NCBI GenBank assembly: GCA_045837725.1
Contig: JBEWZL010000220.1
Location: 1-64,000, forward strand
Reading direction: 5' to 3'
Origin: Vermamoeba vermiformis
Lineage: Eukaryota
DNA: 64,000 nucleotides
Both the position numbers and the translations under genes were made by a program. Below are positions 1 to 64,000 of this stretch, one piece after another (position 1 is the stretch's first letter; every line of letters begins with the position of its first letter). Below the pieces are notes generated by a model that was not told the origin of the DNA, did not search any database, and was given only the letters and a program-made list of their open reading frames with translations.

Positions 1-630
1 ACAATAACACGACGGACGTTTGGGCCCTACTGTGTTGTTGACTACGTTAAGGTTAATTAGAATGAAACAAACGTGGAAAATAATTTCTGTGACACAAGCA
101 CGTGGCGGTCACGTGCTTTTCTAAAATTAGATCGGAGCAAAATTCGAGCTTTTACACGACCAAATTGCAGCTAGCAGCACAAGGTAAGTGCTATTATAGT
201 CCGCTGAAACGGTGGACGCGTTCGCTCATTCGTGAACGTTAATTTCCCGTTTGAAAAACGGATTTTAATCCGCCCACCCGTGGATTAAAATTTAGTGGCG
301 CCATTCTCATTCGAATGAGCACTAAAAAATTAAATAATTACTACTATGTTAATGGAAAGACTAGGTGCACAACAAACCAAAAATTGCGCAATAACGATCT
401 TATCGCGCGTAAGTACACATGAATTATTCTCGATTTCAGTTATAGCACACAGCCGTATTATAACTTTATTTTACTAATATTTGTTAATTTTATTAAATTA
501 AATTAACTATTCGAGATCTGTGATTTCGTACACCCTTAAGCACGTTCAAACCACGAGCAATTGACAGGCGGTGTTGCTCGAAGTACGCGGGGTCAAGCAC
601 GGGGCAGGCAAATTGAATTTTTTTTTAAAT

Positions 631-689
631 TAGCAATAATTAGTTAAATTATTGTATGGTAGCAATAATTAGTTAAATTACTGTACGGC
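631..689. repeat. 29-bp direct tandem duplication upstream of the NEIL1-like gene
   Basis: tagcaataattagttaaatta(t/c)tgta(t/c)gg occurs twice back to back. Confidence 0.85.
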
Positions 690-743
690 TACAATAGAAA
701 ATCTAACAAGAGTTTTATTTAGGCTGTGAAGTAGTTTTACAAT

Positions 744-2115
744 ATGCTCGAGTACACGGACTGCGTTTCGTTGCAACAATGGCTAGAAAAGTCGATAAAA
801 TTAGAAGAATTTTGCGAAATTAAACCTACTCTTGTACAGCAAGTAAAATTAACTGTACAAACTGTATGCGGTAATAAAAAATTGAAAAACATGTATAATT
901 GACAATTTGTAGGTAAAAACACGGGGGAGAGAGCTTGGTATCGTGTTCAATGAGGGAATGGCATTGCGATTGTGTATTTCTAAGGGCAGTTATTTGGTTT
1001 TTGCTGCTCATGACAGTGTGGCACAGGCTGTGGTAGAGCAAGCCTCTTTAACAATGAAAACGGTTACTGGCAACACTCTATTGTTGGTGGATCAAGGGGT
1101 TGGCAGATCTGTGGTGGTCTTTCAGCCTGAACTGGTGTGGGATGTTTATGGCCCTGACATCCTCTTAGAATCAGCTCTATTTACCGCAAACCTTACAACT
1201 GTCTTGTCAACTCAAAGTGATTACTTGCGACAAATCACTTTGTTTGAGGCTCTGCTGGATCCTTGCTTATTTAATGGTTTTGGTCCGTTGCTCGTCAATG
1301 AGATTCTTCAACGGCTATATTATTATTTCGGTAATCACCAGATTTGCAGTATAAAAAAGACTCATATCTTTTATAGAAATACGTCCATTCATCAATGCTG
1401 GACAGTTTTTAAAGCATGATCACAACCGCAACCTTCTTCAACGCATGAGCACTGAATTTATTGGTCAGTTTTTACATATGTCATCCATGGCACTGAACTG
1501 TGTTGATTTCATGGACTTCGGATGGCTTGATTTAAGATCTGTGTTGCTGTTTTCATTTCGGCAACAAGCTTGTCGCGAAACAACAGTAAGCTGGTACAGT
1601 GTTACTTTGGTCTCTCAGAAAGAAGAAATTTGTTATTCAACATGCGAGTCTGTTGATTTGCCGCAAAATTGGCGTAAAATGGCCACAGTTCTCCAAGGGC
1701 CAGGACTATCTCATTACTTTGCTTGGCAAAAGGTTAGTATGATGTCCATCTCTGTAGCTTTGCTAATTGTACTAGTCTGAGGCAAGTCATTCCAAAAGAA
1801 AGGCGTTATCAACTAGCGAGATGCGTGTCAAAAAGCCACGCAACCACCAGTCTGCTGCACCAAAGAGAGAATCTGAAGATGTTGATACAATGTTTGTTCC
1901 ATATTGTGATGTTCTCTGCAAGTATGTGTTATAATCCAATTTGATATCAATTTCTAATGTTTAATAGCGTTACTTTTCCTGATTATTCTGATGACTGCAC
2001 TGAAAGCGAAGATGAGAGCTCAGCCAACGACAAAGAGGTTGCAAGATTAAAACGTAGATTTAACAAAAAGTGTCGTAGGATTGCAAACAAATTCAAACAC
2101 AAAATAAAATTGTAA
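744..2115 (+). CDS. NEIL1/Fpg-Nei-like DNA glycosylase-fold protein, probably catalytically altered (395 aa, 5 exons)
   Basis: Exons 744-863, 913-1330, 1377-1732, 1776-1921 and 1968-2115 join in frame over four 43-49 nt GT-AG introns. Motifs MLE (cf. MPE), RGREL (cf. RGKEL) and H2TH GPDILLE...LFEALLDPCLFNGFGPLLVNEILQRL..EIRPF (cf. NEIL1 GPCVLQE...ICEALLDQRFFNGIGNYLRAEILYRLKIPPF). Basic C-terminal tail. Confidence 0.75.
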
Positions 2116-2149
2116 CTCTTCACTCAATTGTTGCACTGATGTATTGACC

Positions 2150-3245
2150 TTTGAGGTTGTAGCTTTTAGGGTAACAACCTGAAACGTTGTTGCCTTGAAG
2201 GTAACGACCTCCCTGGGTTTGGACGTTGTCACTTTGAAGGTAACGACCTCTGACGTTGTCGCCTTGAGGGTAATGACCTCTGACGTCGTCACCTTGAAGG
2301 TAACGACCTCTCACGTTGTCGCCTTGAAGGTAACGACCTCCCTGACACTGGACATTGTCGCCTTGAGGGTAACGACCTACCTTGCTTTGGACATTGTCAC
2401 CTTGAGGGTAATGACCTCTGACGTCGTCGCCTTGAAGGTAACGACCTCTCACGTTGTCACCTTGAAGGTAACGACCTCCCACGTCGTCGCCTTGAAGGTA
2501 ACGACCTCTCACATTGTTGCCTTGAAGGTAACGACCTCCCTGACTTTGGATGTCGTCGACTTGAAGGTAGCGACCTCTGACGTTGTTGCCTTGAAGGTAA
2601 CGACCTCTGACATCGTTGCCTTGAAGGTGCCGACATACCTGACTTTGGACGTTGTCACCTTGAGGGTAACAACCTGTGACGTTGTCGCCTTGAAGGTAAC
2701 GACCTCTCATGTTGTCGCCTTGAAGGTAACGACCTCCCTGACTTTGGACGTTGTCGCCTTGAGGGTAACGACCTACCTTGCTTTGGACATTGTCACCTTG
2801 AGGGTAATGACCTCTGACGTAGTCGCCTTGAAGGTAACGACCTCTGACGTTGTCGACTTGAAGGTAACGACCTCTGACGTTGTCGCCTTGAGGGTAACAA
2901 CCTCCAACGTTGTCGCCTTGAAGGTAACGACCTACCTAACTTTGGATGTTGTCGCCTTGAGGGTAACGACCTCCCTGACACTGGACGTCGTCGCCTTGAA
3001 GGTAACGACCTCTCACGTTGTCGCCTTGAGGGTAACGACCTCCCTGACACTGGATGTTGTCACCTTGAGGGTAACGACCTCCCTGACACTGGACGTTGTC
3101 GCCTTGAAGGTAACGACCTCCCTGACACTGGACGTTGTCACCTTGAGGGTAACGACCTCCCTGACATTGGACGTTGTCACCTTGAAGGTAACAACCTGCC
3201 TGACTTTAAACGTCTTCACCTTGAAGGTAACGACCTCTGGTGTTG
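2150..3245. repeat. Minisatellite of 30-bp (gccttgaaggtaacgacctctgacgttgtc) and 39-bp variant units
   Basis: Roughly 30 tandem units, both lengths multiples of 3. The + frame ([10 protein letters not shown])n is open 2195-3328. Variants are mostly CG>TG/CA. Confidence 0.95.
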
Positions 3246-3260
3246 TCCAGAGGATATTTC

Positions 3261-5079
3261 ATGCGTTGGCCATTCGACTTAGTATTTTTTCCAAAACCCA
3301 AACGTCCGTCAACCCCAAGTATATATAAAATTTGCTTTTTGGATGACTAATTTAATTACTCGAGTAAGAGTGGAAGAGCAAAAGTAACTCACCAATAGCT
3401 GCAAACTTGCACATATCCAAGTTGCTGCCCAACTCTGTTCAGCCCATACCTGAATTAGTTGGTCAACTTAACGACTTGCAGACTGTTTGCAGGAATATTG
3501 ACGGTGGCAGTGCCTGTGTTGTCACTATTGATGTGCCCGACAAGCTTGGAAATTGGGAACTCTTTCTTGAGTCATACGATGGAGGGTTGGCAAGGCTATT
3601 AAATTTGTCAAAAACAACAACTGTTGGATAAAGCAAGAGGCTGTAGAGAATTGGTCAGTTGAGTGGTGGAGTGCTGTAAGTACACAAAATCTTCTTATTC
3701 ACTTTTAATTATTTTGTAGTGGTATAACGAGTATCGTGATGTAGTAGATAAAACTGAAGCCTACTATTTGCTTGATGTTCCAATCCATGCAAATCACAGC
3801 AACCTTCTTCGACAAAAGAATCCCTTGATAGATTTATTTTCACAGGGCAGTCGGTTTTGCTTCGCCCAATATGTCAAAAGGTATGTGCTAAACTTGGTCC
3901 TTTCATTTCTAATTGATTTACAAGCTTTTCTGAGAATATTCCAATACCAGATCTGTCTTACAAGGCTTTTATAGCACCTGCATGGGGGCAAGTAATGACC
4001 TATCCTCACAAGGATGGGCATGGAACACAATTGTCCGTTCATTGTTGTGTTATGGGCTCTGGGTACAATTTAGTTCATTGTTGGCCTGTATTAAACACCG
4101 GTGAGGTAAGTGCTATTTCATTGCTTTTATCGTGAAACAACTCTCAGTAATATTAGGAAGATGATTTTCGAACTACATTGAAAATACCTCCTCTGGGTAG
4201 CAAACAACAGGTGGCACATGATATTGCTTACCCCGAAGGTGTCGATGACAGTACATCAACTTGGAGCGTTGAGCTAGAACAAGAGCTTCAAAAAAAGGGA
4301 ATCAACAGCCCACAAGTGATTACACTGTCCCCTGGGCAAGCCATCATCTTGCCTCCAAATCAGTACCACTGTTTCAAAAAAATTCACCACCCCGGCGCTA
4401 CAGTGCCATTAGTCGGCGTGGCATGTGATTGTGCTTACATTGGATCTACGCCAGAAGCTTTCGTGCACAACTATACATCAATGAAGGTACAAATTACTCA
4501 ACTGATATCGTGTCTAATCAGAATCAACTAGGGTCTTCAAAATTTGCACCATTGGAATGATCATGTCTATTGCATATTAGAACTTGGCCTTTTCTGTCTT
4601 TTTCAGTTGCTAGTTGACACAAGTCCCTTTGAGCAACGTCACGTTCCGCGCTCATGCTCAGGGTGCCTACAACTTGTTTGTTGTGTGGGTGGAGGCTGAA
4701 GTAAAGGCTGAAGCAGCCATCAAAGAACTACTAGGTGTGCAGCGATGTTGAGCTAATTGAAGAATTTGATCTGGACCTCGTTTGCTCAAAGTGCAAATTA
4801 CCATTGGTCAATCTCTTTTGCCAGAAAGAGAAGAACACCTATTGCATCAAATGCGTTAAAAGAAAGACTGATTATTCCACTAAGTGCAGATTTAAAACTC
4901 CAAAGATGCTCCAAAAGCTTTTGAATGCAGTAAGCAGCAAACTTGATCCAGTGATGTCAAACCCACCATCTGTCAAAGCTCCGCTTCCACTCAATCCAGG
5001 TATGATTTTATTCTATTTGATCAGCGTCCCTGCATTGATGCTACTGTTATGTCAACCAAAATTTGCAAAATTGTCTTGA
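3261..5079 (+). pseudogene. JmjC-domain 2OG/Fe dioxygenase with C-terminal Cys4 zinc finger (KDM-like), frameshifted
   Basis: Spliced reading YYLLDVP...VMTYPHKDGHG (HxD at 4007-4015)...VITLSPGQAIILPPNQYHCFKK (distal His 4367) and CSKC...YCIKC. In-frame introns 3881-3924 and 4106-4156. Frame breaks near 3610, 4650 and 4740. The 5' end is uncertain. Confidence 0.7.
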
Positions 5080-5546
5080 CACTACAAAAAGTAAACAAGC
5101 TATTTATGTATTTTCTTTTATTTCTCTTTGATTTTTCAATCTATCTTAGCAAAGATGATCATCTATTAGCAAAGAGTGTAATCAAAGAGAGAGTTTTTGC
5201 AAATCCACAGTTTATGTATCCACACAAGTTTACATCCTTGCTCTTGATGTAATCACCAAAGATTTGCTTTTTTGTAGGACACCTCCTTGCTTTGATTTAG
5301 GCTTGTGGCCCTAGCAGTGTTGGTGCTAACCCATTTTGATAGAGCTAAATTGTGCACAAAGTTAGTCTGCAGTTCTCCATCAGTGTGCTCAATTACTAAC
5401 ATAATTAGTTCCTGACATTCAGGCTTCAGTACAGGATCTGCCAGTACAAGAGCCTCCTGTACAACACAACAACCTAGTACAAACACTCAAATCATGTTAT
5501 TTTCAAGTCATTCCTTTCTCTGGTAAGTCTTTTCATCAACCCTCTG

Positions 5547-5822
5547 TTGTTGCACAACCTGTTAATGGATCTGTCAATCATTCAACTGCTAGATGTCTCT
5601 ATTAAATCTTTCAAACACCATTATAGGGCAATTCATGACAGATGGAGGGCCAATAAAACATTGTTCCAAAGCCCAACCAAAAAATTTGTGGCAAATTGGA
5701 TTGTTGCAGCATGGAATCACATTGACTTGAATATAGTTAAAAAGAGCTTTAAGGTCTGTGGTATATCAAATGACCTCAATGGAAGAGAAGAAAATGAAGT
5801 GGCTGGCAAAAGAAACAGTTAA
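5547..5822 (+). mobile_element. pogo/Tigger-type (DDE_1) transposase C-terminal fragment, degenerate
   Basis: IQLLDVSIKSFK...W...VANWIVAAWNHIDLNIVKKSFKVCGISNDLNGREEN matches the pogo pattern LQPLDV..NKPFK...WV..AW..I....I.KSF..CGIS..LDG.ED. No upstream transposase ORF or TIR found. Confidence 0.8.
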
Positions 5823-5837
5823 TAGCAAACCAGAACT

Positions 5838-6827
5838 TTATTGCTTGGAAGACAACAATCCATCAATGAACTGAATCCACTGTTGCAAAGTGGTGTCTTC
5901 ATTGAGTTGAGTAGCCTTCACACCGTTGACAAAATATGTTGGAGTGCCATAGACTTGTTTTGAAATACCCAAGTTCTTGCCACTACAAAAACCACTTTTC
6001 TTAGAATAGCTTTGGCATTACCATTGACATTACCTTCGAGCAACACCGGCTGCGTAATCGCCATTCATTTCGGTCCAAAAAGTAGCTTTCGGCACTCCAA
6101 ACTGAACTGCGTAGCTGGCAAACAGATCGTACAAATCACGTTCAGTCTTGTTGAAGAACACGCCGTTGTAAAACTCGCTTTGGTGGTCGAATACGTAGTC
6201 GATGAAATCAAAATATTCTATTTAATTATTAATTATTAACTAGTCATTATGACGCGATCTCTCTTTAATGCATTTCTTACGTTTCGGTGAGTATTTCGCG
6301 ACAATAGCAGCAGCCTAACAACAAAATGAGTTTCTGGTGCCGCAGTGTTATCTATTATGTCAGACCTTAGAAGCGTCCCAAGCCTGTCTGTGAAGCTGCA
6401 GCGGGTAAATATGTTGAATATAATAAATAGTGTTGGGGCCGTAGTGAGCAAGCAGTTGTTTGATAATTGGATGCGCTTGCTTGCAATCAGGGCATTGAAG
6501 ATCGAAAAATTCTTCGAGTAAAATTGGTGCCGATGGATTGCCTATTGATTACGTGAGAATCATAACAGAGACGTAGTAATTTAGTTTTAATTTAAAAATA
6601 TTTTTGTAATAAAAATTGAAACCAATCCTCACAATAATATAAATATACTAGTCGATCGATTGCGTGTAAAAGCCGTAATATAATAAGAATAATTAAGCGA
6701 AAGTTGGTGGATATGTCATTCAAAGCTTACCGATCGAGTGACCGTCGTAACGAGCTGGTATCGGTAATTGCTGCGCAAGGGTCACTGCAACAACAACGGA
6801 TATTAAAACACTCAAGTGTGCTCGCAT
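5838..6827 (-). CDS. Secreted DsbA-like thioredoxin-fold protein (CPDC)
   Basis: Missed by the ORF track. Spliced translation: MRAHLSVLISVVVAVTLAQ (signal peptide)...GNPSAPILLEEFFDLQCPDCKQAHP...HIYPL..H...VYGTPTYFVNG...SKQ*. GT-AG introns. Confidence 0.9.
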
Positions 6828-7359
6828 GATTGCTGGTAATATTCAAACGAGTTTTACCGAACAAAATATCGCAATACGATTGATTTGTCCTGCCAATACT
6901 ACAACCACAACCACCGCAATCACGTTTAGTTCACGGCCGTGAACAACCAGAAATGTTTATTAATATGCACCAAAAGGCCAAGGATATGTTCATAAGTCCA
7001 AGTTCATAACTTAAAACTCGGATGAGTAACCGTTATTTTAAGTTATTACATTTTTGCATATTAAACAGAAAATTGCAAGCTTGTACGCGCAATCCTTCGT
7101 TGCTTTAGTCATCTTGCGGCAATTTAATTAATTTTAGAAACATAAATTTATTTATTTAACGATTATTCGCATAACTTTATACTCATAGTTGTACATGACA
7201 CTGAATAATTTTTGCCCTTTTGGTGGTTTTGTCCCCATATTACATTATTTGACCTCAGTATCATCTGCTCGAAACGAACGCGAGTTCTTTTTCGCGCGGA
7301 AATGTCAAGCAATTAACTTTGAGCGCACAATATCTTTAGTAACTCGCGGTATAACACAA

Positions 7360-9921
7360 ATGGTGCGGTACGTCTGGCCACTCCTCTGCGTATTATTGTA
7401 TGCCTTGCATAGTAAGTCAAATACAGTGAAATTACAACCATTAAACCAAAAATGGTCAATTCGCGTCCCATCCATTAAAAACAAATAATTAAAGCAATCA
7501 ATTGAATAGAATTAATTTATTCGTTAATATTAGGCAATGCACAGCTCTCCAAGTCGTACAACAACTGCAAAATTATGTCCCCGCTGCATCCATTTTATTT
7601 CCACTGGACGGTGACAGCGACGCACATTGAAGTAGCCATGCAAGCACCTGCAGGACGAGGCTGGCTCGCTTTGGGCTTCGTTGCGCCTGACACGACCACC
7701 GCGTTTATGATCTCGAACGGAGCTGGCACCGATGTTGCTATTGGTTATTTACGTGAAGACGATCCCAATTACCCTAAGGGCTACTTGAGCGATTCTTGGT
7801 AAGAGCCATAGATAATATAATACGCGCGATCTCTCGCGAGGAACTGCTCATTTCGCGAAAAAAGATTTTTGACAGATCGTGTCACAACGATTACGTTTTT
7901 GCAAATTCCGATAACACTCCGTTGCAATAATGTACAAATTAATACTAATTACGGCAATAATAGGCTTAGGCTTTCGCGTGAGAGCCCTCCTCCAGATGCG
8001 ATTCAGAACCTCGAATTGATCTCAGCCTCTCGCGACTCTACCACCGGCTTAGTGACACTCGAATGGACTCGTCCATTGAAAACCAACGATTCAGTTACTG
8101 ATCGAGTACGTACTTGCACCAATATTTATGCCGGGATGGATTAACAAATTTTTTCCACAGGCTTTGGATGTGTCAAAGGCAATGAACATCAATTGGGCAT
8201 TGAACAATGGGTCTGATGCCGTTACTGTCGACAGTCCAGACAGCATTTTTTTTGCGAAACATCCGGCTAATAGCAAAGGTTAGTTCGATTTCTGTAACGC
8301 GAAACAGATCTAATTTTATCGTTTATCAGGAACGGTCCTCGTTAACCTCTCCGAGTCATGTACGTATCTCGAAGATTTTATGTTTAAAATTGGTTTAATT
8401 TCCATATTTGTATTCAATTTCTAATTCAATATGTGTTCTGAATTTTAGCCACGTGCGATGCAACTCCACAAGCCGAGACTAGAACTTTCTATCAAAATAA
8501 CGACGGCACTTTCTACGCAGAGTGGACTACAACGTCGGACGAAATTCATGTTAGTTTCAGAGGCAAAACTAGAACTGGTACGTTGCGTTCATTAGCGCAG
8601 ATATTTTACGACAGCTAAACGCGTTAGATTTGTTCGGTATTGTTCCGGTATCACTCATACTAACACTGCAATGTGTTGTTGTAGGATGGGTAGCTTTTGC
8701 ATTTGATGCTGATGGATTGATGCCGCAACACGACAGCTACATTGGTTGGATCGATTCAAAAGGCAATGCTACATTAACTGACCGCTACGCTGCAACACAA
8801 GATACTCCGGGCACTGACGTGTCTCAGGGCGGCAAAAACGACATTCTTTCATTCAGCGGAGCTGTCGTACAGATTGATGGTGCTACTTGGTTGCAGTTTA
8901 ATTTCACGCGCAAGTTAGACACGGGCGACAAATACGACTTGGTAGTGGCCCCGGGTAAACCTGGCTACTTATTGTGGGCCTTGGGTCCCAACAACGGTGT
9001 TAATTACGCTACTGGTAGCTTCTCGACGGTAGGAAAAACATCATAATTGTTTATTCGACGAGATTTCTCACGCTTTTTTCATCACAGCACTTGTCAAAGG
9101 GCAGCGTGCAGATCGATTTCTTCGGCGGTTGTATCAGTAACGGCAGCACGATCACTGATTGGCGCAAGCTACACGGCATTCTCATGGTCCTGGCTTGGTG
9201 CGCGTTGTTGTTCACTGGCTCGTTCTTCTCGCGCTATCTCAAACTCCTCACCACCGCTTGGTTCAAGATTCACGTCGCTCTCAACACGATTGGCGTGGCT
9301 CTCGTGCTCGCGAGCTTCATTATTATATTCATATACCTCGGTCAATTCACAATGGGTGCTCATCAAGTGATTGGCATCGTTATCTTCGGTCTGACCATGC
9401 TGCAGCCATTCCTCGGTCTCATTGCAGACAGATTGTTCGACCCGAACCGATCTAAAGCCCCAGCGCAAGATCAAATTCACTGGTGGGTCGGCAGATTTTT
9501 GTTGTTGCTTTCGGTGGCGAATATTTTCTTGGGCATTGACAGTCTATTCCCGATATCTAACGGCGCGTACCTCTTGTATGCACTGTTTGCTGCTTGGACT
9601 GCACTCAGCATTGCCATTCTCATCGCGCAAGAGATTCGCGTCGGTGGTGCGGAAGAAAGCGAGTTTATTGATTTGAATGGCGGTGAAGCCCGATTGATTG
9701 GTAGGTTAATTTGACGCTTGATTTCAATTCGATTGCTCACTACTTGTGCTATAGATAACGAAGATAACAAGAAGAAGTCTAAAATCGCCAAGAAATCGTT
9801 TATCGTTTGGATTGTGCTTCAACTTGCTATTTTAGTCGTATTTTTGGTGTTCGTCGGTCTCCTGCCAACTGATGGCTCCTTGGTCTTTACCACTACCGGC
9901 GCAGCTTCTTCTTGCAAATAA
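7360..9921 (+). CDS. Tandem DOMON + cytochrome b561 ferric-reductase-like membrane protein
   Basis: Signal peptide, two DOMON motifs (GWLALGF..M; GWVAFAF..LM..D.YIGW, FTRKLDTGD..D) and b561 histidines (LHGILM..AW, WFKIH, AHQVIG, IHWWVGR). Multi-exon. Confidence 0.9.
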
Positions 9922-10804
9922 CGAATAAATCTGTATAGTACGCTATTAATTTCGTCTCAAATGCTTTGCACGACGGAAAGGATAAGTTAGCCGAAGGCCA
10001 ACGGTGTATGCAGTTGTGAATAAGAAGCTGCACATTAATTTCTTGGTGACCAATTAGTGAGCCGCATTTGATTCGGAATACTGCAGTCTAATTGGACCAG
10101 TACAAGAAATGTCTCGTGTTATCAATGCACGAACTAGCGGTAGCTGTTGCAGAAATAAATCAGAGCTAAAATTGATTTATTTTGACTACTAGAATAATGC
10201 ACGCCCAACACTAGCATAACGAAATACGATGGAATCAAAGATTTCGTCTCATATGGCATTGTGATTCACCACGTGTTCCGTCCACAATTAAGCGGTTCAC
10301 ACCGGACTAAAATAGAGCTCGATCCGAACCGCTGACAAGTTCTAGCAATGCCGCCGAGTTAATACACGACGGCATGTCTTTGCTTACATTTTAATAACTC
10401 AGGTAACTTACAATTAACGTCAAATGTTCACTAACGCGAATACGAATCCATTGCTCGCATCACCGACGAAAATCTTGATTAAGCGTGGCGTATTAATAAC
10501 ATACCTAGAAATTCAGACAAGCTCTGCGACCTCTAACTTTTTTTTTTTTAACCAGATCAAAAATTAGTCAAGCAAGCTGCATAACATGAACCAGTTTATC
10601 CGCAAGATCTTTTATATTATATATTGCAACGTGCGAGTTTTGGATTGCGCAGCGGTTGATTTGGATTGAAATTTGCTGTCAATGTCAATGTCAACGTCAA
10701 TAATACAGCGATCCCGAAATCTTTTAGATTTGTATAAATTTGACATGCTGCGGTTCAATTTATTTTAACTATTTTTTTAGTGTTGAAGAACACACGAGAA
10801 GAAG

Positions 10805-13800
10805 ATGGGCAAAACACCAACCCCTTCTCGCAAGACCAAGATTATCTTGATCTGCTGCGCTGCTGGCTTTGTTGCTGCAGCGGCTGCCGTTCTTCTAGGA
10901 GTTTTGCTTACACTTCCTAAACAAACCGAACAGGCTGTTAGTAAGTAAACCTCACTACCGTACCAAAAGTGAGGTAATTACTCCGTAATTAATTGTTTTT
11001 CAACGATCTGTTCTGTTGTCACCTGCCAAATCCGAAACTGACACTTTATTTGTTTAGACTATTTACCACAAACCAATAAGGGCGAATTCCTCGTCGCTGA
11101 ACTTGTTAACACTAAACGTCCCAACGGCCAACCTTTAATCATCGCACGTAGCTATGATGGGTATCCGTGGGAACCTGTCCCGGATTTGGACAACGCTCCG
11201 ACTCCAATTACGTGTGACGACCAGAACCGTTGCACTATGGAAGTCGACGAAGAGTACACTACTCGCTCCATTGATGTGCCACAAGAGCTCAAGGACTTGT
11301 CGCCTATGCATCTGGCTGCTCGCCTTCACATGCAAGCTACTTTTGGTGCTGACAAGGATACGTTGCTACAAACTTCCAGTGCTTATGGCGTCGACTATGG
11401 ACTTTGGGTTCTCGATCAGATGCGCATTACTCCCACTCTTACACGCTCTTACTATCGCGAACGCGCCAACGCACGACCCGGCCAATTTGACGTTGGCCAA
11501 GTGACCAAACCTTGTGACCTTGGCTCTCGTTGGCACAGATATGCCTTCGAGTCACGCGATAAGGGCAAGGACATTGTGATCACCATAGACACCACCAAAC
11601 AGCGTATTGTCTTGAGCATCGACGGCGCTCCACGCACTGAAGTGACTTCAATCCTCAACCAAGCCTACCCTGCTACTAATGTGACCTTCCCTTTAACTTT
11701 GCGCCTCTGCTCAGTCAACGAAGAAATCGGTGGCTCCATGACTCTGACCAATCTCACGAGCAGTACTACTTGCAACGTCGCCATGAAGAACCCTACCATC
11801 GAGTTCGTCAGCAACTCAGCCGTGCAAACTTTGGGTGATAATGACGCTCTTTTGGTTCCTGTCTTCGGTGCTCGCGCTGGTTCCTTCGTGCTCAAGTCAC
11901 GCAGTGTGCCGTGCACTAACGTCACTGACGTTGCCGGCAACAACTTCATTCGCCAAGGCAACAGCACTTATCGATTCGACAAGCGTGTTCGCTTCTTGGC
12001 CAACACCATTGAAGATCCCTCCGTCGTTGAGGCTGCTTTCTCCGGTCAATGCCCTGTCATTGCCAAGTCCTATCAAAATCGTGACCAATGCGTCCGACGT
12101 GCCTCTTGCGGTTCCGCCGTGTCATTCAAGTCCGCCACTTTCACTCTCACTCAAAGCATTCTTCGCTCATGGTACACAAAGAGCCGTCGCTACGTCTACT
12201 ACGTCACCGACTTGAGACTGGAAGAACCTTTCAATATTTCTCCTTGCACTAGCCGCGCCTCTCGCTGGTTAAAGCTCAACTCTGGTGCTTGCGCTTCACC
12301 CACAGCATTGGATGCAACTACTCGCGCTACCATTGCTGCTGCTCTGAGCAGTTCTGCGGACACTAATCCTTACGTCCGCGACATCACCTTGTCCGGTGCT
12401 GGCTGCACTGCTTCTGTTGACACAATTGGTGCCATAATCGACGCTGGTGGTGCTTGCTACCAACACGTGCACCCTGATTACTACAGTGTTCGCGACTTCA
12501 CCCGCTGGGTTGACATTCACGACGGTAATGCACAGGCTATGCAGGGTGGCAAGTAAGTTGAAGTCATGGACAATTAATTGTTCAGCATTAATTAACGTTT
12601 ATAATTAAACAGGCCTAATCCCATCGCCAACTTTGCTCAAATGGGTCAGGTCAATATTAACTTCCCGGCCTCGCACCCAATGACTCGCTGGGCTGATCGA
12701 CGTGGTTACATCCCAGCTGTCGGTCGCTACGGAGACAGCGTTGACTTCCAAAACTTGAATATCGAACTTCAAACCGAAGAAATCGCAGCGATTGTTGGCG
12801 CTTTGCGTGTTAACTCCGATAAGGATGGCTTCGAAGCTTGCGGCTCTCCTGGCGAAGTCAGCACCTCACCTGAGCTTGGTTACCACTACTCGGTCTCAAA
12901 CTGGAACAACACTGCCGCTATCACCGAAGCTCTTGAGTGGCCCTTGCCTGCTTACAACGATCATCGCTTTGTCCTCGAAAACGTTCACTTGAAGGCCTAC
13001 GATCAACTCCGTCAACGCGTCGCCTGGAGTCTTTCCAACATTATCGTCATTGCTTCTCAAGACATTACAATGGATGACTATACCGACGCCTGGACCTCTT
13101 TCTACGACATCTTTATTCGCAACGCTTTTGGCAACTACAAGGACATTATGCGCGATGTGTCGTACCACCCTCTTATGGGTACTTACCTCAGCTACCGTGG
13201 AAACAGAGCCTATGTCGTTGCAAACACTTATCCCGACGAGAACTACGCTCGTGAAATTATGCAACTCTTCAGCATTGGTCTCTGGCGATTGAACGACGAC
13301 GGTACTCAACAACTCGACAGCGATGGTCAACCGTTGGAAACCTACACTAACGCTGATATCATGGACTTTGCTCGTGTTTGGACAGGCTTTGACCGTCAAC
13401 TCTTCCGCAGCAACTTGCCTACAGTCTACTCGATCTTCGGCTCTAACCAGAACATCATCGACAACATGCAAATTAGACCTCAATTCCGTGATCGTATGCC
13501 CAAAGCTAAGCTCGATGACGGATATCTCGGCGACACTTATCCTCTTTGTGATGACTTGCCCGCTCAAGCTTTCTTGCGCGAGGGTGCTCGCTACGAATAC
13601 ACTGGTCCTTCTTCAGTTGAAGGTGACACCATTGATGCGCAGAATGTTTCTCTTATTGGTAACCGTGGTCGTTTCACGCCGCCAACCACCTCAGCACTCT
13701 ACCAAGCTCTTTGCGCTCCTTCCGCCGAGAAGAACGGTGCTTGCACATTCCCTCTCCGCGTAACTCTCGATAAGAACTTGCCGTGCACCGGTGAACAAGA

Positions 13801-16800
13801 ATGCAATGCTCAACGCGTTCTCGCCGTCAAAATCTACGATCCTGTTGCCAATTTGACTAGATACTACGCTTACTACGGCATTCCTTGCGTGCGATTGACT
13901 CTGTTCGATACTGGTAATGTCATCAGACGTGGCAGCTCTCGTCCTCAATGCGCAGATCCCTCTACTCGTGTTGGCTCTCCTGTTTGCTGCAAAGCAACCA
14001 ATCCTACCGTCGCTGCTTCGAACTTTACATCGGAGTGCTTGTTCGCCAACGAAGTGACTGACTACGCTACCAACAAGCAGCGCTGCGAGGCAATGGGACT
14101 CACTACCTGCTCTGCATTGACAAGCTATCCTGTATGGGCTATCACCTGCGCACAGGACGTTTTCATGTGGACAAATCTTACTTGCTCCGTTCAAGTCCAA
14201 GTCTACCACACCGGTCAAGTTGGTATCGTTGATCCACTCAGTGCGAGCTACTTAAAACTCCTCCGAGCCAACTCAAGCAACGTCTTCCGTGTTCGCTGGC
14301 AAGACGGCTCTTTCCCTGCCACCAATGACGCCGGCGTTTGCCCTGACGACTGCACTGCACTCCCCACTCCTGAAGGTGACACTTGCTTGTGCAACGTCAC
14401 TGTCAGCACCTCCACTTTGTACGGTCAACTCTCTGACTTGAACTCGATCAACGCTGACGACGCTGTCAACACCATCGCACGACAGGCTTTCATCGGTGCT
14501 GCCAAGCCTGAGCTGTACGATGACGGCACTTACACAAAGTGTACCAACGATGAGTGCAACCGATTGTCCAATGTTGCTGTCTGGTTCCACAAAGACGACA
14601 ACGGTCTTGGTCAACGCACCATCTTTGCATTGCCTCCCTTCCGTGCCGGCGGTCGCGCTCGCTACTTGTTGAACCGCGTCTCTGTTGTTCACGTTGCCAA
14701 CTCGTTCTCATTCCGCAATCCTCCTCACTTCACTCCTCTTCTCGGAGAACTCACTGATTACACTCGCGATTGGAATTCTGACGCCTTGTGGACACGCAAA
14801 GCGGAATACGAAGTTGAAGCCTTGTTGGAGCACCTCTTTGAACACGACAACACTGCTGTGTTCATCGCCTACCGTCTCATTCAACACATGGTCACTTCCA
14901 ACCCTTCACCTCGCTACATGCGATCTGTTGTCCAAGCTTTCCGCACTGGTTCTTATGGCAGCGTCCCCTTCTCCGGCAACTATGGTGATATGGGAGCCAC
15001 AATCTACGCTATTTTGATGGACCAAGAGGCTCGCTCTCCCATCATTGAAGCCGATCCTACCTACGGCATGTTGCGCGATCCTTTGCTTAAGATCTACCAC
15101 TTGATGCGCGCTCTGGACTACAACTCGCCTAAGGGTCGTGAAGTTGCTTTGTGGGACATGGACAACCGCATTGGTGTCGAACCTTTCTCATCCCCCACTG
15201 TATTCAACTTCTACTTGCCCGAATACAGACCTGCTGGTGTCATCGGACAGGCTGGTCTCGTCGGCCCTGCAGTGCAATTAGCCACCACTCCCAATATCGT
15301 TGGCTTCATCAACGGTATCACCTCGCTCATCGACAACGGTCTCACCTCATGCGACAGCGGCTTTGCTGTCAGCAACAACTGGGGAGGACGTACTTGCGTC
15401 ACCACCGGCCCTCATGCTACTGCTGATGGTACTCTTACTTACATTCCTCCTGCTGATGCCTCGACCTCTGACATTGTCGACGAACTCAATCTGTTGCTCA
15501 CTGCTGGTCGTCTCAACCAACACACCCGCGAGATGCTTGTTCGTGAATACGACAACATTGCTACTAACGCTACCTACGCTCCCGCTGCTCTCAGACACAT
15601 GCTCAAGCTTCTCGTGTCCAGCTCTGAGTTCCAGACTTCGAGCTTCAACTTGTTGACTCAAACAGAGCGTTCAGTACCCACTGGCGTGGCAGGACAAGGC
15701 CGCCGCTTCAAGGCTATTGTAGTTATCTTCGAATACGGTGGTTGCGACAGTTTCAATGTGCTCATTCCTCACTCGAACTGCCCTACTAAGGACATGTACG
15801 CTGAGTACGCCGCTGTGCGCACTGACGCCGCCTTGAAAAAGGAAGACGTTTTACAGATCTCCTCCCCTGCCGGTACTCAAGTTTGCAACACATTCGGTGT
15901 GCACCCAGCCATGCCCAGATTGCAGCAGCTGTACACCGCTGGTGACGCTCTCTTTGCTACCAATGTTGGTGCCATGGTTGCTCCAGTTACCAAGGACGAA
16001 CTCAACAAGGGTACTGCTCGCGTTCCTCCTTCACTCTACGCCCACAACATTATGCAACGTAACGTGCAGAACGTGTACGCTCAGTACATCTCTGCCGATG
16101 GTGTTCTCGGTCGTATTTGCGATGCTCTTCAAGAGACCGACCAGCCTTACGCAGCCGCCGTGTTCAGTCTTGGTGGCAACGTTAAGATGACTCAAGGCTC
16201 AATCCCATCTGACTACATCTCTCCTTCCACTGGTGTCGTTAGAGTTCGTGGTTTGAACAAGATTGGCAGTGCGTTGAGCAACATCACCGAGTTCACTTCC
16301 AACTCCGTCTTCGCTGAGACCTACGCCGACACGTTGTTCAACTCCGTGCGCAAGACCGAGTCTCTCGGAGGACTTCTCAATTCCACTCAGCTGAGCACCA
16401 ACTTCACCAAGTCCGCTCTCGATCAACAGATGATTCAAGTCGCCAAGTTGATCAAGGCTTTGCCCGATGCCACTGGTGTTGAGCGCGCCGTCTTCTTCAC
16501 TCAAACTGGAGGTTTCGACACTCACAACACCTTCAACTTGTCCCCCATGTTAGGCACCGTCGACACTGCTCTCGGCAACTTCGCTGATGAGATGAAGGCC
16601 CAAGGCAGATGGGACGATGTTGTGGTCATCACCGTGTCTGACTTTGCTCGTACTCTCACCAGCAACGGTCAAGGTACCGATCACGCCTGGGGTGGCAATC
16701 ATTTCGTCGCTGGTGGTAGTGTTAAGGGAGGCCAGATCTTGGGTACCTACCCCACTACCCTCACTGATGATGGCGATGTCATCCTCAGTCGTGGTCGTGT

Positions 16801-16945
16801 CATTCCTACCATGCCCTTCGAAGCTTTGTGGAAGGGCATTTCTGAATGGTTCGGCGTTCCGGATGCAGAAATGGATAAAGTTTTGCCCAACATCAAGAAC
16901 TTCCCTGCCGAAAAGATCTACGGCAAGGCTCAAATGTTCAACTAA
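10805..16945 (+). CDS. Giant DUF1800-DUF1501 fusion protein with N-terminal membrane anchor (1987 aa)
   Basis: Exons 10805-10940, 11058-12552 and 12613-16945 are in frame. DUF1800 motifs AARLHMQATFG, DQLRQRVAWSLS, PDENYAREIMQLFSIGL, TSNPSP.Y, SPTVFNFY. DUF1501 motifs GGCDSFN, GGFDTH, SDFARTL..NG.GTDHAWGG. Confidence 0.9.
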
Positions 16946-17114
16946 ATGTAGTAATTAGAATAAATACCAAAAGAGTATTATTAGACCCAACTGTTTTAAC
17001 GCAATGATCGGTTAAAAAGGTTGTGCTCGAGCGCTTCCATTTACACTATTTTATTTTACAACTATGTACATATTGCTGGCAGTCTATTCTACACAATTAA
17101 CTTAAATTGATTAA

Positions 17115-19451
17115 CTACACTTTCAACACAGCGAATGACACGACACCATTAGGATGCGACTTGAACCTCTCTTCCGCACCTTTAGAGTAAATGGCTATTG
17201 ATCCGCCTTGCGCTTCGTTCGTCCAAGTCACGCTCATTTCTTTGGCAGGATTAGGCAATGCAAATCTGTCTTTGGGCTTGCTGTCCTCAACAATGTCATT
17301 CAAGTCCCACACCGTGATCTTGTTGTCTTGGTGCATGGCAAACACGTGATCGTCCTGTCGGTGAATGGCGTTGATCTTGCGATCGAATTTCAAGTCGGTG
17401 ACACTCTCTGCCAACGTCCTGCTGCGCGGTCGATTGCTTGTGGCACTCTTGCGAAACCTGTTGGGCGATTTGGAGCGACCCAAGACATTGACTGGCGAGC
17501 CATCCGTGCACTGCAATAGTCGCAAGTGACCTTTAATATCACCCGCGATGACGTAGTCCTCAAACACGGCCAATGTGCTCACCAACACTTGCGGCTGTTT
17601 GACGACTGGATTCTGCGCACTCAAACTCTCTGCGCATCAGATGTTAATATAGAATAGAACTATTATAATTGCAGCGACATCGCGCTTACCGTTGATCTTC
17701 CATATGGCGATGCTGTTGCTGCTGTTCGTGACGACAGTAGTGCCACAGATTTTGATCTCGAGGAATGACAGCATGGGCGGAATGCACTTGCCGTCGAACA
17801 CGAGTGTGTTGGACACGACGTGATAGACTTTGAATGTCATGGAGCCACCGAGCAGCAGATAGGGATACGACAGTGCTGAGAATGACTCTGCAACACGTGA
17901 GTCGACTGGATTGAAGCTAAATACCACGCCAACTTACCTCGAAACTGACTCACGAGCTCAATATCGACTGTCGTGTGTGGCTCGTGCGTCAAGTCGCGCA
18001 AATAGAACATGAAGCACTGTCGCTGCGTGATCAACACCAAGTGCGTGTTGTCCAGCACCAAAGCTTCGAGTTTGTCACGACTGCGCTGCACAAAGTCCTC
18101 AATGCGATAGCGCACCACTTCCTCGGGCTCAGTTACATCGTACACCTGCAGCGTATTGTTTTCATGTGCGGTAATAATGCGTGGGAATTGCACGACAGCA
18201 GAAATGAGCGGAGATTTGTTGTACACATACACTAGTTGTTCGGAGTTGAATACATTGCCCACTACAATTGTGCCTGTGTTACTGTAGCTCGTAAAGAAGT
18301 ACCCTTTGTCGAGGAGTTTCGTCGTTCTAACCGAAACAAAAGTCAGATCGTGCAATGGCTAAACAAATACCGCACGTGCAACGGAGTAACGAATTGGAGG
18401 AATATCGTGAAATATGTAGCTCAACACGCACCTGTATGAATTGTACTTGTCGAAGAGATATTCTGGAATGTTAGGCCAAGAAGTTGTGGACAAGGGGGCC
18501 AACGGAGCGAATCTAAAAACAATTAAATAAATCATCCCATTTAACAGTTCTGAGCACGTACTTTGTGCTACCAGCTCGTGGGCTAGCCTGTGGAGTATTT
18601 TGACCGGAGGAACCTCTCGAGTTTGAGTTACCGCGAGACAAGAAAATGGAAGATTTGAAAACTTGCCGCGGGACCACCGCGCTAAATCGAAACAATACGG
18701 ACTTGTCTATCGCATTTAAAAAAGGCATTAACATTACGTTTAAATACTTAATGGCGGTGACATACCTTTAAATGTCTTGCTTGGATTGACCGGGGCAATG
18801 AATCCGCACTCTTGAAGCCTCTGACCCCAAACAACGGCCTCTTGGCTATCATTGAGCTTTAGGTTTTGTATTAGCCACTGAACTGCGTCTTTAGCAACAA
18901 AGCTGTTGCGACAAACGCGGCCCACCGAACTCCGATCTGACACTTCAAAGCCGGTCTGCGGATGCTGTATCTTCCTTACAATGTCAAATATCTGGATAAA
19001 AAGGATTGTTAACTTCCAACGTCACTGCAATCTTTAGAGTTTCGGGTGCTCAAGCGCACATCCGGTCTGTTTTTAGACTCGAAACTGAAACGCGGCTTGT
19101 AGTGCTGAAAAGTCTTAAATAGACTTGCTATTGTAGAAAAAGACTGAAAATATTCAATAACCATTCTGTTTCTACTTATAGACCATGTTTGGAATAGATA
19201 GATCAACAATGATTTCAAATGAATACTGTAATTCCAGAAACAATTACATTACTTACATTGTAACGTGATAAAATCTGCTCCTTAGTCAACTTTTCTTTGC
19301 GTTTTTCGACAAGCCGATCACTGCTTTGGCTTGAGAGACTCACGACATCGTCGCTGCTCGATTCCTAAGTACACTTGGTTAGTTCCGTCGGTCGATCATT
19401 AATAGTATAGTTCCGCTGGGCCAGTACCGTTATCGAGGAGTATTGATTCAT
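17115..19451 (-). CDS. DEP-domain protein with probable C-terminal beta-propeller
   Basis: DEP motif GFEVSDR...RNSFVAKDAVQWLIQNL...EAVVWGQRLQECGFIAPV..TF.D, followed by beta-strand repeats (ITAHENNTLQVYDV, MHQDNKITVWDL). Multi-exon, start tentative. Confidence 0.7.
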
Positions 19452-19799
19452 TTTTGGTCGTATTTTTGTCGAAATACACAACAGAACGAACGAATGGAGC
19501 GGTAGGACAATGCCGCAAAGAACAAGGGTCGTGTGGTCCTCGTCGCTTGACTGCTGATTTTGTGTCGCGCAAGAATCAGAGCAACCAAACTTGACGTGCG
19601 TGTCAAACGGTGCGTCAAAGTAAAATGACGAGATTGCACTGCAATTCGCCTGGATATGTAACTGCAACCCGAATAATCTACAATGTTGATGAACATAATC
19701 GTAACAGCCTTGACATTAATTACGCGATTTATCCGAATCAATCTCGGCCCACACAGATATTTTTTCACAACAAAGAAGCAAAGCACCAGATATCCAGAT

Positions 19800-20549
19800 A
19801 TGAGTTTCGTAAAGAATCTTCTCACATTTCCATTTAGAAAGTTCAAAGAGTTTCAAAAAGATCTCTGGACCAAATCTGCTGCTTTAGATGAGCAGATTGG
19901 CAAGATGAGAACGGATATGAAAACTGTAATGAAAGACAGGAAAGAGGCAGAAGCAGCTGCTGAAAAACAAAGTATTGAAGCCACCGACGAGCTAACGAAG
20001 CATGTTGATTCCTTCGTCAATGAAGCCACAGAAATTGTAAGATCCGTAATAACATATTTTTATTTTTTATCCTTCAAAACAAATTCAAAAAATCGAACTC
20101 TCAGCCTGACTAAATTTATTAATTATATTATAGCTAAAAATAATTATCAACTATTTTTGTTTTAGAAAACCAAGTGGACGCCAATAATCGAGATGGACAA
20201 ACGACTCCGCCGCGGTGAAGATGTCAATGTCGAGGAGGTGGTACAAGCCATGATGCGGTCAGGTGTATTTGATCCCTCCAAGAACGCACTCGAAAACTTT
20301 GAACGGCTGCGCAGTGACCTAGACTCGCTGAACGCACGCCAAGAACACGTTGAAAATCGTTTGAAGACGATGCAACAACAAGTCGAGCACGACAAAGAGC
20401 AGCTCAAGACGCAGATTGACACGCACACCTCGGAGATGGTCAAGATTATGCGCAACAAACTCGAGCAGCGCGATGAAGATGTGGCCAAGCTGAAGGAAGA
20501 ACTCGCCAACAAATTCAACAAGAAGAGCACTGACGTTACCAAAGCGTGA
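19800..20549 (+). CDS. Coiled-coil protein of unknown function
   Basis: MSFVKNLLTFPFRKF..., intron ~20037-20165, then a heptad-rich E/K/Q exon. Confidence 0.7.
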
Positions 20550-20747
20550 GGGTCGACGAATGACACGTGTCATTTGCAGACTTTGACACTGGTGCGCCAA
20601 TCAAGAGGATTTGATGGGCCAGTCATCACTCGCCATGCATTAGCCCAGTGGATTTCAACTCGCTACTTTATTACACAACACAGTCCAGTCCAGTGCGGAC
20701 AACAGAGACACTCCAAAATAAATACTCTCATCTCCGTTGCACCGTAC

Positions 20748-21697
20748 TTACAGATTGGACAAATCGCCCTTCAAGTACTCTTTCAACTCGTTCACTGCGC
20801 GCTCGAGATTGTCGTTCACGATCACTTTGTCGAAGAAGCCAGGCTTGTCCATATAAGACATTTCAGTGCGCGCGGTGTTCATGCGGATCTGCACCACGTC
20901 ATCAGTCTCGGTGCCACGACCTCGCAAGCGTTGTTCGAGGATTTCCATGGAGGGCGGGGCAATGAACACGTAGCGCGGATTGAGGTGCGTCTTTTTGACT
21001 GACTCGCAGCCCTGCACATCAATCTCCATGATGCACACTTTGCCTTGCTCGGCCACTGCTTCCACTGCGCGAATTGAGGTGCCGTACATGTTGCCGTGAA
21101 TAATTGCTGACTCTAAATCACGTGATTAGATTACTAAATAAGGTAATTTGCGACTTACCGATGAACTTGCCGGCAGCCACTTCTTTCTCCATCACATCTC
21201 GTGCAGTGAAGTGGTAGCTGACACCGTCTTTCTCGCCAGGACGAGGAGCGCGTGTTGTGTGTGTAACAGCCTTGGAAAATCGATTGGGAAATTCCTTCAA
21301 CAACAGCGCAATAACTGGGTTATAAAGGATGGTTAGATCAGACCTGATCGTACAAGTATCGCGTTGAAGAATTTATAACAAATAAAATAATAAGCAAATA
21401 TTTCAGCATGTTTGTCATTATCACTTGCAGTTGATATTTTGTTTTGGATTTAAAATTTAAAAATGCATACTTGTTCCTTTGCCTGCTCCACTCGGGCCAG
21501 TAATTACCAAAGGACGGTATACTTGCTTCTATATCAAAATAAAAATTAATATTTACATTTCGTGATCGTGATCCGGAAAACCGTTAAAGTTTAATTTCAG
21601 TGCGCTTGTAAGCAGTGAATTAAGCGAAATATTCGAGGAAACATCATATCAAACGCGCACTAACCTCAGCTAATTGGTCTACTTGAGCCGTTGCCAT
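20748..21697 (-). CDS. GUK1: Guanylate kinase
   Basis: RPLVITGPSGAGKGT, AVTHTTRAPRPGEKDGVSYHF, MYGTS, EIDVQG, LEQRLRGRGTE across spliced exons. Confidence 0.95.
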
Positions 21698-22111
21698 TGT
21701 TCTGCGCACGAAAAAGAAATTAGCGGCGTTGAAAATAGAGAAGTTGAGTCGCTTCCACGAGAACGCGATTGATCTGTGCATTCGTAATGCTGTCAGAATG
21801 TATTTTATAAAATTACAAAAAAATGAACGCACATCTGACTTCACAAACACGAGAAGCGAAGAGGAGTTCTAACTGCAGCAGGCTAATGCGGAGTGGACGG
21901 AGTGAGCTGCGCACGTAAATGCATGACGTATCAATTGAAGGTAGCGAGTGTGAAGCAGGTTCGGGAAGATTTCAAACCAACATTCCGCCACGTGAAAGAT
22001 CCTCAATGCTGCTTCTATCACGTGCTTCATTTTGACTTTAAATGGCGAAAATGATTTATCGTGCTATTTATCGCTCTAGTATCTCTAACGAAGAACCACT
22101 CACCAAACAAC

Positions 22112-23201
22112 ATGGCCAACACCGCTGAATCTCTTGCTGCTCTTCGCACCACCGACAGTGCTATCGCCAATTTGGCTTACGACGTCTACGGCAAGACTGC
22201 TAGCGACGAGCAAATTGAGCGCGCTAAGAAGGCTCTTGAAGCCAAGACCCACAAGGTCTCAGTCGTCAACACCAAGGAAGAGGCCGTTGCTTTGTTAGCC
22301 AAGACTATTCCCTCTGGTGCTTCTATCATGAACGCTGGCTCGCGTACTTTGGTAATTTATGAGATTCTCCTTTCATAATAACATATTTATTTATTCCCGA
22401 TTTACTAAAAACGGCACCACTTCTAATTTATCATAAATTTTTTTGATAATTTGAAACCGCACAAACTTTTCTTAGACGACAAGTTGCGCGATTGCTATTG
22501 CTGAGTTAGTGGGCATTTCCAGTTTCTGATAAATTTTTGTGGTACCGTTTTTAATAAAATGGGAATAAAATTGCAAAATATCTTGCAAACAATTAAATCT
22601 AAAAATATGAATTAGGTGTCTAATTACTTTTTTAGGTTGAAATCGGCTTCGTTGAGTACTTGAAGACCCAACAAAACGGTTGGAAGAACCTCCACGAAGA
22701 GATCTTGGCCGAGAAGGACCAAGCCAAGGCCGCTGCTTTGCGCCGCCAATCAATGACTGCCGACTACTTCTTGTCCTCAGTCACCGCTGTCACTGAAGAG
22801 GGTGACATCACTGTTTGCGACTTGACTGGCAGCCGTGTCGGTGCATTCAACTACGCCGCTGGCAATCTCTTGATTGTGATTGGCTCCAACAAGATTGTGC
22901 CCACTTACGACGACGCTGTCAAGTACGTGCTGCGTGCATGCAATCGCGGGCAATGATTAACGAGTTCTATGTTTAGGCGCACTTACGACTACTGCTTGCC
23001 CATTGAAAGTGCTCGTGTGCGCATTGCCTACAAGGTGCCCGCTTCTGCCGTCAACAACTTCGGTACGTACTGCTGTGCTAGTGACAGATAGCTATCGCGA
23101 TAGTTCTAACATCACTCACAGTTGCTATTCGTGGTCCTAACCCTTGGGGTGCTCCTGGCCGCATTCACGTAGTCATCGTCAAGGAGGCTTTGGGCTTCTA
23201 A
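22112..23201 (+). CDS. LUD-domain (lactate utilization C-like) protein
   Basis: GSRTL.EIG, ADYFLSSVTAVTEEG.I...D.TGSRV, VIGSNKIVP, RIHVVIVKEALGF*. Four introns. Confidence 0.85.
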
Positions 23202-23329
23202 GTCCCCTCGTGCTATCATATTTGTAGCGTCCTATTTCTGCTTGTACACTTGCGAACTGTGCGAATCAGTTTATTTTGTGAATAAAAAACACTTTTATAT
23301 TCGCGGTAGTGCTGCAACAGCTGGGGGCA

Positions 23330-24126
23330 TTAGCCAGGGGGCCTGTTAATAGCAAATCAGTATTATAGTGAAGCGAAGAATGATGCAGTTGCATCATCTA
23401 TCAACACGTACCATTCGAGTTGACGACCACCGAGCAAGTGAACGTGAAGCTAAATAATCGACACATCAGCCTGTTAATATAATAGACGTGTGCAAGCAGT
23501 ACGACTTACGTGATAGACTGATTGGCCTATTTGAACAGCGATTAGCTTTTGTGCATTCAGAATATTGTTATTTGTAGTACTTACAGCCATTAGGTCCGTC
23601 GTTGATGACCAATCTGAAGCCACGTGCCAAGTTGAGTTGCTTGGCCAGCTAATAGCAAGTGTTAGGTGCAATGGCTGCATATATTGATACTAGTACTCAC
23701 CTTAGAGGCTACTAACATCAAGTGACCGAGCATCGCTTCGTGTTTGTCCTAGTGACGTGTTAACTTCACCGTTGAGAAGCCATTCAGTGTCTTACCTCAG
23801 CCTTGGAGAGTTGCGACAAAGGTTCGCGAGGGATAATCAACACGTGAGTTGGTGCTTGTGGATTGATGTCATTAATTGCCACGCATTGGTCGTCCTTAAA
23901 ATCAACGAAATAAGCCGATCCGATAATTTTTTAAAAAATTAATCATCCGTTTAAAAAATTATTGGCGTACCTCGTAAATAAATGTGGCTGGAATTTCCTT
24001 GCGCAGGATTTTTCCTAATTAATTTAAATTAATAGGGCGGTCGTTTCCCCTTCGCATTATTTTCATACCAAAGATAGTGTCAGTATTAGGTTCTTTGGGG
24101 GGCTCAACACCTTGTTCTCTGTTCAT
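23330..24126 (-). CDS. HINT1: Histidine triad nucleotide-binding protein (8 exons)
   Basis: Missed by the ORF track. Spliced translation: [41 protein letters not shown]...[34 protein letters not shown]. Confidence 0.95.
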
Positions 24127-24202
24127 GGTTGGTATTGCAGTATGAAAATGAGCTGCTAGTAAAAAAACAAAAATTCGCAATTGTCGCGTGGGCTGCTTTT
24201 AT

Positions 24203-25651
24203 TTACGCAATTCCATGCTTCGCTCGAAGACTGTCCGCGGCAGCTATGATATATTGCACTGCTGCGTCTATTTGTTCTGTTGTAGTCTCGCGACCGGTTG
24301 AGAATCGCACGGTGCCTGAAGCGTACTCACTAGGCACGTGCATGGCTTGCAATACGTGCGAGACTGTCACGTGATCTGAATGACACGCGGCACCGGGACT
24401 GGCAGCGACTTTGTGTGCCAGAAGATGCAACAACTCCGTCGCTGTACGCACATTAGTTTGACACTTTGACACTTTGGATTGAGCTTACCTTTCACTCCCT
24501 TAAAAGAGATGTTCAGAGTGTTGGGTAGTCGATGGTCAGGGTGTCCGTTGACCAACACATCATTGCCATATTTGGATATAAGAGCTGTTTGTAATCGATC
24601 GCGAGTGACTTTCATATCCGCACTGTACACTTGCAAGTTGTTCACTGCCTTCTCGCACGCCTTAGCGAGACCTGTAGTCTGCGATATTAACTGTTAGTGC
24701 TCCCTCGCTGATGTTTGTCACGCCGTACCAGCAAGATGCTCTCAGTGCCGGGACGAATGCCAAACTCGTGTCCTGCGCCGTGTGTCTGCTTCTCAAGTTT
24801 GATGCCGCTGCGAATATACAACGCACCTGTCGTAGAGATGAATACACGGCGAGTCTGTTAGTCCACGCACTGACCTACGCCTTTGGGGCCGTACATCTTC
24901 TGCGAGACAATGGTCAACAAATCCACGGCGAGATCTGTCACATGTACAGGCACCTTGCCAATCGATTGTGCTGCGTCAGTGTGCACGACAATGTCCTTAT
25001 TCACACCCTTGACAGCACGGGCAATATCACCGATTGGTTGAATCACACCGGTCTCGTTATTGGCCTGAAACACAGGATCAGTTGTCTGACTGGACCACGC
25101 CAAATCACACGTACATGCATGATAGTCACGAGTACGGTGTGCGGTGTGAGGGCAGCGAGTACTTGTTGCACCGTGACGCGTCCTTGTTGATCGACGGGCA
25201 GATAAGTTACTCGACATCCTTCTGTCTCCAAGTGTCGACACACCTCTAGCACCGCTGGATGCTCCACATTGGTCGTGATGATGTGATTGCCGCGCGATTT
25301 ATACGCGTGCACAATGCCCTGTGGACTGTCAACTACTGAATTCAATCCCATTGCGACTGAGTACCTTTATCGCTAAGTTATTGGATTCGCTGCCGCCACT
25401 TGCAAATATAATCTCGCGACTGTTCTCCGCGCCGAGTGCTGTGGCAATCAATTGTCGACCTTCTTCGAGGTATTTTTTGGCCTCTAATCCGAATCTAATG
25501 ACAGTTTGGCGTCAGTAGGTAGCACTAATTGAATTACAACTTACGCGTGTGATGAAGAACAATTGCCGTAGTGTGAATATAATAATGGCTCCATTGCTTT
25601 GGCCACTTCATAGTCGATAGGAGTTGTAGCATTATAATCCAGATATATCAT
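24203..25651 (-). CDS. SCLY: Selenocysteine lyase / group I cysteine desulfurase (PLP class V), no presequence
   Basis: MIYLDYNATTP, FASGGSESNN, TNVEHPAV, ANNETG.IQP, HTDAAQ, K.YGPKG, RLPNT, ASPGAACHSD (SCLY-type GAACHS loop), VRFSTGR. Confidence 0.85.
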
Positions 25652-25951
25652 TGTTTGCCGTCTAATTCCGAATTAATATTCCTTATTTTTAAAAAAGTTT
25701 TTTGTTCGAAATTTACTGTATACTCATTAGAAGCGCTTCTTTTTGAGCGCTTGACCATTAAAAATCAAAAGATAAATAATGCGCAAATTTTACAAGCTTA
25801 CGTGACAAAATTGCGCTGTGGTTGAGCTGAAGCGAATGACACGCAAATAAAAATTTGAAAGGCAAAAATCACGAAAATGACACGTGGTTTACACAAATAC
25901 ACTACGACTATTTATCACGAAGCTACAAAATATGGTTAAAAAAGATAACGT

Positions 25952-27535
25952 TTACAAGCCCAACTCTCGCTTCAAGTTATCACGTTCGCTTTGGAAGCTG
26001 ATAACTTCAAGAGCTTGCACGAAGTTTTGACGATCAGTGACCTTGGGGAACAACAACTTCAAGGCTTGCACTTGTTCGGCGGTGAATTTAAGCAACGAGG
26101 CAATGTTCTTGGCATCAGCACTAGAAATTGGAGGCAAGCTGGGGACCTCGCGTTGCAACAGTTCGATTTGCTTGGCAGCGAAAGGCTCGGCTTGAACTTT
26201 TTGAATCAATTGGCTGACGGCAGGATTGGGGCCCTGAGGTTGACCGTATTGACCAGGTTGAGGTTGACCAGGTTGAGGCTGACCGGGTTGGGGTTGACCG
26301 TATTGGCCAGGTTGCGGTTGTCCGTACTGACCAGGTTGACCAGGTTGAGGTTGACCGGGTTGAGGCTGACCGTATTGGCCGGGCTGGGGTTGACCAGGTT
26401 GAGGTTGACCGTATTGGCCTTGAGGTTGTCCTTGAGGCTGGCCAGGTTGACCAAATTGACCCTGAGGTTGTCCAGGTTGGCCAGAGGGTTGACCGTATTG
26501 ACCGGGTTGGGGCTGGCCAGGTTGGCCGAATTGACCTTGCGGTTGTCCGGGCTGACCAGGTTGACCGGGTTGACCAAATTGACCTTGTTGACCGGGTTGT
26601 GGTTGTCCGTATTGACCAGGTTGACCGGGTTGGCCTTGAGGTTGACCATATTGTCCTGGCTGTTGTCCAGGTTGGCCGAATTGACCTTGTTGACCGGGTT
26701 GACCGGATTGACCAAATTGACCAGGTTGCGGTTGTCCGTATTGACCAGGTTGTCCGGGTTGGCCTTGAGGTTGACCAAATTGGCCAGGTTGAGGCTGGCC
26801 AGGTTGGCCGAATTGACCCTGAGGTTGTCCGGGTTGAGGTTGACCAGGCTAAAGTAATCAGTCAGTCACAGGTCTTACTAACAATGTCACACTCACTTGA
26901 TTGTTAAACACAGGTTTGCCAATGAATTGATCGAAGCTGGGACCACCAGGCTGGCCTTGAGGTTGTCCAAATTGACCTTGAGGCTGACCAGGTTGGCCGA
27001 ATTGACCGGGTTGACCAGGCTGACCAAATTGACCTTGAGGTTGACCAGGCTGGCCAAATTGACCGGGTTGACCTTGAGGGAAAGGTTGACCGCCGAAGCC
27101 AGGTTGACCAGGGAAAGGTTGGCCAAAGCCGGGTTGACCAGGTTGTCCTTCAAAGTAAATTTCAGTATTTAAGCGACATCGTCATCGATTTGATACGTTT
27201 AGTAAAAATAATCTGGAATTCGAGCTTTGTAGATCTCAACAAGAAATTGAATAAAAATAAATTAATTTCAAAAATTAGAGTTATCAACTACCTGGGAAGG
27301 GAGATGGGCCAGGAGGGAAAGCACCGGGAGGACCACCTAAATAACATTTTTAAAATTAAAATCAAGTCTTTCAAAAACAGTTTTAGACCGTTTGCTTACC
27401 CATGAAGCCAGGGCCAGGAGGGAAGGGGCCAGGTGCGCCAGGGAATGGAGGTTGACCACCAGGATAGAGGCCAGGAGGTGCAGCGCCGGGAGGGAAGGCA
27501 CCAGGAGGATATCCACCGAACGGATTAGGATACAT
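25952..27535 (-). CDS. Pro/Gly/Gln low-complexity repeat protein with C-terminal DUF4476-like domain
   Basis: [17 protein letters not shown]..., a long (GQP/GQY/GQF)n tract open into LIQKVQAE...[24 protein letters not shown]...FQSER. Internal introns and a 5'-UTR intron (~27539-27597). Confidence 0.8.
26230..27150 (-). repeat. Coding 9-nt-periodic repeat (ggtcaaccN) encoding GQP/GQY/GQF
   Basis: ttgaccagg/ttgaccggg units recur throughout on the + strand. Confidence 0.9.
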
Positions 27536-27825
27536 TGCTAAGCGTCAAGAATTAGAAATCGCGCAATAATTTAGCGAAAGTAATGTATATGGCATACCTG
27601 TGTTTTTTATGTGAGCTTCGTGTTAATTTGAACTTCTGACGGAACCTTTTTTTTTAACCCCGCAGCACGTAAAGCCTTTCCTGCCCGTCAAAATAGTACC
27701 GCAATCATATTCAATACTGCAATAGTACTCCGTGGTGCCTTATTTTAAATTTTTGAAAGGCGAATTGCGATCGGTCTTCGTGGTCGATCCTGTGAGCACA
27801 GCCTCCTTTTTGAATATACATCACA

Positions 27826-30800
27826 ATGAATCCATACAACAGTAACTACGGATACGGCTATGCGCAGTCAAATATTCCCTACGGACAGCCTACAACTGGA
27901 ATTCCAGTCGCCACACCTTCAAGCGTGACTACAGGTACAGAACTCCTTTAACAAAGTAACCAGTATTTTTTTTTTGATGTAAATGATAATTATTTATTTG
28001 CCTGTGCTGTCGATTAGCAAAATAATAATTAGGAAAATAATTTAATATTTTCGTATTTTTACAATAATAGTATTGTTGTCCGGATAATAGTACGCTTTTC
28101 CATTACTACTAAGGCAATTCTCAATCACCACGCACTGACCTCTTATTTCCCGCAGTTGGAGGTGTCTCTTACACGTACAATTCCTACACCTCGCAATTGG
28201 AGCCCTTGACGCCGTCAATCGCGTCTTATCCCTACACAGCCACGCCCAGTACGATGACTGGCTCGTATCTGCCGCACGACACGCACACCTCATCATATGG
28301 CACGCATCACGATCCACTCAGTGCCTCGCACTTGTCGGGCTCATCGCTCTATCCCTCGACCTACGCGCCAACCACCACGTACGGCACGAGCACATCCACT
28401 TATCCGAGCACACCGTCCACGACCAGCTACACTACTCCTTCAGCGCCGTCGTATAATGCGCACACCAGTAGTTACGCGAACACGACGTCGAGTTACACCT
28501 CGCAGAACTATCCCAGCACCACATCCAGTTACGGCTCGAACACCACCTCCAACTACCCCACGACACCTTCGAGCTATTCGAACACCTCATATACACCGAG
28601 CTCATCCTCGACCTACACTCCTGCGAGCTCATCCACTTACACGCCCACGACCTCCACCTACTCGCGTAACACCTGGTACGTACACACCCACGCCCTCGTC
28701 CTCGACTTACACCCCCGCTGCTTCGTCCACGACGAGTTACACGCCGTCGAGTCCTTACGACACGAGCTACACGAGCAGCACTACGAACTACACGGCACCC
28801 ACTACGACCTATCAAGTCACCACGCACAGCGAGACCGCACAGAGTGGCGAGGCCGCACGTCAAGCAGAGCTGTTGAAGCTGATGGAAGAGAAGTTGCGAC
28901 AAGAACAAAAGCTGAAGCAAGACGAACTCGCAGCCAAAGAGCGACTGCTGGCCGAGAAAGAGCGGCAAATCAAAGAGCAAGAACAGCGCGCTGCTCAAGC
29001 CAAGCTCGCTGAAGAAGAGCGTGTCAAGCGCGAGCAGGCCCAAGAACAAGCACGTCGCGAGCAAGAGCGACTCGAACAAGAACGTGCTCGCGAACTGCGC
29101 GCCAAGCAGCAGGCTGAAGAGGAACAACGCGCCCGTGCCGCGAAACAACAAGAGGAAGAGCGACAACGCCGTGCGATGGACGAAGAGATTGCGCGCAAAC
29201 AACGTGAACTGCAAATCAGCGAGCAACAACAGCGCGAGTTGTTGAAGCAGAAAGAGGCAGAGCTGCAAGCACGTGCTCGACAGCTCGAAATTGAGGCACA
29301 ACAACGCGCTGCTGAACTCGCGCGCTTGGAGAAGTTGAAGCAGAGTGAGCGCGAGGCTGAAGAGGAACGAAAGCGCAAGGCAGCCGATGAGGAGCGCAAG
29401 AGACTGCAAGAGCTGCACTTGAAAGAGGCTGAATTGATGCGCAAAGAGACGCAGATCCTCGAACAAGACATGGCACGCAAAGAGGCGCTGTTGAAGCAAG
29501 AGATTGCCAAGAAAAAGCTCGACGAAGAGGCCAAGCGCCGCGAAGACGAATTGAATCGCAAAGAACAAGAGCGACTCGCCGAACTGGCGCGACGAGAGCG
29601 TGAAAAAATGGAAGAATTGGCGCGCAAAGAGAAAGAGCACATGGAAGAGTTGCAGCGCACGGAACAGACGCGCTTGCAACAGTTAGCGCAACAAGAACAA
29701 GCGCGCTTGGCGGAGTTGGAGCGCAAAGAGAAACAACGCCTCGAAGAACTGGCGCGCATTCAGCGTGAGTTGACTGAGAAAGAAGAGGCACTGAAAGCTG
29801 AAGAGAACAAGCGCCAAGACACGCTGCAACAGCTGCGCGTGCAGAGTCAGAAGGTGCAAGAAGAAGAGCGCAAGAAGCTGGCTGAGCTGCAGGAACGCGA
29901 GCAACAGCTGCGCACTCGCGAGACACAGTTGAACGATCAGCAAGTGAAGCAGAGTGCCAGCGCGCAGGACCGCGAGACACAGCTCAAAGTACAAGAACGC
30001 GCTTTGCAAGAGGAGCAGAAGAAGTTGGCTGAACTGCGCGCACAACAAGAAGAGCTGCGCAAGAAAGAGGCGCGTCTGATTGAAGAGCGTGCTGAGAGCG
30101 ACAAGAAGCGCGAGGCCTTGCTATTGGAGAAACAGCGCGTGGACGAGGAGAACAATCGCAAGAAGAGCAATGCTTCGGTCAAGTCCACGCCACGAGCTAC
30201 CAGCGATGAAAATGTCAAACTCAAGACGTGGCAAGAGCGCAGTGACAGTGCAGCAGTGGGTGTGTTGGAAGTGACCATTTATCGTGCGCGCGGACTGAAG
30301 CCACTCAACGGCTCGGGCAGCGATGCCTATGTCGCACTTTCAGTGACACGTGACGGCGAGAAGTCACGATTGGTGAAGACAGATGTCAAGTCCAAGACCG
30401 TCGAGCCTGAGTGGCTGTTCCAAGCTGTGATCAATGTCTACGAGCCCTACAACGAGGAGCTCGAACTGCGCGTGATGCAGCACTGGAAACTGGCCACGAA
30501 CGAGCTGTTGGGACAAAAGACCTGGCCCATCTCGTACTTCGAGACCTCTTACGACCCTGCCAAGAGCAATCCCTGGGTACCTCTCACTGGCACTGGCAAG
30601 CACGTGCAGGGCGAGTTGATGGTGAAGTTCAAGTACACCTCGCTCAAACAGGGCACAATCACTGGCCCCAAGAACTTTGAACACAAAGGTCACATTGGTC
30701 TGTCAGCGGACGGTGGCTTTGAAATCAGAAACATGCCCGCTGAATGGAAACAGCTCTTCAAAAAGGCAGGCATCACTCCGAATGAACTGCGCAATCCCGA

Positions 30801-31797
30801 GAACGCGCGTGTGATGATGGAGGTGAGTCGATGAATGAATTGTACGGAGGTGAGGGACAAGACTGACCGAGTCTATTTTTAGATCATTGCAGGTGTGTGT
30901 GATTCAGACCAAGTGCCCGCAACCCCACCCACAACGCCAGTGGTCGCACAACAAGCCCCGCCTCCACCTCAGCCGACACGTGTCGCCCCTCCAGTCCCAC
31001 CCAAACAAGTTCCCCCGCCACTGCCTCCTAAAAATCCCGTGCTCTCCCCCGAGGCACCTGTCAAACAGCCACCCAAAGTACCGCCGCCTCGTCCTGCAGC
31101 CAAAGTGCCTCCGACTGTTGTTGCGACACCTGTCACTGCTGTTAGTGTTCCCGTGACACCTGTCATTCCCGAGCCTGTCGTCGAGACAAGTGTCAATGTG
31201 CCACCTCAAGTGGTGCCAGTAGAACCCATCGTAGTGGTGACTGAGCAAGTGACACCTGTCATTCCCGAACCTGTCGTTGAGGCAGTAGTGACACCTGTCC
31301 AAGTCGGTGCTCCACCACCACCGCCCCTGCCACCACGTGTCGACGCACCCGCCCCACCACCCCCACCACCCATGGTCGCAGTGAGCAGTGACGGCAGCTC
31401 GTTGACGAATGAGTTGTTGGAGGGCAGCAAGAGACTCAAGTCGACACCTGTCATCGAGCGACCTCCGCAACAAGACTCGCGCTCCTCGTTGTTGGACCAG
31501 ATCCGTGCAGGCAAGCAGTTGAAGAAAGCATCTGACGGAGAACTGCCCAGTACGTATATGCTAGTCGTGTAGTGCGCTGAATGAATATTAATCGTGTTCT
31601 GCAGACATCAAAAACCTCTCGCAACAAGAGTCTGACAACTTGGCTGCAGTGCTCGCGAGGTACGTGAACACAACTAAATGCTCATATATAAGGGTGTCTA
31701 ACAATCATTCACCAGGGCTATGAACGCACGTCGAGTAGACATGAAGGCAGAAGAACACGTGGCTGAAGGCAGCGACAATTGGGACGACTGGGACTGA
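27826..31797 (+). CDS. WASP-family actin nucleation factor: S/T/Y-rich, coiled coil, C2, CRIB, poly-Pro, WH2-C-A (apparent frameshift ~28665)
   Basis: C2 (GVLEVTIYRARGL...SDAYV...KT.VKSKTVEPEW), CRIB (ITGPKNFEHKGHIG...NMPAEWKQLFKKAGI), WH2 (RSSLLDQIRAGKQLKK), central helix (LAAVLARAMNARR), acidic end DNWDDWD*. Confidence 0.88.
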
Positions 31798-31923
31798 GCG
31801 TTGTGTGGTACTAGCTTTGTTTTATATATTCTTTGTTGATGTACAGTAAATGCGAATTGATTTGCAATAACTATTAATATGTACATTGATTTATTCTATT
31901 TACAATAATATTTAAAGCAGCGT

Positions 31924-32558
31924 TTAAGACTTGACGCTGATGGATTTGTCGTTGGGTAACTTCTTGGCTGGTGTGGGCACTAAGAATGGGCCAACTTGAC
32001 GCAAATTTTGTTTGGAGCGAGCAAGAGCTTCGCATCGATGCACTTCACCTTGTCTGTGTCTGTAAAAAGAATTAGTTTGGGGCGCATCTAACATGGCAGC
32101 TAACTTACGTGATACAAAAGTCTTGATTGCAATACGAGCAGTTGATCGGCACTAACATTGAGCTCTTGCAGCCTCTATAAGCACAGCGTTTCTTCTTCGA
32201 CTCCTCTTTACAACCGCGTTCAATGTGTCTGTTCACAACGAGATTCGCATCTTCATTCAGCAAAACGTTTACAGGCTGAGAACAGACGGGGCACACTGTT
32301 GCGCGGCGTTCTGTGTTATTTGTTAGTCAATTTAAATTTTTAAAACAATACTGCTACCTTTTGTTTCGGCTTTCTCGCAATGATGAGATTCATATTGCCG
32401 ATGATCTAAACAGAACGTTTTTGTGCACAAATTGCACTTAAATGGCAGAAAATCTGTATTAAAAATATTAATATCGTTATATTTCCAATATTTAGGCACT
32501 TACCTAACTGTCTGCACTCTTTGAAGTCGCATTGAGCTCCAAGATCAGGAAATTCCAT
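31924..32558 (-). CDS. AN1-type zinc finger protein (ZFAND2/AIRAP-like)
   Basis: MEFPDLGAQC..KECRQLDFLPFKCNLCTKTFCLDHRQYESHHC, CPVC...HIERGC, second AN1 finger C.YRGC...C.YC.QDFCITHR. Confidence 0.92.
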
Positions 32559-33185
32559 TCTTTTTAATAGTTATCGGCTGTAATGTGGTGCACTGGTAGT
32601 TAAAATAATGAAAATAACAGCCCTCGCCGCTTTTCGGTTTTTACGCGTGGTTGATGCGTCATAATTTGTCAGTTCAGAAGTTCAGAATTCTCGACAATTA
32701 GGTGAATGGCACACGTGACGGTGATCGGCTTCTAGATCTGACGTGTCGCCGAGCGGAGTTATTGCCATAATGTGGATTGTAGTATTCATCCAATATTAAT
32801 CGTCCAGGTGCCGCCTCTTGATCAAGGACGAAACCGCTTCTCGATCTAACTGGGGCATATTTGCCCATTGTCATGCGACTCAAATTATTTACAAATATTA
32901 TACTATTCATCTTATTGCTGTCATTATCTTAACTATTATTTCCTGACTTTTCTAGAAGTTGGTTGGATGTGCTTTGTTATAATCGTCGTCGTTTAATAAT
33001 AATGCTGTAAAATAATATATTGCTATAATTATCGTCCTCTCGCTGTTACAACCGTTAGTTTTACGGCAGTATTAATTATTTATTATTGATTATGATATTA
33101 TTTCGGATGCTGTTGATAAATAAAATAAATTAAGGAATTTATTGCAAATATAAAGCGGTAATTTTATACAAGGTTACTTTCCGGT

Positions 33186-33410
33186 TTATAGCGCCACACT
33201 CAGAATGTAAGTGGTTGCGATGGCGATGATCGAGATGACCAAACCAATGCCAATAGAAGCCAACAAGGTCTCGTAGCCAGCAGCAGGGTCTCTGTTGGGC
33301 TTGCCTGCAGTCATCTTGCTGTAGCAGATGTAGCCGAAGATAATACCCAGCGCCAAGAAGGTGGTGGATGCAGCAATGACGTTAGTTGTGCCTGTAACGA
33401 CCGAGCTCAT
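33186..33410 (-). CDS. Small two-transmembrane protein (74 aa), unknown function
   Basis: Intronless ORF with ATG, two hydrophobic helices and GC-richer codons than its AT-rich flanks. Confidence 0.6.
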   Translation of the reverse strand: MSSVVTGTTNVIAASTTFLALGIIFGYICYSKMTAGKPNRDPAAGYETLLASIGIGLVISIIAIATTYILSVAL

Positions 33411-33722
33411 GGTGTATGTGTATTATTATTGATTTGATATGGTGATCCTCGTCTAATAAGCTGCACAAAGAACAATTACAATCGCGCAAGTGTCCAAACA
33501 GAAATTTCTCAAGAAGATCGCGCGATCGGGACATTTTGGAGGAGCACTTGGAGCTTTCCGAAGCGCAAGACGTGACATGGTGTCACTGGCGAATGATACG
33601 CCTTTAAGTGACTTGACAGCGAGAATGTTCTTTGAATCCGCCCAACGAAACATTTTTTTCGATCTTGATTTTAAAAGTGAGCAACAGAGCTCTGTACTAT
33701 TAATATTGTAAATATAATTATA

Positions 33723-34494
33723 ATGGTAAGTACTGCGAGAGATTATGACGACTGAAGACTAACAGAATTCATTATCACAAAGCTACCTTTATCATTACTG
33801 CGGACTTCACAAACAAAACAAATTGTAAGTATTATTTTTATTATTATTATTATTTTACTGCCGCATTTGCAGTAATTTGGTTGCTGGAATCAGATTTAAT
33901 AATATCAAAAAAATAATTAATAATGGCGCACTTTTCTACGGCCTTTCAATTGTGCCCCATAATTACATCATTTTAATATAACTTAATATTTATTGTGAAT
34001 ATTAGCTCGTGGAGTTGAAGAATGGCGAGACATACAACGGGCAATTGGTCAGCTGCGATAATTGGATGAATTTGAATTTAAAGAAAGTTATTTGCACCTC
34101 TCGCGTAAGTAGATACACCAGCCCTATCATACGTGTTCCCAAGACACGTGTACTGACCGTGCGATGACAACAGGAAGGTGATCGGTTTTGGTCGATCCCC
34201 ACGTGCTACGTGCGCGGCAACACGATCAAATACATCAGCATACCCGAAGAGGTCATCGATCAGGTGCAAGAGGAGCGCGAGAAGGCTGCGTCCATGAACA
34301 CCAAGTCACGTGATGGACGCGGTGGACGCGGAGGTCGTGGTGGACAGCGCGGTCGTGGAGGCAATCGCGGGGGCGGAAGAGGACGCGGCGGTGCCAATGT
34401 GTCGCTGTCGGGGGGACAAGGAGACCGTGACGGTGGTCAGCGCGGAGGTCGTGGTGGCAATCGCGGTGGTCGTGGTCGTGGTGGTCAACAGTAA
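33723..34494 (+). CDS. LSM4: U6 snRNA-associated Sm-like protein LSm4
   Basis: M|LPLSLLRT...[22 protein letters not shown]...[17 protein letters not shown] plus RGG tail. The first coding exon is ATG only. Confidence 0.95.
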
Positions 34495-34910
34495 CTCAAC
34501 AATAAATGACGTGCATTCATAGTAGCATTGTTGTTATGATTGGCGGTGATGAGGACTGGCGTGCTCTTGGTTACAAGTGAGGATTGATGGCCCTCGAGGG
34601 GTGACATATTTGCAGGAGGTTGCTTCGAGATATTTGCAGCTCATCCTAGTCCAACACACGCGCAGTACTTCAACGAGCTCAGTATTTTTATTGATAATTG
34701 TGCTGTTATAGCCACTACTCTTATATTTACAGTGCCTCGGTCCAGTTCAAATACGTACGACATGACAGGCTGCAAATGAACTCAATTGCGTTTGCTGCTG
34801 TAGACGCGCTCTCTGTGTGCAAGTCAAAGTGTTAATAAGCAACAACAACTACATACCATGTCCATAGTAATATGATCATGTATACTAATAGTAAGCAACA
34901 CTGCGGCACA

Positions 34911-36211
34911 TTACCTGTCTCTGTCGCGGTCATGCTCGCGTTGTCTGTCGTCGCGTTCTCTCTCGCGGTAACTGCGCTCGCGATCTCGTCTGCGATCTCG
35001 ACTGCGCTCACGTGATCGACTGCGACGTTTGCGGTCACGTGATCGACTTCTGTCACGACGCGAGCGGTCTCGACTGCGACTGCGACGACGATCCGTGTCA
35101 CGTGATCTGCTGCCGCGCGGAGATCGAGAGCGAGATCGACCGTTGCTGACGTCATTGCCGAGCTTCAAGCGCAGCTCTTGCAACTTCTCGCGCGCATTCT
35201 CAAAGCCCACGTGCAACTTGCCCGTGAAGTGATCGGTGAGGCGCTTGTCCGAGTCAGTGATGGAGAGGTACAGCCCACACACTTCACACACGCGCAGCTT
35301 TTGTTGTTGTTGCGACTGAGTGCGCAGCGCTGCAATCACTTCACCGGCCTCACCTTCGGGGATGACTTGCGCCTGGTGGAGAGGAAGTCGTTAGAATAGG
35401 CACGTGACTGGCATGATTGTAACGAGGCAGAGATGTACTCGCGCGGCACTGGTGAGCAGATCCATCGCCCTGTCTAGTTTGGAGAACTTACCTGCTCTTG
35501 CATCTTCTTCTGCTTGAGCTCGTCAATGCGCTTAGTCATCTCGTTGAATTCTTCCAACTTGCCCTCTTCACCGAGCTGATCGGCTTGTTTTTGGAGCTCT
35601 GCAATGTCGCGCTCGACTGGATCGTCTCGGAGCTTTAAAAAATGCATTAGAAGGGCTGTATAAAGTACTTCACTACGCACACGAATTACTTACCTTTTCT
35701 TCTTCTTCAATCGCTTTCTTCTGGCGTTGTTTTTCAATTTTGCGATCGCAATCTCGGACAATTTCTTCCAACTTTCGTAACAACATCTTTTCAAAGCCAT
35801 AGTCTTTATTCTTACGTGCCTCATCATAGCTAGTGATCACTATGTTAATAATAAATTAACAAATAATTTGTATTTACTTACTCGAATTTGATTGGTGCTG
35901 AATGTAGCTTGGGGCACTCACCCATATGATTTTTCTGCATTAAATATTAGTATATTTATTTTTGGTGTAACAACGTCAAGAAATTGCATAGAAGAAGCGA
36001 AACTTTAAAAAATAGTAAAAAATTATTAATAATTTTCTATCGCTAGCAATATGCTTACGGTGGTCTCAAATGCTTCGTAGGGACAGAAGCCAGCTAAGAA
36101 ATATTTGCACACGTCGTCATCCAAAAATCGTTGATGCGTGGAGGACTTAATTTCATCGTTTCTATTCGCACCCATGAGGGCATCGAGCTGCTTGCGAATG
36201 GCGTCGACCAT
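34911..36211 (-). CDS. LUC7: LUC7-like U1 snRNP protein
   Basis: IRKQLDALMGANR, DDDVCKYFLAGFCP, GECPKLH, LRVCEVCG.YLS..D...RL.DHF.GKLH.G, RS/RD tail. The 3' end may be spliced further. Confidence 0.93.
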
Positions 36212-36500
36212 TGTTGGTGACTCGAGAGCTGTGCGTGCGAGCGATGTGAAATATAAATAATGAACTGACACACACGGACAACGACAAATTTGAGACATAA
36301 CACGTGACGAGCTTTGACAGGGGCAGCACCTCACTCAGGGCAGTACTGATGCGCACATTACATTGCTGTACAATATATTGCTGTACAAGATGATTTTAAT
36401 TTACTTCGCCAATCACTATTAACAGTCACAGGGAGCAATGCCCTGGTCACGCAGCACATCCACTGCTGGCCACTGCACCGCCCTGGCTATGTACAGAGCA

Positions 36501-39089
36501 CTACACATTGGACAAGAAGATGTTGGACATGTGCTCGCTGTCGTGGCCGTGCTTGAATCCAATGCTGGCCAGGGCGTGTCCGTAGGTCGGGAACACTTCA
36601 CCATTGGCGCGCTTGACACGGAACCACTTGCGCTTGTTGAGCAGCGGTGCAATGGAGGGATTGACGCCCGTGATCAGCACGCGCTTGCCCTGGTGCATCA
36701 ACTCCTTCAAGCTCTCGCCGAGGTAGTCGAGTCCGTCAATGTCGCAGAAGTAGAGGTAGCGCATGGAGATGATGATGGTGTCAATGTCCGCGAAGAATTG
36801 CAGTCGTTCTTTGTGACTCATGCCGTTGATGTACGTCAACTGTCCTGCGATGCGGTACTGCGAATACGACTGTGTGAGTGTGTGTGCTGACATCATGAGA
36901 GTTATTCCGCGCTACTCACCACTACCACGGAGGGGCCGTGGCGTTCAATGCGCGGCACTTCACCGCTGTCCTCGAGATTGGACTGCAACAGCTCGCTCGT
37001 GCTGTCACTCAGCGGGTGCTCGTGCTCGTCAGTGGAAGTGATCTCCGTGCTGTGCTCCGTGTCACTCACATCGCTCTCGTGCGGACTGCCGCGGCGTTTG
37101 CGTCGCTTGTCGCGGAACTTGACCTCGCGATGCGACACGTAGCGCACATTGCCCTCCTCGTCCTTCATCACGAGCTCGCTGTGCACGTGACTGAGCTCGT
37201 CGCTGAACAGCAGCAGCGACAGCACCATGCCCACCACAATGCCGTAGGTCGGATCTTTGAACACGCAGATCGCGGCCACGAGCAGTGTCATGACGAAGAT
37301 GCCCTTGTCCATGCGCCAGAACCGCACAATGTGGTGGAAGTCGCACATGCGATAGGCCACCACCACGATGATCGCTGCGACTATCGGCAGCGGCAAGTAC
37401 TTGAACCATCTACAGTCGCAGCATTAGCATCGGAGAAATTAACCTAATTAGGCAAGTACTGACCTCAACAGCGCGACCGACAAGAGCAGCACAATCAACG
37501 TGTTCAATACCGCGGCTATTCTGCTCGTCGCACCTGATTTGATGTTCAGGGCTGTGCGGGCCAGGGCTGCAGTCGCGGGAATTCCGTTGAAAATTCCAGT
37601 GAGCAGATTGGCGAGGGCGAGACCGAACACCTCGCGACGCTGATTGAAGTGCGTGTGCGTGAGTCCATCGGCAATCTTGGCGCTGATCAGTGTCTCCAAC
37701 ACCGCGACAAAGGCAATCGAGAATGCCGCAGAAAAGAATTCGAGCGAGACGAATGAACTGCTAAATTTGGGCAATGAAAACAGCGCAAAGTCCAAGTCAC
37801 CGAAGCGCGTCTCCAAGGTCTGAATGTTCTTGCCCGGTATCACGTCATTCGCGATCAGTGCGCCGCCGATGATGCCGATGGTGGCCAGGATAATCGCCCA
37901 GGGCACCTTACCAAATTTAGTAATGAGCACGAGCAGCGCGACGAGTGAGACAGTGAAGAGCACGAGCGAGGCCCAGTCGAGCTGATCGAGCAGCAGCAAG
38001 TTCTCCAGCACATTGTCCACAAAGCCCTCGTGGCGCACGTGCGGCTTGGGCAAACCGAGGGCAAAGTTGAGCTGATTCAGCGCAATGATGAGTGCGACAC
38101 CGAGAGTGAAGCCCTCCGTGACACTAGAGGGCACTAGCAATACAAAGCGCTCCCACTTGAGAATGAAAATGACAAAGCAGATCAGACCAGTAAGAATGGC
38201 CAGGTACGCGAGAGGATCTCCGTCTTTGCCGAATTGTGCAACGTTCTTGGCCAATATACCTGTATTTTAAATATTAATATTACAGTTCACCGCTCTAGCA
38301 TTGGATCGCAATTGTCGGAATTAATAATTTAAGTGAGGCAACAACAATCGGATAAGTATTCAATATATAAATATATTATTTAAATAATTGTATGCGCGAT
38401 ATTGGCACTATTAATCATTGTATGTAGGTATATGCAGAGATTATTGAAATTAGCCGAATTATTTAAGCCTGAGTGTCTTTCTTAACGTCAAATATACCTG
38501 ACAGAGCACCAGTAGGGCCTACAATATTAAAGCTACAGCCACCGAAGATAGAGGCTGCGAGTCCTGCCCATATAGCAGTAACCACTCCTGCAACTAAAAT
38601 CAAATCCGTCAGTTGCAATTATGAATGCGGTGTTTAGTCTTGAAACACGCTCAGCTGAGTTCATATAATCATGATCAGCACAGCCGAGTGTGTCATTAGT
38701 GTCATTATAGGCTACTTACCCGGAGAACTGCTAGCAGCGACAGCGAGGGAGATCGAGAGCGGCAAGTTGACCAGTGCGACAGTGGCCCCTGCGCGCCAGT
38801 TCGTGAGCAGTGCGTGCCATATCGACTTGACACCCTCGCGACTGAACACGTTCTCTTTCACCTCTTCGGCATAGTCGCGCAGGTCTTCTTTGCTCTGCAC
38901 GAGTTCAGCCTGCAATCGTTGCGCACATGTAGGCAGTGGCACGTCTTCACCCTCGAGTTCGGGGTTGTGCAGCGAGGAGGGGTCGATCTTGCCGCTCGTC
39001 TTGAACTCATCGAGCTCTTTTTCGTACTCGATCACCTCCTCGTCGGGGAAGTCCTCTTCGATCTCGAGACGGGTGTCAGATTCACTCAT
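36501..39089 (-). CDS. SulP/SLC26 anion transporter with STAS domain
   Basis: AGATVALVNLPLSISLAVA, GPTGAL, GFTLGVA.II...Q, PATAALART.LNIKSGA, STAS YRIAGQLTYING...D.DG. Confidence 0.93.
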
Positions 39090-39534
39090 TTGTTGTGTTG
39101 AATGAGCTGTCCTAGGATTAATAATTGTTTTGCCACGGTTCATGAACTATCCAATAAAAGTGAGATTTCGATCTTTTAAAAAACGAACGTGCGGAATTTC
39201 TGCGGCTATTTAGGCCGATAATTGGCGGTTGTAAGTCCGGACTGGCTCACGTGTCCGCGGTGGGTCTTAGGGAACTTAAGTCGGCAATGCTTGATGCAGT
39301 GGTGGCGAGCAATCTCAGTGGCGTACAGTTCACTCGTTGTACCAGTCAGCCTCTGAGCCACCAGTGCCCGTACACTGCGATTCGTGTGCTACTCAGTGGC
39401 CTTACTGATGACGCTACTGATACACTGCTCGTGCTGACGTCAACACGCGACAACATTTTGTTTGAATTTGAACGCAGTGTCAACACACAGCTTGTACATA
39501 GTGTCTATATTTATCTGTATTATACCTTAATATA

Positions 39535-40479
39535 ATGCTGCCGCAAACAGTTAACCAAGTGCAGCCCTCGGCGCGAGGACAAACAGATTTCGCGCAATAC
39601 ATCCGAAAGATTTTTCATTATCATCAAATGGACATTGAATATACGTTATGGCAAATGTTTCATTTGTGCGTTGATCCCAAGAAAGTGTAAGTCTCTTTAA
39701 AATATTTTAATTACAATTAAAATTACAAAAATTCGAAAATAATTTCCAATTAATTTTAATGCCGTTACATTCACTCAGTTACAACACTGCGCGCTATCAT
39801 AAACGTAAGTACATATTATTAGCCCAGTCGCGTGCTAATCCAAGTCCTCAGAGACGAAGAACCAATGGGCGCGCGATGATCCAGCCTTTGTAGCGCTCTT
39901 GTTGCTATTTACCGCCGCGGCCTCGCTGTCGTATGCTGTCGCGTACCACGGCACGAGCTGGCGCGTGGTGTCACTCATGTTCTGGACCGTGCTGGTCGAC
40001 TTCTTGGCCCTCGGACTGCTGATTGCCACCACGACTTGGTGAGTGTTGCTATTTATGGCAAGGTATATCACGTGATAGCTGACAGCAGTGCCAGGTGGCT
40101 GGCCAACAAATATCTGCGCGTGGAGAGTTCAGTGCACACGCACACGGTGGAGCAGAGTGTGGAGTGGCTGTACGCGCTGGACATTCACTGCAACGCGTAC
40201 TTTCCCTTATTTGTACTGCTGTATGTATTGCAGTACTTTGTCGTGCTGGCACTCACCACGCCCTCATTCCTCACCACACTCATTGCCAACACGCTCTACT
40301 TGCTCGCCTTCAGCTACTACCACTACATTACCTTTTTGGGCTACACTGCGCTGCCGTTCGTGCAGCAGAGCGTGACATTTCTATATCCGGTGCTGCTATT
40401 AATAGTGCTCTACGTGCTGTCACTCGTGTTCAACTTCAATCTCACCATTGCCGTCATCAACTTCTATTTTGGGAAATAA
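39535..40479 (+). CDS. UNC50: UNC-50 family Golgi membrane protein
   Basis: QMDIEYTLWQM, Y.KQTKNQWARDDPAF, VEWLYALDIHCNAYFP, YYHYITFLGY. Confidence 0.95.
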
Positions 40480-40682
40480 ACTCTTGTTCATAGTTCACTG
40501 AACGAGTGTCGCGCCAACACCGCTGAGTGGTGGGAACTCCCACGTGACTAAAAATAGACGCAAAGTTAAACCGTCATTTTTCAGCGCGAGATTAATTTCA
40601 GTTTTGTTGTGCACTGAACACCAGAGGTCCCTCCTATTAGTGTTATATATAATCAGCACCACATTCATTCAATCAACACAGT

Positions 40683-42420
40683 ATGGACAGCGAAGACGCG
40701 TTAAAAAAAGAAGAAGAGCGGTTGATGCGCGCGATCAGTCGTCAAGGCAGTGTGCGCACAGGAGCGATTAAAACTGCCCCTAAAGTCGCACCCAAGCCCG
40801 TTGAGACCCCCAAAGTGACCCCGCCAGCCAGCAACAGAAACAGCGTCTCGTTCTCGCGCAGTGCTAGCAGATTGAGCAGCTCGCTGTCCGCCGAAGAGCA
40901 GCACAAGCTCGAGCTGGAACTGCAAGAACAAGAGCGCAAGCGAGAGGAGGAGCGCAAGACCTTGGAACGATTGGACAGCGCGCACTTCAAGAAGAAACAG
41001 CACTCGAAGGACTGGTTTGATATTGAGTTCAAAGACGAGGACGATACACCTGCTGCGAGCACCAACAACACTAGTGTGCAGGTAATGAAGTAGTGATCGC
41101 TCGAGAATTCAATTCCTCAAAAATAATTCACCAAAAATTATTTAATAATATTTCTCTTATTTATTATATATTGTTATTACAATAATTGATTTCACTGCGC
41201 CAACTACTGGTGCTATTCATAATGACGGTATGCCACTATACCTTTGATATTAATGCACGTACCAGTCGGTGCTCTCAGTGCCCAAGGTCGAGCCAGTCGT
41301 GACTAGCAGCACCGTGACCAAACCTGTCGCTATTAATAGCAGCAACAACAATATCAACAACCAGAGCAGCACGGTGAAGAGCACTACTGTACCTAGCACC
41401 ACTGCTGTCAGTCACACTGCTGTACCTACCGCTACACGCAGCGCTATTAATAGCAGCACAGCCCCCACCGTCACTACACACAGCACTCCCAAAAATAGCA
41501 CGTCTATAAATAGCACCCCCAGCAGCCCAGCAGTCCCCCAGGGCTGGGTGAGTGACATGGATCAGCTCATCAATTCACTCGCCACTCTCGGCTCTGGTGT
41601 CACGCCCCGACACAAATCTCCGCAAGAGATTGCACTCGACACCTCCACCACCACCCTCCGTTCACTGAAATGGAACTTTGCAGCACCTCTGCCCGAGCCC
41701 CGTCACGCGGAGCTGGGAGTGTGGATCAAGAGTCTCGGAGCGGACCTCCGACAACTGCGCGCGATCCTCGAGTCCGCCACACCGCAGCACAGCGCATTCC
41801 CGTACGTCACGTGCGCAGGTGTCACGCAGTCCCTCGTCACCGCCGTGCTCGACTCACTCGCCCTCGTCACTGCTGCCGCTGACAGAAAGGAAATTTCCAC
41901 CGCACTGCTGGCCCTGGTAGACCGCACGCTGGACTGGTTCGAAGCGATGGGCCGCGACAGCAGCGACGCGACAGCACTGCGCGACAGCACGGGCGAGGCA
42001 CTGACAGCCCTGGTGCGCCAAGTGACAGCTGTCATCAAGCGTCAAACCGAGCACGTGACCAGCAGCACCGCGCAGCAGAGTGTCAGTGTGCCAGCAGTGC
42101 CCGCACAGAGTCGTCAAGCAGTGGTCAGTGTGGTCGAGGAGTGCGCGCGACATGCGGAGCTCATCTCCGAAACACTGAAATCTCCGCCCTACAATCTCGA
42201 GCAGTTCAAGGCGCAGTTGCACCAGTTGGTGGCTGCTGTCAAGAAGATCGATCCCTATCTCACGCGCGAGGGTGATCGCGAGACAGTGGTGCAGTCCACC
42301 AAGCACGTGCTCGAGATGGCGATTGAGCTGCAAACTGCGCCCGATCAGTCACCGCTGCCCGTGCTGACTGCGATCAGCGAACTGTTGCGCGCCCTCACCG
42401 CTGCACTGCGGAGTCAGTAG
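40683..42420 (+). CDS. Unknown protein: charged N-terminus, S/T linker, C-terminal amphipathic helical bundles (talin/vinculin-like, tentative)
   Basis: Two exons (intron ~41082-41265). The C-terminal half has repeated amphipathic helices. Confidence 0.65.
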
Positions 42421-42518
42421 ATAGATATGCTTAGTTGTTCGGCATGATGTACTCGCTATAATAAATGACTTCCGTGTAAGCAGCGCATTCAGTTTACGAA
42501 TCTGTTCGCGTGCACCAC

Positions 42519-45195
42519 ATGACGCGTCTATATTGTGTGTTATATATTGTACTGGCACTGTGGGCGACATTAGCGAGTGCTGATGATGGGCCAGTCGCAG
42601 CACCGCTCGTCGATGAAAGCAAATTTCCAGATTCGAATCGGACTTGCGAGGACGGGATCAGCCCTCGTTTTGCAGCACTGGACTACTGGTACATATCTAA
42701 CTGCACTACATTGGCCAATCAATCAGTGCTGTTCTTCATTCTTGTGGTACGTGATTTTATTTTAATTCTTTATTATTATTTTTAATTTCTGAATAATTCA
42801 CTACTATCAATAATAATAATAATATATATTTATGTGCACAATTTAAATATAAATGGTGCGTGTATGAACGTGCGAGTCCTCAACACTGGACCTGCACCGA
42901 TATGACACTTGATTGCTGCGTCACTTGTAATGCTGCGCTTTGTACCGACATAGCTCTATATATATCACGCACTATAGACTATAATTACTATTGATACAAC
43001 ACCACTCACCATTACACATGCCATCCACGCACTAACCTCGCCAGTCCGCGTGGTTCATCCTGTTGATGTACTTGCTCGTCTCCACCACCGAAGAGTACTT
43101 CTGCGCGGCCATCAGTCGGTTCACTGAACGGCTCAAACTCTCCAACAACTTGGTGGTAAGTCATTGCCTAATTTGGACATGTGCTCGTGCTCACCACCCA
43201 CCAGGGCGTCACGTTCTTGGCCATCGGAAATTCAGCTCCCGAAGTAAGATCGATTTCCTAATAAGGAAGTCATGTGTGGCTGACACGCGTTCTAAAAATA
43301 GATCTTCACTACACTCCTGGCGATCAGGGCCTTTTCCCACTGGGACGAGTGGCAACAAGATGACAGTAGCGACACCAATCACGTGATCGGCACTGGCGCT
43401 TACGTGGCAGTGGGCACTGTGATTGGCTCGTCGATGTATGTCCAAATTAGGCAAGTGTCGCAATGTACTCACGCGCTAATTTTAGGATCTGTTCGACGCT
43501 GCTGCTCGCTGTGTTGACCTTATTTGGTAACAGCGCCAAGTATCAGACACCGAACACGAGCTTTCTACCAGGGTAAGTGACACTTTGACACGTGATTTGA
43601 TTGACACGTGTCACATTATTTTTCACGGCGTGTCAAACAGTGACTGACACATTGCAAACAGCATGCCCGAAGTGACAAGTCATCCAGCGATGCGAGGTGA
43701 GTGCTTCAGTGAACGAGCAGTTGCCTAATATAGTCACCTAACCAAATATAGACGTGGCCATGTTCTTGGTGTCCATCGTCGTGACAGTCGTGCTGTTGAC
43801 AGCGGTGGATCTGCCCCTCGTGTGGAAGGGTGTCATTATGGTGGTGCTATTTTTAGTCTATCTCGCCGTGGTGTTGGTGGCACGTCACGTGGCACAGACG
43901 CAGAAGGCCAAGCGACGTCAGTACTTGGGCATTCTCGACACCGCTGACGAGTCGCTGTTTGACGCGCCGAATGCGGAGATGAACGACTACGGCATCGACG
44001 ACATTCTATTTTTAGCCAATCGACACCAGCAGCAACACCCGCTCGTGCTGTCACTCAATGCTGACCCGCAGTTTGAGGGCGCACGTGACTGCAACTCTCG
44101 CATGCGCGGCACGTGGGACAGACTCGTGGCAACTGTCGCGTGGAGTGACAAGGTAAGCGCTTGATTGCCTAATTTGGACAGCGCTGATCACGTGACTAGA
44201 CCCTGGGCGAGCGTGTCGTCTTCATTTTGACACTTCCCGCTGAACTCGCGCGTCGTGTCACCATCCCGCCCCTGTCAGAAGTGCGCTGGTCCAAGATCCA
44301 AGCGGTCATTTCGCTCACTGGCGGACCTCTTTTCCTTTTATGGGCACTCGAATGTACGTCACTTGCCTAATTTAGACATCTCTGACCTTTTGCATTTGCA
44401 GCTTTTGCCGAAGAGATCGATGTGGGTCTGAACATCAAATTTCCTTATTGGTCCATCGTGCTGGTGGTCGGTGCTATATTTAGCACCATCGTGTTCTTCA
44501 CATCACGTGACTTCAGACCCCCGACCTACTTCATGGCACTGGTCGTGTTCGGCTTTGCAGTGGCCTCGGTCTGGCTCTACGTGCTCGTGCGCGAACTGCT
44601 CGGCGTCGTGGTGCTGTACGTGCAGTGCAGTGTTTGACACGTGTCACTGACTGACTCTCAATTCCCCAGGGCCATTGAAACCATCGAGTCCGAGCGCATG
44701 AGTGAGATGAGTGACGGCTATCCCTCGGCACTGTGGGGTCTGCACTTGTTGGCCTGGGCCACGGGTCTGCAGGACATCATTGCCAATGTCTTGCTCGCCT
44801 CCCTCGCCCTGCCCTCCATGGCTGGTACGTCACGTGATCTATTTCTCCGCACCTATCTCCGCGGTCACTAACTGAATTCGTTGTTTGCAGTGGCCGCAGC
44901 ATTTGCAGCCCCGACCATGGCCCTGCTGATCGGTCTCGGTGTCACGTGCATCGTGGAAGGTGTCAAACACTATCCCGCACGACACCTCGTCATGCTCGAC
45001 AACGCGCTGCTGGTCGGATTCGTGCTCTTGTTCCTCTCGGGCCTGGTCTCGCTCGTCTGGGTGCCCCTCGCCGCACGCATTCCCGCCAAGACCTTTGCAG
45101 GCGTGCAGCTCGTGTTGTACGTGCTGTTCGTGGTGTTCACCGTGCTGGTCGAGTTCAGATATTTGTTGCCCAATCCGATCTTCACGCTGCAGTGA
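42519..45195 (+). CDS. Cation/Ca2+ exchanger (CCX/NCLX-type)
   Basis: EEYFC..I....ERLKLSNNL.GVTFLAIGNSAPEIF (alpha-1), TIPP, GLHLLAWATGLQD.IAN (alpha-2), AAFAAP..LLIGLG. More than 10 introns. Confidence 0.88.
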
Positions 45196-45472
45196 ACCTG
45201 CCGTTCTGTGAAATGCTTTTTGTGAATTATGTAGATAGATAAAACATCCTTATCCAGCACTGTCTGCTTCTAGTCGAGGTCAATGCGTTCAATCGGATCC
45301 ACCGTCACGTGGTGGGATTGTCACGTGACTCCATCGACAAATAGTGTCGTGCCGGGGCATTCTCACAAAAATCGCGGAGTGAACAGCACGGTCAGCTCTA
45401 CAAAAATTGAGCATTAATTATTGCGCATTAGTACTTGTCACATTAATACACATCGCAGCTGCACGCGTAACA

Positions 45473-46389
45473 ATGGATCCACAAGCTAAAGCAAAGCAAG
45501 CAGCCAAACAATTAAATCTCGACTGGGATTCAATAGCGAATATTTATCTAATAGGCAGTCGATTGTGGGGCACATTCACCGCGCAGAGTGACTTTGATCT
45601 GCTGATCGTGCTCAAAAGCACCAACAACAAAAAACAGCTCAAAACCACCCCTAATAACAGCGCTAAGCACACTAAAAAGGCCGCGCATAATAATAACAAC
45701 ACTAGTGATGAAGCGAGTGGTTCGCACCGCGTAGTGCACGCAGGTCAATTCGACGCACTGCTCTATGACGAAGAGCTCTACATCCAGCGGTAAGTAGCGA
45801 CTGACCGTGCTATTATTATTATTATTAGTATGCATATAGTGCACTATATCCGCTATATTCGCCCTTCCAACACCTCGCACTCACAGCCCAGTAGGATCAA
45901 GCAGTACTCGTTCTTGGAAATGCTCACGCTGTGGATACCAGCTGCAAATATCTGGAAGCAAGAGATTGATCCGCGCACGTACTGGCTGCAAATCAACCAG
46001 GGCCCTCACGCGACACAGCTCTGGACCAGCACCACCGAGATGATTGAGCGGGACATGCGCGTGGCTCAGAAACACTTCGAGAAGGGTAATTGACACGTGT
46101 CAGTCACAGTTTGACACTTTGGATGACATTTACCTAATTAGGAAGTAAAGATCGTGCGGCACGTGTCATCGGCTGCACTCTGCGTGTGGCTCAATTTGCA
46201 GCAGACATTGCCGAACAAGGTCACGTGACTGACTTCCAATCTGCAAATGAAATGATCAGTGCGCTCTACCAGGGCCTCGATCAGCACGATTGGAACACGT
46301 GGCGTGACACGTGGCGCGGCACATTGCGTGCACACTTGCAACGACTGCAAACACGCTGCGAGGCTATTTTGGGTCGTCCGCTACAGTAA
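45473..46389 (+). CDS. Pol-beta-superfamily (minimal) nucleotidyltransferase
   Basis: IYLIGSRLWGT....SDFDLLIV (hG[GS]...DxD), candidate third Asp in QFDALLY, helical C-terminus. Three exons. Confidence 0.8.
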
Positions 46390-46561
46390 CAGTGCCACTT
46401 GCCTTATTTGTACATTTGTAATATACTTGCAATTAAAATCAGCTCTTCGTGCCTCTGCCAGGGCTCTGTCACTAAAAATAGTTGCTGAGAATTTTAAGTC
46501 ATTCTGTCACACAGCTCAGTAGCAACACATAATATACATAGACATAGATAAAAAAAGACTA

Positions 46562-47682
46562 ATGAGTGACACGAGTGCACAGTACGAGTCACTGCTCGCT
46601 GACGGCAGTGTCTCCAAACAAGTGATCAGATCGGGAAGGCTAGTGAACCAGGGTGCGCGTCCCGAGTCTGGCTGGAATGTCGGAGGTACTTAATTTATTA
46701 TAATAACACTTTATAGTGAATAATAATAATGCATTGAGCACTTGGTAATAACAGTTGCACGCTTGGAAAATAACAAAAATTATTTTGCAAGTAATTATTA
46801 TTTTATTATTATCTGCAATTGTTATTACATCATATGCCCACTATACGACTACGCTATTGCTATGGCATCTAATATTGCCGTATAGTGCACTACGAGATGT
46901 GGTTACAAGACGCAGACACATCCACGCCCATTGACTCCACCGCACAGCGCGGAATATTTCAATTTGAACTCGGTGCTGGCACTGTGATCACGTGTCTTGA
47001 TCTCGCTGCGAGATCGATGCAGCTCGGCGAAGTCTGTCACGTGATTGCAGCGCCACAGCACGCATTTGGCAAGCTGGGCCTGTCCCTCGCAGGTGTCACT
47101 GTGCCACCCAATGCGAAGTTGAAGCTAAAAATAGAACTCGTGCAGGCCACGCCCGGCACGCAGCACGTGACAGTTGCAGCAACTGATCGGTTGACAGCCG
47201 CGACAGCAGCCAAAGACAATGGCAATGCACGTGTGAGCAAGAGCGACTTCAGCGCAGCACGTGACTGCTATCACGAGGCACTCAATGTGCTCGGTGACGT
47301 GGCACTCGACCCTGTGGAGGACGAAGCTAAATTTAGAACTCTGCGCGGTCAACTCTGGTCAAACTTGGCACTCTGTGAATTGAAATTGCATAATTTCAGC
47401 AAAGCTATTTTTAGCTGCGACAAGGCACTCGTAAGTCACTTGCCATATATAGTAATGCGACACTAGCTGACACAGTGCCAGTCCTATGATCCCAACAACG
47501 TCAAAGCCATGTTCCGCAAAGGTCAAGCGTTGGAGTACAGCGGAGAATTGCGCGCAGCACGTGATCAGTACAGCAGCACGTACCAGCTGTCGCGCACAGC
47601 CGAAGTGAAGACAGCACTCGAGGGCGTCAAGAACAAACTCGCTGCCAGCTCTGGGGGCCTGCGCGGCATGTTTGACAGCTAA
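46562..47682 (+). CDS. FKBP-type PPIase with TPR domain
   Basis: DGSVSKQVIRSG, VHY, F.FELGAG.VI..LD....M..GE, VPPNAKL...IEL, TPR (AKDNGN, SNLALC.LKL, NVKAMFRKG). Confidence 0.92.
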
Positions 47683-47859
47683 CCACTGCTGACTTTTGTA
47701 CATAATAATAAATAAATACTGCAGCTGTTGTTATCGACGCGTGTATAGTGTGGTCAGTCGCGATAATAAACTACTGCCCCATCAAGCAAATATGACTACA
47801 CTAAGTGTTATTTATTTCCTCGCAGATCCGAGCACAAGAGAGGTCGGACAGCAGAGTAC

Positions 47860-49131
47860 TTATTTGTCAGTGGGCTTCTGATTGACGACGTGTGATTGGC
47901 TGTATTGCGACACATCGACACCTTGCGCCTTCTCAGCCTCAATCTGCAGCTTGATCCAGTCAAAGGTGCGCTTCAATCCGTCCTTCAATGAGATGCTCGG
48001 AGCCCAGCCCAACTTCTCGCGAATGAGCGTGTTGTCGCTGTTACGACCGCGCACACCTTCAGGGCCCGGGATGTGATGCAACTTGGTGCTGTTCTTCTTG
48101 CCCGCGAATTCGAGCACGAGGTGCGCCATCTCGTTCATGTCCACCATCTCTTCGCTGCCAATGTTGATCGGCTCGCGCACATCGCTGCGCATCAAGCGCA
48201 ACACACCCTCCACGCAGTCGTCGATGAAGCAGAAGGAGCGCGTCTGCTTGCCGTCACCCCACATCTCAAACACATCGCCGCACACAATGGCCTTGCGACA
48301 GAACGCTGCTGGGGCCTTTTCGCGCCCACCCTTCCAAGTACCGTGCGGGCCGTAGATGTTGTGGAAGCGACCGAGGCGGAACTCAATGCCAAAGTCCTGC
48401 AGTCACGTGTTAGTTGATTCTCGTTCACTGAATGGCCATCGAGGCACGTGACCGAACTCTGGATCAACTCCGAGAGGGGACAGGAGGACTTACCTTGTTG
48501 TAGTATTTGCAGAGCTCTTCAGTAACAATCTTTTCGAGACCATAAGCGTCTTGAGGTTGAGCGGGCCATGCATCTGACTCCTTCAAACCGGGATTGGCTG
48601 TTTCCAATTGACGGTATTCGGGATAAATGCAAGCAGAAGAGCTGTAGAAGAATCGCTTGACTGAGCCAGAGCGACGAGCAGCCTCGACCATGTTGAAACT
48701 GAATTGAAACGCGGGTGTCAAAAAGAAAGTTTTTCTGCAATAGATTCCGACGTTTCAAAAATAAAAAAGAAAACAAACAAACCGCAATGTAAAATTATGA
48801 AATTGTAATATTCGCTATAATTATGCTCATACCTGATCATAATGTTGTTGTACAAAATAACAGAGTGGTTGGATTGAATGAAACCCATACCGCCCATATC
48901 CGCAGCAAAGTCGTAGACTTCATCGATACCCTGGCACATCTTCATGCATGTGTCCAAATCACGCAGATCCACTTCATGGAACTCGTCGCATATTTCGTTG
49001 TCGTTGAAGTAGTGACCCTTCTTCCAGTCAGCAATACGGACGAAGTGACCTTCAGCCTTGAGACGCTTGGCGACGTGACTGCCAATGAAACCACCACCAC
49101 CAGCGACGAAAATACGGAGTTTAGTTGCCAT
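47860..49131 (-). CDS. GME: GDP-mannose 3,5-epimerase
   Basis: GGGGFIGSH, AADMGGMGFIQSNHSVILYNN, SSACIYPE, AWPAQPQDAYGLEK, RFHNIYGP.GTWKGGREKAPAAFCRK, GPEGVRGRNSDN. Confidence 0.95.
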
Positions 49132-49296
49132 TTGTTCTGAAACGAATTGCAATAAAACAAACTGACTTTCAGTTTTGATTTTGACGAATTGTGCTGCCGA
49201 GTGGGCAGGAGATGCTGGTGCGGTGGGCAGCAATCGGACAGACAACAAAAGTGACAAGCAATCTAGTTCAATAACAAACGAGCACCCTGCACCTTC

Positions 49297-50637
49297 ATGG
49301 CGACTAAGAAAGATTATCCGACCTCAGCCGAGGAGTACGAGCTGTTGGAGCTCATCGGCTCTGGCAGTGGTGACAAAACCAAGGTATACAGAGCCAAAGT
49401 CAAGAAGACAGGCGAAGAAGTTGCAATTAAAATGATTGACTTGGAGAATTATGGTGTGCATCAATTTGAAACTATTAGGGTAAGTTAAAAAAGATATCAA
49501 TTTAATTTTCCATTTCGAAAAAAAATTAATTATTAGCCGTTCTTTGTGCTTGATGGCATGACACGATATACTACATTTGTTAATATCTCACAAATAACAG
49601 AAAGAAATTCAAATCATGAGTTTATGTCAACATCCAAATATTGTAGAATACTTTTGTAGCTTTGTACAAGACACAGCACTGTGGCTCGTCATGAGGTTGA
49701 TGGCAGGTACGTTATTAGCATCTACTTGATGACATGGTGCACAACGAGTACTTACTCCGCGCAGGATCGTGTCTGGACATTATGCGCTACGCGTACAAAG
49801 ACGGATTCAAAGATGAAGCGCTGTTAGCGACGATTTTATACAACGCACTTGTAGGCATTCAATATCTGCACGAACAATCGCGTTTGCATCGCGACATCAA
49901 AGCAGGCAACATTCTGATCGAGACAGATGGCAGCGTGCGACTCGGTGACTTTGGTGTCTCTGCCGTGCTCAATTCGCACGATGAGAAGCGCACTACATTT
50001 GTGGGGTGAGTACTTGTCCTATTGCACACTTCGAAGTTCGCTGACGCACTCGCTGCACAGAACACCGTGTTGGATGGCACCCGAAGTGTTAGATCCCGAA
50101 GAGTACAAAGGCTACGACAAGAAGGCAGACATATGGTCGCTGGGCATCACGGCGATTGAACTCGCGCAAGGTGTGCCGCCCTATGCCCGCGAGGCCCCCA
50201 TGAAAGTGATCATGCTCGTGCTCTCACGGCCCTCACCGCACTTGCCAGCTGACAGCGCATTTTCCAAGAATTTTCACGAATTTATTGCTGCCTGTCTCAT
50301 CAAAGACCCGCAAAAACGACCCACGGCGCAACAACTGCTGCAACACAAGTTCTTGACGCAACGACGCGACGCGCAGTACATCACCGAGGCACTGCTCACC
50401 AAACTGCCGCTGATTGGTGCGCGCTATCGACAGCAGAAGGGCACCGCTGCCGCTAGTGACGCGGAAAAGCTCCGTGCACGCCTGGCCTCGCTGTCCGCTG
50501 GTGACGGCAATCGATCGCGCACCAACAGTGCGACACCAGCACGCGACAGCAGTGCAGTGAGTGACAGCGGCGAGTGGGACTTTGAAGTGGACGATCACAC
50601 GGGCGAGAAGGTCAAACGTAAAAAAGTTGCAAAGTAA
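49297..50637 (+). CDS. STE20-family Ser/Thr kinase (FRAY/OSR1-like)
   Basis: [60 protein letters not shown]. Confidence 0.93.
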
Positions 50638-50807
50638 ATGTTCTATTTATAGCTGCTGTCGTACTCTTACCAGCGCGGTACTGTGTTGTGTTGTGCTGTC
50701 ATCTACGAGGCATCGTGTGCTTAAGTTTGCGAGTGTGCACTGACGAACAGTGGCAATCACTCGTTGAGTGCTGTTTGCATTGCTCATCCATTCAGTGAAC
50801 GCACTGT

Positions 50808-52286
50808 TCAGTGAAGCCACTCCTCCACTCCCCACAGTAATTGCTCCAATTCTTTCAACGACGAAAATTCGCGCCTTGGTGGCACTACGCCATCACGCAG
50901 CTGTCGTTCGCTCGAGTCGTGGTCTACACCGCGCATGTAAGGGGTCGGATAGGGCACCGGACACCACTCTGGATGCGTCATCCACACGGTACGTATCGCG
51001 TCCTGCTGCCAGTCAGTGCCACGAATCGACGCGCAAGTGCGTTATTCAATGTTACCTGCACGTGAATGAGCGTGTAGCACATGCAACGATAGGCCAGTGT
51101 CGCGAGTGGGCCAAAGTAACCTGCGGGGAATTGCTGCGAGCACTTGTTAGTATTGCCAAATTAGGAAAGAGGACCATTTACCTTGACAAACTCCGCCAAA
51201 AGCTGCTTGTCGCATCTAAATAAGGCAAGATGAATGGCCACGAGTTCGTATGCCGTGTCACCGACCAGCGTGTCACCGAAGTCGATCAATGACACGGGCT
51301 TCCACTTGACACCTTCAGGCCAGGCACCGCGCGGATCAATGTTGATCACGTGCTCGTTGCTGTCCACCAACACGCCCAGCACTTGTTCGTCGCTGAGGTC
51401 ACCGTGGAGATACACGGGAGATTGATCACGTGCGTGTCTGAACAGCTCTCGCGCATCACGTGGGAGATAGTCATCGAGCTCTGCGATGAGATTGGGTGAC
51501 AGCAATTGCCATTCTTGGTGACGCGAGCGACAGCTGCGCCGTTGTTTGGCGATGAAGTGCTCGAACTCGTGCCACGTGTGCGGACCAGTGGGCGTGAGCT
51601 GATGCAACTGCGGCATCCACTCCACCAAGAACTGACACGTGCGCGTCATGTCGTCGCGTGTCAACTTGTCAAATACGCGAATGACAGGCAGCGCAGTGAC
51701 GTAGGTCAACACAATGTACGGCCAGGGCCACACTTGATCGTAGCTGAAGTGCGGGTAGGGCGTGTAGTGCGGGTGTTGCGGCTCTGACTCGTCCTCGTCG
51801 TAGAGTTCAGCCAGCACTCCCTTGGCCAGCATGCGCGGGGTGACGCGAGCGAGAGCGGGCTGATGTTGCGTCAAGTACTCGTAGAAGCGCGACTCAGTCT
51901 TGAAGCCCTTGGAGCCTGCAAAGTACGAGCTGCTCAGCTTGATGACGCACTGCACGGACTCGAGCTCGTGGGGCTGCGTGCTGGGGCTAACGACTTGACC
52001 CTCGCGGATCTTCCATCCGTGTATAAAAAATACCTGATGATGTTAATCGCATTACAACGCGTTGATAGCAATTCATGAATGAAAAACTTAAAAAAACTAA
52101 AATATGGAATTCGGATCGATTACTTACAGGATTTGTTCCATCTTGCAACGATACAATATTGGGACGAAATTGATCGCTAATTTCCACGATTTTGTGGTGC
52201 GAAAGGATGCGGTAAAGCATAGGGCGCCACATCCGCGGCTGCTTGAGTGCTTTCATATAATCATTGACATCTACAAATGATAGCAT
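50808..52286 (-). CDS. Aminoglycoside-phosphotransferase-like (APH/ChoK) kinase
   Basis: GTNPV, VIK, E..FY, WPYIV, LH, YLHGDLSDEQVL, IDFGD...GD..YELV.IH...FRCDK.LL, CYTLIH. Multi-exon. Confidence 0.8.
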
Positions 52287-52521
52287 GAAGGTACTTGTAT
52301 GATTAAATTATCGGTCGTTGTTTTGTGTTGGCGCGGCGTCGTAATCTTAAGGAAATTAAAATATCCTTTTCTAATTGGTCGGATAATTTTATCAATTTTA
52401 TTTCAAACCACGTGACAATTTTTTCGGTCGTTCGTCTTTTGCCCTCTTTCTGTTCCTTCTTGCTTTTCTTATTAGCTCCACCGTGGTATTTATCAACAGA
52501 GCCCTTGTCCAATAATATAAA

Positions 52522-53405
52522 ATGGTGGTATGTATTTTTGTTGTTTGGTTATTTAACAACGATAAGGGAAAATATCAACTCGGATTTATGGCCAACAACC
52601 CACCATGCGGAAATGCAACTCGATTATTATTAAAATAATTAATTCGTACAATTGGTTGGATTATTGATGGCATAATAACTCAATTTACACGACCGATCAC
52701 CAATAATTATTATTTTTTAATTATTATCAGTATTTATTGTGGTTGAATACGCTTAATTAATAATATTTTGCAGTACCAAGAATTCGTCGTTATCGGCCGT
52801 GCCAAGCCCACCGAAGCTGATGCTCAACCCAAGATCTACCGTTTGCGCATCTTCGCTAAGACCGAATTGATCGCCAAGAGCCGCTTCATCTTCTACTTGA
52901 GAACCACCAAGAAGATCAAGGCTGCTCACGGTGAGGTCCTTGCTGTTCACAAGGTAACTAGGGCTTAAAGATCGCACCAATAATATATTGTGGATTTGGA
53001 CAAATATTATTTTAAATTTTCAGCACCTGAAATAATAATTTCTAATTCGTATAATAATAGATTTCTGAGCGCAATCCTCGCCACGTCAAGAACTACGGCA
53101 TTTGGTTGAGATACCGCAGCGCATCCAACCAACACAACTTGTACAAGGAGTACCGTGACGTCTCTCGCGCTGGTGCCGTGACTCAATTGTACAACGATAT
53201 GGCTGGCAGACACCGCGCCTCATACAGTGCCATTCAAATCATTGACATTAAGGAAATCGATCCTAAGGACTGCAGACGTGAAAATGTTAAGCAATTCCAC
53301 AACGCCTCGATCCGATTCCCCTTGCCCCACAGAGTGTTGCGCGCCTCGCACCCCAAGTTCAAGACTACCTTCAAGGCCCACAGACCCATCACTCACCTTG
53401 GATAA
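52522..53405 (+). CDS. RPL18A: 60S ribosomal protein eL20 (L18a)
   Basis: YQEFVVIGR..P, KIYRLRIFA...AKSRF, VKNYGIWLRYRS...HNLYKEYRD, QFH..IRFPLPHR. Two introns. Confidence 0.97.
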
Positions 53406-53625
53406 AACAGTTCTGTTGCTCAAATACAATACGAATAATAACAACTGCAAGTGTGGGCACTGCCGTTCTTGGCACCGAGAAATAAAACAAAAATCTCAAA
53501 AATACTTGCTTTGTAGAGTTGTATTGAGTGTGTACTCGTATGAATAGTGCGGAGGTGTGACACCAAAATCTCTTTCGATTTCTGGTTGCGGCTAATTTTC
53601 TCTGAATCTGACGCTGACTAACACA

Positions 53626-54599
53626 ATGGACGAGGAGAGTGGCCGCGGAGAACGCAAATTCAAGAAGGAAAAGAAGCACAAGAAGCATAAGAAGCGCGCT
53701 AATGATGTTGAAGAGGATCCGGTTGATTCTGAACGAGGTCCCGATCCACAGCAACAAGCCAAAGACAGATACAGCCAGAGTGCGCCAAAAGATATCGAGC
53801 AGAAGCAGGTCATCAATTGGGAGGACATTAATTATCCTCCCGTACTGCGCCTCTTCCATTACAAGTAGGTTATATAGAGATTTTATTTTAATTTTTTCAA
53901 TTTTCCATTTATTAACATTTCAAATCCAGTTATCACGAACTCAAGAATCCCATCGAATTTCAATTGTGTCAATGGGAACAATGGATATTTATATTCCAAA
54001 GTGCTATCTTAATGTTCAATCGTAAGTGATCCAATCTTTCAAAGCAGCCCACGTGAATCTAACCGAAAACATGTTAAGTGGTTGTACAAGTGGTGCTCAC
54101 TGCAGCTGGAGCCCCCGATGCATACACGTACATTATCGTATCATTCTTCTGTAAGTACAGTGCTTCATAAGCGAGTTTTCCATTGAGTACGCGCTAACAC
54201 TCAGATGCAGTGCTGCTGTTGTACTCCGTGATTGGTATATTCGTGCACGTGTGGGTATACAGAGCACTCGCCCTCGAGAGTGGCGTGCACTACATCGTGT
54301 GGCTGGTGTCGCACTTCATCTGGACTGTCGCACAACTCGTGCTGGCTCTGGCGCACGGCCAGAATGTCGAAGGATTCACCAACATTACGCGCGCACGTGC
54401 ACTCGACGGCGCACTCGGCTCGTTCTGGCTCGCAACGACCATCATCGAGTCCGTCGCGTGGCTCGGCTGTGTGGGCTGGGCAGTGGCACAGGGCGTGAAG
54501 GCCATTCAGCACTTCAATTCAGGGGCATTCAAGGGCGAGGTCAAGGCCCCCAAACTCTTCTCGCGCAAACAGATGATCAAGTCTGTGCTGGGATTCTAA
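53626..54599 (+). CDS. SCAMP-like four-transmembrane protein
   Basis: NYPP..RLFHY..EL (cf. SCAMP NWPP), YRAL..ES..Y after TM2 (E-peptide-like), four hydrophobic segments. Confidence 0.6.
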
Positions 54600-54719
54600 T
54601 AATACAACCCCGTGCTCGAGGAGGAGCTGATTTGTACATACTTGCACGTTTCGCTTATTTATTGCGATGTATAGTTTATAAAGTAAATCATTGTGAGAGC
54701 TTGATCTGTACTAATTAGT

Positions 54720-57270
54720 AGCATCAGGCCTTCATGTTGTTGCTTTGGAAGCTCGTTCTACACTTGACATTTATTTCAAACACGATTTTGCACCATAATA
54801 TCGGCTGGCTAAGGGCCCTTTGTGGATGCTGACTGGAAATTCCTCTTAATACTGTACCGAAAAGTAATGGATCTGATGGTGAGTGGACAGTGTGTTGGGA
54901 TGAAACAGAGATGTTTTGTTTAGGTAATTCCGTGGAGGTTGTCTTGCTCAATTTGAGCAGGACGTCTGGATTTGGACAGGGCGTCTACTAGTAGTAGTAG
55001 GTTTCTCTATCTCCAGTGGCTGGAAGCTGATGTGGATGGAAAGTTCATGCCTAGTAGTATCATATATGCTCTACCTCCGCAGCAAACAGAATTGAATTTC
55101 GTTAATTACTAACTTCAGTGGATGCCCCGTCCGCATCTGGACGCCTTGTCCCTGGATGGACACCCTGTCTATGGACGGACGTTCCCTCTAATTTGGGCAG
55201 GACGACCTCCCTTGTTCAGCAAAAACAATTACCAAGGTGGACATCACAGATCAGGCAAAAATTGGATGTCCGCCTAGGGATTGAGCTGAGGAAAGTTCCC
55301 AGTTTTTGAAATCAAGCTCCAAAGAATAGAATGGCGGATGTCCCATCCACCAAAAATTAGACGTCCACCATGGACCACACGTCCGGCGACCATACATTAT
55401 ATAGTACAAAGTTTTTAACAGGATTTCTATATGCCATGTATGTGGTTAAGCATATCCCTTCCATATAAAAAGGTTTGCCACCAAGCTGGACAAAGTTACA
55501 ACATAAAAAAGTATGAATGATGCAAAAATTTTTGGACAGTTAGGTGACAATGAATTGTAGCCAAAGTTCAGTGGCATAAAATGCGTATAGTTGTGTTGTA
55601 CACAGTATGTGCTGATGGATGGGTTCACACTTAATGCTGAAAAATTACAAATTGCTGTCACTACAATATCTTTGACGATTACTCATATCATCTTGTTATC
55701 TGGTGATAGTTCTATGTATTTCCAAAGTTTAAATGGTTTTGCAGCATACAGAACAAAGTTCTGGTACTTAAGTTCTTTGCAGAACAAAGACATTTTCAGC
55801 CTCCAGCGGCTAGCCCAAAGCCTTCTGATGCCAATAGTAGCCTTCTTGGGCCCGCTGGTGCTAATGGCAAAGTTTGGTTTAAGTTGGTAAATTACTAACA
55901 TCAGCGGACGAAGTGACCCTGGACAGATGCAATGTCCATGGATGGACGAAAAATTTTTGGCAGACAGGATGTCTGCATGCATTCGTAAAAACGTGCAGTA
56001 TTGCTGTACTAAACCACATTATTTAAATTCTATGGTATTCAGCTCTCCCGAAATCCCCCAAATGCACAAATCACAGTCTATACCTTTGTGATTACTGCAT
56101 CTCACGTTATAGTACTGTACTAGCTACTGGCAAGTTAAAAGGGTCAGCAAAAGAACAAATTTCTTTGGACGAAGTTCTTTAAAGAACATTGCCATTTTTA
56201 GGGGCCCATAGCCTCCTACCAACAGCGTTTGCTGCTGGTGCTAATGCCAGAGTTTGTTTAAACAAAACGAACACTGGCAGGTAAGTCAACACATGTGCTC
56301 CTGAAGTGTGTGATGTTTACAAAGTTTGTGGCCCATGAATCCTGTCTGGCAAAAATTGGACGTCTGCCATGGACTGCACGTCCACCGACCATACATCAAG
56401 TAGTATGATGCGTTTGATAAGATTTCTATATAGTGTATATGATTAGGCATATCCCTTCTCAGAAAAAGGGTTGCTCAATACTGGACATCATTTAAAATAT
56501 AAAAAGTATGGATAATGGAAAAAAAGAACAATGCCATTTCAGCCTCCAGCGCTTAACCCAAGCATCCTGATGACAGAAGTAGTACTTCTTTGGCCGTTGG
56601 TGAATGGTTAGAGCGCTCTGTCCAATTTGGACACCCTTCTCAGCTTGGGCAACCTCCCACACAGACAAAAAAAACTCTTGAATGAACTACGCAACTAAAA
56701 ATTGGTAGACAAAGCCTGGGCGCCCTTTGGATTTGGCCCCTCCAACAGGGAGTGTTCTATGCAGAGCGCCTCTGCTGGTGGAGCACTGCGAATCCAAGGA
56801 GGTCGGCCAAGTTGGCCAGTGTGGCCGGCCTGGCCAGTCCGGTATGTAGGTATGGTACAAGGCACCAACTGGCGCCCCTCCCGTCAACACAGCAACAACT
56901 TTATTGAGTCCTGCCTTGTAAGAAGTCACAGTATTATAATGGTCTCCTCTCACCTAGATCCCTCCGAACAGTGCACCAAAAAAACAGCCCAGAATAAATG
57001 TTCAGCCATTTGAAAACCAAATTACCTTCAGCCTCTGACACTACTCAGCTGTGAATTTCGCACAAGACCATCTATCAACTTGATTATTCATTTTACCTGT
57101 TGAACATAGCACCAAATAGCCATAACGTCACAGCCTAATTGAGCAATACTCGCAAGTAGTCAAAACATCGTACAAGGGTATGCTGAAAACAAGGGGTTAT
57201 TTAAGAGAACTATACTACCCTTCTTTGATGAATTCCGCAGGTTTATTTTTGTAATTTTTAGACAAAAAGC
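54720..57270. mobile_element. Degenerate transposon-like island (CpG-poor, repeated GGACGTCC-like motifs, internal diverged duplication)
   Basis: No credible gene model. Diverged direct repeat 55351-55860 versus 56350-56602. Many ggacgtc/ggatgtcc/ggacatc variants. Confidence 0.55.
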
Positions 57271-57279
57271 TGCCGTGCC

Positions 57280-58988
57280 TTATTTTTGCAGGGCACTATT
57301 CACGTGTTGATGCAATGTTTGCAGCTTGTCGTGCTCAGCTTTGAGCTCCGCTTGACGCTGCTCGCTGTTCTTGCGCTTGAGGTACTGCGGCGCGAATTGG
57401 AACAGACTCTGCGGTGTTTCACTGAACAGCGGAGTAACAAAGCGGCGCTTCTCTTTGCGGCGCTGCAATTCTTCCGCGGGCAGATACTGTGCCATCGATT
57501 CGCGACGTGACACGCGCTTGATCTTCACTTCGCGCACCACTTTGCGCTGTTCGCTCGGAATCATCACGTGACTGGGATTGTAGCCTAATTTGGTAAGTTC
57601 GGCAGGCAGTTCGGCGTAGAAATTTCGCACGTCAGTGGCGAGAGCACGTGCATTGACACGTGAGTGCAATCGTGCGAGTCGGTCGACCAGGGCCTGAGCG
57701 CGGTCACGCAGCGCAGTGGCAGGTGGCACCCAAGCGAGTTCAGCGACGAGTTGTTTGAGCGGCAGTTCCAAGATGGTGACAGCAGGGGTCGGAGGCTTGG
57801 CGAACTTGTCAATCAGTGCCATCGTGTCGCTCACCAGCTGCCAGTTGTGCACGCGCACAGCCAGACGTGTCAGCACGCCCCAGTACTTCTCGTCGTGCGC
57901 GCTCAGTTGGTGCACGCGCTCTTCAATCGTGTGCGCGTTGACTTTCTTTGACCACACTGCCGCAGAGAGCACGTGACGCAGACTGGCACGTGACAGGCGC
58001 GCACCTTTGTGTTCGAGGCGCGAGTAGTAGCGCACGAGGGTCTTGGCGTCCCCGGCGAGTGCGGCACACTTGAGCACGGCGAGCAGATTGTCGCGCGAGG
58101 GCAGCAGCTGGTGCGGATAGAAGCACTCGTACACCTCCAAGCACTGCGCGATCAGTCCTGACTCTTGATAGGCGAGCAGCAGTGCGTTGAGGGTGGTGTG
58201 ATCCGGTACAAAAGTGCGGTGCATGTTGCTGCTGTCGAAGATGTGCGCCTTCTTCATGTCTTGGTAGATCTGGCGGGTGAAGTCGCGTTAGTAGGGAGCG
58301 TTGCGCGTACAATATTGCACAAATGTAATGCGTAATTGAATTCACTGAAAAGCAGATGTGGCATTACCGTGTCAGCGTAATTGAACTTCTGATGCAGGCC
58401 ATAGTACACCAGCAGTGCATCGTAGACTAGCTTGTCGTTATATATAGCTTGTTGTTGGCCCTTCAGCGTGGTTTTCAAGTCCAAATACGTCACCCAAGCT
58501 GCATCGAGTTCGCCGCGCTTCAAATAGCCAAAGATCAATTGTCTCGCGTCCTCCAATGAGGGTAGTTTACTATGCGCCATCTTATTCTCGCGCGTTGCGT
58601 CCATCAGCGCAGTGAACTCGCTGTCTGAGAGCTGTGGCATCTGACTCTCGATCCAAGCGACGAGTTGACTGTGATCGGGCAACACTTGACGCACTCTATT
58701 GGCCTCCTCGGGACTGAGTTCACTAATAGGCTTCAAATTCGAGGGCAATTGCACTGCTGGACTCGCGCTGAACATTCGTCGCTGAATCTGCTGCAGATTA
58801 TTCTCCACGACTCTGGTGCTATTATTGTGATGTGTTTTGACGTTGTAACAAATACCAGTATTATAAGGGGTATTTTTATGATTTTTAGAATAATTTCTGC
58901 CGCAGTTGAACATAACTCCAGTCGCAGATCTGGGAGTGGATGCAACTCGCACCACTGAAGCTAATAATGCGCCAGACCGTTGCAACAT
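57280..58988 (-). CDS. Mitochondrion-targeted PPR-like protein
   Basis: R/S-rich presequence. PPR-like units VYDALLVYYG...IYQDMKK and PDHTTLNALLLAY..SG....CLEVYE. An intron ending ...ctactaac...cag near 58270 joins the two ORFs. Confidence 0.8.
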
Positions 58989-59160
58989 ATTTGAGCACTA
59001 GTGTACGAATATATGCACAGATTTTGTAGCGGTCTAGTGCTGGCGTGTCAAAACAATAAATAAATAATAAATTAATAATTATTTCTTTTTTGTCCGTCCT
59101 GTTAGCAACACCACAGCTCGTACAAGATCACTTGCGAGTGCATTACACTACACATTTAAT

Positions 59161-61456
59161 ATGAATACGCAGCCAATGGCCGCTGCGCAAGTAGAGACTA
59201 CGCAAGTCTCGTTTCTGATCGACACTACATTCGCCCTCAAAGCGTGGTGGGAGACTGTAGGACTCGGCATTGTATCTGAGCTCGTCAAGTACGTAGTATA
59301 TATATATACTATTCTTGCCGCTCTGCTCAATCAGTCCTTTGCTTGGATCAGCATCCAATGCATGCTTACAATTCAATTCTTTGAACGAATCATTCATGAA
59401 CGGCACTGTACTGCACTAACACGCACCTATTCTCAGAGCTCTCTCTCCCAAGACACCTGACAACCCCACGCCTGGTGCTCCACCGCCCAAGCAAGTAAGT
59501 TGCACCTAAAAATAGCACTTGCCCAATATAGTCACGCCAATCACGTGCCTAATCTCGCGCGCAGATGCAGAACAAGCGCGTGGAGTGGAGTGTGGTGCTG
59601 TACCGCTCGCCCATGCCGTGGAGTGACTTTGTGTGCCAGGCCAGCGAGCTCGGCACCGATCCCAAGCGACTGCAAACCATCTTCCAGGGCATCAAGTTCG
59701 AGGGCGGTCATTTGCAGCACTTTGCATTCACTGAAGCACTCTGCGCCGCACACAACTCACTCACGCGCAATTCTCCGCCCAACAAGCGCGTGACAGCTCG
59801 TCACGTGATCATCATTTGCAGCACGGGACCGATCGGCATTAATTGTTCCGCTCCTGGCTGCAAATATTATGACACGTGGCATGAACACGTGGCACGCATC
59901 AGCAAAGACCTCGGTGCCAAGCTGTCACTGCTGTCACTGGCCAACACGGAGGACTTGCGACAGATGCTCAAAATGGTAATGCAAGCATTGCAAGTATTTC
60001 ACGCACTGACTGTCATGTAGGTGCGTCCAACCGACTCGTTCACTGAATTGAAAGGAGCTTACGCGTCATTTGACCCGTCCATTGAGAGTGAGTGATCACG
60101 TGCTGTTGAGATGCATTGCCTAATTTGGACATATCTATTTTTAGTACCGCAGTCCCTCATGCCGCAACACGCCGTGCCCATGCCCGTAGCCCCCGCACCG
60201 CTGAGTGCCACCAATGCACCCAAGCCCGTGCACATGACACCTGTCACACATGTCATGTCCAGCACGGGGGTCAGTGTGCCTATAAATAGCACTGGCAATC
60301 CTGTACTTGCCAATTCTGGCAATCCCATGCTCAACCCCTCGCACATGCCCGGACGACCGAGCGGTTTTCAACCGACCCCGACATTTATGCCGGGCAGTGC
60401 GGGGCCCATGATGACTTTCCCGCCCGGGCAACCCGCGCCATCGAAATTTCCCGAGATCAAACCTCGTCCCGTCACTAATTCTCCGGGCATGATTCGTCGG
60501 AGCAATACCCCGACACCGCAGAATGCACCAGTGGCACTTGCCAAATCGGGAGGGGTGATGAATGTCGGTCAGCCTTCCTTATATGGCAATGCAGGGCCTC
60601 GTCCAGCTCTCGGCGGAGATTTATTGGCCGCGTACCCCGCACAAGCAGTGCGGCCAGTGTGGATCGGAAATCTCCGCTTGAGCTCGCAGACCCTCAACAT
60701 GGCGTGTCGCGTGCAAGCAGTGCCAGCGAACCCGAAATCTCCGGGAGATAGCAGCGGAGAATTAAGTCTGACGGAGTGGAACAGCGACCTGTTCATCACG
60801 CAATTTGTTCCGCTCGATGCTGTCAAACGTCTGACGAGCTCCACGACACCACGTGTCATTGTGCGATTCATGCCGCACGAGATGCAGTACGTGACTGACG
60901 ATTGCCTAATATGGTAATAAGTGCTGATCGATCTGACAGGGACAAGCAACCATATTTGGAAATGGTCAATCAGTTCAAGAGCGGTGCGGTACGTGTCAAA
61001 TGCCGTATTCAGCGAGCACTTGCCTAATTTAGTCATTGATTCCTAGTTTGGACTGGTGGAGCTGCAGACCAAGGCAGTGCTGATCGGACTCACCGCACAG
61101 CCCGCGCGCACGTTCATGGGACTCGTGGTGCCGCGTGAGTCCTGGCTGCGCGCACAACAAGCGACCAATCAGAGCCAAGCCAATCTCGCGCTCGCACCCA
61201 ATCTCGGTGCTGCTCCGAACCCTGGTGGAGGTGTCGCGCAGTTCCGCCCCGCACTCAACCAGGGCCAATTCCAGGGCCAGCAGTTCTTCACTCCTCCGAA
61301 CTTTGCACCGAGTAAGTATTGCACGAATTTGGCGCAAAGACTGGTGACTGACTCGTTTTTCCTAATTTAGAACAACCAGCGTACAACATGAACATGCAGA
61401 ACACGGGTGTAAATTTAGGCAATATTAATTACCGAGGACCCAATTCATTCCAATAA
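59161..61456 (+). CDS. MED25: Mediator subunit 25 (VWA + ACID/PTOV-like)
   Basis: VSFLIDTT..L..WW, WSVVLY, I.FEGG...A.TEAL, HVIIICS.GP (Med25 VWA), Pro/Met linker, VWIGNL...W...L.I..F (ACID-like). Confidence 0.78.
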
Positions 61457-61787
61457 TGACTCGTAACTGAGTCTGTTGCCTTATTTGGACAATTAACCTT
61501 TTTTGTAAATAAACTGTACAATTTTACTGTCGTTACGTACACGGCGCTATTTTTATATACAACGAGTTGATCACGTGACTTTGGAAGCCAGCAGTGACGA
61601 GGTTCGGGGAATTTCCGCTTGAGAATTCTTGAGCGGAGAATTAGAGCGGAGATAATCGTCGCGCACACTGTCCATTAATCCGCCCTTGTTGTCACGTGCT
61701 CGCGTGCCAGGCGTCAGCACAGGAATATCTGCAATGATTGAGTGAGCATGATCAGAGTTCGATGAGTTATTGCAATTATTCGCAGTG

Positions 61788-63221
61788 TCAAATCCACCGC
61801 TCTATAAATAGAACAGAGCTATAAATAGCAGATGACGTACCCACAGGACGAGGTTCAATCGATTCTATAATTGGCGCGCAGTTGAATAGCGTGCCGTCGA
61901 TCACGTGCTCCTCGTGCCGTTCATAGAACAAAATGTAGCCAGTCTGCGACGAGGACTCGTATGGCGAGCCAAAAATAGAACTGAGCTGACTCTCTTCCAT
62001 CTTGTGCACGTGCTCGTCGTCGAACAGCAGCCAGTGTGCACCGGTACGCACCACTGTGGCAGGGGTTAGTGGCTGTTGTATGTCACTAGGGTCACTATTA
62101 TACATCACTATTGTATCACTAGGGTCAAGATTGTCATATCACTATTACACATCACTATTATATATCACTATTGTCATATCACTATTGTATATCACTATTG
62201 TCCTATCAGTCGCTACTGTACCAGCAATGTAGTGGCCCTGGTTGGGTCCCGCACCGAGGTGTATGATCACGGCGCCGAGTCTGTAGTGCACGCCACTCTG
62301 CTTGAGCGCGAGCGGGAATGCCACGCGGTAGTTGAGCTTGGTGTAGCGCTCAATCTCTTCCAGGAATTTGAAGCGCTTCAGCTGCACCACCAACACGCGC
62401 GGCGGGGACTTGATCCGCAGTCGTTTTTGTGCCTCTTGAAAGCTGTGACACTGCTCGCACCAGAACTTGTTTTGTCGCGACAGCGTCTCAATGCGACTGA
62501 AGTTGTTTAAGCACGCCGTCAGCGAGCTGTTCTGCTCCACATCCACACTCAGATCAATGAAGGATTCGTCTTTGCTCGTGATCTGAACAGCATTAGAGAC
62601 CTGAGTAGTAAATTTGGAGTACTTACAGTCTCGCACATCATGCACTTTGTTTCATTAGTCAATACGCCCTCAAAATACTCGTGCACCAGAGTTTTGATCG
62701 GATCTGACAACAAACCATCAATTTCAATGCAGTGGCGTCAATAGTCTAATTACACATACCTTTTGAGTCCTCTTTCTGCTCTTTGCGCGCATCACGCTCC
62801 ATAGTCTCTGAAATTGCATTGAGAAGGTAGATGAGAAATTCGTGTGCATCTTGTTGATTGAATCCGCTGAATAATACTGAAAAATATATTAATATTCGTC
62901 TAAATGCGACTAAAACATCTACGCACCATTCTCAGTCTTCAAGCGCTGAATGAATTTGCGTGGGCCAATCACGCCCGTGCGTCGTTTGTGCGAGCCAATC
63001 TGCGCGTAGAGCTGTGCGAGTGTGTGGAGCAGCGAGTCACTATTAGGGCGCTGTTCGACATAGTGCAGCAGCGCAGTTCTGAACTCGCAGCAGTAGTACA
63101 AGGCCTGCAGCACCGAGTTGCAGTAGCAGGTGTTGCCGTAGTTCTCGAGGCCCAAGTAGTGCTCGTTGTCTGAGCTCTGCGGACCTAGTTCACGCTCGAG
63201 CTTGGTGTCTGTGTTGCCCAT
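61788..63221 (-). CDS. Ubiquitin-specific protease, USP12/46 (UBP3/4) type
   Basis: MG..., GLENYGNTCYCNSVLQALY, QQDAHEFL, FIDLSVD, EAQKR, QLKRFK, HLGAGPNQGHY, WLLFDD, GYILFY. Confidence 0.95.
62076..62205. repeat. Intronic ~13-bp tandem repeat (atcactatt core)
   Basis: About 9 imperfect copies inside the USP intron. Confidence 0.85.
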
Positions 63222-63615
63222 AGTAATAATAACAATATAATAGTCGTCAATGGAACGCGGTGGTTGTGTTCGTCATTCGCGTGTCAGCGTTGCGAAAAAT
63301 CGGAAAAAGAAAGAGCGAGATTGAAAGCATTGAGTGTCGTAGTAACAGCTCATGCCCCGTCTAGCTTGCCAGTCATTATTGGACAGCATGTGCCGTGAAG
63401 CCTACAGTGAATTCGCCTTACAATAGCTGAATAGCTGTCTTCTTGTTTCTTGCTACAGCTCCAGACCTCCATTGCTGGCTGGCTCATCATTGTATCATCC
63501 AACAAGCTTGTAGATGCGTACACCCCTTGTTGTTGCCGAGTTAGAAGGAAGTGAGCATTCCCCGCCAAAACCGAGTTGCGATATTTAAAATTGAACTGCA
63601 CACCACACGAGCACG

Positions 63616-64000
63616 ATGTCCTCGAAATCAAAGAAGAGCAGTAAAGCTGCCATGGAAGAGCACGCTGATGCCATGGATGTGGAGGAAAAGATGGATGTAG
63701 TCAAAGAACGCTCCACGGACACACTGCCGTGGGTAGAGAAATATAGACCCGCTTCATTTGACGATTTAATAGCGCATGACGATATTATATCCACTTGTAG
63801 GTTTTATTTAACACTGCGCTAAATCCATTAATATTATTAAGTAATTTCTTCTAATCTGCTATTGATGCAGTGAACAAGTTGCTAGACAGTCGCAAATTGC
63901 CGCATTTGTTATTCTATGGTCCACCAGGCACGGGCAAGACCAGCACCATCAAGTGTTTGGCGCGCAAGTTGATCGGCGGTGCCAACTATCAATCGCAAGT
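63616..64000 (+). CDS. RFC5: Replication factor C small subunit (RFC5/yeast Rfc3 type), runs off the window
   Basis: [39 protein letters not shown]. Confidence 0.9.

Follow-up and report, generated by a model that had tools for sequence, protein, structure and literature searches.

A candidate pseudo-glycosylase of NEIL1 ancestry at the 3′ end of a probable multicopy mobile element

Fpg/Nei proteins are known as repair enzymes, and NEIL1 uses Pro2, Glu3 and a conserved Lys. Residue 2 needs to be exposed by methionine aminopeptidase (PMC10711445). NEIL1 fills the void with Met81, Arg118 and Phe120, and makes backbone contacts through Lys54, Arg133 and Arg277 (PMC10164570). The Asn of the H2TH motif, described as strictly conserved, makes a bond to the phosphate that lies 5′ of the lesion; a further, structural role against the H2TH helix has been assigned to Glu3 (10.1101/2020.02.28.970129). 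Among large eukaryotic elements, the giant repeats of Amoebidium are recombinase-rich, and the main text of the paper on them makes no mention of a glycosylase (PMC11244446). Our literature search, which covered titles and abstract openings and left subscription journals and supplements outside its coverage, returned nothing on NEIL1-like transposon cargo.

Here, we analyse a NEIL1-like gene in a stretch of 64,000 nucleotides (the window) that forms the start of contig C220 in a 43-Mb eukaryotic assembly. An earlier note, made from the letters of this DNA, had described the gene as intact and spliced, with lyase chemistry lost or altered, and had suggested a DNA-binding or decoy role for its product.

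Gene structure, fold and family

Five predicted exons together give a stop-free frame of 395 aa that begins M-L-E and ends with a TAA stop at 2113-2115. The gene and its probable leader comprise the following features.

184..722, plus strand: probable 5′ UTR containing candidate splice signals, namely two GTAAGT donors (184 and 409) and an acceptor TTTATTTAG (722), which both copy clades share
744..863, plus strand: exon 1, aa 1-40, starting M-L-E-Y-T-D, with Leu2 (747-749) at the Pro2 position and Glu3 kept
864..912, plus strand: intron 1, 49 nt, GT-AG, at the same position in paralogs
913..1330, plus strand: exon 2, beta-sandwich and H2TH helix, with Arg46 (928-930) at NEIL1 Lys54 and Pro165 (1285-1287) at the H2TH Asn
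1331..1376, plus strand: intron 2, 46 nt here, an in-frame 45 nt in the C86, C139 and C260 copies
1377..1732, plus strand: exon 3, helical domain and zincless-finger region, in which Glu replaces the finger Arg by alignment
1733..1775, plus strand: intron 3, GT-AG
1776..1921, plus strand: exon 4, low-complexity basic linker
1922..1967, plus strand: intron 4, GT-AG
1968..2115, plus strand: exon 5, acidic TESE motif, then a basic helix

The four introns and the open frame agree with the earlier description: all four donor/acceptor pairs of the 395-aa model read GT/AG in each of six near copies, and introns 1 and 2 lie at identical positions in paralogs of 30-35% identity. An alternative donor at 843, which would give a 388-aa product, was rejected because the C86 and C139 copies read CT there. 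The ATG at 744, or a point immediately before it, is where the DNA of the two copy clades becomes similar again. The earlier note had allowed for a different first exon yielding MPE; at the sequence level no such upstream exon was found, the in-frame upstream splices that arise by chance differ between copies, and no ATG-CC lies upstream in any of the six. As the earlier note claimed, the 395-aa protein contains MLE, RGREL and FNGFGPLL, and its tail is first acidic and then rich in K/R.

Pfam returned no family for single exons or for the exon 2-3 frame, and a single-sequence PDB search reached NEIL1 at no better than E 0.65; a protein-language atlas pointed to Fpg/H2TH clusters at 0.91-0.94. 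A profile of eight paralog exon-2 pieces matched 15 PDB sequences, all of them NEIL1 (best E 2.8e-7), with the NEIL1 RGK falling on RGR and FNGIGNY on FNGFGPL; an exon-3 profile gave no relevant PDB match (best E 0.02). For structure prediction, exons 2-3 of the 92%-identical C86 copy, a single open frame without exon 1, were folded from a 71-row alignment (pLDDT 87); a single-sequence fold of pLDDT about 33 (33.5) was not used. The model's best structural match was human NEIL1 (Z 17.9, rmsd 2.1 A, 208 residues; Foldseek E 7e-8), and other Fpg/Nei structures, including NEIL3, NEIL2 and viral Nei/Fpg, scored lower (Z 12.0-15.6). Because the folding alignment contained NEIL1-like rows, which pull the model towards the NEIL1 fold, and the modelled piece lacked exon 1, we take the model as support for the fold and not for the active-site geometry. 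Read in this way, profile and predicted structure show a NEIL1-type fold and an ancestry in the Fpg/Nei superfamily, as the earlier note had proposed.

In a word-indexed search of longer proteins, the exon-2 profile retrieved no homolog. Among 1.84 billion representatives, the same profile gave 113 matches, of which the 13 best-ranked are pieces of this family the size of an exon, including some that come from this genome or from close strains; those that follow include full-length intronless relatives and ordinary NEIL1/Nei. Viral contigs held no relative, either by the exon-2 profile or by query P0014, and a BFVD fold search returned distant viral Fpg only (9-18% identity), leaving a viral origin unsupported here.

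Exon 2 matches 14 places in the genome, six of them near copies (92-100% identity) and eight distant paralogs (30-35%). Two of the distant paralogs begin MPELPE or MPEIL and keep RGK; six have Ala-Glu directly after a splice acceptor. The acidic TESE and basic-helix tail recurs in five other terminal paralogs examined and is absent from the interior MPELPE paralog. In Ala-Glu paralogs (L049:7300-7350, L056:3950-3960, L027:780-790, L053:3115-3125), the acceptor falls inside the first codon (x before the junction, TG after it); the nearest donor gives TTG and a farther one ATG, and the start may be made by splicing. Intron 2 of the MPEIL paralog holds a 227-nt element (L046:1617-1843), an inverted, 98%-identical copy of which lies 1.4 kb away (L046:3224-3450).

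In a tree of 51 rows (seven fragments, five with long branches), the family, with 29 rows, split from canonical NEIL1 at 100/99 support; the MLE, AE and MPEIL types form one subclade (96/91), and the branching order within it is unsupported. This wider, divergent NEIL1-like clade, some members of which still have MPE and RGK, had escaped the earlier note. The separate canonical host NEIL1 that it had proposed to search for lies on C258 (MPELPE, RGK, GIGNY, GRTI), and host Fpg on C294. The C258 gene is the host orthologue, and the multicopy window family falls outside the NEIL1 orthologues. The C258 gene (L077, C258:31541-33800) appears to run on into a WGR-like region of the kind found in PARPs. 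A second, intronless NEIL1-like gene (MPEYLE, GKW, PGVGNY) occurs in six near-identical copies (C66, C70, C112, C119, C173 and C234; e.g. L032:1501-2541). It adjoins a DUF7869 gene and a homeodomain-like frame as cargo of another repeated unit, and looks catalytically intact at Pro2, Glu3, Lys and Asn.

Catalytic and DNA-contact residues

The window protein has Leu2, Arg46 and Pro165 at the positions of NEIL1 Pro2, Lys54 and the H2TH Asn, respectively. Leu2 is shared by all six near copies. Glu3 is the sole invariant column among nine N-termini, three of which begin MPE, and this fixes Leu2 as the Pro2 position. The Arg that the earlier note saw in place of the Lys is present; it is no special exchange, as relatives have G, S, I, E or Q at this site, which makes the change drift at a released site. 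H2TH Gly-Asn reads Gly-Pro, and all 14 genomic family members, examined by alignment or through near identity, have lost the Asn. By alignment, the void-filling loops in exon 2 are degenerate and the equivalents of Met81, Arg118 and Phe120 lost, the Arg133 position is Tyr, and that of the finger Arg (Arg277) is Glu. Alignments differ by 1-2 residues on the equivalence of Met81, Phe120 and Arg277; the loops carry neither Met nor Arg-Phe. The core is net acidic, with 23 K+R vs 29 D+E; the corresponding counts are 40/36 for a NEIL1 orthologue and 35/28 for the NEIL1 of the host.

Methionine aminopeptidase is not known to remove Met1 before Leu. Leu2 would thus keep Met1 in place, leaving no nucleophile at position 2 and consequently no glycosylase or lyase activity. 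Judged by its residues, the window protein probably lacks both, in keeping with the loss of lyase chemistry proposed earlier, and of the catalytic and DNA-contact residues of an active Fpg/Nei enzyme compared here, this NEIL1-fold protein retains Glu3.

Loss of the Pro alone is no proof of a dead enzyme, since P2G NEIL1 has residual activity via a primary amine (PMC10164570). An altered enzyme might persist if Glu3 supported a monofunctional glycosylase on an unusual base, or if the Met1 amine slowly trapped AP sites. The invariance of Glu3 would suit this explanation, as would a Met1-linked NEIL3-AP complex that has been seen, though called likely artefactual (PMC10711445). Moreover, the H2TH Asn is missing from wider-family members that keep MPE, and the clade may therefore hold DNA in another way. 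However, Pro2, Lys54, the void-filling triad and the phosphate contacts are lost together, Glu3 could be kept for its structural role, and the units read contained no intact base-modifying enzyme; we consider an altered enzyme improbable.

A non-catalytic DNA binder might occupy lesions, abasic sites or, at the element end, telomere-like DNA in single-stranded or structured form, and shield them from host glycosylases. Such a binder would be consistent with the retained fold, the conserved basic C-terminal helix and the telomere-like repeats at element ends. The Arg at the Lys54 site could still touch a phosphate, and NEIL2 and NEIL3 act despite lacking two void-filling residues (10.1101/2020.02.28.970129). 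Yet the residues that fill the void or touch phosphate are gone, including Arg133 and the finger Arg, and the core is net negative, which disfavours lesion-directed binding; the family-wide loss of the H2TH Asn and the drift at the Lys54 site point the same way. Lesion-specific DNA binding by the window protein is unlikely on these residues, and a DNA-binding function in the broader sense appears unlikely as well. Of the two roles suggested earlier, DNA binding is thus disfavoured, and the decoy is the one we carry forward as the leading reading.

The probable mobile element and selection on its cargo

The gene is followed by a tandem array and a sharp element end.

11..24, minus strand: 14-bp inverted copy of a subterminal motif (3297-3310)
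2146..3239, no strand assigned: tandem array of 30/39-bp units, part of the element, with a length that varies between copies
3239..3331, plus strand: fixed 3′ end of the element, terminating in CCCCAAGTATATATAAAAT
3332..4950, plus strand: flank outside the element, a decayed, frameshifted cupin/JmjC-like and zinc-finger gene, single copy (cupin matches at E 0.003-0.09 only)

Near copies align up to 3331 and then diverge at a single base, directly following CCCCAAGTATATATAAAAT, with unrelated flanks beyond in all copies. Five further loci hold just the last 75-450 nt of the element as 5′-truncated copies. Thirteen of the 14 family genes stand last, followed by a tandem repeat and then a TATATA-type element end, and this layout is shared by the distant paralogs. 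An identical 3′ breakpoint with unrelated flanks was found at 11 of 11 ends examined; ends of different families are nested, with 2-4 nt of microhomology in the two joints resolved. The window gene is very likely cargo of a multicopy mobile element, and its place as 3′-end cargo had been missed by the earlier note.

Transposase, recombinase and reverse transcriptase were not seen within the window's unit, and the introns are host-like. Both observations would suit a family of subtelomeric host genes that spread through segmental duplication and not by way of a mobile element. Such an origin is nevertheless very unlikely in view of the identical 3′ breakpoint with unrelated flanks, the variable 5′ truncation and the nested, microhomologous ends. 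In addition, at one of two metagenomic loci retrieved a relative and a Mutator-like transposase lie tail-to-tail; the second locus is too short for a judgement. The former also contains a CXC-like cysteine cluster and an exonuclease-like remnant (L137:1400-3020).

Neighbouring related units carry a recombinase-like gene (seven matches), and the MPELPE paralog (C190) lies in the interior of a unit with such a gene plus cargo. The gene is putatively a recombinase by its motifs; Pfam gave a sub-threshold E of 0.049 and nothing above threshold, PDB no match, and the atlas (0.85-0.86) pointed weakly to telomere resolvase and phage integrase. Tyrosine-recombinase-like genes with introns, an acidic tail and possibly a chromodomain lie on C190, C117, C183, C123, C228, C16 and C231 (e.g. 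L047:3-1777, L071:3745-6350). The units at C117, C183 and C123 start with TTAGGGTTAGGGTTATATTC, of which C228 has a variant, and those at C117 and C183 cut off neighbouring genes. Ala-Glu units (L049:2384-6597, L053:3934-7896, L056:4739-7586) share two genes, one of them F-box/LRR-like and the other uncharacterised and divergently transcribed; gene order around the MPELPE copy in C190 is similar by eye, and tblastx gave no link.

Among 55 RVT_1 matches in the genome, 11 loci were read and none was linked to window-type units; the 10 weak matches read, with frames of 543-590 aa, look like DIRS/Ngaro-type and are unrelated to these units. DIRS/Ngaro-like retroelements (L114-L123) form several families with gag, RT-RNase H and recombinase in long open frames, often at contig ends. 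Rfam on six loci gave no ribozyme or hammerhead and four sub-threshold low-complexity matches; RVT_1 and Rfam may miss divergent forms, and the 5′ parts of the element, like its mobilising enzyme, are absent from the assembly.

Telomere-like repeats occur in several element ends. At two related loci, C78 and C84, the 5′ side is capped by true TTAGGG arrays, with none visible at the window's copy. C84 bears a decayed MPELPE-type copy. The contig stops 743 nt upstream of the window gene, and a search of the assembly for the upstream body or 5′ end of the element gave nothing beyond five contig starts, so that a subtelomeric position is reached by inference. At 11 of 11 element ends the 5′ side faces the nearer contig end; we rejected this as proof of telomeric location because breaks of the assembly inside long repeats would produce it too, and DIRS-like elements are likewise found at the ends of contigs. 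The element is probably telomere-associated.

Between the copy clades, dN is 0.040 and dS 0.219, and the resulting dN/dS of about 0.18 shows that the MLE protein is kept under purifying selection and is not a chance frame, in agreement with the intact frame emphasised earlier. The signal extends to the 99%-identical C220 and C219 copies (9 synonymous vs 6 non-synonymous changes, p=0.001) and to C86 vs C139 (5 vs 0). Among the Ala-Glu paralogs, dS is saturated at pN 0.26-0.45. Five of the six near copies have an open frame; in C238, a G run carries a 1-nt deletion, perhaps an error of sequencing. Neither spliced RNA nor exon joints were seen in the four RNA runs searched out of nine, which yielded a single partial read and three contigs (150-220 nt), all unspliced. 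The runs contained 5-6% of the words at best and are uninformative on expression. A silent or decaying passenger, copied by the adjoining element 3′ end and with a merely historical selection signal, could be reconciled with the lack of spliced RNA, the C238 deletion and the decayed copy at C84. The low dN/dS even between near-identical copies and the splice sites kept in all six copies make a passenger highly improbable.

The decayed neighbour reported earlier is real and corresponds to the frameshifted gene at about 3332-4950, for which JmjC is a putative label based on motifs. Its 5′ side is cut by the element end, and a DDE_1 remnant follows (5478-5822). Farther along, the window contains a very large DUF1800 and DUF1501 gene (11042-16945), with domains mostly known from bacteria, and a WASP-like gene with C2, PBD and WH2 domains (28258-31572); to our knowledge, a C2 domain is unusual in WASP family proteins.

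A possible decoy function and comparison with known systems

On balance, we favour, with moderate confidence, an element-borne pseudo-glycosylase that acts as a protein scaffold or decoy towards host repair factors. The NEIL1-fold protein would be the 3′-terminal gene cargo of a large multicopy mobile element and, having no position-2 nucleophile, would perform no glycosylase or lyase chemistry. It would instead make protein contacts via the retained two-domain fold and via a conserved tail, in which an acidic TESE(D) motif precedes a basic helix and which may offer a kinase site and a nuclear signal. Through these contacts it might bind or titrate host base-excision or break-repair factors, and such titration would favour the element's joining to, or persistence at, chromosome ends. 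The weakest step, that the protein works through contacts with repair factors, is put forward tentatively. Bolder, and rather unlikely, is the proposal that a previously undescribed element class of a protist, giant, intron-bearing and telomere-associated, captured NEIL1 and turned its 3′-end copy into a dead anti-repair decoy, which would block or redirect host base-excision and break repair during end-joining while other units keep intact-looking copies.

A selected, catalytically stripped, element-borne version would show a non-enzymatic use of the Fpg/Nei fold and, if true, would point to manipulation of the host's base-excision repair by eukaryotic elements. The whole series of MPELPE/RGK, MPEIL/RGK, AE and MLE forms is found in one genome, beside the canonical host NEIL1, which makes a stepwise loss of catalysis directly testable; if the decoy reading is correct, this would be a eukaryotic transposon-encoded anti-repair pseudo-enzyme with graded forms, from MPE/RGK to dead, in a single genome.

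Like human NEIL1 (PDB 4NRV, 5ITR, 6LWA series), the window protein has a two-domain fold by prediction, an RG-x-EL strand, GP-x-x-L-x-E, an FNG H2TH loop, a zincless-type C-terminal domain, Glu3 and a long charged C-terminal tail. It differs in Pro2 to Leu, Lys54 to Arg and H2TH Asn to Pro, in the loss of the equivalents of Met81/Arg118/Phe120, Arg133 and Arg277, and in its identity of about 20-23%, its separate clade and its position as multicopy element cargo. NEIL3, with Val2, illustrates that residue 2 can differ, as it does in the window protein. NEIL3, NEIL2 and viral Nei/Fpg, in contrast to the window protein, keep a processed N-terminal nucleophile and the H2TH Asn, and NEIL2 and NEIL3 function although two void-filling residues are missing (10.1101/2020.02.28.970129).

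At the level of the element, the neighbouring units, with a recombinase-like gene and cargo, recall large tyrosine-recombinase elements such as Enterprise/Starship and the Amoebidium giant repeats (PMC11244446); unlike in those, no recombinase was seen in the window's own unit, and the cargo is intron-rich. The elements match no family that could be confirmed. Compared with Terminons and Athena telomeric Penelope-like elements, window-type units show no hammerhead match or reverse transcriptase, their 5′ parts being missing. The layout nevertheless resembles Terminons, a resemblance that does not by itself establish membership: going by their description (PMC6431247), both have a fixed 3′ end with telomere-like repeats, head-to-tail arrays and multi-gene cargo, and the 5′ truncation capped by telomeric repeats that is found in Terminons is seen here at C78 and C84.

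Follow-up and report, generated by a model that had tools for sequence, protein, structure and literature searches.

Results

Short A/T-centred words are enriched in the window

The window, a 64,000-base stretch of Vermamoeba vermiformis DNA taken at its full length, carries SulP, UNC-50, S/T-rich, exchanger-like, NTase-like, FKBP-TPR, APH-domain and MED25-like genes. An earlier, sequence-only reading had labelled several of them: Pfam confirmed SulP, APH and MED25, while the CCX and NTase labels agreed with our reading of the translations and had no Pfam match. Several of the intron and exon limits given below are models of this analysis and not RNA joints.

We counted 18 exact copies of CC(W)6GG in the window. 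Dinucleotide shuffling predicted 2.57 (sd 1.54, maximum 7), and none of 100 shuffles reached 18. Markov backgrounds of orders 1, 3 and 5, simulated 60 times apiece, predicted 2.50, 4.12 and 3.33 copies, respectively. The excess described by the sequence-only reading is thus kept under higher-order backgrounds; its chance expectation of ∼1.5 copies had the right order of magnitude but was slightly low compared with the 2.5–4 computed here. All 13 of its exact coordinates are among the 18; the five others are 43518 and 44334, which are late, and the early copies 5618, 7446 and 24566. Its one-mismatch copies near 44366, 61023 and 61361 were also recovered, and each reads CCTAATTTAG. The flanks are specific: beyond 36 kb there are 106 exact W6 runs flanked by S, and of their 33 flank classes CC..GG is the most frequent (15 copies, against 6 for the runner-up); none of eight control dyad flank pairs exceeded its Markov expectation, all being at or below it.

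The signal is larger than was first described, as a second class, CTA(W)4TAG, and the word CACGTG are also enriched. CTA(W)4TAG occurs 22 times, against Markov expectations of 0.67, 1.00 and 2.22, with 20 copies in the late part and 2 in the early part; other X-TA-W4-TA-Y classes are similarly frequent in both. About half of the copies carry a symmetric G at −1 and C at +1, and about half lie within coding exons. Intron 3′ ends, in which a branch-like CTA is followed by W4 and the terminal TAG, account for seven CTA(W)4TAG or hybrid copies. Hybrids of the CC(W)6GG and CTA(W)4TAG half-sites number 18; this is above the 5.5–8.2 expected by chance yet below the roughly 29 that independent half-sites predict (by arithmetic from the motif listing), a deficit that suggests two distinct site classes, as with two MADS subfamilies.

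CACGTG is the top 6-mer palindrome and the only strongly enriched one (93 copies in 64 kb versus 23.6 at order 1 and 44.0 at order 3), a general palindrome excess being absent; CACGTG(AC) is strongly enriched as well. Its flanks are mirror-symmetric (R at −2, T at −1, A at +1, Y at +2) and CACGTGAC favours neither strand of the genes (9 sense, 12 antisense), matching what is expected of a homodimer site on DNA. The longer palindrome GACACGTGTC occurs five times versus 0.08 expected. CACGTG lies within 40 nt of 13 of the 50 late MADS-like sites, compared with 7.5 (sd 2.5) at random.

The words follow genes rather than the region

The scarcity of sites in the first 37 kb, reported earlier, was borne out: 15 of the 18 CC(W)6GG copies lie at or after 37443, and 50 of 58 copies of the wider class C[CT]W6[AG]G lie beyond 36 kb. 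Counts in ORFs gave 2 sites versus 2.0 expected in the first 36 kb and 29 versus 4.0 in late ORFs. The wider class is densest at 39900..47600 (27 of the 58 sites; UNC-50, S/T-rich, exchanger-like, NTase-like and FKBP-TPR genes) and at 59400..62100 (14 sites; the MED25-like gene and its 3′ flank). Within a gene the words run along all introns, not just the 5′-proximal ones.

The bearer genes are functionally unrelated (SulP, UNC-50, exchanger-like, FKBP-TPR, MED25 and, on a metagenome contig, IRE1-like) and modestly expressed. Highly expressed genes inside the region (eL20, GDP-mannose epimerase) have longer, AT-rich introns without these motifs, and the motif was found in none of the 10 RNA-supported introns listed. 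Its absence from the introns of highly expressed genes argues that it is neither a general splicing signal nor a branch point. The pattern had been called region-wide; we found instead that it follows genes, since highly expressed genes inside the region lack it and the metagenome contig shows it elsewhere.

A 16-nucleotide element in short introns

The late CC(W)6GG copies, 15 in all, comprise 8 in introns, 1 across a 3′ splice junction (46133), 5 in exons and 1 in a 3′ flank, in line with the earlier statements that most lie in ∼50-nt introns and that gene bodies, not promoters, carry them. A promoter-type regulon site was rejected on this placement and on the unrelated functions of the host genes.

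The consensus proposed earlier, TTGCCTAATTTGGACA, was recovered with four exact copies (43164+, 43439−, 44165+, 60116+), and allowing up to three mismatches gave 17 matches versus 0.66 expected. In 22 aligned copies all 16 positions are informative and the flanks hold at most 0.3 bit; the confinement of information to these positions shows that the 16-mer is a discrete site. Its host introns are ∼50 nt long with GT..AG ends, and it precedes a separate branch point, starting mostly 8–34 nt past the 5′ splice site. RNA contigs show that motif-bearing introns are removed by splicing. We found no Rfam family at gathering score in the window, and folding gave no common structure, only 1 of 12 introns beating its shuffles (z below −2).

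The element is asymmetric. Its left half (TTGCC TAAT) is strict and its right half loose: 8 copies have A for the second-last G, and 1 has the mirror change on the left. The most frequent form is TTGCC..GGACA. Counted from the motif listing, the alignment and the gene strands, 16 of the 17 intronic copies that resemble the 16-mer run in sense. The intronic copies thus lack the dyad symmetry and orientation neutrality of an extended CC(W)6GG site; exonic copies occur in both orientations. Purging of cryptic 3′ splice sites is unsupported as a reason for the missing antisense copies, as AG is not avoided in intron interiors (795 nt; AG 37 versus CT 43, YAG 21 versus CTR 19).

Three of the exact copies are in sense. 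The copy at 43164..43179 (+) starts 9 nt past the 5′ splice site of intron 43156–43204 of the cation-exchanger-like gene, upstream of a CTCAC branch-like site, and splicing of this intron fits the RNA contig record lengths. The copy at 44165..44180 (+) lies in intron 44153–44199 with ATCACGTGAC 9 nt downstream. The copy at 60116..60131 (+) lies in a MED25-like gene intron ending at 60144, an RNA contig piece beginning at 60145; that intron has no branch-like site other than the copy's own CTAAT, 19 nt ahead of the 3′ splice site. The fourth, at 43439..43454 (−), immediately past the 5′ splice site of intron 43436–43485, is the sole antisense copy among the 17, and its intron is spliced.

Variant copies are placed similarly. 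A one-mismatch copy (TTTAG for TTTGG) lies at 44363..44378 (+) in intron 44354–44401, and TTTCCTAATAAGGAAG at 43254..43269 (+) in intron 43244–43301, which forms the sole significant RNA hairpin among the 12 folded introns. Two minus-strand genes carry variants on the minus strand: SulP, in sense orientation, at 37440..37455 (intron 37410–37463), and the APH-domain gene at 51153..51168 (TTTCCTAATTTGGCAA), with a TACTAAC branch site downstream and an RNA contig piece beginning at 51182. At 46133..46142 (+), CCTAATTAGG spans the 3′ splice junction of intron 46086–46141, which ends in CCTAATTAG with G as the first exonic base; this intron also carries GACACGTGTC at 46092–46101, and two RNA reads have a joint near 46080–46140. 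The same palindrome lies at 43603..43612 and 44636–44645, in introns 43573–43661 and 44616–44669, neither of which has a MADS-like site. A one-mismatch copy at 61476..61491 (+) is in the 3′ flank of the MED25-like gene, directly ahead of a TGTAAATAAA stretch.

The words are also enriched in exons beyond codon usage

We shuffled synonymous codons across 9,927 nt of clean exon, in 21 segments. These segments hold 18 sites versus 1.32 after shuffling, a 14-fold excess that none of 1000 shuffles reached. CACGTG was likewise in excess (26 versus 11.2, 0 of 1000 shuffles), while control words were not (4 versus 3.26). The sites occupy three codon phases and both orientations, and six lie under ungapped RNA contig pieces. 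An excess over synonymous shuffles indicates a force on the nucleotide sequence that is independent of the protein.

In one 403-nt exon, which the RNA contig piece 43750–44150 covers without a gap, CTATTTTTAG occurs twice, at 43847..43856 (codons CTA TTT TTA G) and identically at 44006–44015. The FKBP-TPR gene has three exonic CTA(W)4TAG at 47125..47414 (47125, 47327 and 47405) in two codon phases. A CC(W)6GG at 57584..57593, in a minus-strand gene, is antisense relative to the intronic form and lies under RNA contig piece 57277–58269. The MED25-like gene has CTATAAATAG (60280) and CCTTATATGG (60577) at 60280..60586, under piece 60145–60767. The S/T/N-rich ORF has four copies at 41330..41513 (CTATTAATAG at 41330 and 41444, CCAAAAATAG at 41489, CTATAAATAG at 41504), all on x-I/K-N-S peptides, to which a protein-level repeat may contribute.

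The exonic excess was replicated in a metagenome contig (L053) that shares the sequence features of the window. The exon sequence of its IRE1-like gene, 2,622 nt in total, holds 8 sites versus 0.79 expected; one of the 8 is present by ascertainment, and none of 1000 shuffles reached 7. CACGTG occurs there 13 times versus 4.36, an exact 16-mer lies inside an exon, and each of the three introns has one of the three word families. On a second metagenome contig, of 63% GC (L113), the same 10-mer lies 4–9 nt ahead of intron ends. The evidence base is 64 kb and one 4.6-kb contig.

Discussion

Our preferred interpretation, held tentatively and read from sequence, is that the words are putative sites at which dimeric factors bind DNA, and that selection keeps them across the bodies of a subset of genes. 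There would be three dyad-type families, CC(W)6GG (best form TTGCCTAATTTGGACA), (G)CTA(W)4TAG(C), and RTCACGTGAY or GACACGTGTC, for which resemblance suggests SRF/Mcm1-type MADS, MEF2/Rlm1-type MADS and bHLH or bHLH-ZIP proteins as candidate factors. The sites would lie mostly in ∼50-nt introns because these are the only unconstrained DNA in tightly packed genes, and would be placed in exons through codon choice. The bound proteins may organise chromatin, act at intragenic enhancers, or mark origins or recombination. The words point to an undescribed sequence code inside the genes of an intron-dense microbial eukaryote.

The main evidence against DNA-level sites is the sense bias of the 16-mer; neither this bias nor the asymmetry of the element is predicted for a symmetric MADS dimer site. 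The unrelatedness of the bearer genes, unlike a regulon, also counts against them, as do the seven copies that are intron 3′ ends and the four that fall on a repeated peptide. The MADS-site claim of the sequence-only reading holds for the skeleton, of which two forms are enriched, eight other flank pairs being flat, but not for the form and orientation of the 16-mer.

The sense bias favours an element read in RNA, an explanation we consider possible, if doubtful. The intronic 16-mer (UUGCCUAAUUUGGACA in the transcript) would either enhance or silence splicing or be an auxiliary SF1/branch-site-like element. Its reader, a guide RNA or an RNA-binding protein with sequence specificity, would act on the short, GC-balanced introns of only some genes, and the exonic CTA(W)4TAG excess would be a separate phenomenon. 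Its position before the branch site and the branch-like CUAAU in its strict half fit this role, as does its absence where highly expressed genes have long AT-rich introns, whose diffuse AU-richness might serve instead. In bearer introns, moreover, CTGAC, CTCAC or CTGAT is commoner than CTAAC, the form carried by 6 of the 10 listed introns with RNA support, a small sample. Yet the skeleton is enriched in exons too, in both orientations and all phases; the companion words are dyad-symmetric without strand bias, and one exact antisense copy lies in a spliced intron. Sixteen informative positions are long for an RNA-binding protein, the folded introns have no common structure, and the sharing of two MADS site skeletons would be a coincidence.

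We think it unlikely that the words have no present function and reflect biased mutation, repair or gene conversion at specific sequences, perhaps near bound proteins. They would then build up under weak selection and be purged from highly expressed genes, which agrees with their presence in unrelated, modestly expressed genes and absence from eL20 and GDP-mannose epimerase. Introns, exons and flanks alike carry them, and the confinement of the ORF excess to the late part fits a regional process. We know of no process, though, that would write two specific 10-mers and a 16-mer. The lack of a general palindrome excess and the flat control flank pairs are at odds with such a bias, and four exact 16-mers with unconserved flanks resemble constraint, not drift.

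The bearer introns could also be copies of a short mobile intron family with the 16-mer as its conserved core, which seems to us very improbable. As with introners (PMC11282704), a sequence is common to many short introns of unrelated genes in sense orientation, and some copies share GTAAGTCAC or GTACGTCAC immediately upstream of the core. But target-site duplications and terminal inverted repeats, hallmarks of introners in that source, are missing: a junction repeat of at least 3 nt was found in 0 of 15 bearer introns, and end complementarity (2–7 of 12) equalled that of 13 motif-free introns. Similarity ends at the 16-nt core, whose distance from the 5′ splice site varies and which also occurs in exons and 3′ flanks, as an exact copy in an exon of L053.

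That the motif is simply an extended branch-site consensus around CTAAT is hardly credible: CCTAAT fits CTRAY, the word adjoins the 3′ splice site at 46133 (CCTAATTAG) and 61361 (CCTAATTTAG) as the L113 10-mer nearly does, it is the only or best branch-like site at 60119 and 61023, and all four of these window copies may double as branch sites, but most bearers have a separate CTGAC, CTCAC or CTAAC at the usual distance, with the motif A 19–40 nt from the 3′ splice site and ∼15–20 nt from the 5′ splice site, the listed RNA-supported introns have their CTAAC 9–18 nt from the 3′ splice site without the motif, and reversed and exonic copies and 16 informative positions of 16 do not fit. The sequence-only reading had named CTAAT as a possible full explanation, and it does not account for the pattern.

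Several known systems offer comparisons. Plant intron-mediated enhancement signals and "duon"-type exonic transcription-factor sites are words inside transcribed regions. The window words likewise lie in transcribed regions, depend on orientation in introns and overlap coding sequence; they differ in spreading over all introns of a gene and not just the 5′-proximal ones, in their absence from the most highly expressed genes, and in being long, specific dyad-type sites. With the E-box of bHLH-ZIP proteins (TCACGTGA; Cbf1, USF, TFE type) the window CACGTG shares its RT...AY mirror flanks and strand neutrality, but it is not promoter-limited, being enriched in short introns and in exons beyond codon usage.

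The SRF/Mcm1 CArG box, CC(A/T)6GG, shares the CC-W6-GG skeleton and CCT/AAT-rich cores (CCTAATTTGG, CCTAATTAGG, CCTTATTTGG). Several window copies also have a T-rich left flank (TTGCC, TTTCC or TTACC) and an A-rich right flank (GGCAA, GGTAA or GGAAG), presumably resembling the Mcm1 P-box, and the element is footprint-sized. CArG boxes differ in lying in promoters, whereas the window sites lie in introns and exons of unrelated genes, with an asymmetric, mostly sense main form. The MEF2/Rlm1 skeleton CTA(A/T)4TAG is matched exactly, with the G and C flanks in about half of the copies; the difference lies in the coding-exon and intron-3′-end positions of the window copies. The word CTATAAATAG is also TATA-like.

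Specific MADS-like and E-box words are enriched in the window

We counted exact CC(W)6GG words (SRF/Mcm1-type CArG boxes) in the 64-kb window and found 18 copies versus 2.57 expected from dinucleotide shuffles, a number reached by 0/100 shuffles. The sequence-only reading had described a saturation with these words between 37443 and 61488, to be checked against a higher-order background. The excess persists: the expectations under Markov orders 1, 3 and 5 were 2.5, 4.1 and 3.3, all far under 18. The 13 positions listed in that reading were all recovered among the 18 copies, 15 of which lie at or beyond 37443. The 16-mer consensus it proposed, TTGCCTAATTTGGACA, is also real, with four exact copies (43164+, 43439-, 44165+ and 60116+) and 17 copies at three or fewer mismatches versus 0.66 expected.

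The enrichment extends beyond what had been described, to the MEF2-type skeleton CTA(W)4TAG (22 copies versus 0.7–2.2 expected under Markov backgrounds), to the hybrids CC(W)6AG and CT(W)6GG (18 copies together versus 5.5–8.2 expected) and to the CACGTG (E-box) family. None of eight control dyads (flank pairs GG..CC, CG..CG, GC..GC, CA..TG, TC..GA, AC..GT, GA..TC and AG..CT) exceeded expectation in the window. When W6 runs after 36 kb were sorted by their flanks, CC..GG ranked first of 33 classes (n = 15; the runner-up had 6). CTA(W)4TAG occurred 20 times late (after ~36 kb) versus twice early, and its sister classes were alike in both window halves. By our own approximate arithmetic, independent half-sites predict 12.6 CC(W)6GG, 28.9 hybrid and 16.5 CTA(W)4TAG copies, versus 18, 18 and 22 observed. 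The hybrids thus fall below the prediction, which suggests that CC(W)6GG and CTA(W)4TAG are two site classes.

CACGTG was found 93 times versus 24 (order 1) or 44 (order 3) expected (for example at 44188-44197, 45320-45329 and 46220-46229). It is the sole strongly enriched 6-mer palindrome in the window. Two longer forms stand out further: CACGTGAC, with 36 copies versus 3–5 expected, and the palindrome GACACGTGTC, with 5 versus 0.08. Because enrichment is restricted to specific words, a general palindrome excess, or quasi-palindrome correction, was rejected.

Exonic words exceed a synonymous-codon expectation

The strongest result is the excess in exons. Across 21 exon segments chosen by hand (9,927 nt in total), C[CT]W6[AG]G occurred 18 times versus 1.32 after a within-segment synonymous-codon shuffle that does not keep codon-pair structure (0/1000 shuffles reached 18), with the caveat that four exonic sites coincide with a recurring x-I/K-N-S peptide. 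Segments lacking an open frame (n = 2) were excluded; two UNC-50 segments were each open in two frames, and there the first frame was used. By the same shuffle, the CTA(W)4TAG class occurred 11 times versus 0.47, CC(W)6GG 4 times versus 0.17 and CACGTG 26 times versus 11.2 (0/1000), and the eight control patterns pooled showed no excess (4 versus 3.26). The sites fall 13, 3 and 2 over the codon phases, and both orientations are present without bias. Six of them (43847, 44006, 51216, 57584, 60280 and 60577) lie beneath ungapped pieces of RNA contigs. The epimerase, kinase, eL20, UCH and APH exons contained no MADS-like site in this test.

The words lie in the short introns of ordinary genes

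The host is a eukaryote with GT..AG introns. We identified genes for SulP, UNC-50, FKBP-TPR, an APH-domain protein, a kinase, MED25, UCH, LUC7, DOMON-cytochrome b561, eL20 and GDP-mannose 3,5-epimerase; the nearest named relatives are ~55–58% identical for eL20 and ~72–75% for the epimerase. Searches of the window for tRNAs and Rfam families gave no matches.

An exchanger-like gene (43044-45270, plus strand) carries a MADS-like word in six of its first eight introns (43156-43204, 43244-43301, 43436-43485, 43697-43751, 44153-44199 and 44354-44401); introns 43573-43661 and 44616-44669 of this gene bear GACACGTGTC instead. Record 1 of the RNA contig set X12 covers 43044-43154 and 43750-44150, with 294 letters of the record between the two pieces. 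This length equals the 595 bases of genomic sequence once the 301 nt of the first five introns are subtracted, showing that these introns are spliced out, including one with the 16-mer reversed. Raw RNA reads labelled V. vermiformis were mostly 95–99% identical to the window over 42001-62000 (3,297/3,374 in read set X22 and 4,008/4,053 in X24), versus mostly ≥99% for RNA contigs from runs labelled as other organisms. Thus a diverged strain exists, and the window organism occurs in libraries of other species.

Eight of the 15 late CC(W)6GG copies are intronic, five exonic, one lies in a 3' flank and one (46133) spans the 3' splice junction of intron 46086-46141. Several intron limits are our own models; automatic gene models conflicted with several RNA joints and served as a guide only. 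In an alignment of 22 copies, information was confined to 16 positions and the flanks held at most 0.3 bit. The 16-mer is therefore a discrete site rather than a repeated intron.

The introns fall into two classes: long (97–298 nt), mostly AT-rich and word-free (42747-43044, 48699-48832, 52528-52773 and 52954-53060) versus ~50 nt, GC-balanced and word-packed (compared over 43156-44890). The long class belongs to the highly expressed eL20 and epimerase genes and includes a 5' intron of the exchanger-like gene.

The pattern tracks gene class

In successive 4-kb bins the window holds 1, 2, 0, 0, 0, 3, 1, 1, 0, 4, 16, 11, 3, 0, 3 and 13 MADS-like words, and 33 of the 36 CACGTGAC copies lie beyond 32 kb. 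ORFs before 36 kb contained 2 sites versus 2.0 expected; late ORFs, a set with some stop-free introns, contained 29 versus 4.0. A nucleosome-like periodicity of site spacing was unconvincing: the best periods in the two dense domains, 39900-47600 and 59400-62100, were 165 and 155 nt (P = 0.53 and 0.046).

The early half contains ordinary eukaryotic genes as well. Among intron-bearing genes lies an uninterrupted ORF of 1446 codons (12605-16945) that joins DUF1800 to DUF1501, families that are mainly bacterial; gene transfer is possible. ORF 2183-3328, without a Pfam match, encloses a tandem array (2222-3239; 30-nt period, ~25 copies, 198-nt higher order). Degenerate 9-, 15- and 30-nt tandem repeats (unit ~GGGTTGACC) occupy 26235-27142, where several frames are open on both strands.

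We also scanned metagenomes for the exact 16-mer. At least 117 loci matched. Of those listed, most were chance matches or unrelated repeats, a single family in a set of related contigs accounting for many, and none resembled the window at E ≤ 1e-5 in blastn. Among them, only L053 (identical to L023 over 2,222 nt) had the features of the window. The exons of its IRE1-like gene contain 8 sites versus 0.79 expected, including one owed to ascertainment; 7 was reached by 0/1000 shuffles. CACGTG occurs 13 times in the L053 exons versus 4.4 expected, and the three introns carry, in order, a CArG-like word, GACACGTGTC and CTATAATTAG. The adjoining ribosomal-protein gene has AT-rich introns without any of the words. 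Thus the pattern tracks gene class (modest expression and short GC-balanced introns) and not one chromosomal region; the region-wide code proposed from sequence alone was not supported, as the L053 contig shows the pattern outside the window.

Two genes have CCTTATTTGG in their 3' flanks (window 61479-61520, L053 4420-4460), in both cases a few bases upstream of TGTAAATAAA, a possible 3'-end signal.

Loci L113, L109, L016, L035, L039, L043, L014, L021 and L058 are from other organisms and were left out of the replication evidence. L113 (63% GC) encodes a Brr2/Ski2-like helicase and has CCTAATTTGG or CCTAATTAGG 0–9 nt upstream of intron 3' ends (13040-13112, 8670-8682 and 10892-10901; one intron has three copies); in that organism this 10-mer looks like a branch site. 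In L113 (1795-1822) and the GC-rich L109, a perfect 9-bp inverted repeat, CGAAACTTG...CAAGTTTCG, has the exact 16-mer in its loop; this may represent a small repeat element belonging to another organism.

The words as candidate protein-binding sites

We tentatively read the words as DNA-level sites for putative binding proteins, a reading to which we give somewhat less than even weight. Several observations favour it: the skeletons match two MADS site classes and the E-box; the flanks of CACGTG are mirror-symmetric (RT..AY) and strand bias is absent (9 sense versus 12 antisense CACGTGAC copies in genes); exonic copies lack orientation bias; and the two kinds of word co-occur, 13 of 50 late MADS-like sites having a CACGTG within 40 nt versus 7.5 at random. 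The words resemble MADS and E-box sites by the consensus motifs of these families: the core skeletons are present, and the dyad symmetry of an extended MADS site and promoter location are not. Off-frame "hidden stop", TATA-box, Sm-site and minor-spliceosome branch-site readings were set aside because they leave the fixed CC/CT...GG/AG flanks unexplained.

A broader and rather doubtful version is a genome-wide gene-body code, in which candidate high-affinity MADS-/bHLH-type sites would be selected at synonymous exon positions and in almost all short introns of ordinary, modestly expressed genes. Transcription factor-like proteins would serve as architectural marks within genes, conceivably as nucleosome barriers, as replication-origin or recombination marks, or in elongation control; short introns would persist partly as site carriers, and the sense bias of intronic copies would come from a directional link with transcription or splicing. 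Should the words prove to be bound and under selection, an intragenic DNA-binding code would shape codon choice and intron sequence in V. vermiformis, classical promoter factors would be employed as intragenic marks, and short introns would gain a definite role in carrying protein-binding sites, which would bear on the old question of why tiny introns persist. A full-text literature search of main texts turned up no account of introns and exons saturated with MADS-like or E-box words.

Alternative explanations

The 16-mer may instead act in RNA as an intronic element, a possibility that we consider unlikely but serious. Sixteen of 17 intronic 16-mer-like copies are in sense orientation, the sequence is strict in its left half and loose in its right, and the usual position is 8–34 nt downstream of the 5' splice site. 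Avoidance of cryptic 3' splice sites was not supported as the source of the bias: intron interiors are not depleted of AG (37 versus 43 CT) or YAG (21 versus 19 CTR), so that the sense bias is still unaccounted for under the DNA reading. If it does work at the RNA level, the 16-mer would be a specific intronic splicing element of unusual length, marking a gene subset. Either way, the words are relevant to gene finders and motif scans in this lineage.

A general splicing signal was ruled out. The 10 listed RNA-supported introns of eL20, the epimerase and neighbouring genes (57–298 nt, mostly AT-rich) contain no MADS-like word, and two of the 10 contain CACGTG.

A neutral bias, in which a sequence-specific mutational or conversion process favours the words, seems improbable to us. 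An introner origin of the motif-bearing introns is more improbable still. According to PMC11282704, the hallmarks of introners are junction repeats (target-site duplications) and terminal inverted repeats; junction repeats of ≥3 nt were found in 0/15 motif-bearing introns, terminal inverted repeats were absent (end complementarity at 2–7 of 12 positions, the same in 13 motif-free introns), and conservation over the 22 aligned copies stops at the 16 positions, without flank similarity. The least credible account makes the CTAAT of the motif the branch point: four copies (46133, 60119, 61023 and 61361) may double as branch sites, but in most motif-bearing introns this CTAAT lies 19–40 nt from the 3' end and a separate CTGAC, CTCAC or CTAAC lies at 9–18 nt, the distance of the branch-like CTAAC in RNA-supported introns, bearing out the earlier view that a branch point is not the full explanation.

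A common RNA fold was also rejected, as z was below -2 in just 1 of 12 folded introns. The complementary 10-mers CTAAAAATAG and CTATTTTTAG share transcripts (47125-47134 with 47405-47414, 59506-59515 with 60135-60144, and 43292-43301 with 43847-43856), and judging from their sequences a long-range RNA pairing between them is conceivable.

Follow-up and report, generated by a model that had tools for sequence, protein, structure and literature searches.

The word CTA(W)4TAG, the core of MEF2-type MADS-protein sites, is in real excess in the window analysed here, which is the whole 64-kb stretch of DNA. Inside genes it overrides codon choice and locally alters the encoded protein, which suggests an unusually strong DNA-level force. 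The window contains 22 exact matches, whereas 100 dinucleotide shuffles of it average 0.61 and never exceed 4. A preliminary description of positions 40,396–61,828 had listed 18 sites against an expectation of 1 per 65,536 bp at uniform composition; its arithmetic is correct and every listed site is an exact match, although 47405 and 50643 were missing from within that range, as were 121 and 30873 from outside it. The excess is specific to this word: among 64 palindromic NNN-W4 controls CTA ranks first (z 20, the next being 3.3), and all 22 CT(W)6AG words in the window take the CTA(W)4TAG form. Placement on 21 hand-built gene models assigns 11 sites to coding sequence, seven to introns and four to DNA outside the models (Table 1), with densities of 1.38 per kb in introns and 0.38 per kb in exons; the pair at 61802 and 61819 is counted as intronic on a predicted 39-nt in-frame intron and would otherwise be coding. 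A coding excess is visible in 12 of the 21 modelled genes and in none of the other nine. The CpG-poor inserts at 3,400–6,000 and 54,700–57,200 are almost without the enriched words.

No common pathway is obvious among the site-bearing genes. The gene at 40683–42420, in which three of the coding sites lie, belongs to no Pfam family and has no Atlas hit; its fold matches are weak and vinculin/talin-like (best E 0.02). The exchanger-like gene carries so many MADS-type sites for its 2.7 kb that they look like more than regulation would need.

Table 1. Host genes and putative factor sites in order of position. L001 and L002 are relative loci; P0134–P0136 are MED25 orthologues.
Feature	Position	Strand	Context
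MEF2-type site	30873..30882		ends predicted intron of C2-PBD-WH2 gene
Six GACA-NN-TGTC dyads	31125..31452		proline-rich exon, C2-PBD-WH2 gene; five read as T-P-V peptides
UNC-50 gene	39535..40479	+	4 exons
MEF2-type site	40396..40405		coding, last exon of UNC-50; CTA TTA ATA codons within L-L-I-V; identical in L002
MEF2-type site	40548..40557		203-bp gap between UNC-50 and next gene, beside CACGTG box; CC-form near match in equivalent gap of L002
Gene of no Pfam family	40683..42420	+	2 exons; product has a charged N-terminus, an S/T-rich linker and helical bundles
MEF2-type site	41330..41339		coding, A-I-N-S, low-confidence linker
MEF2-type site	41444..41453		coding, A-I-N-S, linker
CC-form near match	41489..41498		coding, P-K-N-S, linker
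MEF2-type site	41504..41513		coding, S-I-N-S, linker
TGACA-GC-TGTCA dyad	42023..42034		coding, V-T-A-V-I; also in L001/L002
Cation/Ca exchanger-like gene	42519..45195	+	11 exons; 14 MADS-type sites, 11 CACGTG
Extended SRF/Mcm1-type CArG box	43164..43179		intron 43156-43204; CArG kept in L001 with changed core
MEF2-type site	43292..43301		last 10 nt of intron 43244-43301; RNA joint; retained in L001 with different A/T core
MEF2-type site	43476..43485		last 10 nt of intron 43436-43485; RNA joint; lost in L001
CArG box	43518..43527		coding, exchanger, T-L-F-G; identical in L001
MEF2-type site	43847..43856		coding, exchanger, L-F-L-V; L-F-I-V in L001 (Leu/Ile change), CTA(W)4TAG word preserved
MEF2-type site	44006..44015		coding, exchanger, L-F-L-A; identical in L001
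CArG box	44334..44343		coding, exchanger
MEF2-type site	44474..44483		coding, exchanger, A-I-F-S
CArG box	46133..46142		spans modelled intron/exon border, nucleotidyltransferase gene
MEF2-type site	46472..46481		172-bp gap ahead of FKBP-TPR gene
FKBP-TPR gene	46562..47682	+	3 exons
MEF2-type site	47125..47134		coding, FKBP domain, L-K-I-E
MEF2-type site	47327..47336		coding, FKBP-TPR gene, A-K-F-R
MEF2-type site	47405..47414		coding, TPR, A-I-F-S
MEF2-type site	50643..50652		between two convergent genes, just 3' of the stop codon modelled for the kinase
CArG box	57584..57593		coding, PPR gene
MED25-like gene	59161..61456	+	8 predicted exons
MEF2-type site	59506..59515		within predicted MED25 intron
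MEF2-type site	60135..60144		ends predicted MED25 intron, directly after CArG box
MEF2-type site	60280..60289		coding, MED25, P-I-N-S; PINS kept in both covering orthologues, P0134 and P0135
CArG box	60577..60586		coding, MED25, S-L-Y-G; peptide kept or compatible in P0134-P0136
CArG and CArG-like cluster	60905..61036		boxes at 60905, 60950 and 61023, within introns and one exon of MED25
Ubiquitin-specific protease (USP) gene	61788..63221	-	convergent with MED25
Two MEF2-type sites	61802..61828		USP gene 3' end: predicted 39-nt in-frame intron, or last codons

Synonymous-codon shuffling, named beforehand as a control, does not give similar counts: 11 coding sites are observed against 0.26 expected (0/2000 shuffles). 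The codons that compose the motif are among the rarest in use (CTA 2%, TTA 5%, ATA 7%), and a strong force is therefore needed to place them. Comparison with relative loci (86% protein identity) extends the evidence from the one 64-kb window to 5.3 kb of orthologous DNA, where nine MEF2-type sites occur in 5,329 nt against 0.05 expected. Codons within motifs are identical in the relative in 11/11 cases, compared with 521/820 elsewhere (p about 0.007), and the rare CTA, TTA and ATA codons are kept in 7/7 cases inside motifs versus 4/8 outside. The site thus constrains codon choice inside coding sequence, and the early suggestion of a DNA-level force that overrides codon preference is borne out. 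As the proposed comparison of orthologues reveals, the relative keeps or re-creates the word, and sites have been both gained and lost between lineages. The L002 linker, which cannot be aligned with that of the gene at 40683–42420, has two exact sites of its own that read AKNS in place of AINS/SINS, and one new site in the relative is accompanied by amino-acid changes in a folded domain. Further orthologous DNA was found neither in viral contigs (MED25 alignment query) nor in prokaryote genomes (UNC-50 query). The organism is widespread, being present in nine studies.

The effects on protein sequence are more local than first proposed. Recurrent linker peptides do occur, as AINS, AINS and SINS in a stretch of the gene at 40683–42420 with pLDDT under 50 and as PINS in MED25, but 7/11 coding sites lie outside those linkers, in the UNC-50, exchanger and FKBP-TPR genes. 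Shaping of the protein is evident locally, in the linker and in residue changes in the relative, but is weak across the window: motif-compatible peptides number 11 against 7.2 (221/2000 shuffles) or 18 against 14.7 (431/2000), neither of which is significant, and a narrow peptide class, chosen post hoc, numbers five against 1.3 (24/2000 shuffles). The peptide excess is strong in one linker. Site excess and the codon style of the gene show no significant link among 17 genes (rho -0.44, p 0.08).

The original scope, restricted to MEF2-type words and linkers, proves too narrow, as at least three other word families are enriched alike. Synonymous shuffling leaves an excess of coding CArG boxes (5 versus 0.52 expected, 0/2000 shuffles), of coding CACGTG (51 versus 18.9, 0/2000) and of GACA-NN-TGTC (10 versus 0.2, 40 shuffles), and CC(A/T)6GG CArG boxes number 18 in the window against 3.7 by a third-order Markov model. 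There are 16 exact copies of (A/G)TCACGTGA(C/T), and the 16-mer of the CArG box at 43164 has further copies at 44165, at 60116 and, on the opposite strand, at 43439–43454. MADS-type sites and CACGTG are not placed together beyond chance (10/58 versus 10.5), so far as composite MADS/E-box modules were sought. Five loci in viral contigs match the CArG 16-mer; they were judged to be chance because neither an exact MEF2 site nor CACGTG accompanies them.

The core words of MEF2-type and SRF/Mcm1-type sites are CTA(A/T)4TAG and CC(A/T)6GG (PMC3640940), and the MEF2C motif appears as DCYAAAAATAGM (PMC13281843). The likeness to MEF2/SRF/Mcm1 sites covers these core words and also preferences that lie outside the search pattern. 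The base preceding MEF2 half-sites is G or T in 35/44 and C in 3/44, variants at position 2 are mostly C (7, with A in 2 and G in 0), and 10/22 sites have an AAAA or TTTT core, all in agreement with DCYAAAAATAGM (PMC13281843). Core and flanks together uphold the MEF2-class label for these putative sites. Among CArG half-sites, T stands at -3 in 30/36; T at -3 with A at +3 is presumably the extended Mcm1/SRF site rule, and a literature search for this flank rule found no paper. Judged from sequence, the flanking bases fit recognition by MADS proteins rather than hairpins, splice signals or mobile elements.

Sites are also zoned along genes. The first 500 bp are avoided both by MADS-type sites (3/48 versus 13.5 expected) and by CACGTG (6/66 versus 21.3). 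This zone of about 500 bp is richer in A+T, yet poor in MADS-type sites. The idea that abundant ApT in the 5' zone signals 6mA was dropped, because ApT per kb is higher but its observed/expected ratio is near 1, and because ApT content rarely tracks 6mA (PMC12695648). Nucleosome-like spacing is hinted at, weakly, at 156–164 bp in two of four motif sets (p 0.014–0.05), and is absent for MEF2 sites alone (0.29) and for CACGTG (0.59). A literature search found no description of an architecture combining a motif-free 5' zone with a motif-rich distal zone.

We lean towards the view that, in this very compact genome, selection maintains these words within gene bodies as sites to be bound by MADS proteins and other factors, and that they form a candidate intragenic platform. 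We infer the identity of the binding protein, the action of selection rather than drive, and a function, in the following terms. The MEF2-type sites would be double-stranded DNA targets of the organism's own MEF2-type MADS protein, which putatively binds them as one part of a set that includes SRF/Mcm1-type CArG boxes, CACGTG and TGACA dyads. Selection would create sites through point mutation and retain them within genes, as so compact a genome would leave too little room elsewhere (tandem and divergent intergenic gaps are 98–445 bp in the 36–63 kb region). Beyond the first ~500 bp they may form a regulatory or chromatin-organising platform, on which bound factors would set host-gene expression or arrange nucleosomes in the region where phasing from the promoter weakens. 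The requirement may be for one site anywhere in the distal zone; with no exact spot required, sites would turn over and settle at the cheapest places, namely short introns, splice acceptors that supply the TAG, synonymous codons, and tolerant linkers in which the residues are dictated.

The main rival, to which we give distinctly less credence, is molecular drive or a mutation/repair bias. Gene conversion or repair would then favour DNA occupied by any abundant factor, and the best sites of several factors would accumulate to no advantage in places that purifying selection tolerates, much like uptake sequences in competent bacteria. Drive would suit the joint elevation of several unrelated word families and their gathering in short introns, linkers and relaxed-codon genes, with the words, MEF2-type ones included, absent from the coding sequences of the ribosomal protein, epimerase and DUF1800 genes. 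Site gain and loss between lineages also suits it, since a motif-favouring drive yields conservation and turnover as well. We know of no eukaryotic mechanism for such a drive, and known hotspot drive erodes its motifs; the sharp 5' avoidance, moreover, requires an extra assumption. Bacterial uptake sequences likewise favour poorly conserved positions (PMC2817400), but they track preferred codons, whereas the present sites use the rarest ones. A related and rather unlikely possibility is a eukaryotic counterpart of those uptake sequences: a general force favouring factor-bound distal gene-body DNA, as a 'self' mark against methylated inserts or as conversion/repair drive, could write the best MADS, bHLH and TALE-type sites genome-wide, rewriting parts of the proteome.

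Other explanations are less probable still. Ordinary promoter elements could spill into the upstream neighbour gene where gaps are so tiny, and sites 40396, 40548 and 46472 do lie 283, 131 and 86 bp ahead of the downstream start codon. This is nonetheless improbable, as 17/20 sites in the range first described are 349–1,463 bp from the nearest start codon and dense clusters occur towards the convergent 3' ends of FKBP/epimerase, kinase/APH and MED25/USP, where no promoter follows. RNA-level signals (splice acceptor, CTAAT branch point or small hairpins) are quite implausible as the general cause. Five of the seven intronic sites, and so 5/22 overall, are the final 10 bases of an intron ending in TAG (spliced RNA contigs and reads confirm the introns that 43292 and 43476 end), the commonest CArG core includes CTAAT, and extended CArG boxes are sense in 11 cases and antisense in three. 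The sites do not reduce to TAG acceptors, however, a concern raised at the outset: 17/22 lie away from modelled acceptors, 11 of them mid-exon, and the acceptor-positioned sites are themselves in excess (5 versus 0.08 among 20 TAG-ending introns). In most introns that carry a motif, a distinct branch-like word lies closer to the acceptor, the identical CArG 16-mer is antisense in one intron, flanks extend the palindrome no further than one base (3, 3 and 4 of 22), and there is no Rfam match. It is very improbable that the words are relics spread by a mobile element or by a transposon that generates introns (MITE/introner), despite eight near-identical copies of a 19-nt CArG element, most of which sit in short introns. 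Close likeness spans only about 19–23 nt among the 20 largest of at least 60 repeat families, and neither terminal repeats nor target duplications were seen; coding sites arose by substitution in gap-free alignments with the relative, and intron positions are common to the window and L001 while intron sequence has diverged. We find it scarcely credible that selection acted on peptides, for instance phosphosites or N-S-T sequons, and produced the DNA match as a by-product. The pattern [APST][KI]NS does recur in the linker of the gene at 40683 in several lineages, as PINS does in MED25 orthologues, but the word is common to two reading frames and non-coding DNA, and residues change (I/K, L/I) while the DNA word is constant. 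Synonymous shuffling preserves the peptides and removes the excess, so peptide selection is refuted as the main cause.

The pattern has partial parallels elsewhere. MADS sites have mostly been studied in promoters and enhancers, whereas 18/22 putative sites here are in genes, exceed the codon-controlled expectation about 40-fold and avoid the 5' zone. In yeast, the general regulatory factors Mcm1, Cbf1, Reb1 and Abf1 position nucleosomes from promoter-proximal sites, and we take CArG and (A/G)TCACGTGA(C/T) to be the words of Mcm1 and Cbf1. The likeness lies in these word types and in the hint of 156–164 bp spacing, but the sites in the window occupy the distal parts of gene bodies, with a weak spacing signal. 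Stergachis (2013) reportedly described 'duons', factor sites within coding exons. HIP1 of cyanobacteria is a gene-enriched short word comparable to bacterial uptake sequences. The latter (USS/DUS of Pasteurellaceae and Neisseriaceae) resemble the present words in being short, enriched in genes and biased towards tolerant positions, and they shift peptide frequencies (PMC2817400). Unlike the present case, they are bacterial, one word per genome, linked to transformation and composed of preferred codons, while the window has at least four words of eukaryotic factor families, written in rare codons and zoned along the gene. Exonic enhancers of animals and plants share the placement of factor sites in coding exons and favour disordered segments, and they involve a minority of exons, with fewer motifs than intergenic enhancers (PMC13216554). 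Here 12/21 modelled genes of a unicellular organism have a coding excess, known from sequence alone.

In animals and plants, the case for real constraint by factor sites on codons and protein has had to rely on subtle statistics. The effect described here, of about 40-fold, can be seen by eye and followed to individual codon or residue changes between relatives. A gene architecture is also suggested in which the 5' zone is free of motifs and the distal zone rich in them. Should drive or self-marking be the cause, and not regulation, this would represent a new force in eukaryotic genome evolution.

The window contains 22 exact copies of the MEF2-type word CTA(W)4TAG, against a mean of 0.61 and a maximum of 4 in 100 dinucleotide shuffles. 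All 18 sites listed in a preliminary description are correctly placed and exact; four more, two within its range and two outside, had been overlooked. All 22 CT(W)6AG words in the window are of the form CTA....TAG, and only 8 more CTA-N4-TAG words contain a G or C at any core position. This is eukaryotic DNA whose introns are short and of the GT-AG type. Its source occurs in 20 of the 24 listed runs, from nine studies that include samples of water, biofilm and roots as well as RNA sets bearing other organisms' labels, and is thus a widespread microbial eukaryote, perhaps a free-living amoeba to judge by this ecology and by its genes. By 21 hand-made gene models (29,055 nt coding, 57 introns), outside of which lie ~30 kb of the window, a few genes included, 11 sites are coding, seven intronic and four beyond the models. 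At least 15 introns in 39.5–48 kb are confirmed by RNA joints; the remainder are predictions that rest on open frames and Pfam matches. Five of the seven intronic sites form the final ten bases of their introns. The sites at 61802 and 61819 are intronic only if a predicted 39-nt in-frame intron holds; otherwise the coding count is 13.

Within-gene shuffling of synonymous codons yields 0.26 coding sites against the 11 observed, with a largest value of 3 and none of 2000 shuffles reaching 11, which bears out the proposal that a DNA-level force overrides codon choice. CTA ranks top of all 64 palindromic NNN-W4 patterns (z 20, next 3.3; 500 shuffles), and the codons that spell MEF2 sites are the rarest: CTA (2%), TTA (5%) and ATA (7%). 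The sites do not reduce to TAG splice acceptors (many had been described as mid-exon), and acceptor sites are themselves in excess (5 vs 0.08 in 20 TAG-ending introns).

The feature is real, strong and broader than first described. Synonymous shuffles also reveal coding excesses of CArG boxes (5 vs 0.52), CC/CT hybrids (5 vs 0.49), CACGTG (51 vs 18.9) and GACA-NN-TGTC (10 vs 0.2); bHLH and TALE are the factor labels that we presume for the non-MADS words. Introns are enriched in MEF2 (7 vs 0.30), CArG (8 vs 0.26) and CACGTG (14 vs 0.53). Pooled coding excess reaches p ≤0.05 in 12 of 21 genes; the nine genes without it include a ribosomal protein, an epimerase, a kinase and the 5.8-kb DUF1800 gene, and the relation of motif excess to high-expression codon style is a trend only (rho -0.44, p 0.08). 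More coding words exceed synonymous shuffles, namely ATTTGCAG (10 vs 1.3), CGCGCA (77 vs 32) and CACTGC (60 vs 24), and for some of these words codon-pair bias may be the cause.

Taken over all modelled genes, the layout has two zones. The first 500 bp past the start codon, measured from hand-set start codons and not from transcription starts, are avoided by MEF2 sites (1/18 vs 5.1), MADS-type sites (3/48 vs 13.5) and CACGTG (6/66 vs 21.3). This zone has long introns rich in A+T (median 104 nt, GC 0.33), whereas later introns are short and motif-rich (median 55 nt, GC 0.44); a MADS-type site occurs in 16 of 35 distal introns vs 2 of 22 proximal ones. Of four motif sets, two show a spacing of 156–164 bp (p 0.014–0.05), which is absent in the remaining two.

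Scanning metagenomes yielded two orthologous loci among 229 candidate stretches; they overlap and represent 5,329 nt from one related lineage (865 of 1,006 residues identical), which carries nine exact MEF2 sites against 0.05 expected. The window also has nine in the covered region, three of them in a linker that cannot be aligned; there the relative carries two exact sites of different core, read as AKNS. Of the six window sites outside the linker, four persist: two unchanged, one with another core and one in which Leu and Ile are swapped within the word. A fifth corresponds to a CC-form near match within the same gap, which aligns poorly, and the sixth is lost. Found only in the relative are an intronic site, a site at an acceptor, a coding CArG that arose by TTG -> TTA, and, in the helical domain, a coding MEF2 site that reads ELLKIAP there vs ETLKSPP in the window; the residue at this position is S or T in three other relatives and I in one. 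Two of the four CArG boxes covered are lost or degenerate in the related lineage. With the 88-residue linker and the single altered residue set aside, codons within shared MADS-type sites are identical in 11/11 cases vs 521/820 elsewhere (p about 0.007), and rare codons are kept in 7/7 vs 4/8. One of these loci, L002, joins LUC7 and UNC-50 directly, and its difference from the window is a gene insertion, move or loss.

Features of the window and of the related locus L002
Position	Feature	Observation
121; 30873	MEF2 sites	outside the range first described
2120-3328	long tandem array	open frames on both strands; adjoins 3400-6000
3400-6000	second CpG-poor stretch	observed/expected 0.32
10806-16945	very long two-domain DUF1800 + DUF1501 gene	codons strongly C/T-ending; no motif excess; putatively highly expressed or acquired
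25952-27470	gene with long PGQ/GQ-rich repeats, then DUF4476 domain
27826-31740	WASP-like gene (coiled coil, C2, PBD, WH2 domains)	GACA-CC-TGTC dyad spells repeated T-P-V peptides
36501-39089	SulP transporter gene	between LUC7 and UNC-50
40683-42420	gene with disordered linker and helical bundles	no Pfam family; 9 proteins in representative library; possible vinculin/talin-like fold (weak matches, best E 0.02)
41430	12 nt in linker	missing from an RNA contig of run X5; just ahead of site 41444
47405; 50643	MEF2 sites	within the range first described
54700-57200	CpG-poor stretch (observed/expected 0.48)	nearly motif-free; degenerate duplication (period about 1 kb) and an internal inverted repeat; looks like a methylated mobile-element relic
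61802; 61819	MEF2 sites	in predicted 39-nt intron
62060-62220	predicted 168-nt USP intron	largely short tandem repeats
L002 1-900	LUC7 5' end	directly head-to-head with UNC-50

To judge by bases beyond the searched pattern, the probable reader is a protein acting on double-stranded DNA. T stands at -3 in 30 of 36 CArG half-sites, a feature of Mcm1/SRF sites, and one CArG 16-mer is present on both strands letter for letter; the flanks of MEF2 sites do not extend the palindrome. G or T precedes the MEF2 half-site in 35 of 44 cases and C in only 3. Ten of the 22 cores are A-runs, and variation at position 2 is mostly to C. These flank, core and position-2 preferences agree with the MEF2C motif DCYAAAAATAGM (PMC13281843). 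By sequence, the window's words pass as candidate sites of the MEF2 and CArG classes.

The sites had also been said to shape the protein through recurrent peptides. Four coding sites do spell AINS, AINS, SINS and PINS, the first three at residues modelled with pLDDT <50, but the remaining seven belong to the UNC-50, exchanger and FKBP-TPR genes. In three relatives independent of pattern discovery, the linkers hold six motif-compatible peptides vs 0.27 by residue shuffling, or 3 vs 0.18 and 4 vs 0.14 when either of two closely akin relatives is dropped; two distant homologues have none. The related protein P0121 has linker indels and changes, yet all four of its motif peptides persist. Both MED25 orthologues covering the position retain PINS. 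Shaping of the protein is thus upheld locally, but the window-wide excess of compatible peptides falls short of significance at 11 vs 7.2 (221/2000) and 18 vs 14.7 (431/2000); a narrow class chosen post hoc gives 5 vs 1.3 (24/2000).

Taken together, the enriched linkers of relatives and the non-significant window-wide excess place the effect mainly on codons, with residue effects real but local. Selection on the peptides themselves is disfavoured. RNA signals are likewise disfavoured, and Rfam gives no match. So are mobile elements; in the 20 largest of at least 60 repeat families, copies resemble each other closely over no more than about 19–23 nt. Promoter spill-over would fit three sites, but it leaves the clusters towards convergent 3' ends unexplained and is improbable. 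The main rival, a drive or repair bias in favour of factor-bound DNA, is a possibility to which we give limited weight. Excess, specificity, conservation, turnover and zoning of the sites are all observed, and we lean, with some reserve, towards selected sites for putative MEF2-/SRF-type MADS proteins of the organism and other factors.

No such pattern in a protist was found in a search of the open-access literature, which takes in few subscription papers. The phenomenon would operate much as exonic enhancers do (PMC13216554), and the words resemble bacterial uptake sequences, although unlike these they use rare codons and are several (PMC2817400). The sites lie towards the distal part of gene bodies, in a compact genome with intergenic gaps of 98–445 bp. 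If they are indeed selected for factor binding, the bound factors would act on expression or chromatin of the host gene. The requirement would be for sites somewhere within a zone, which would explain both their turnover and their use of cheap positions.
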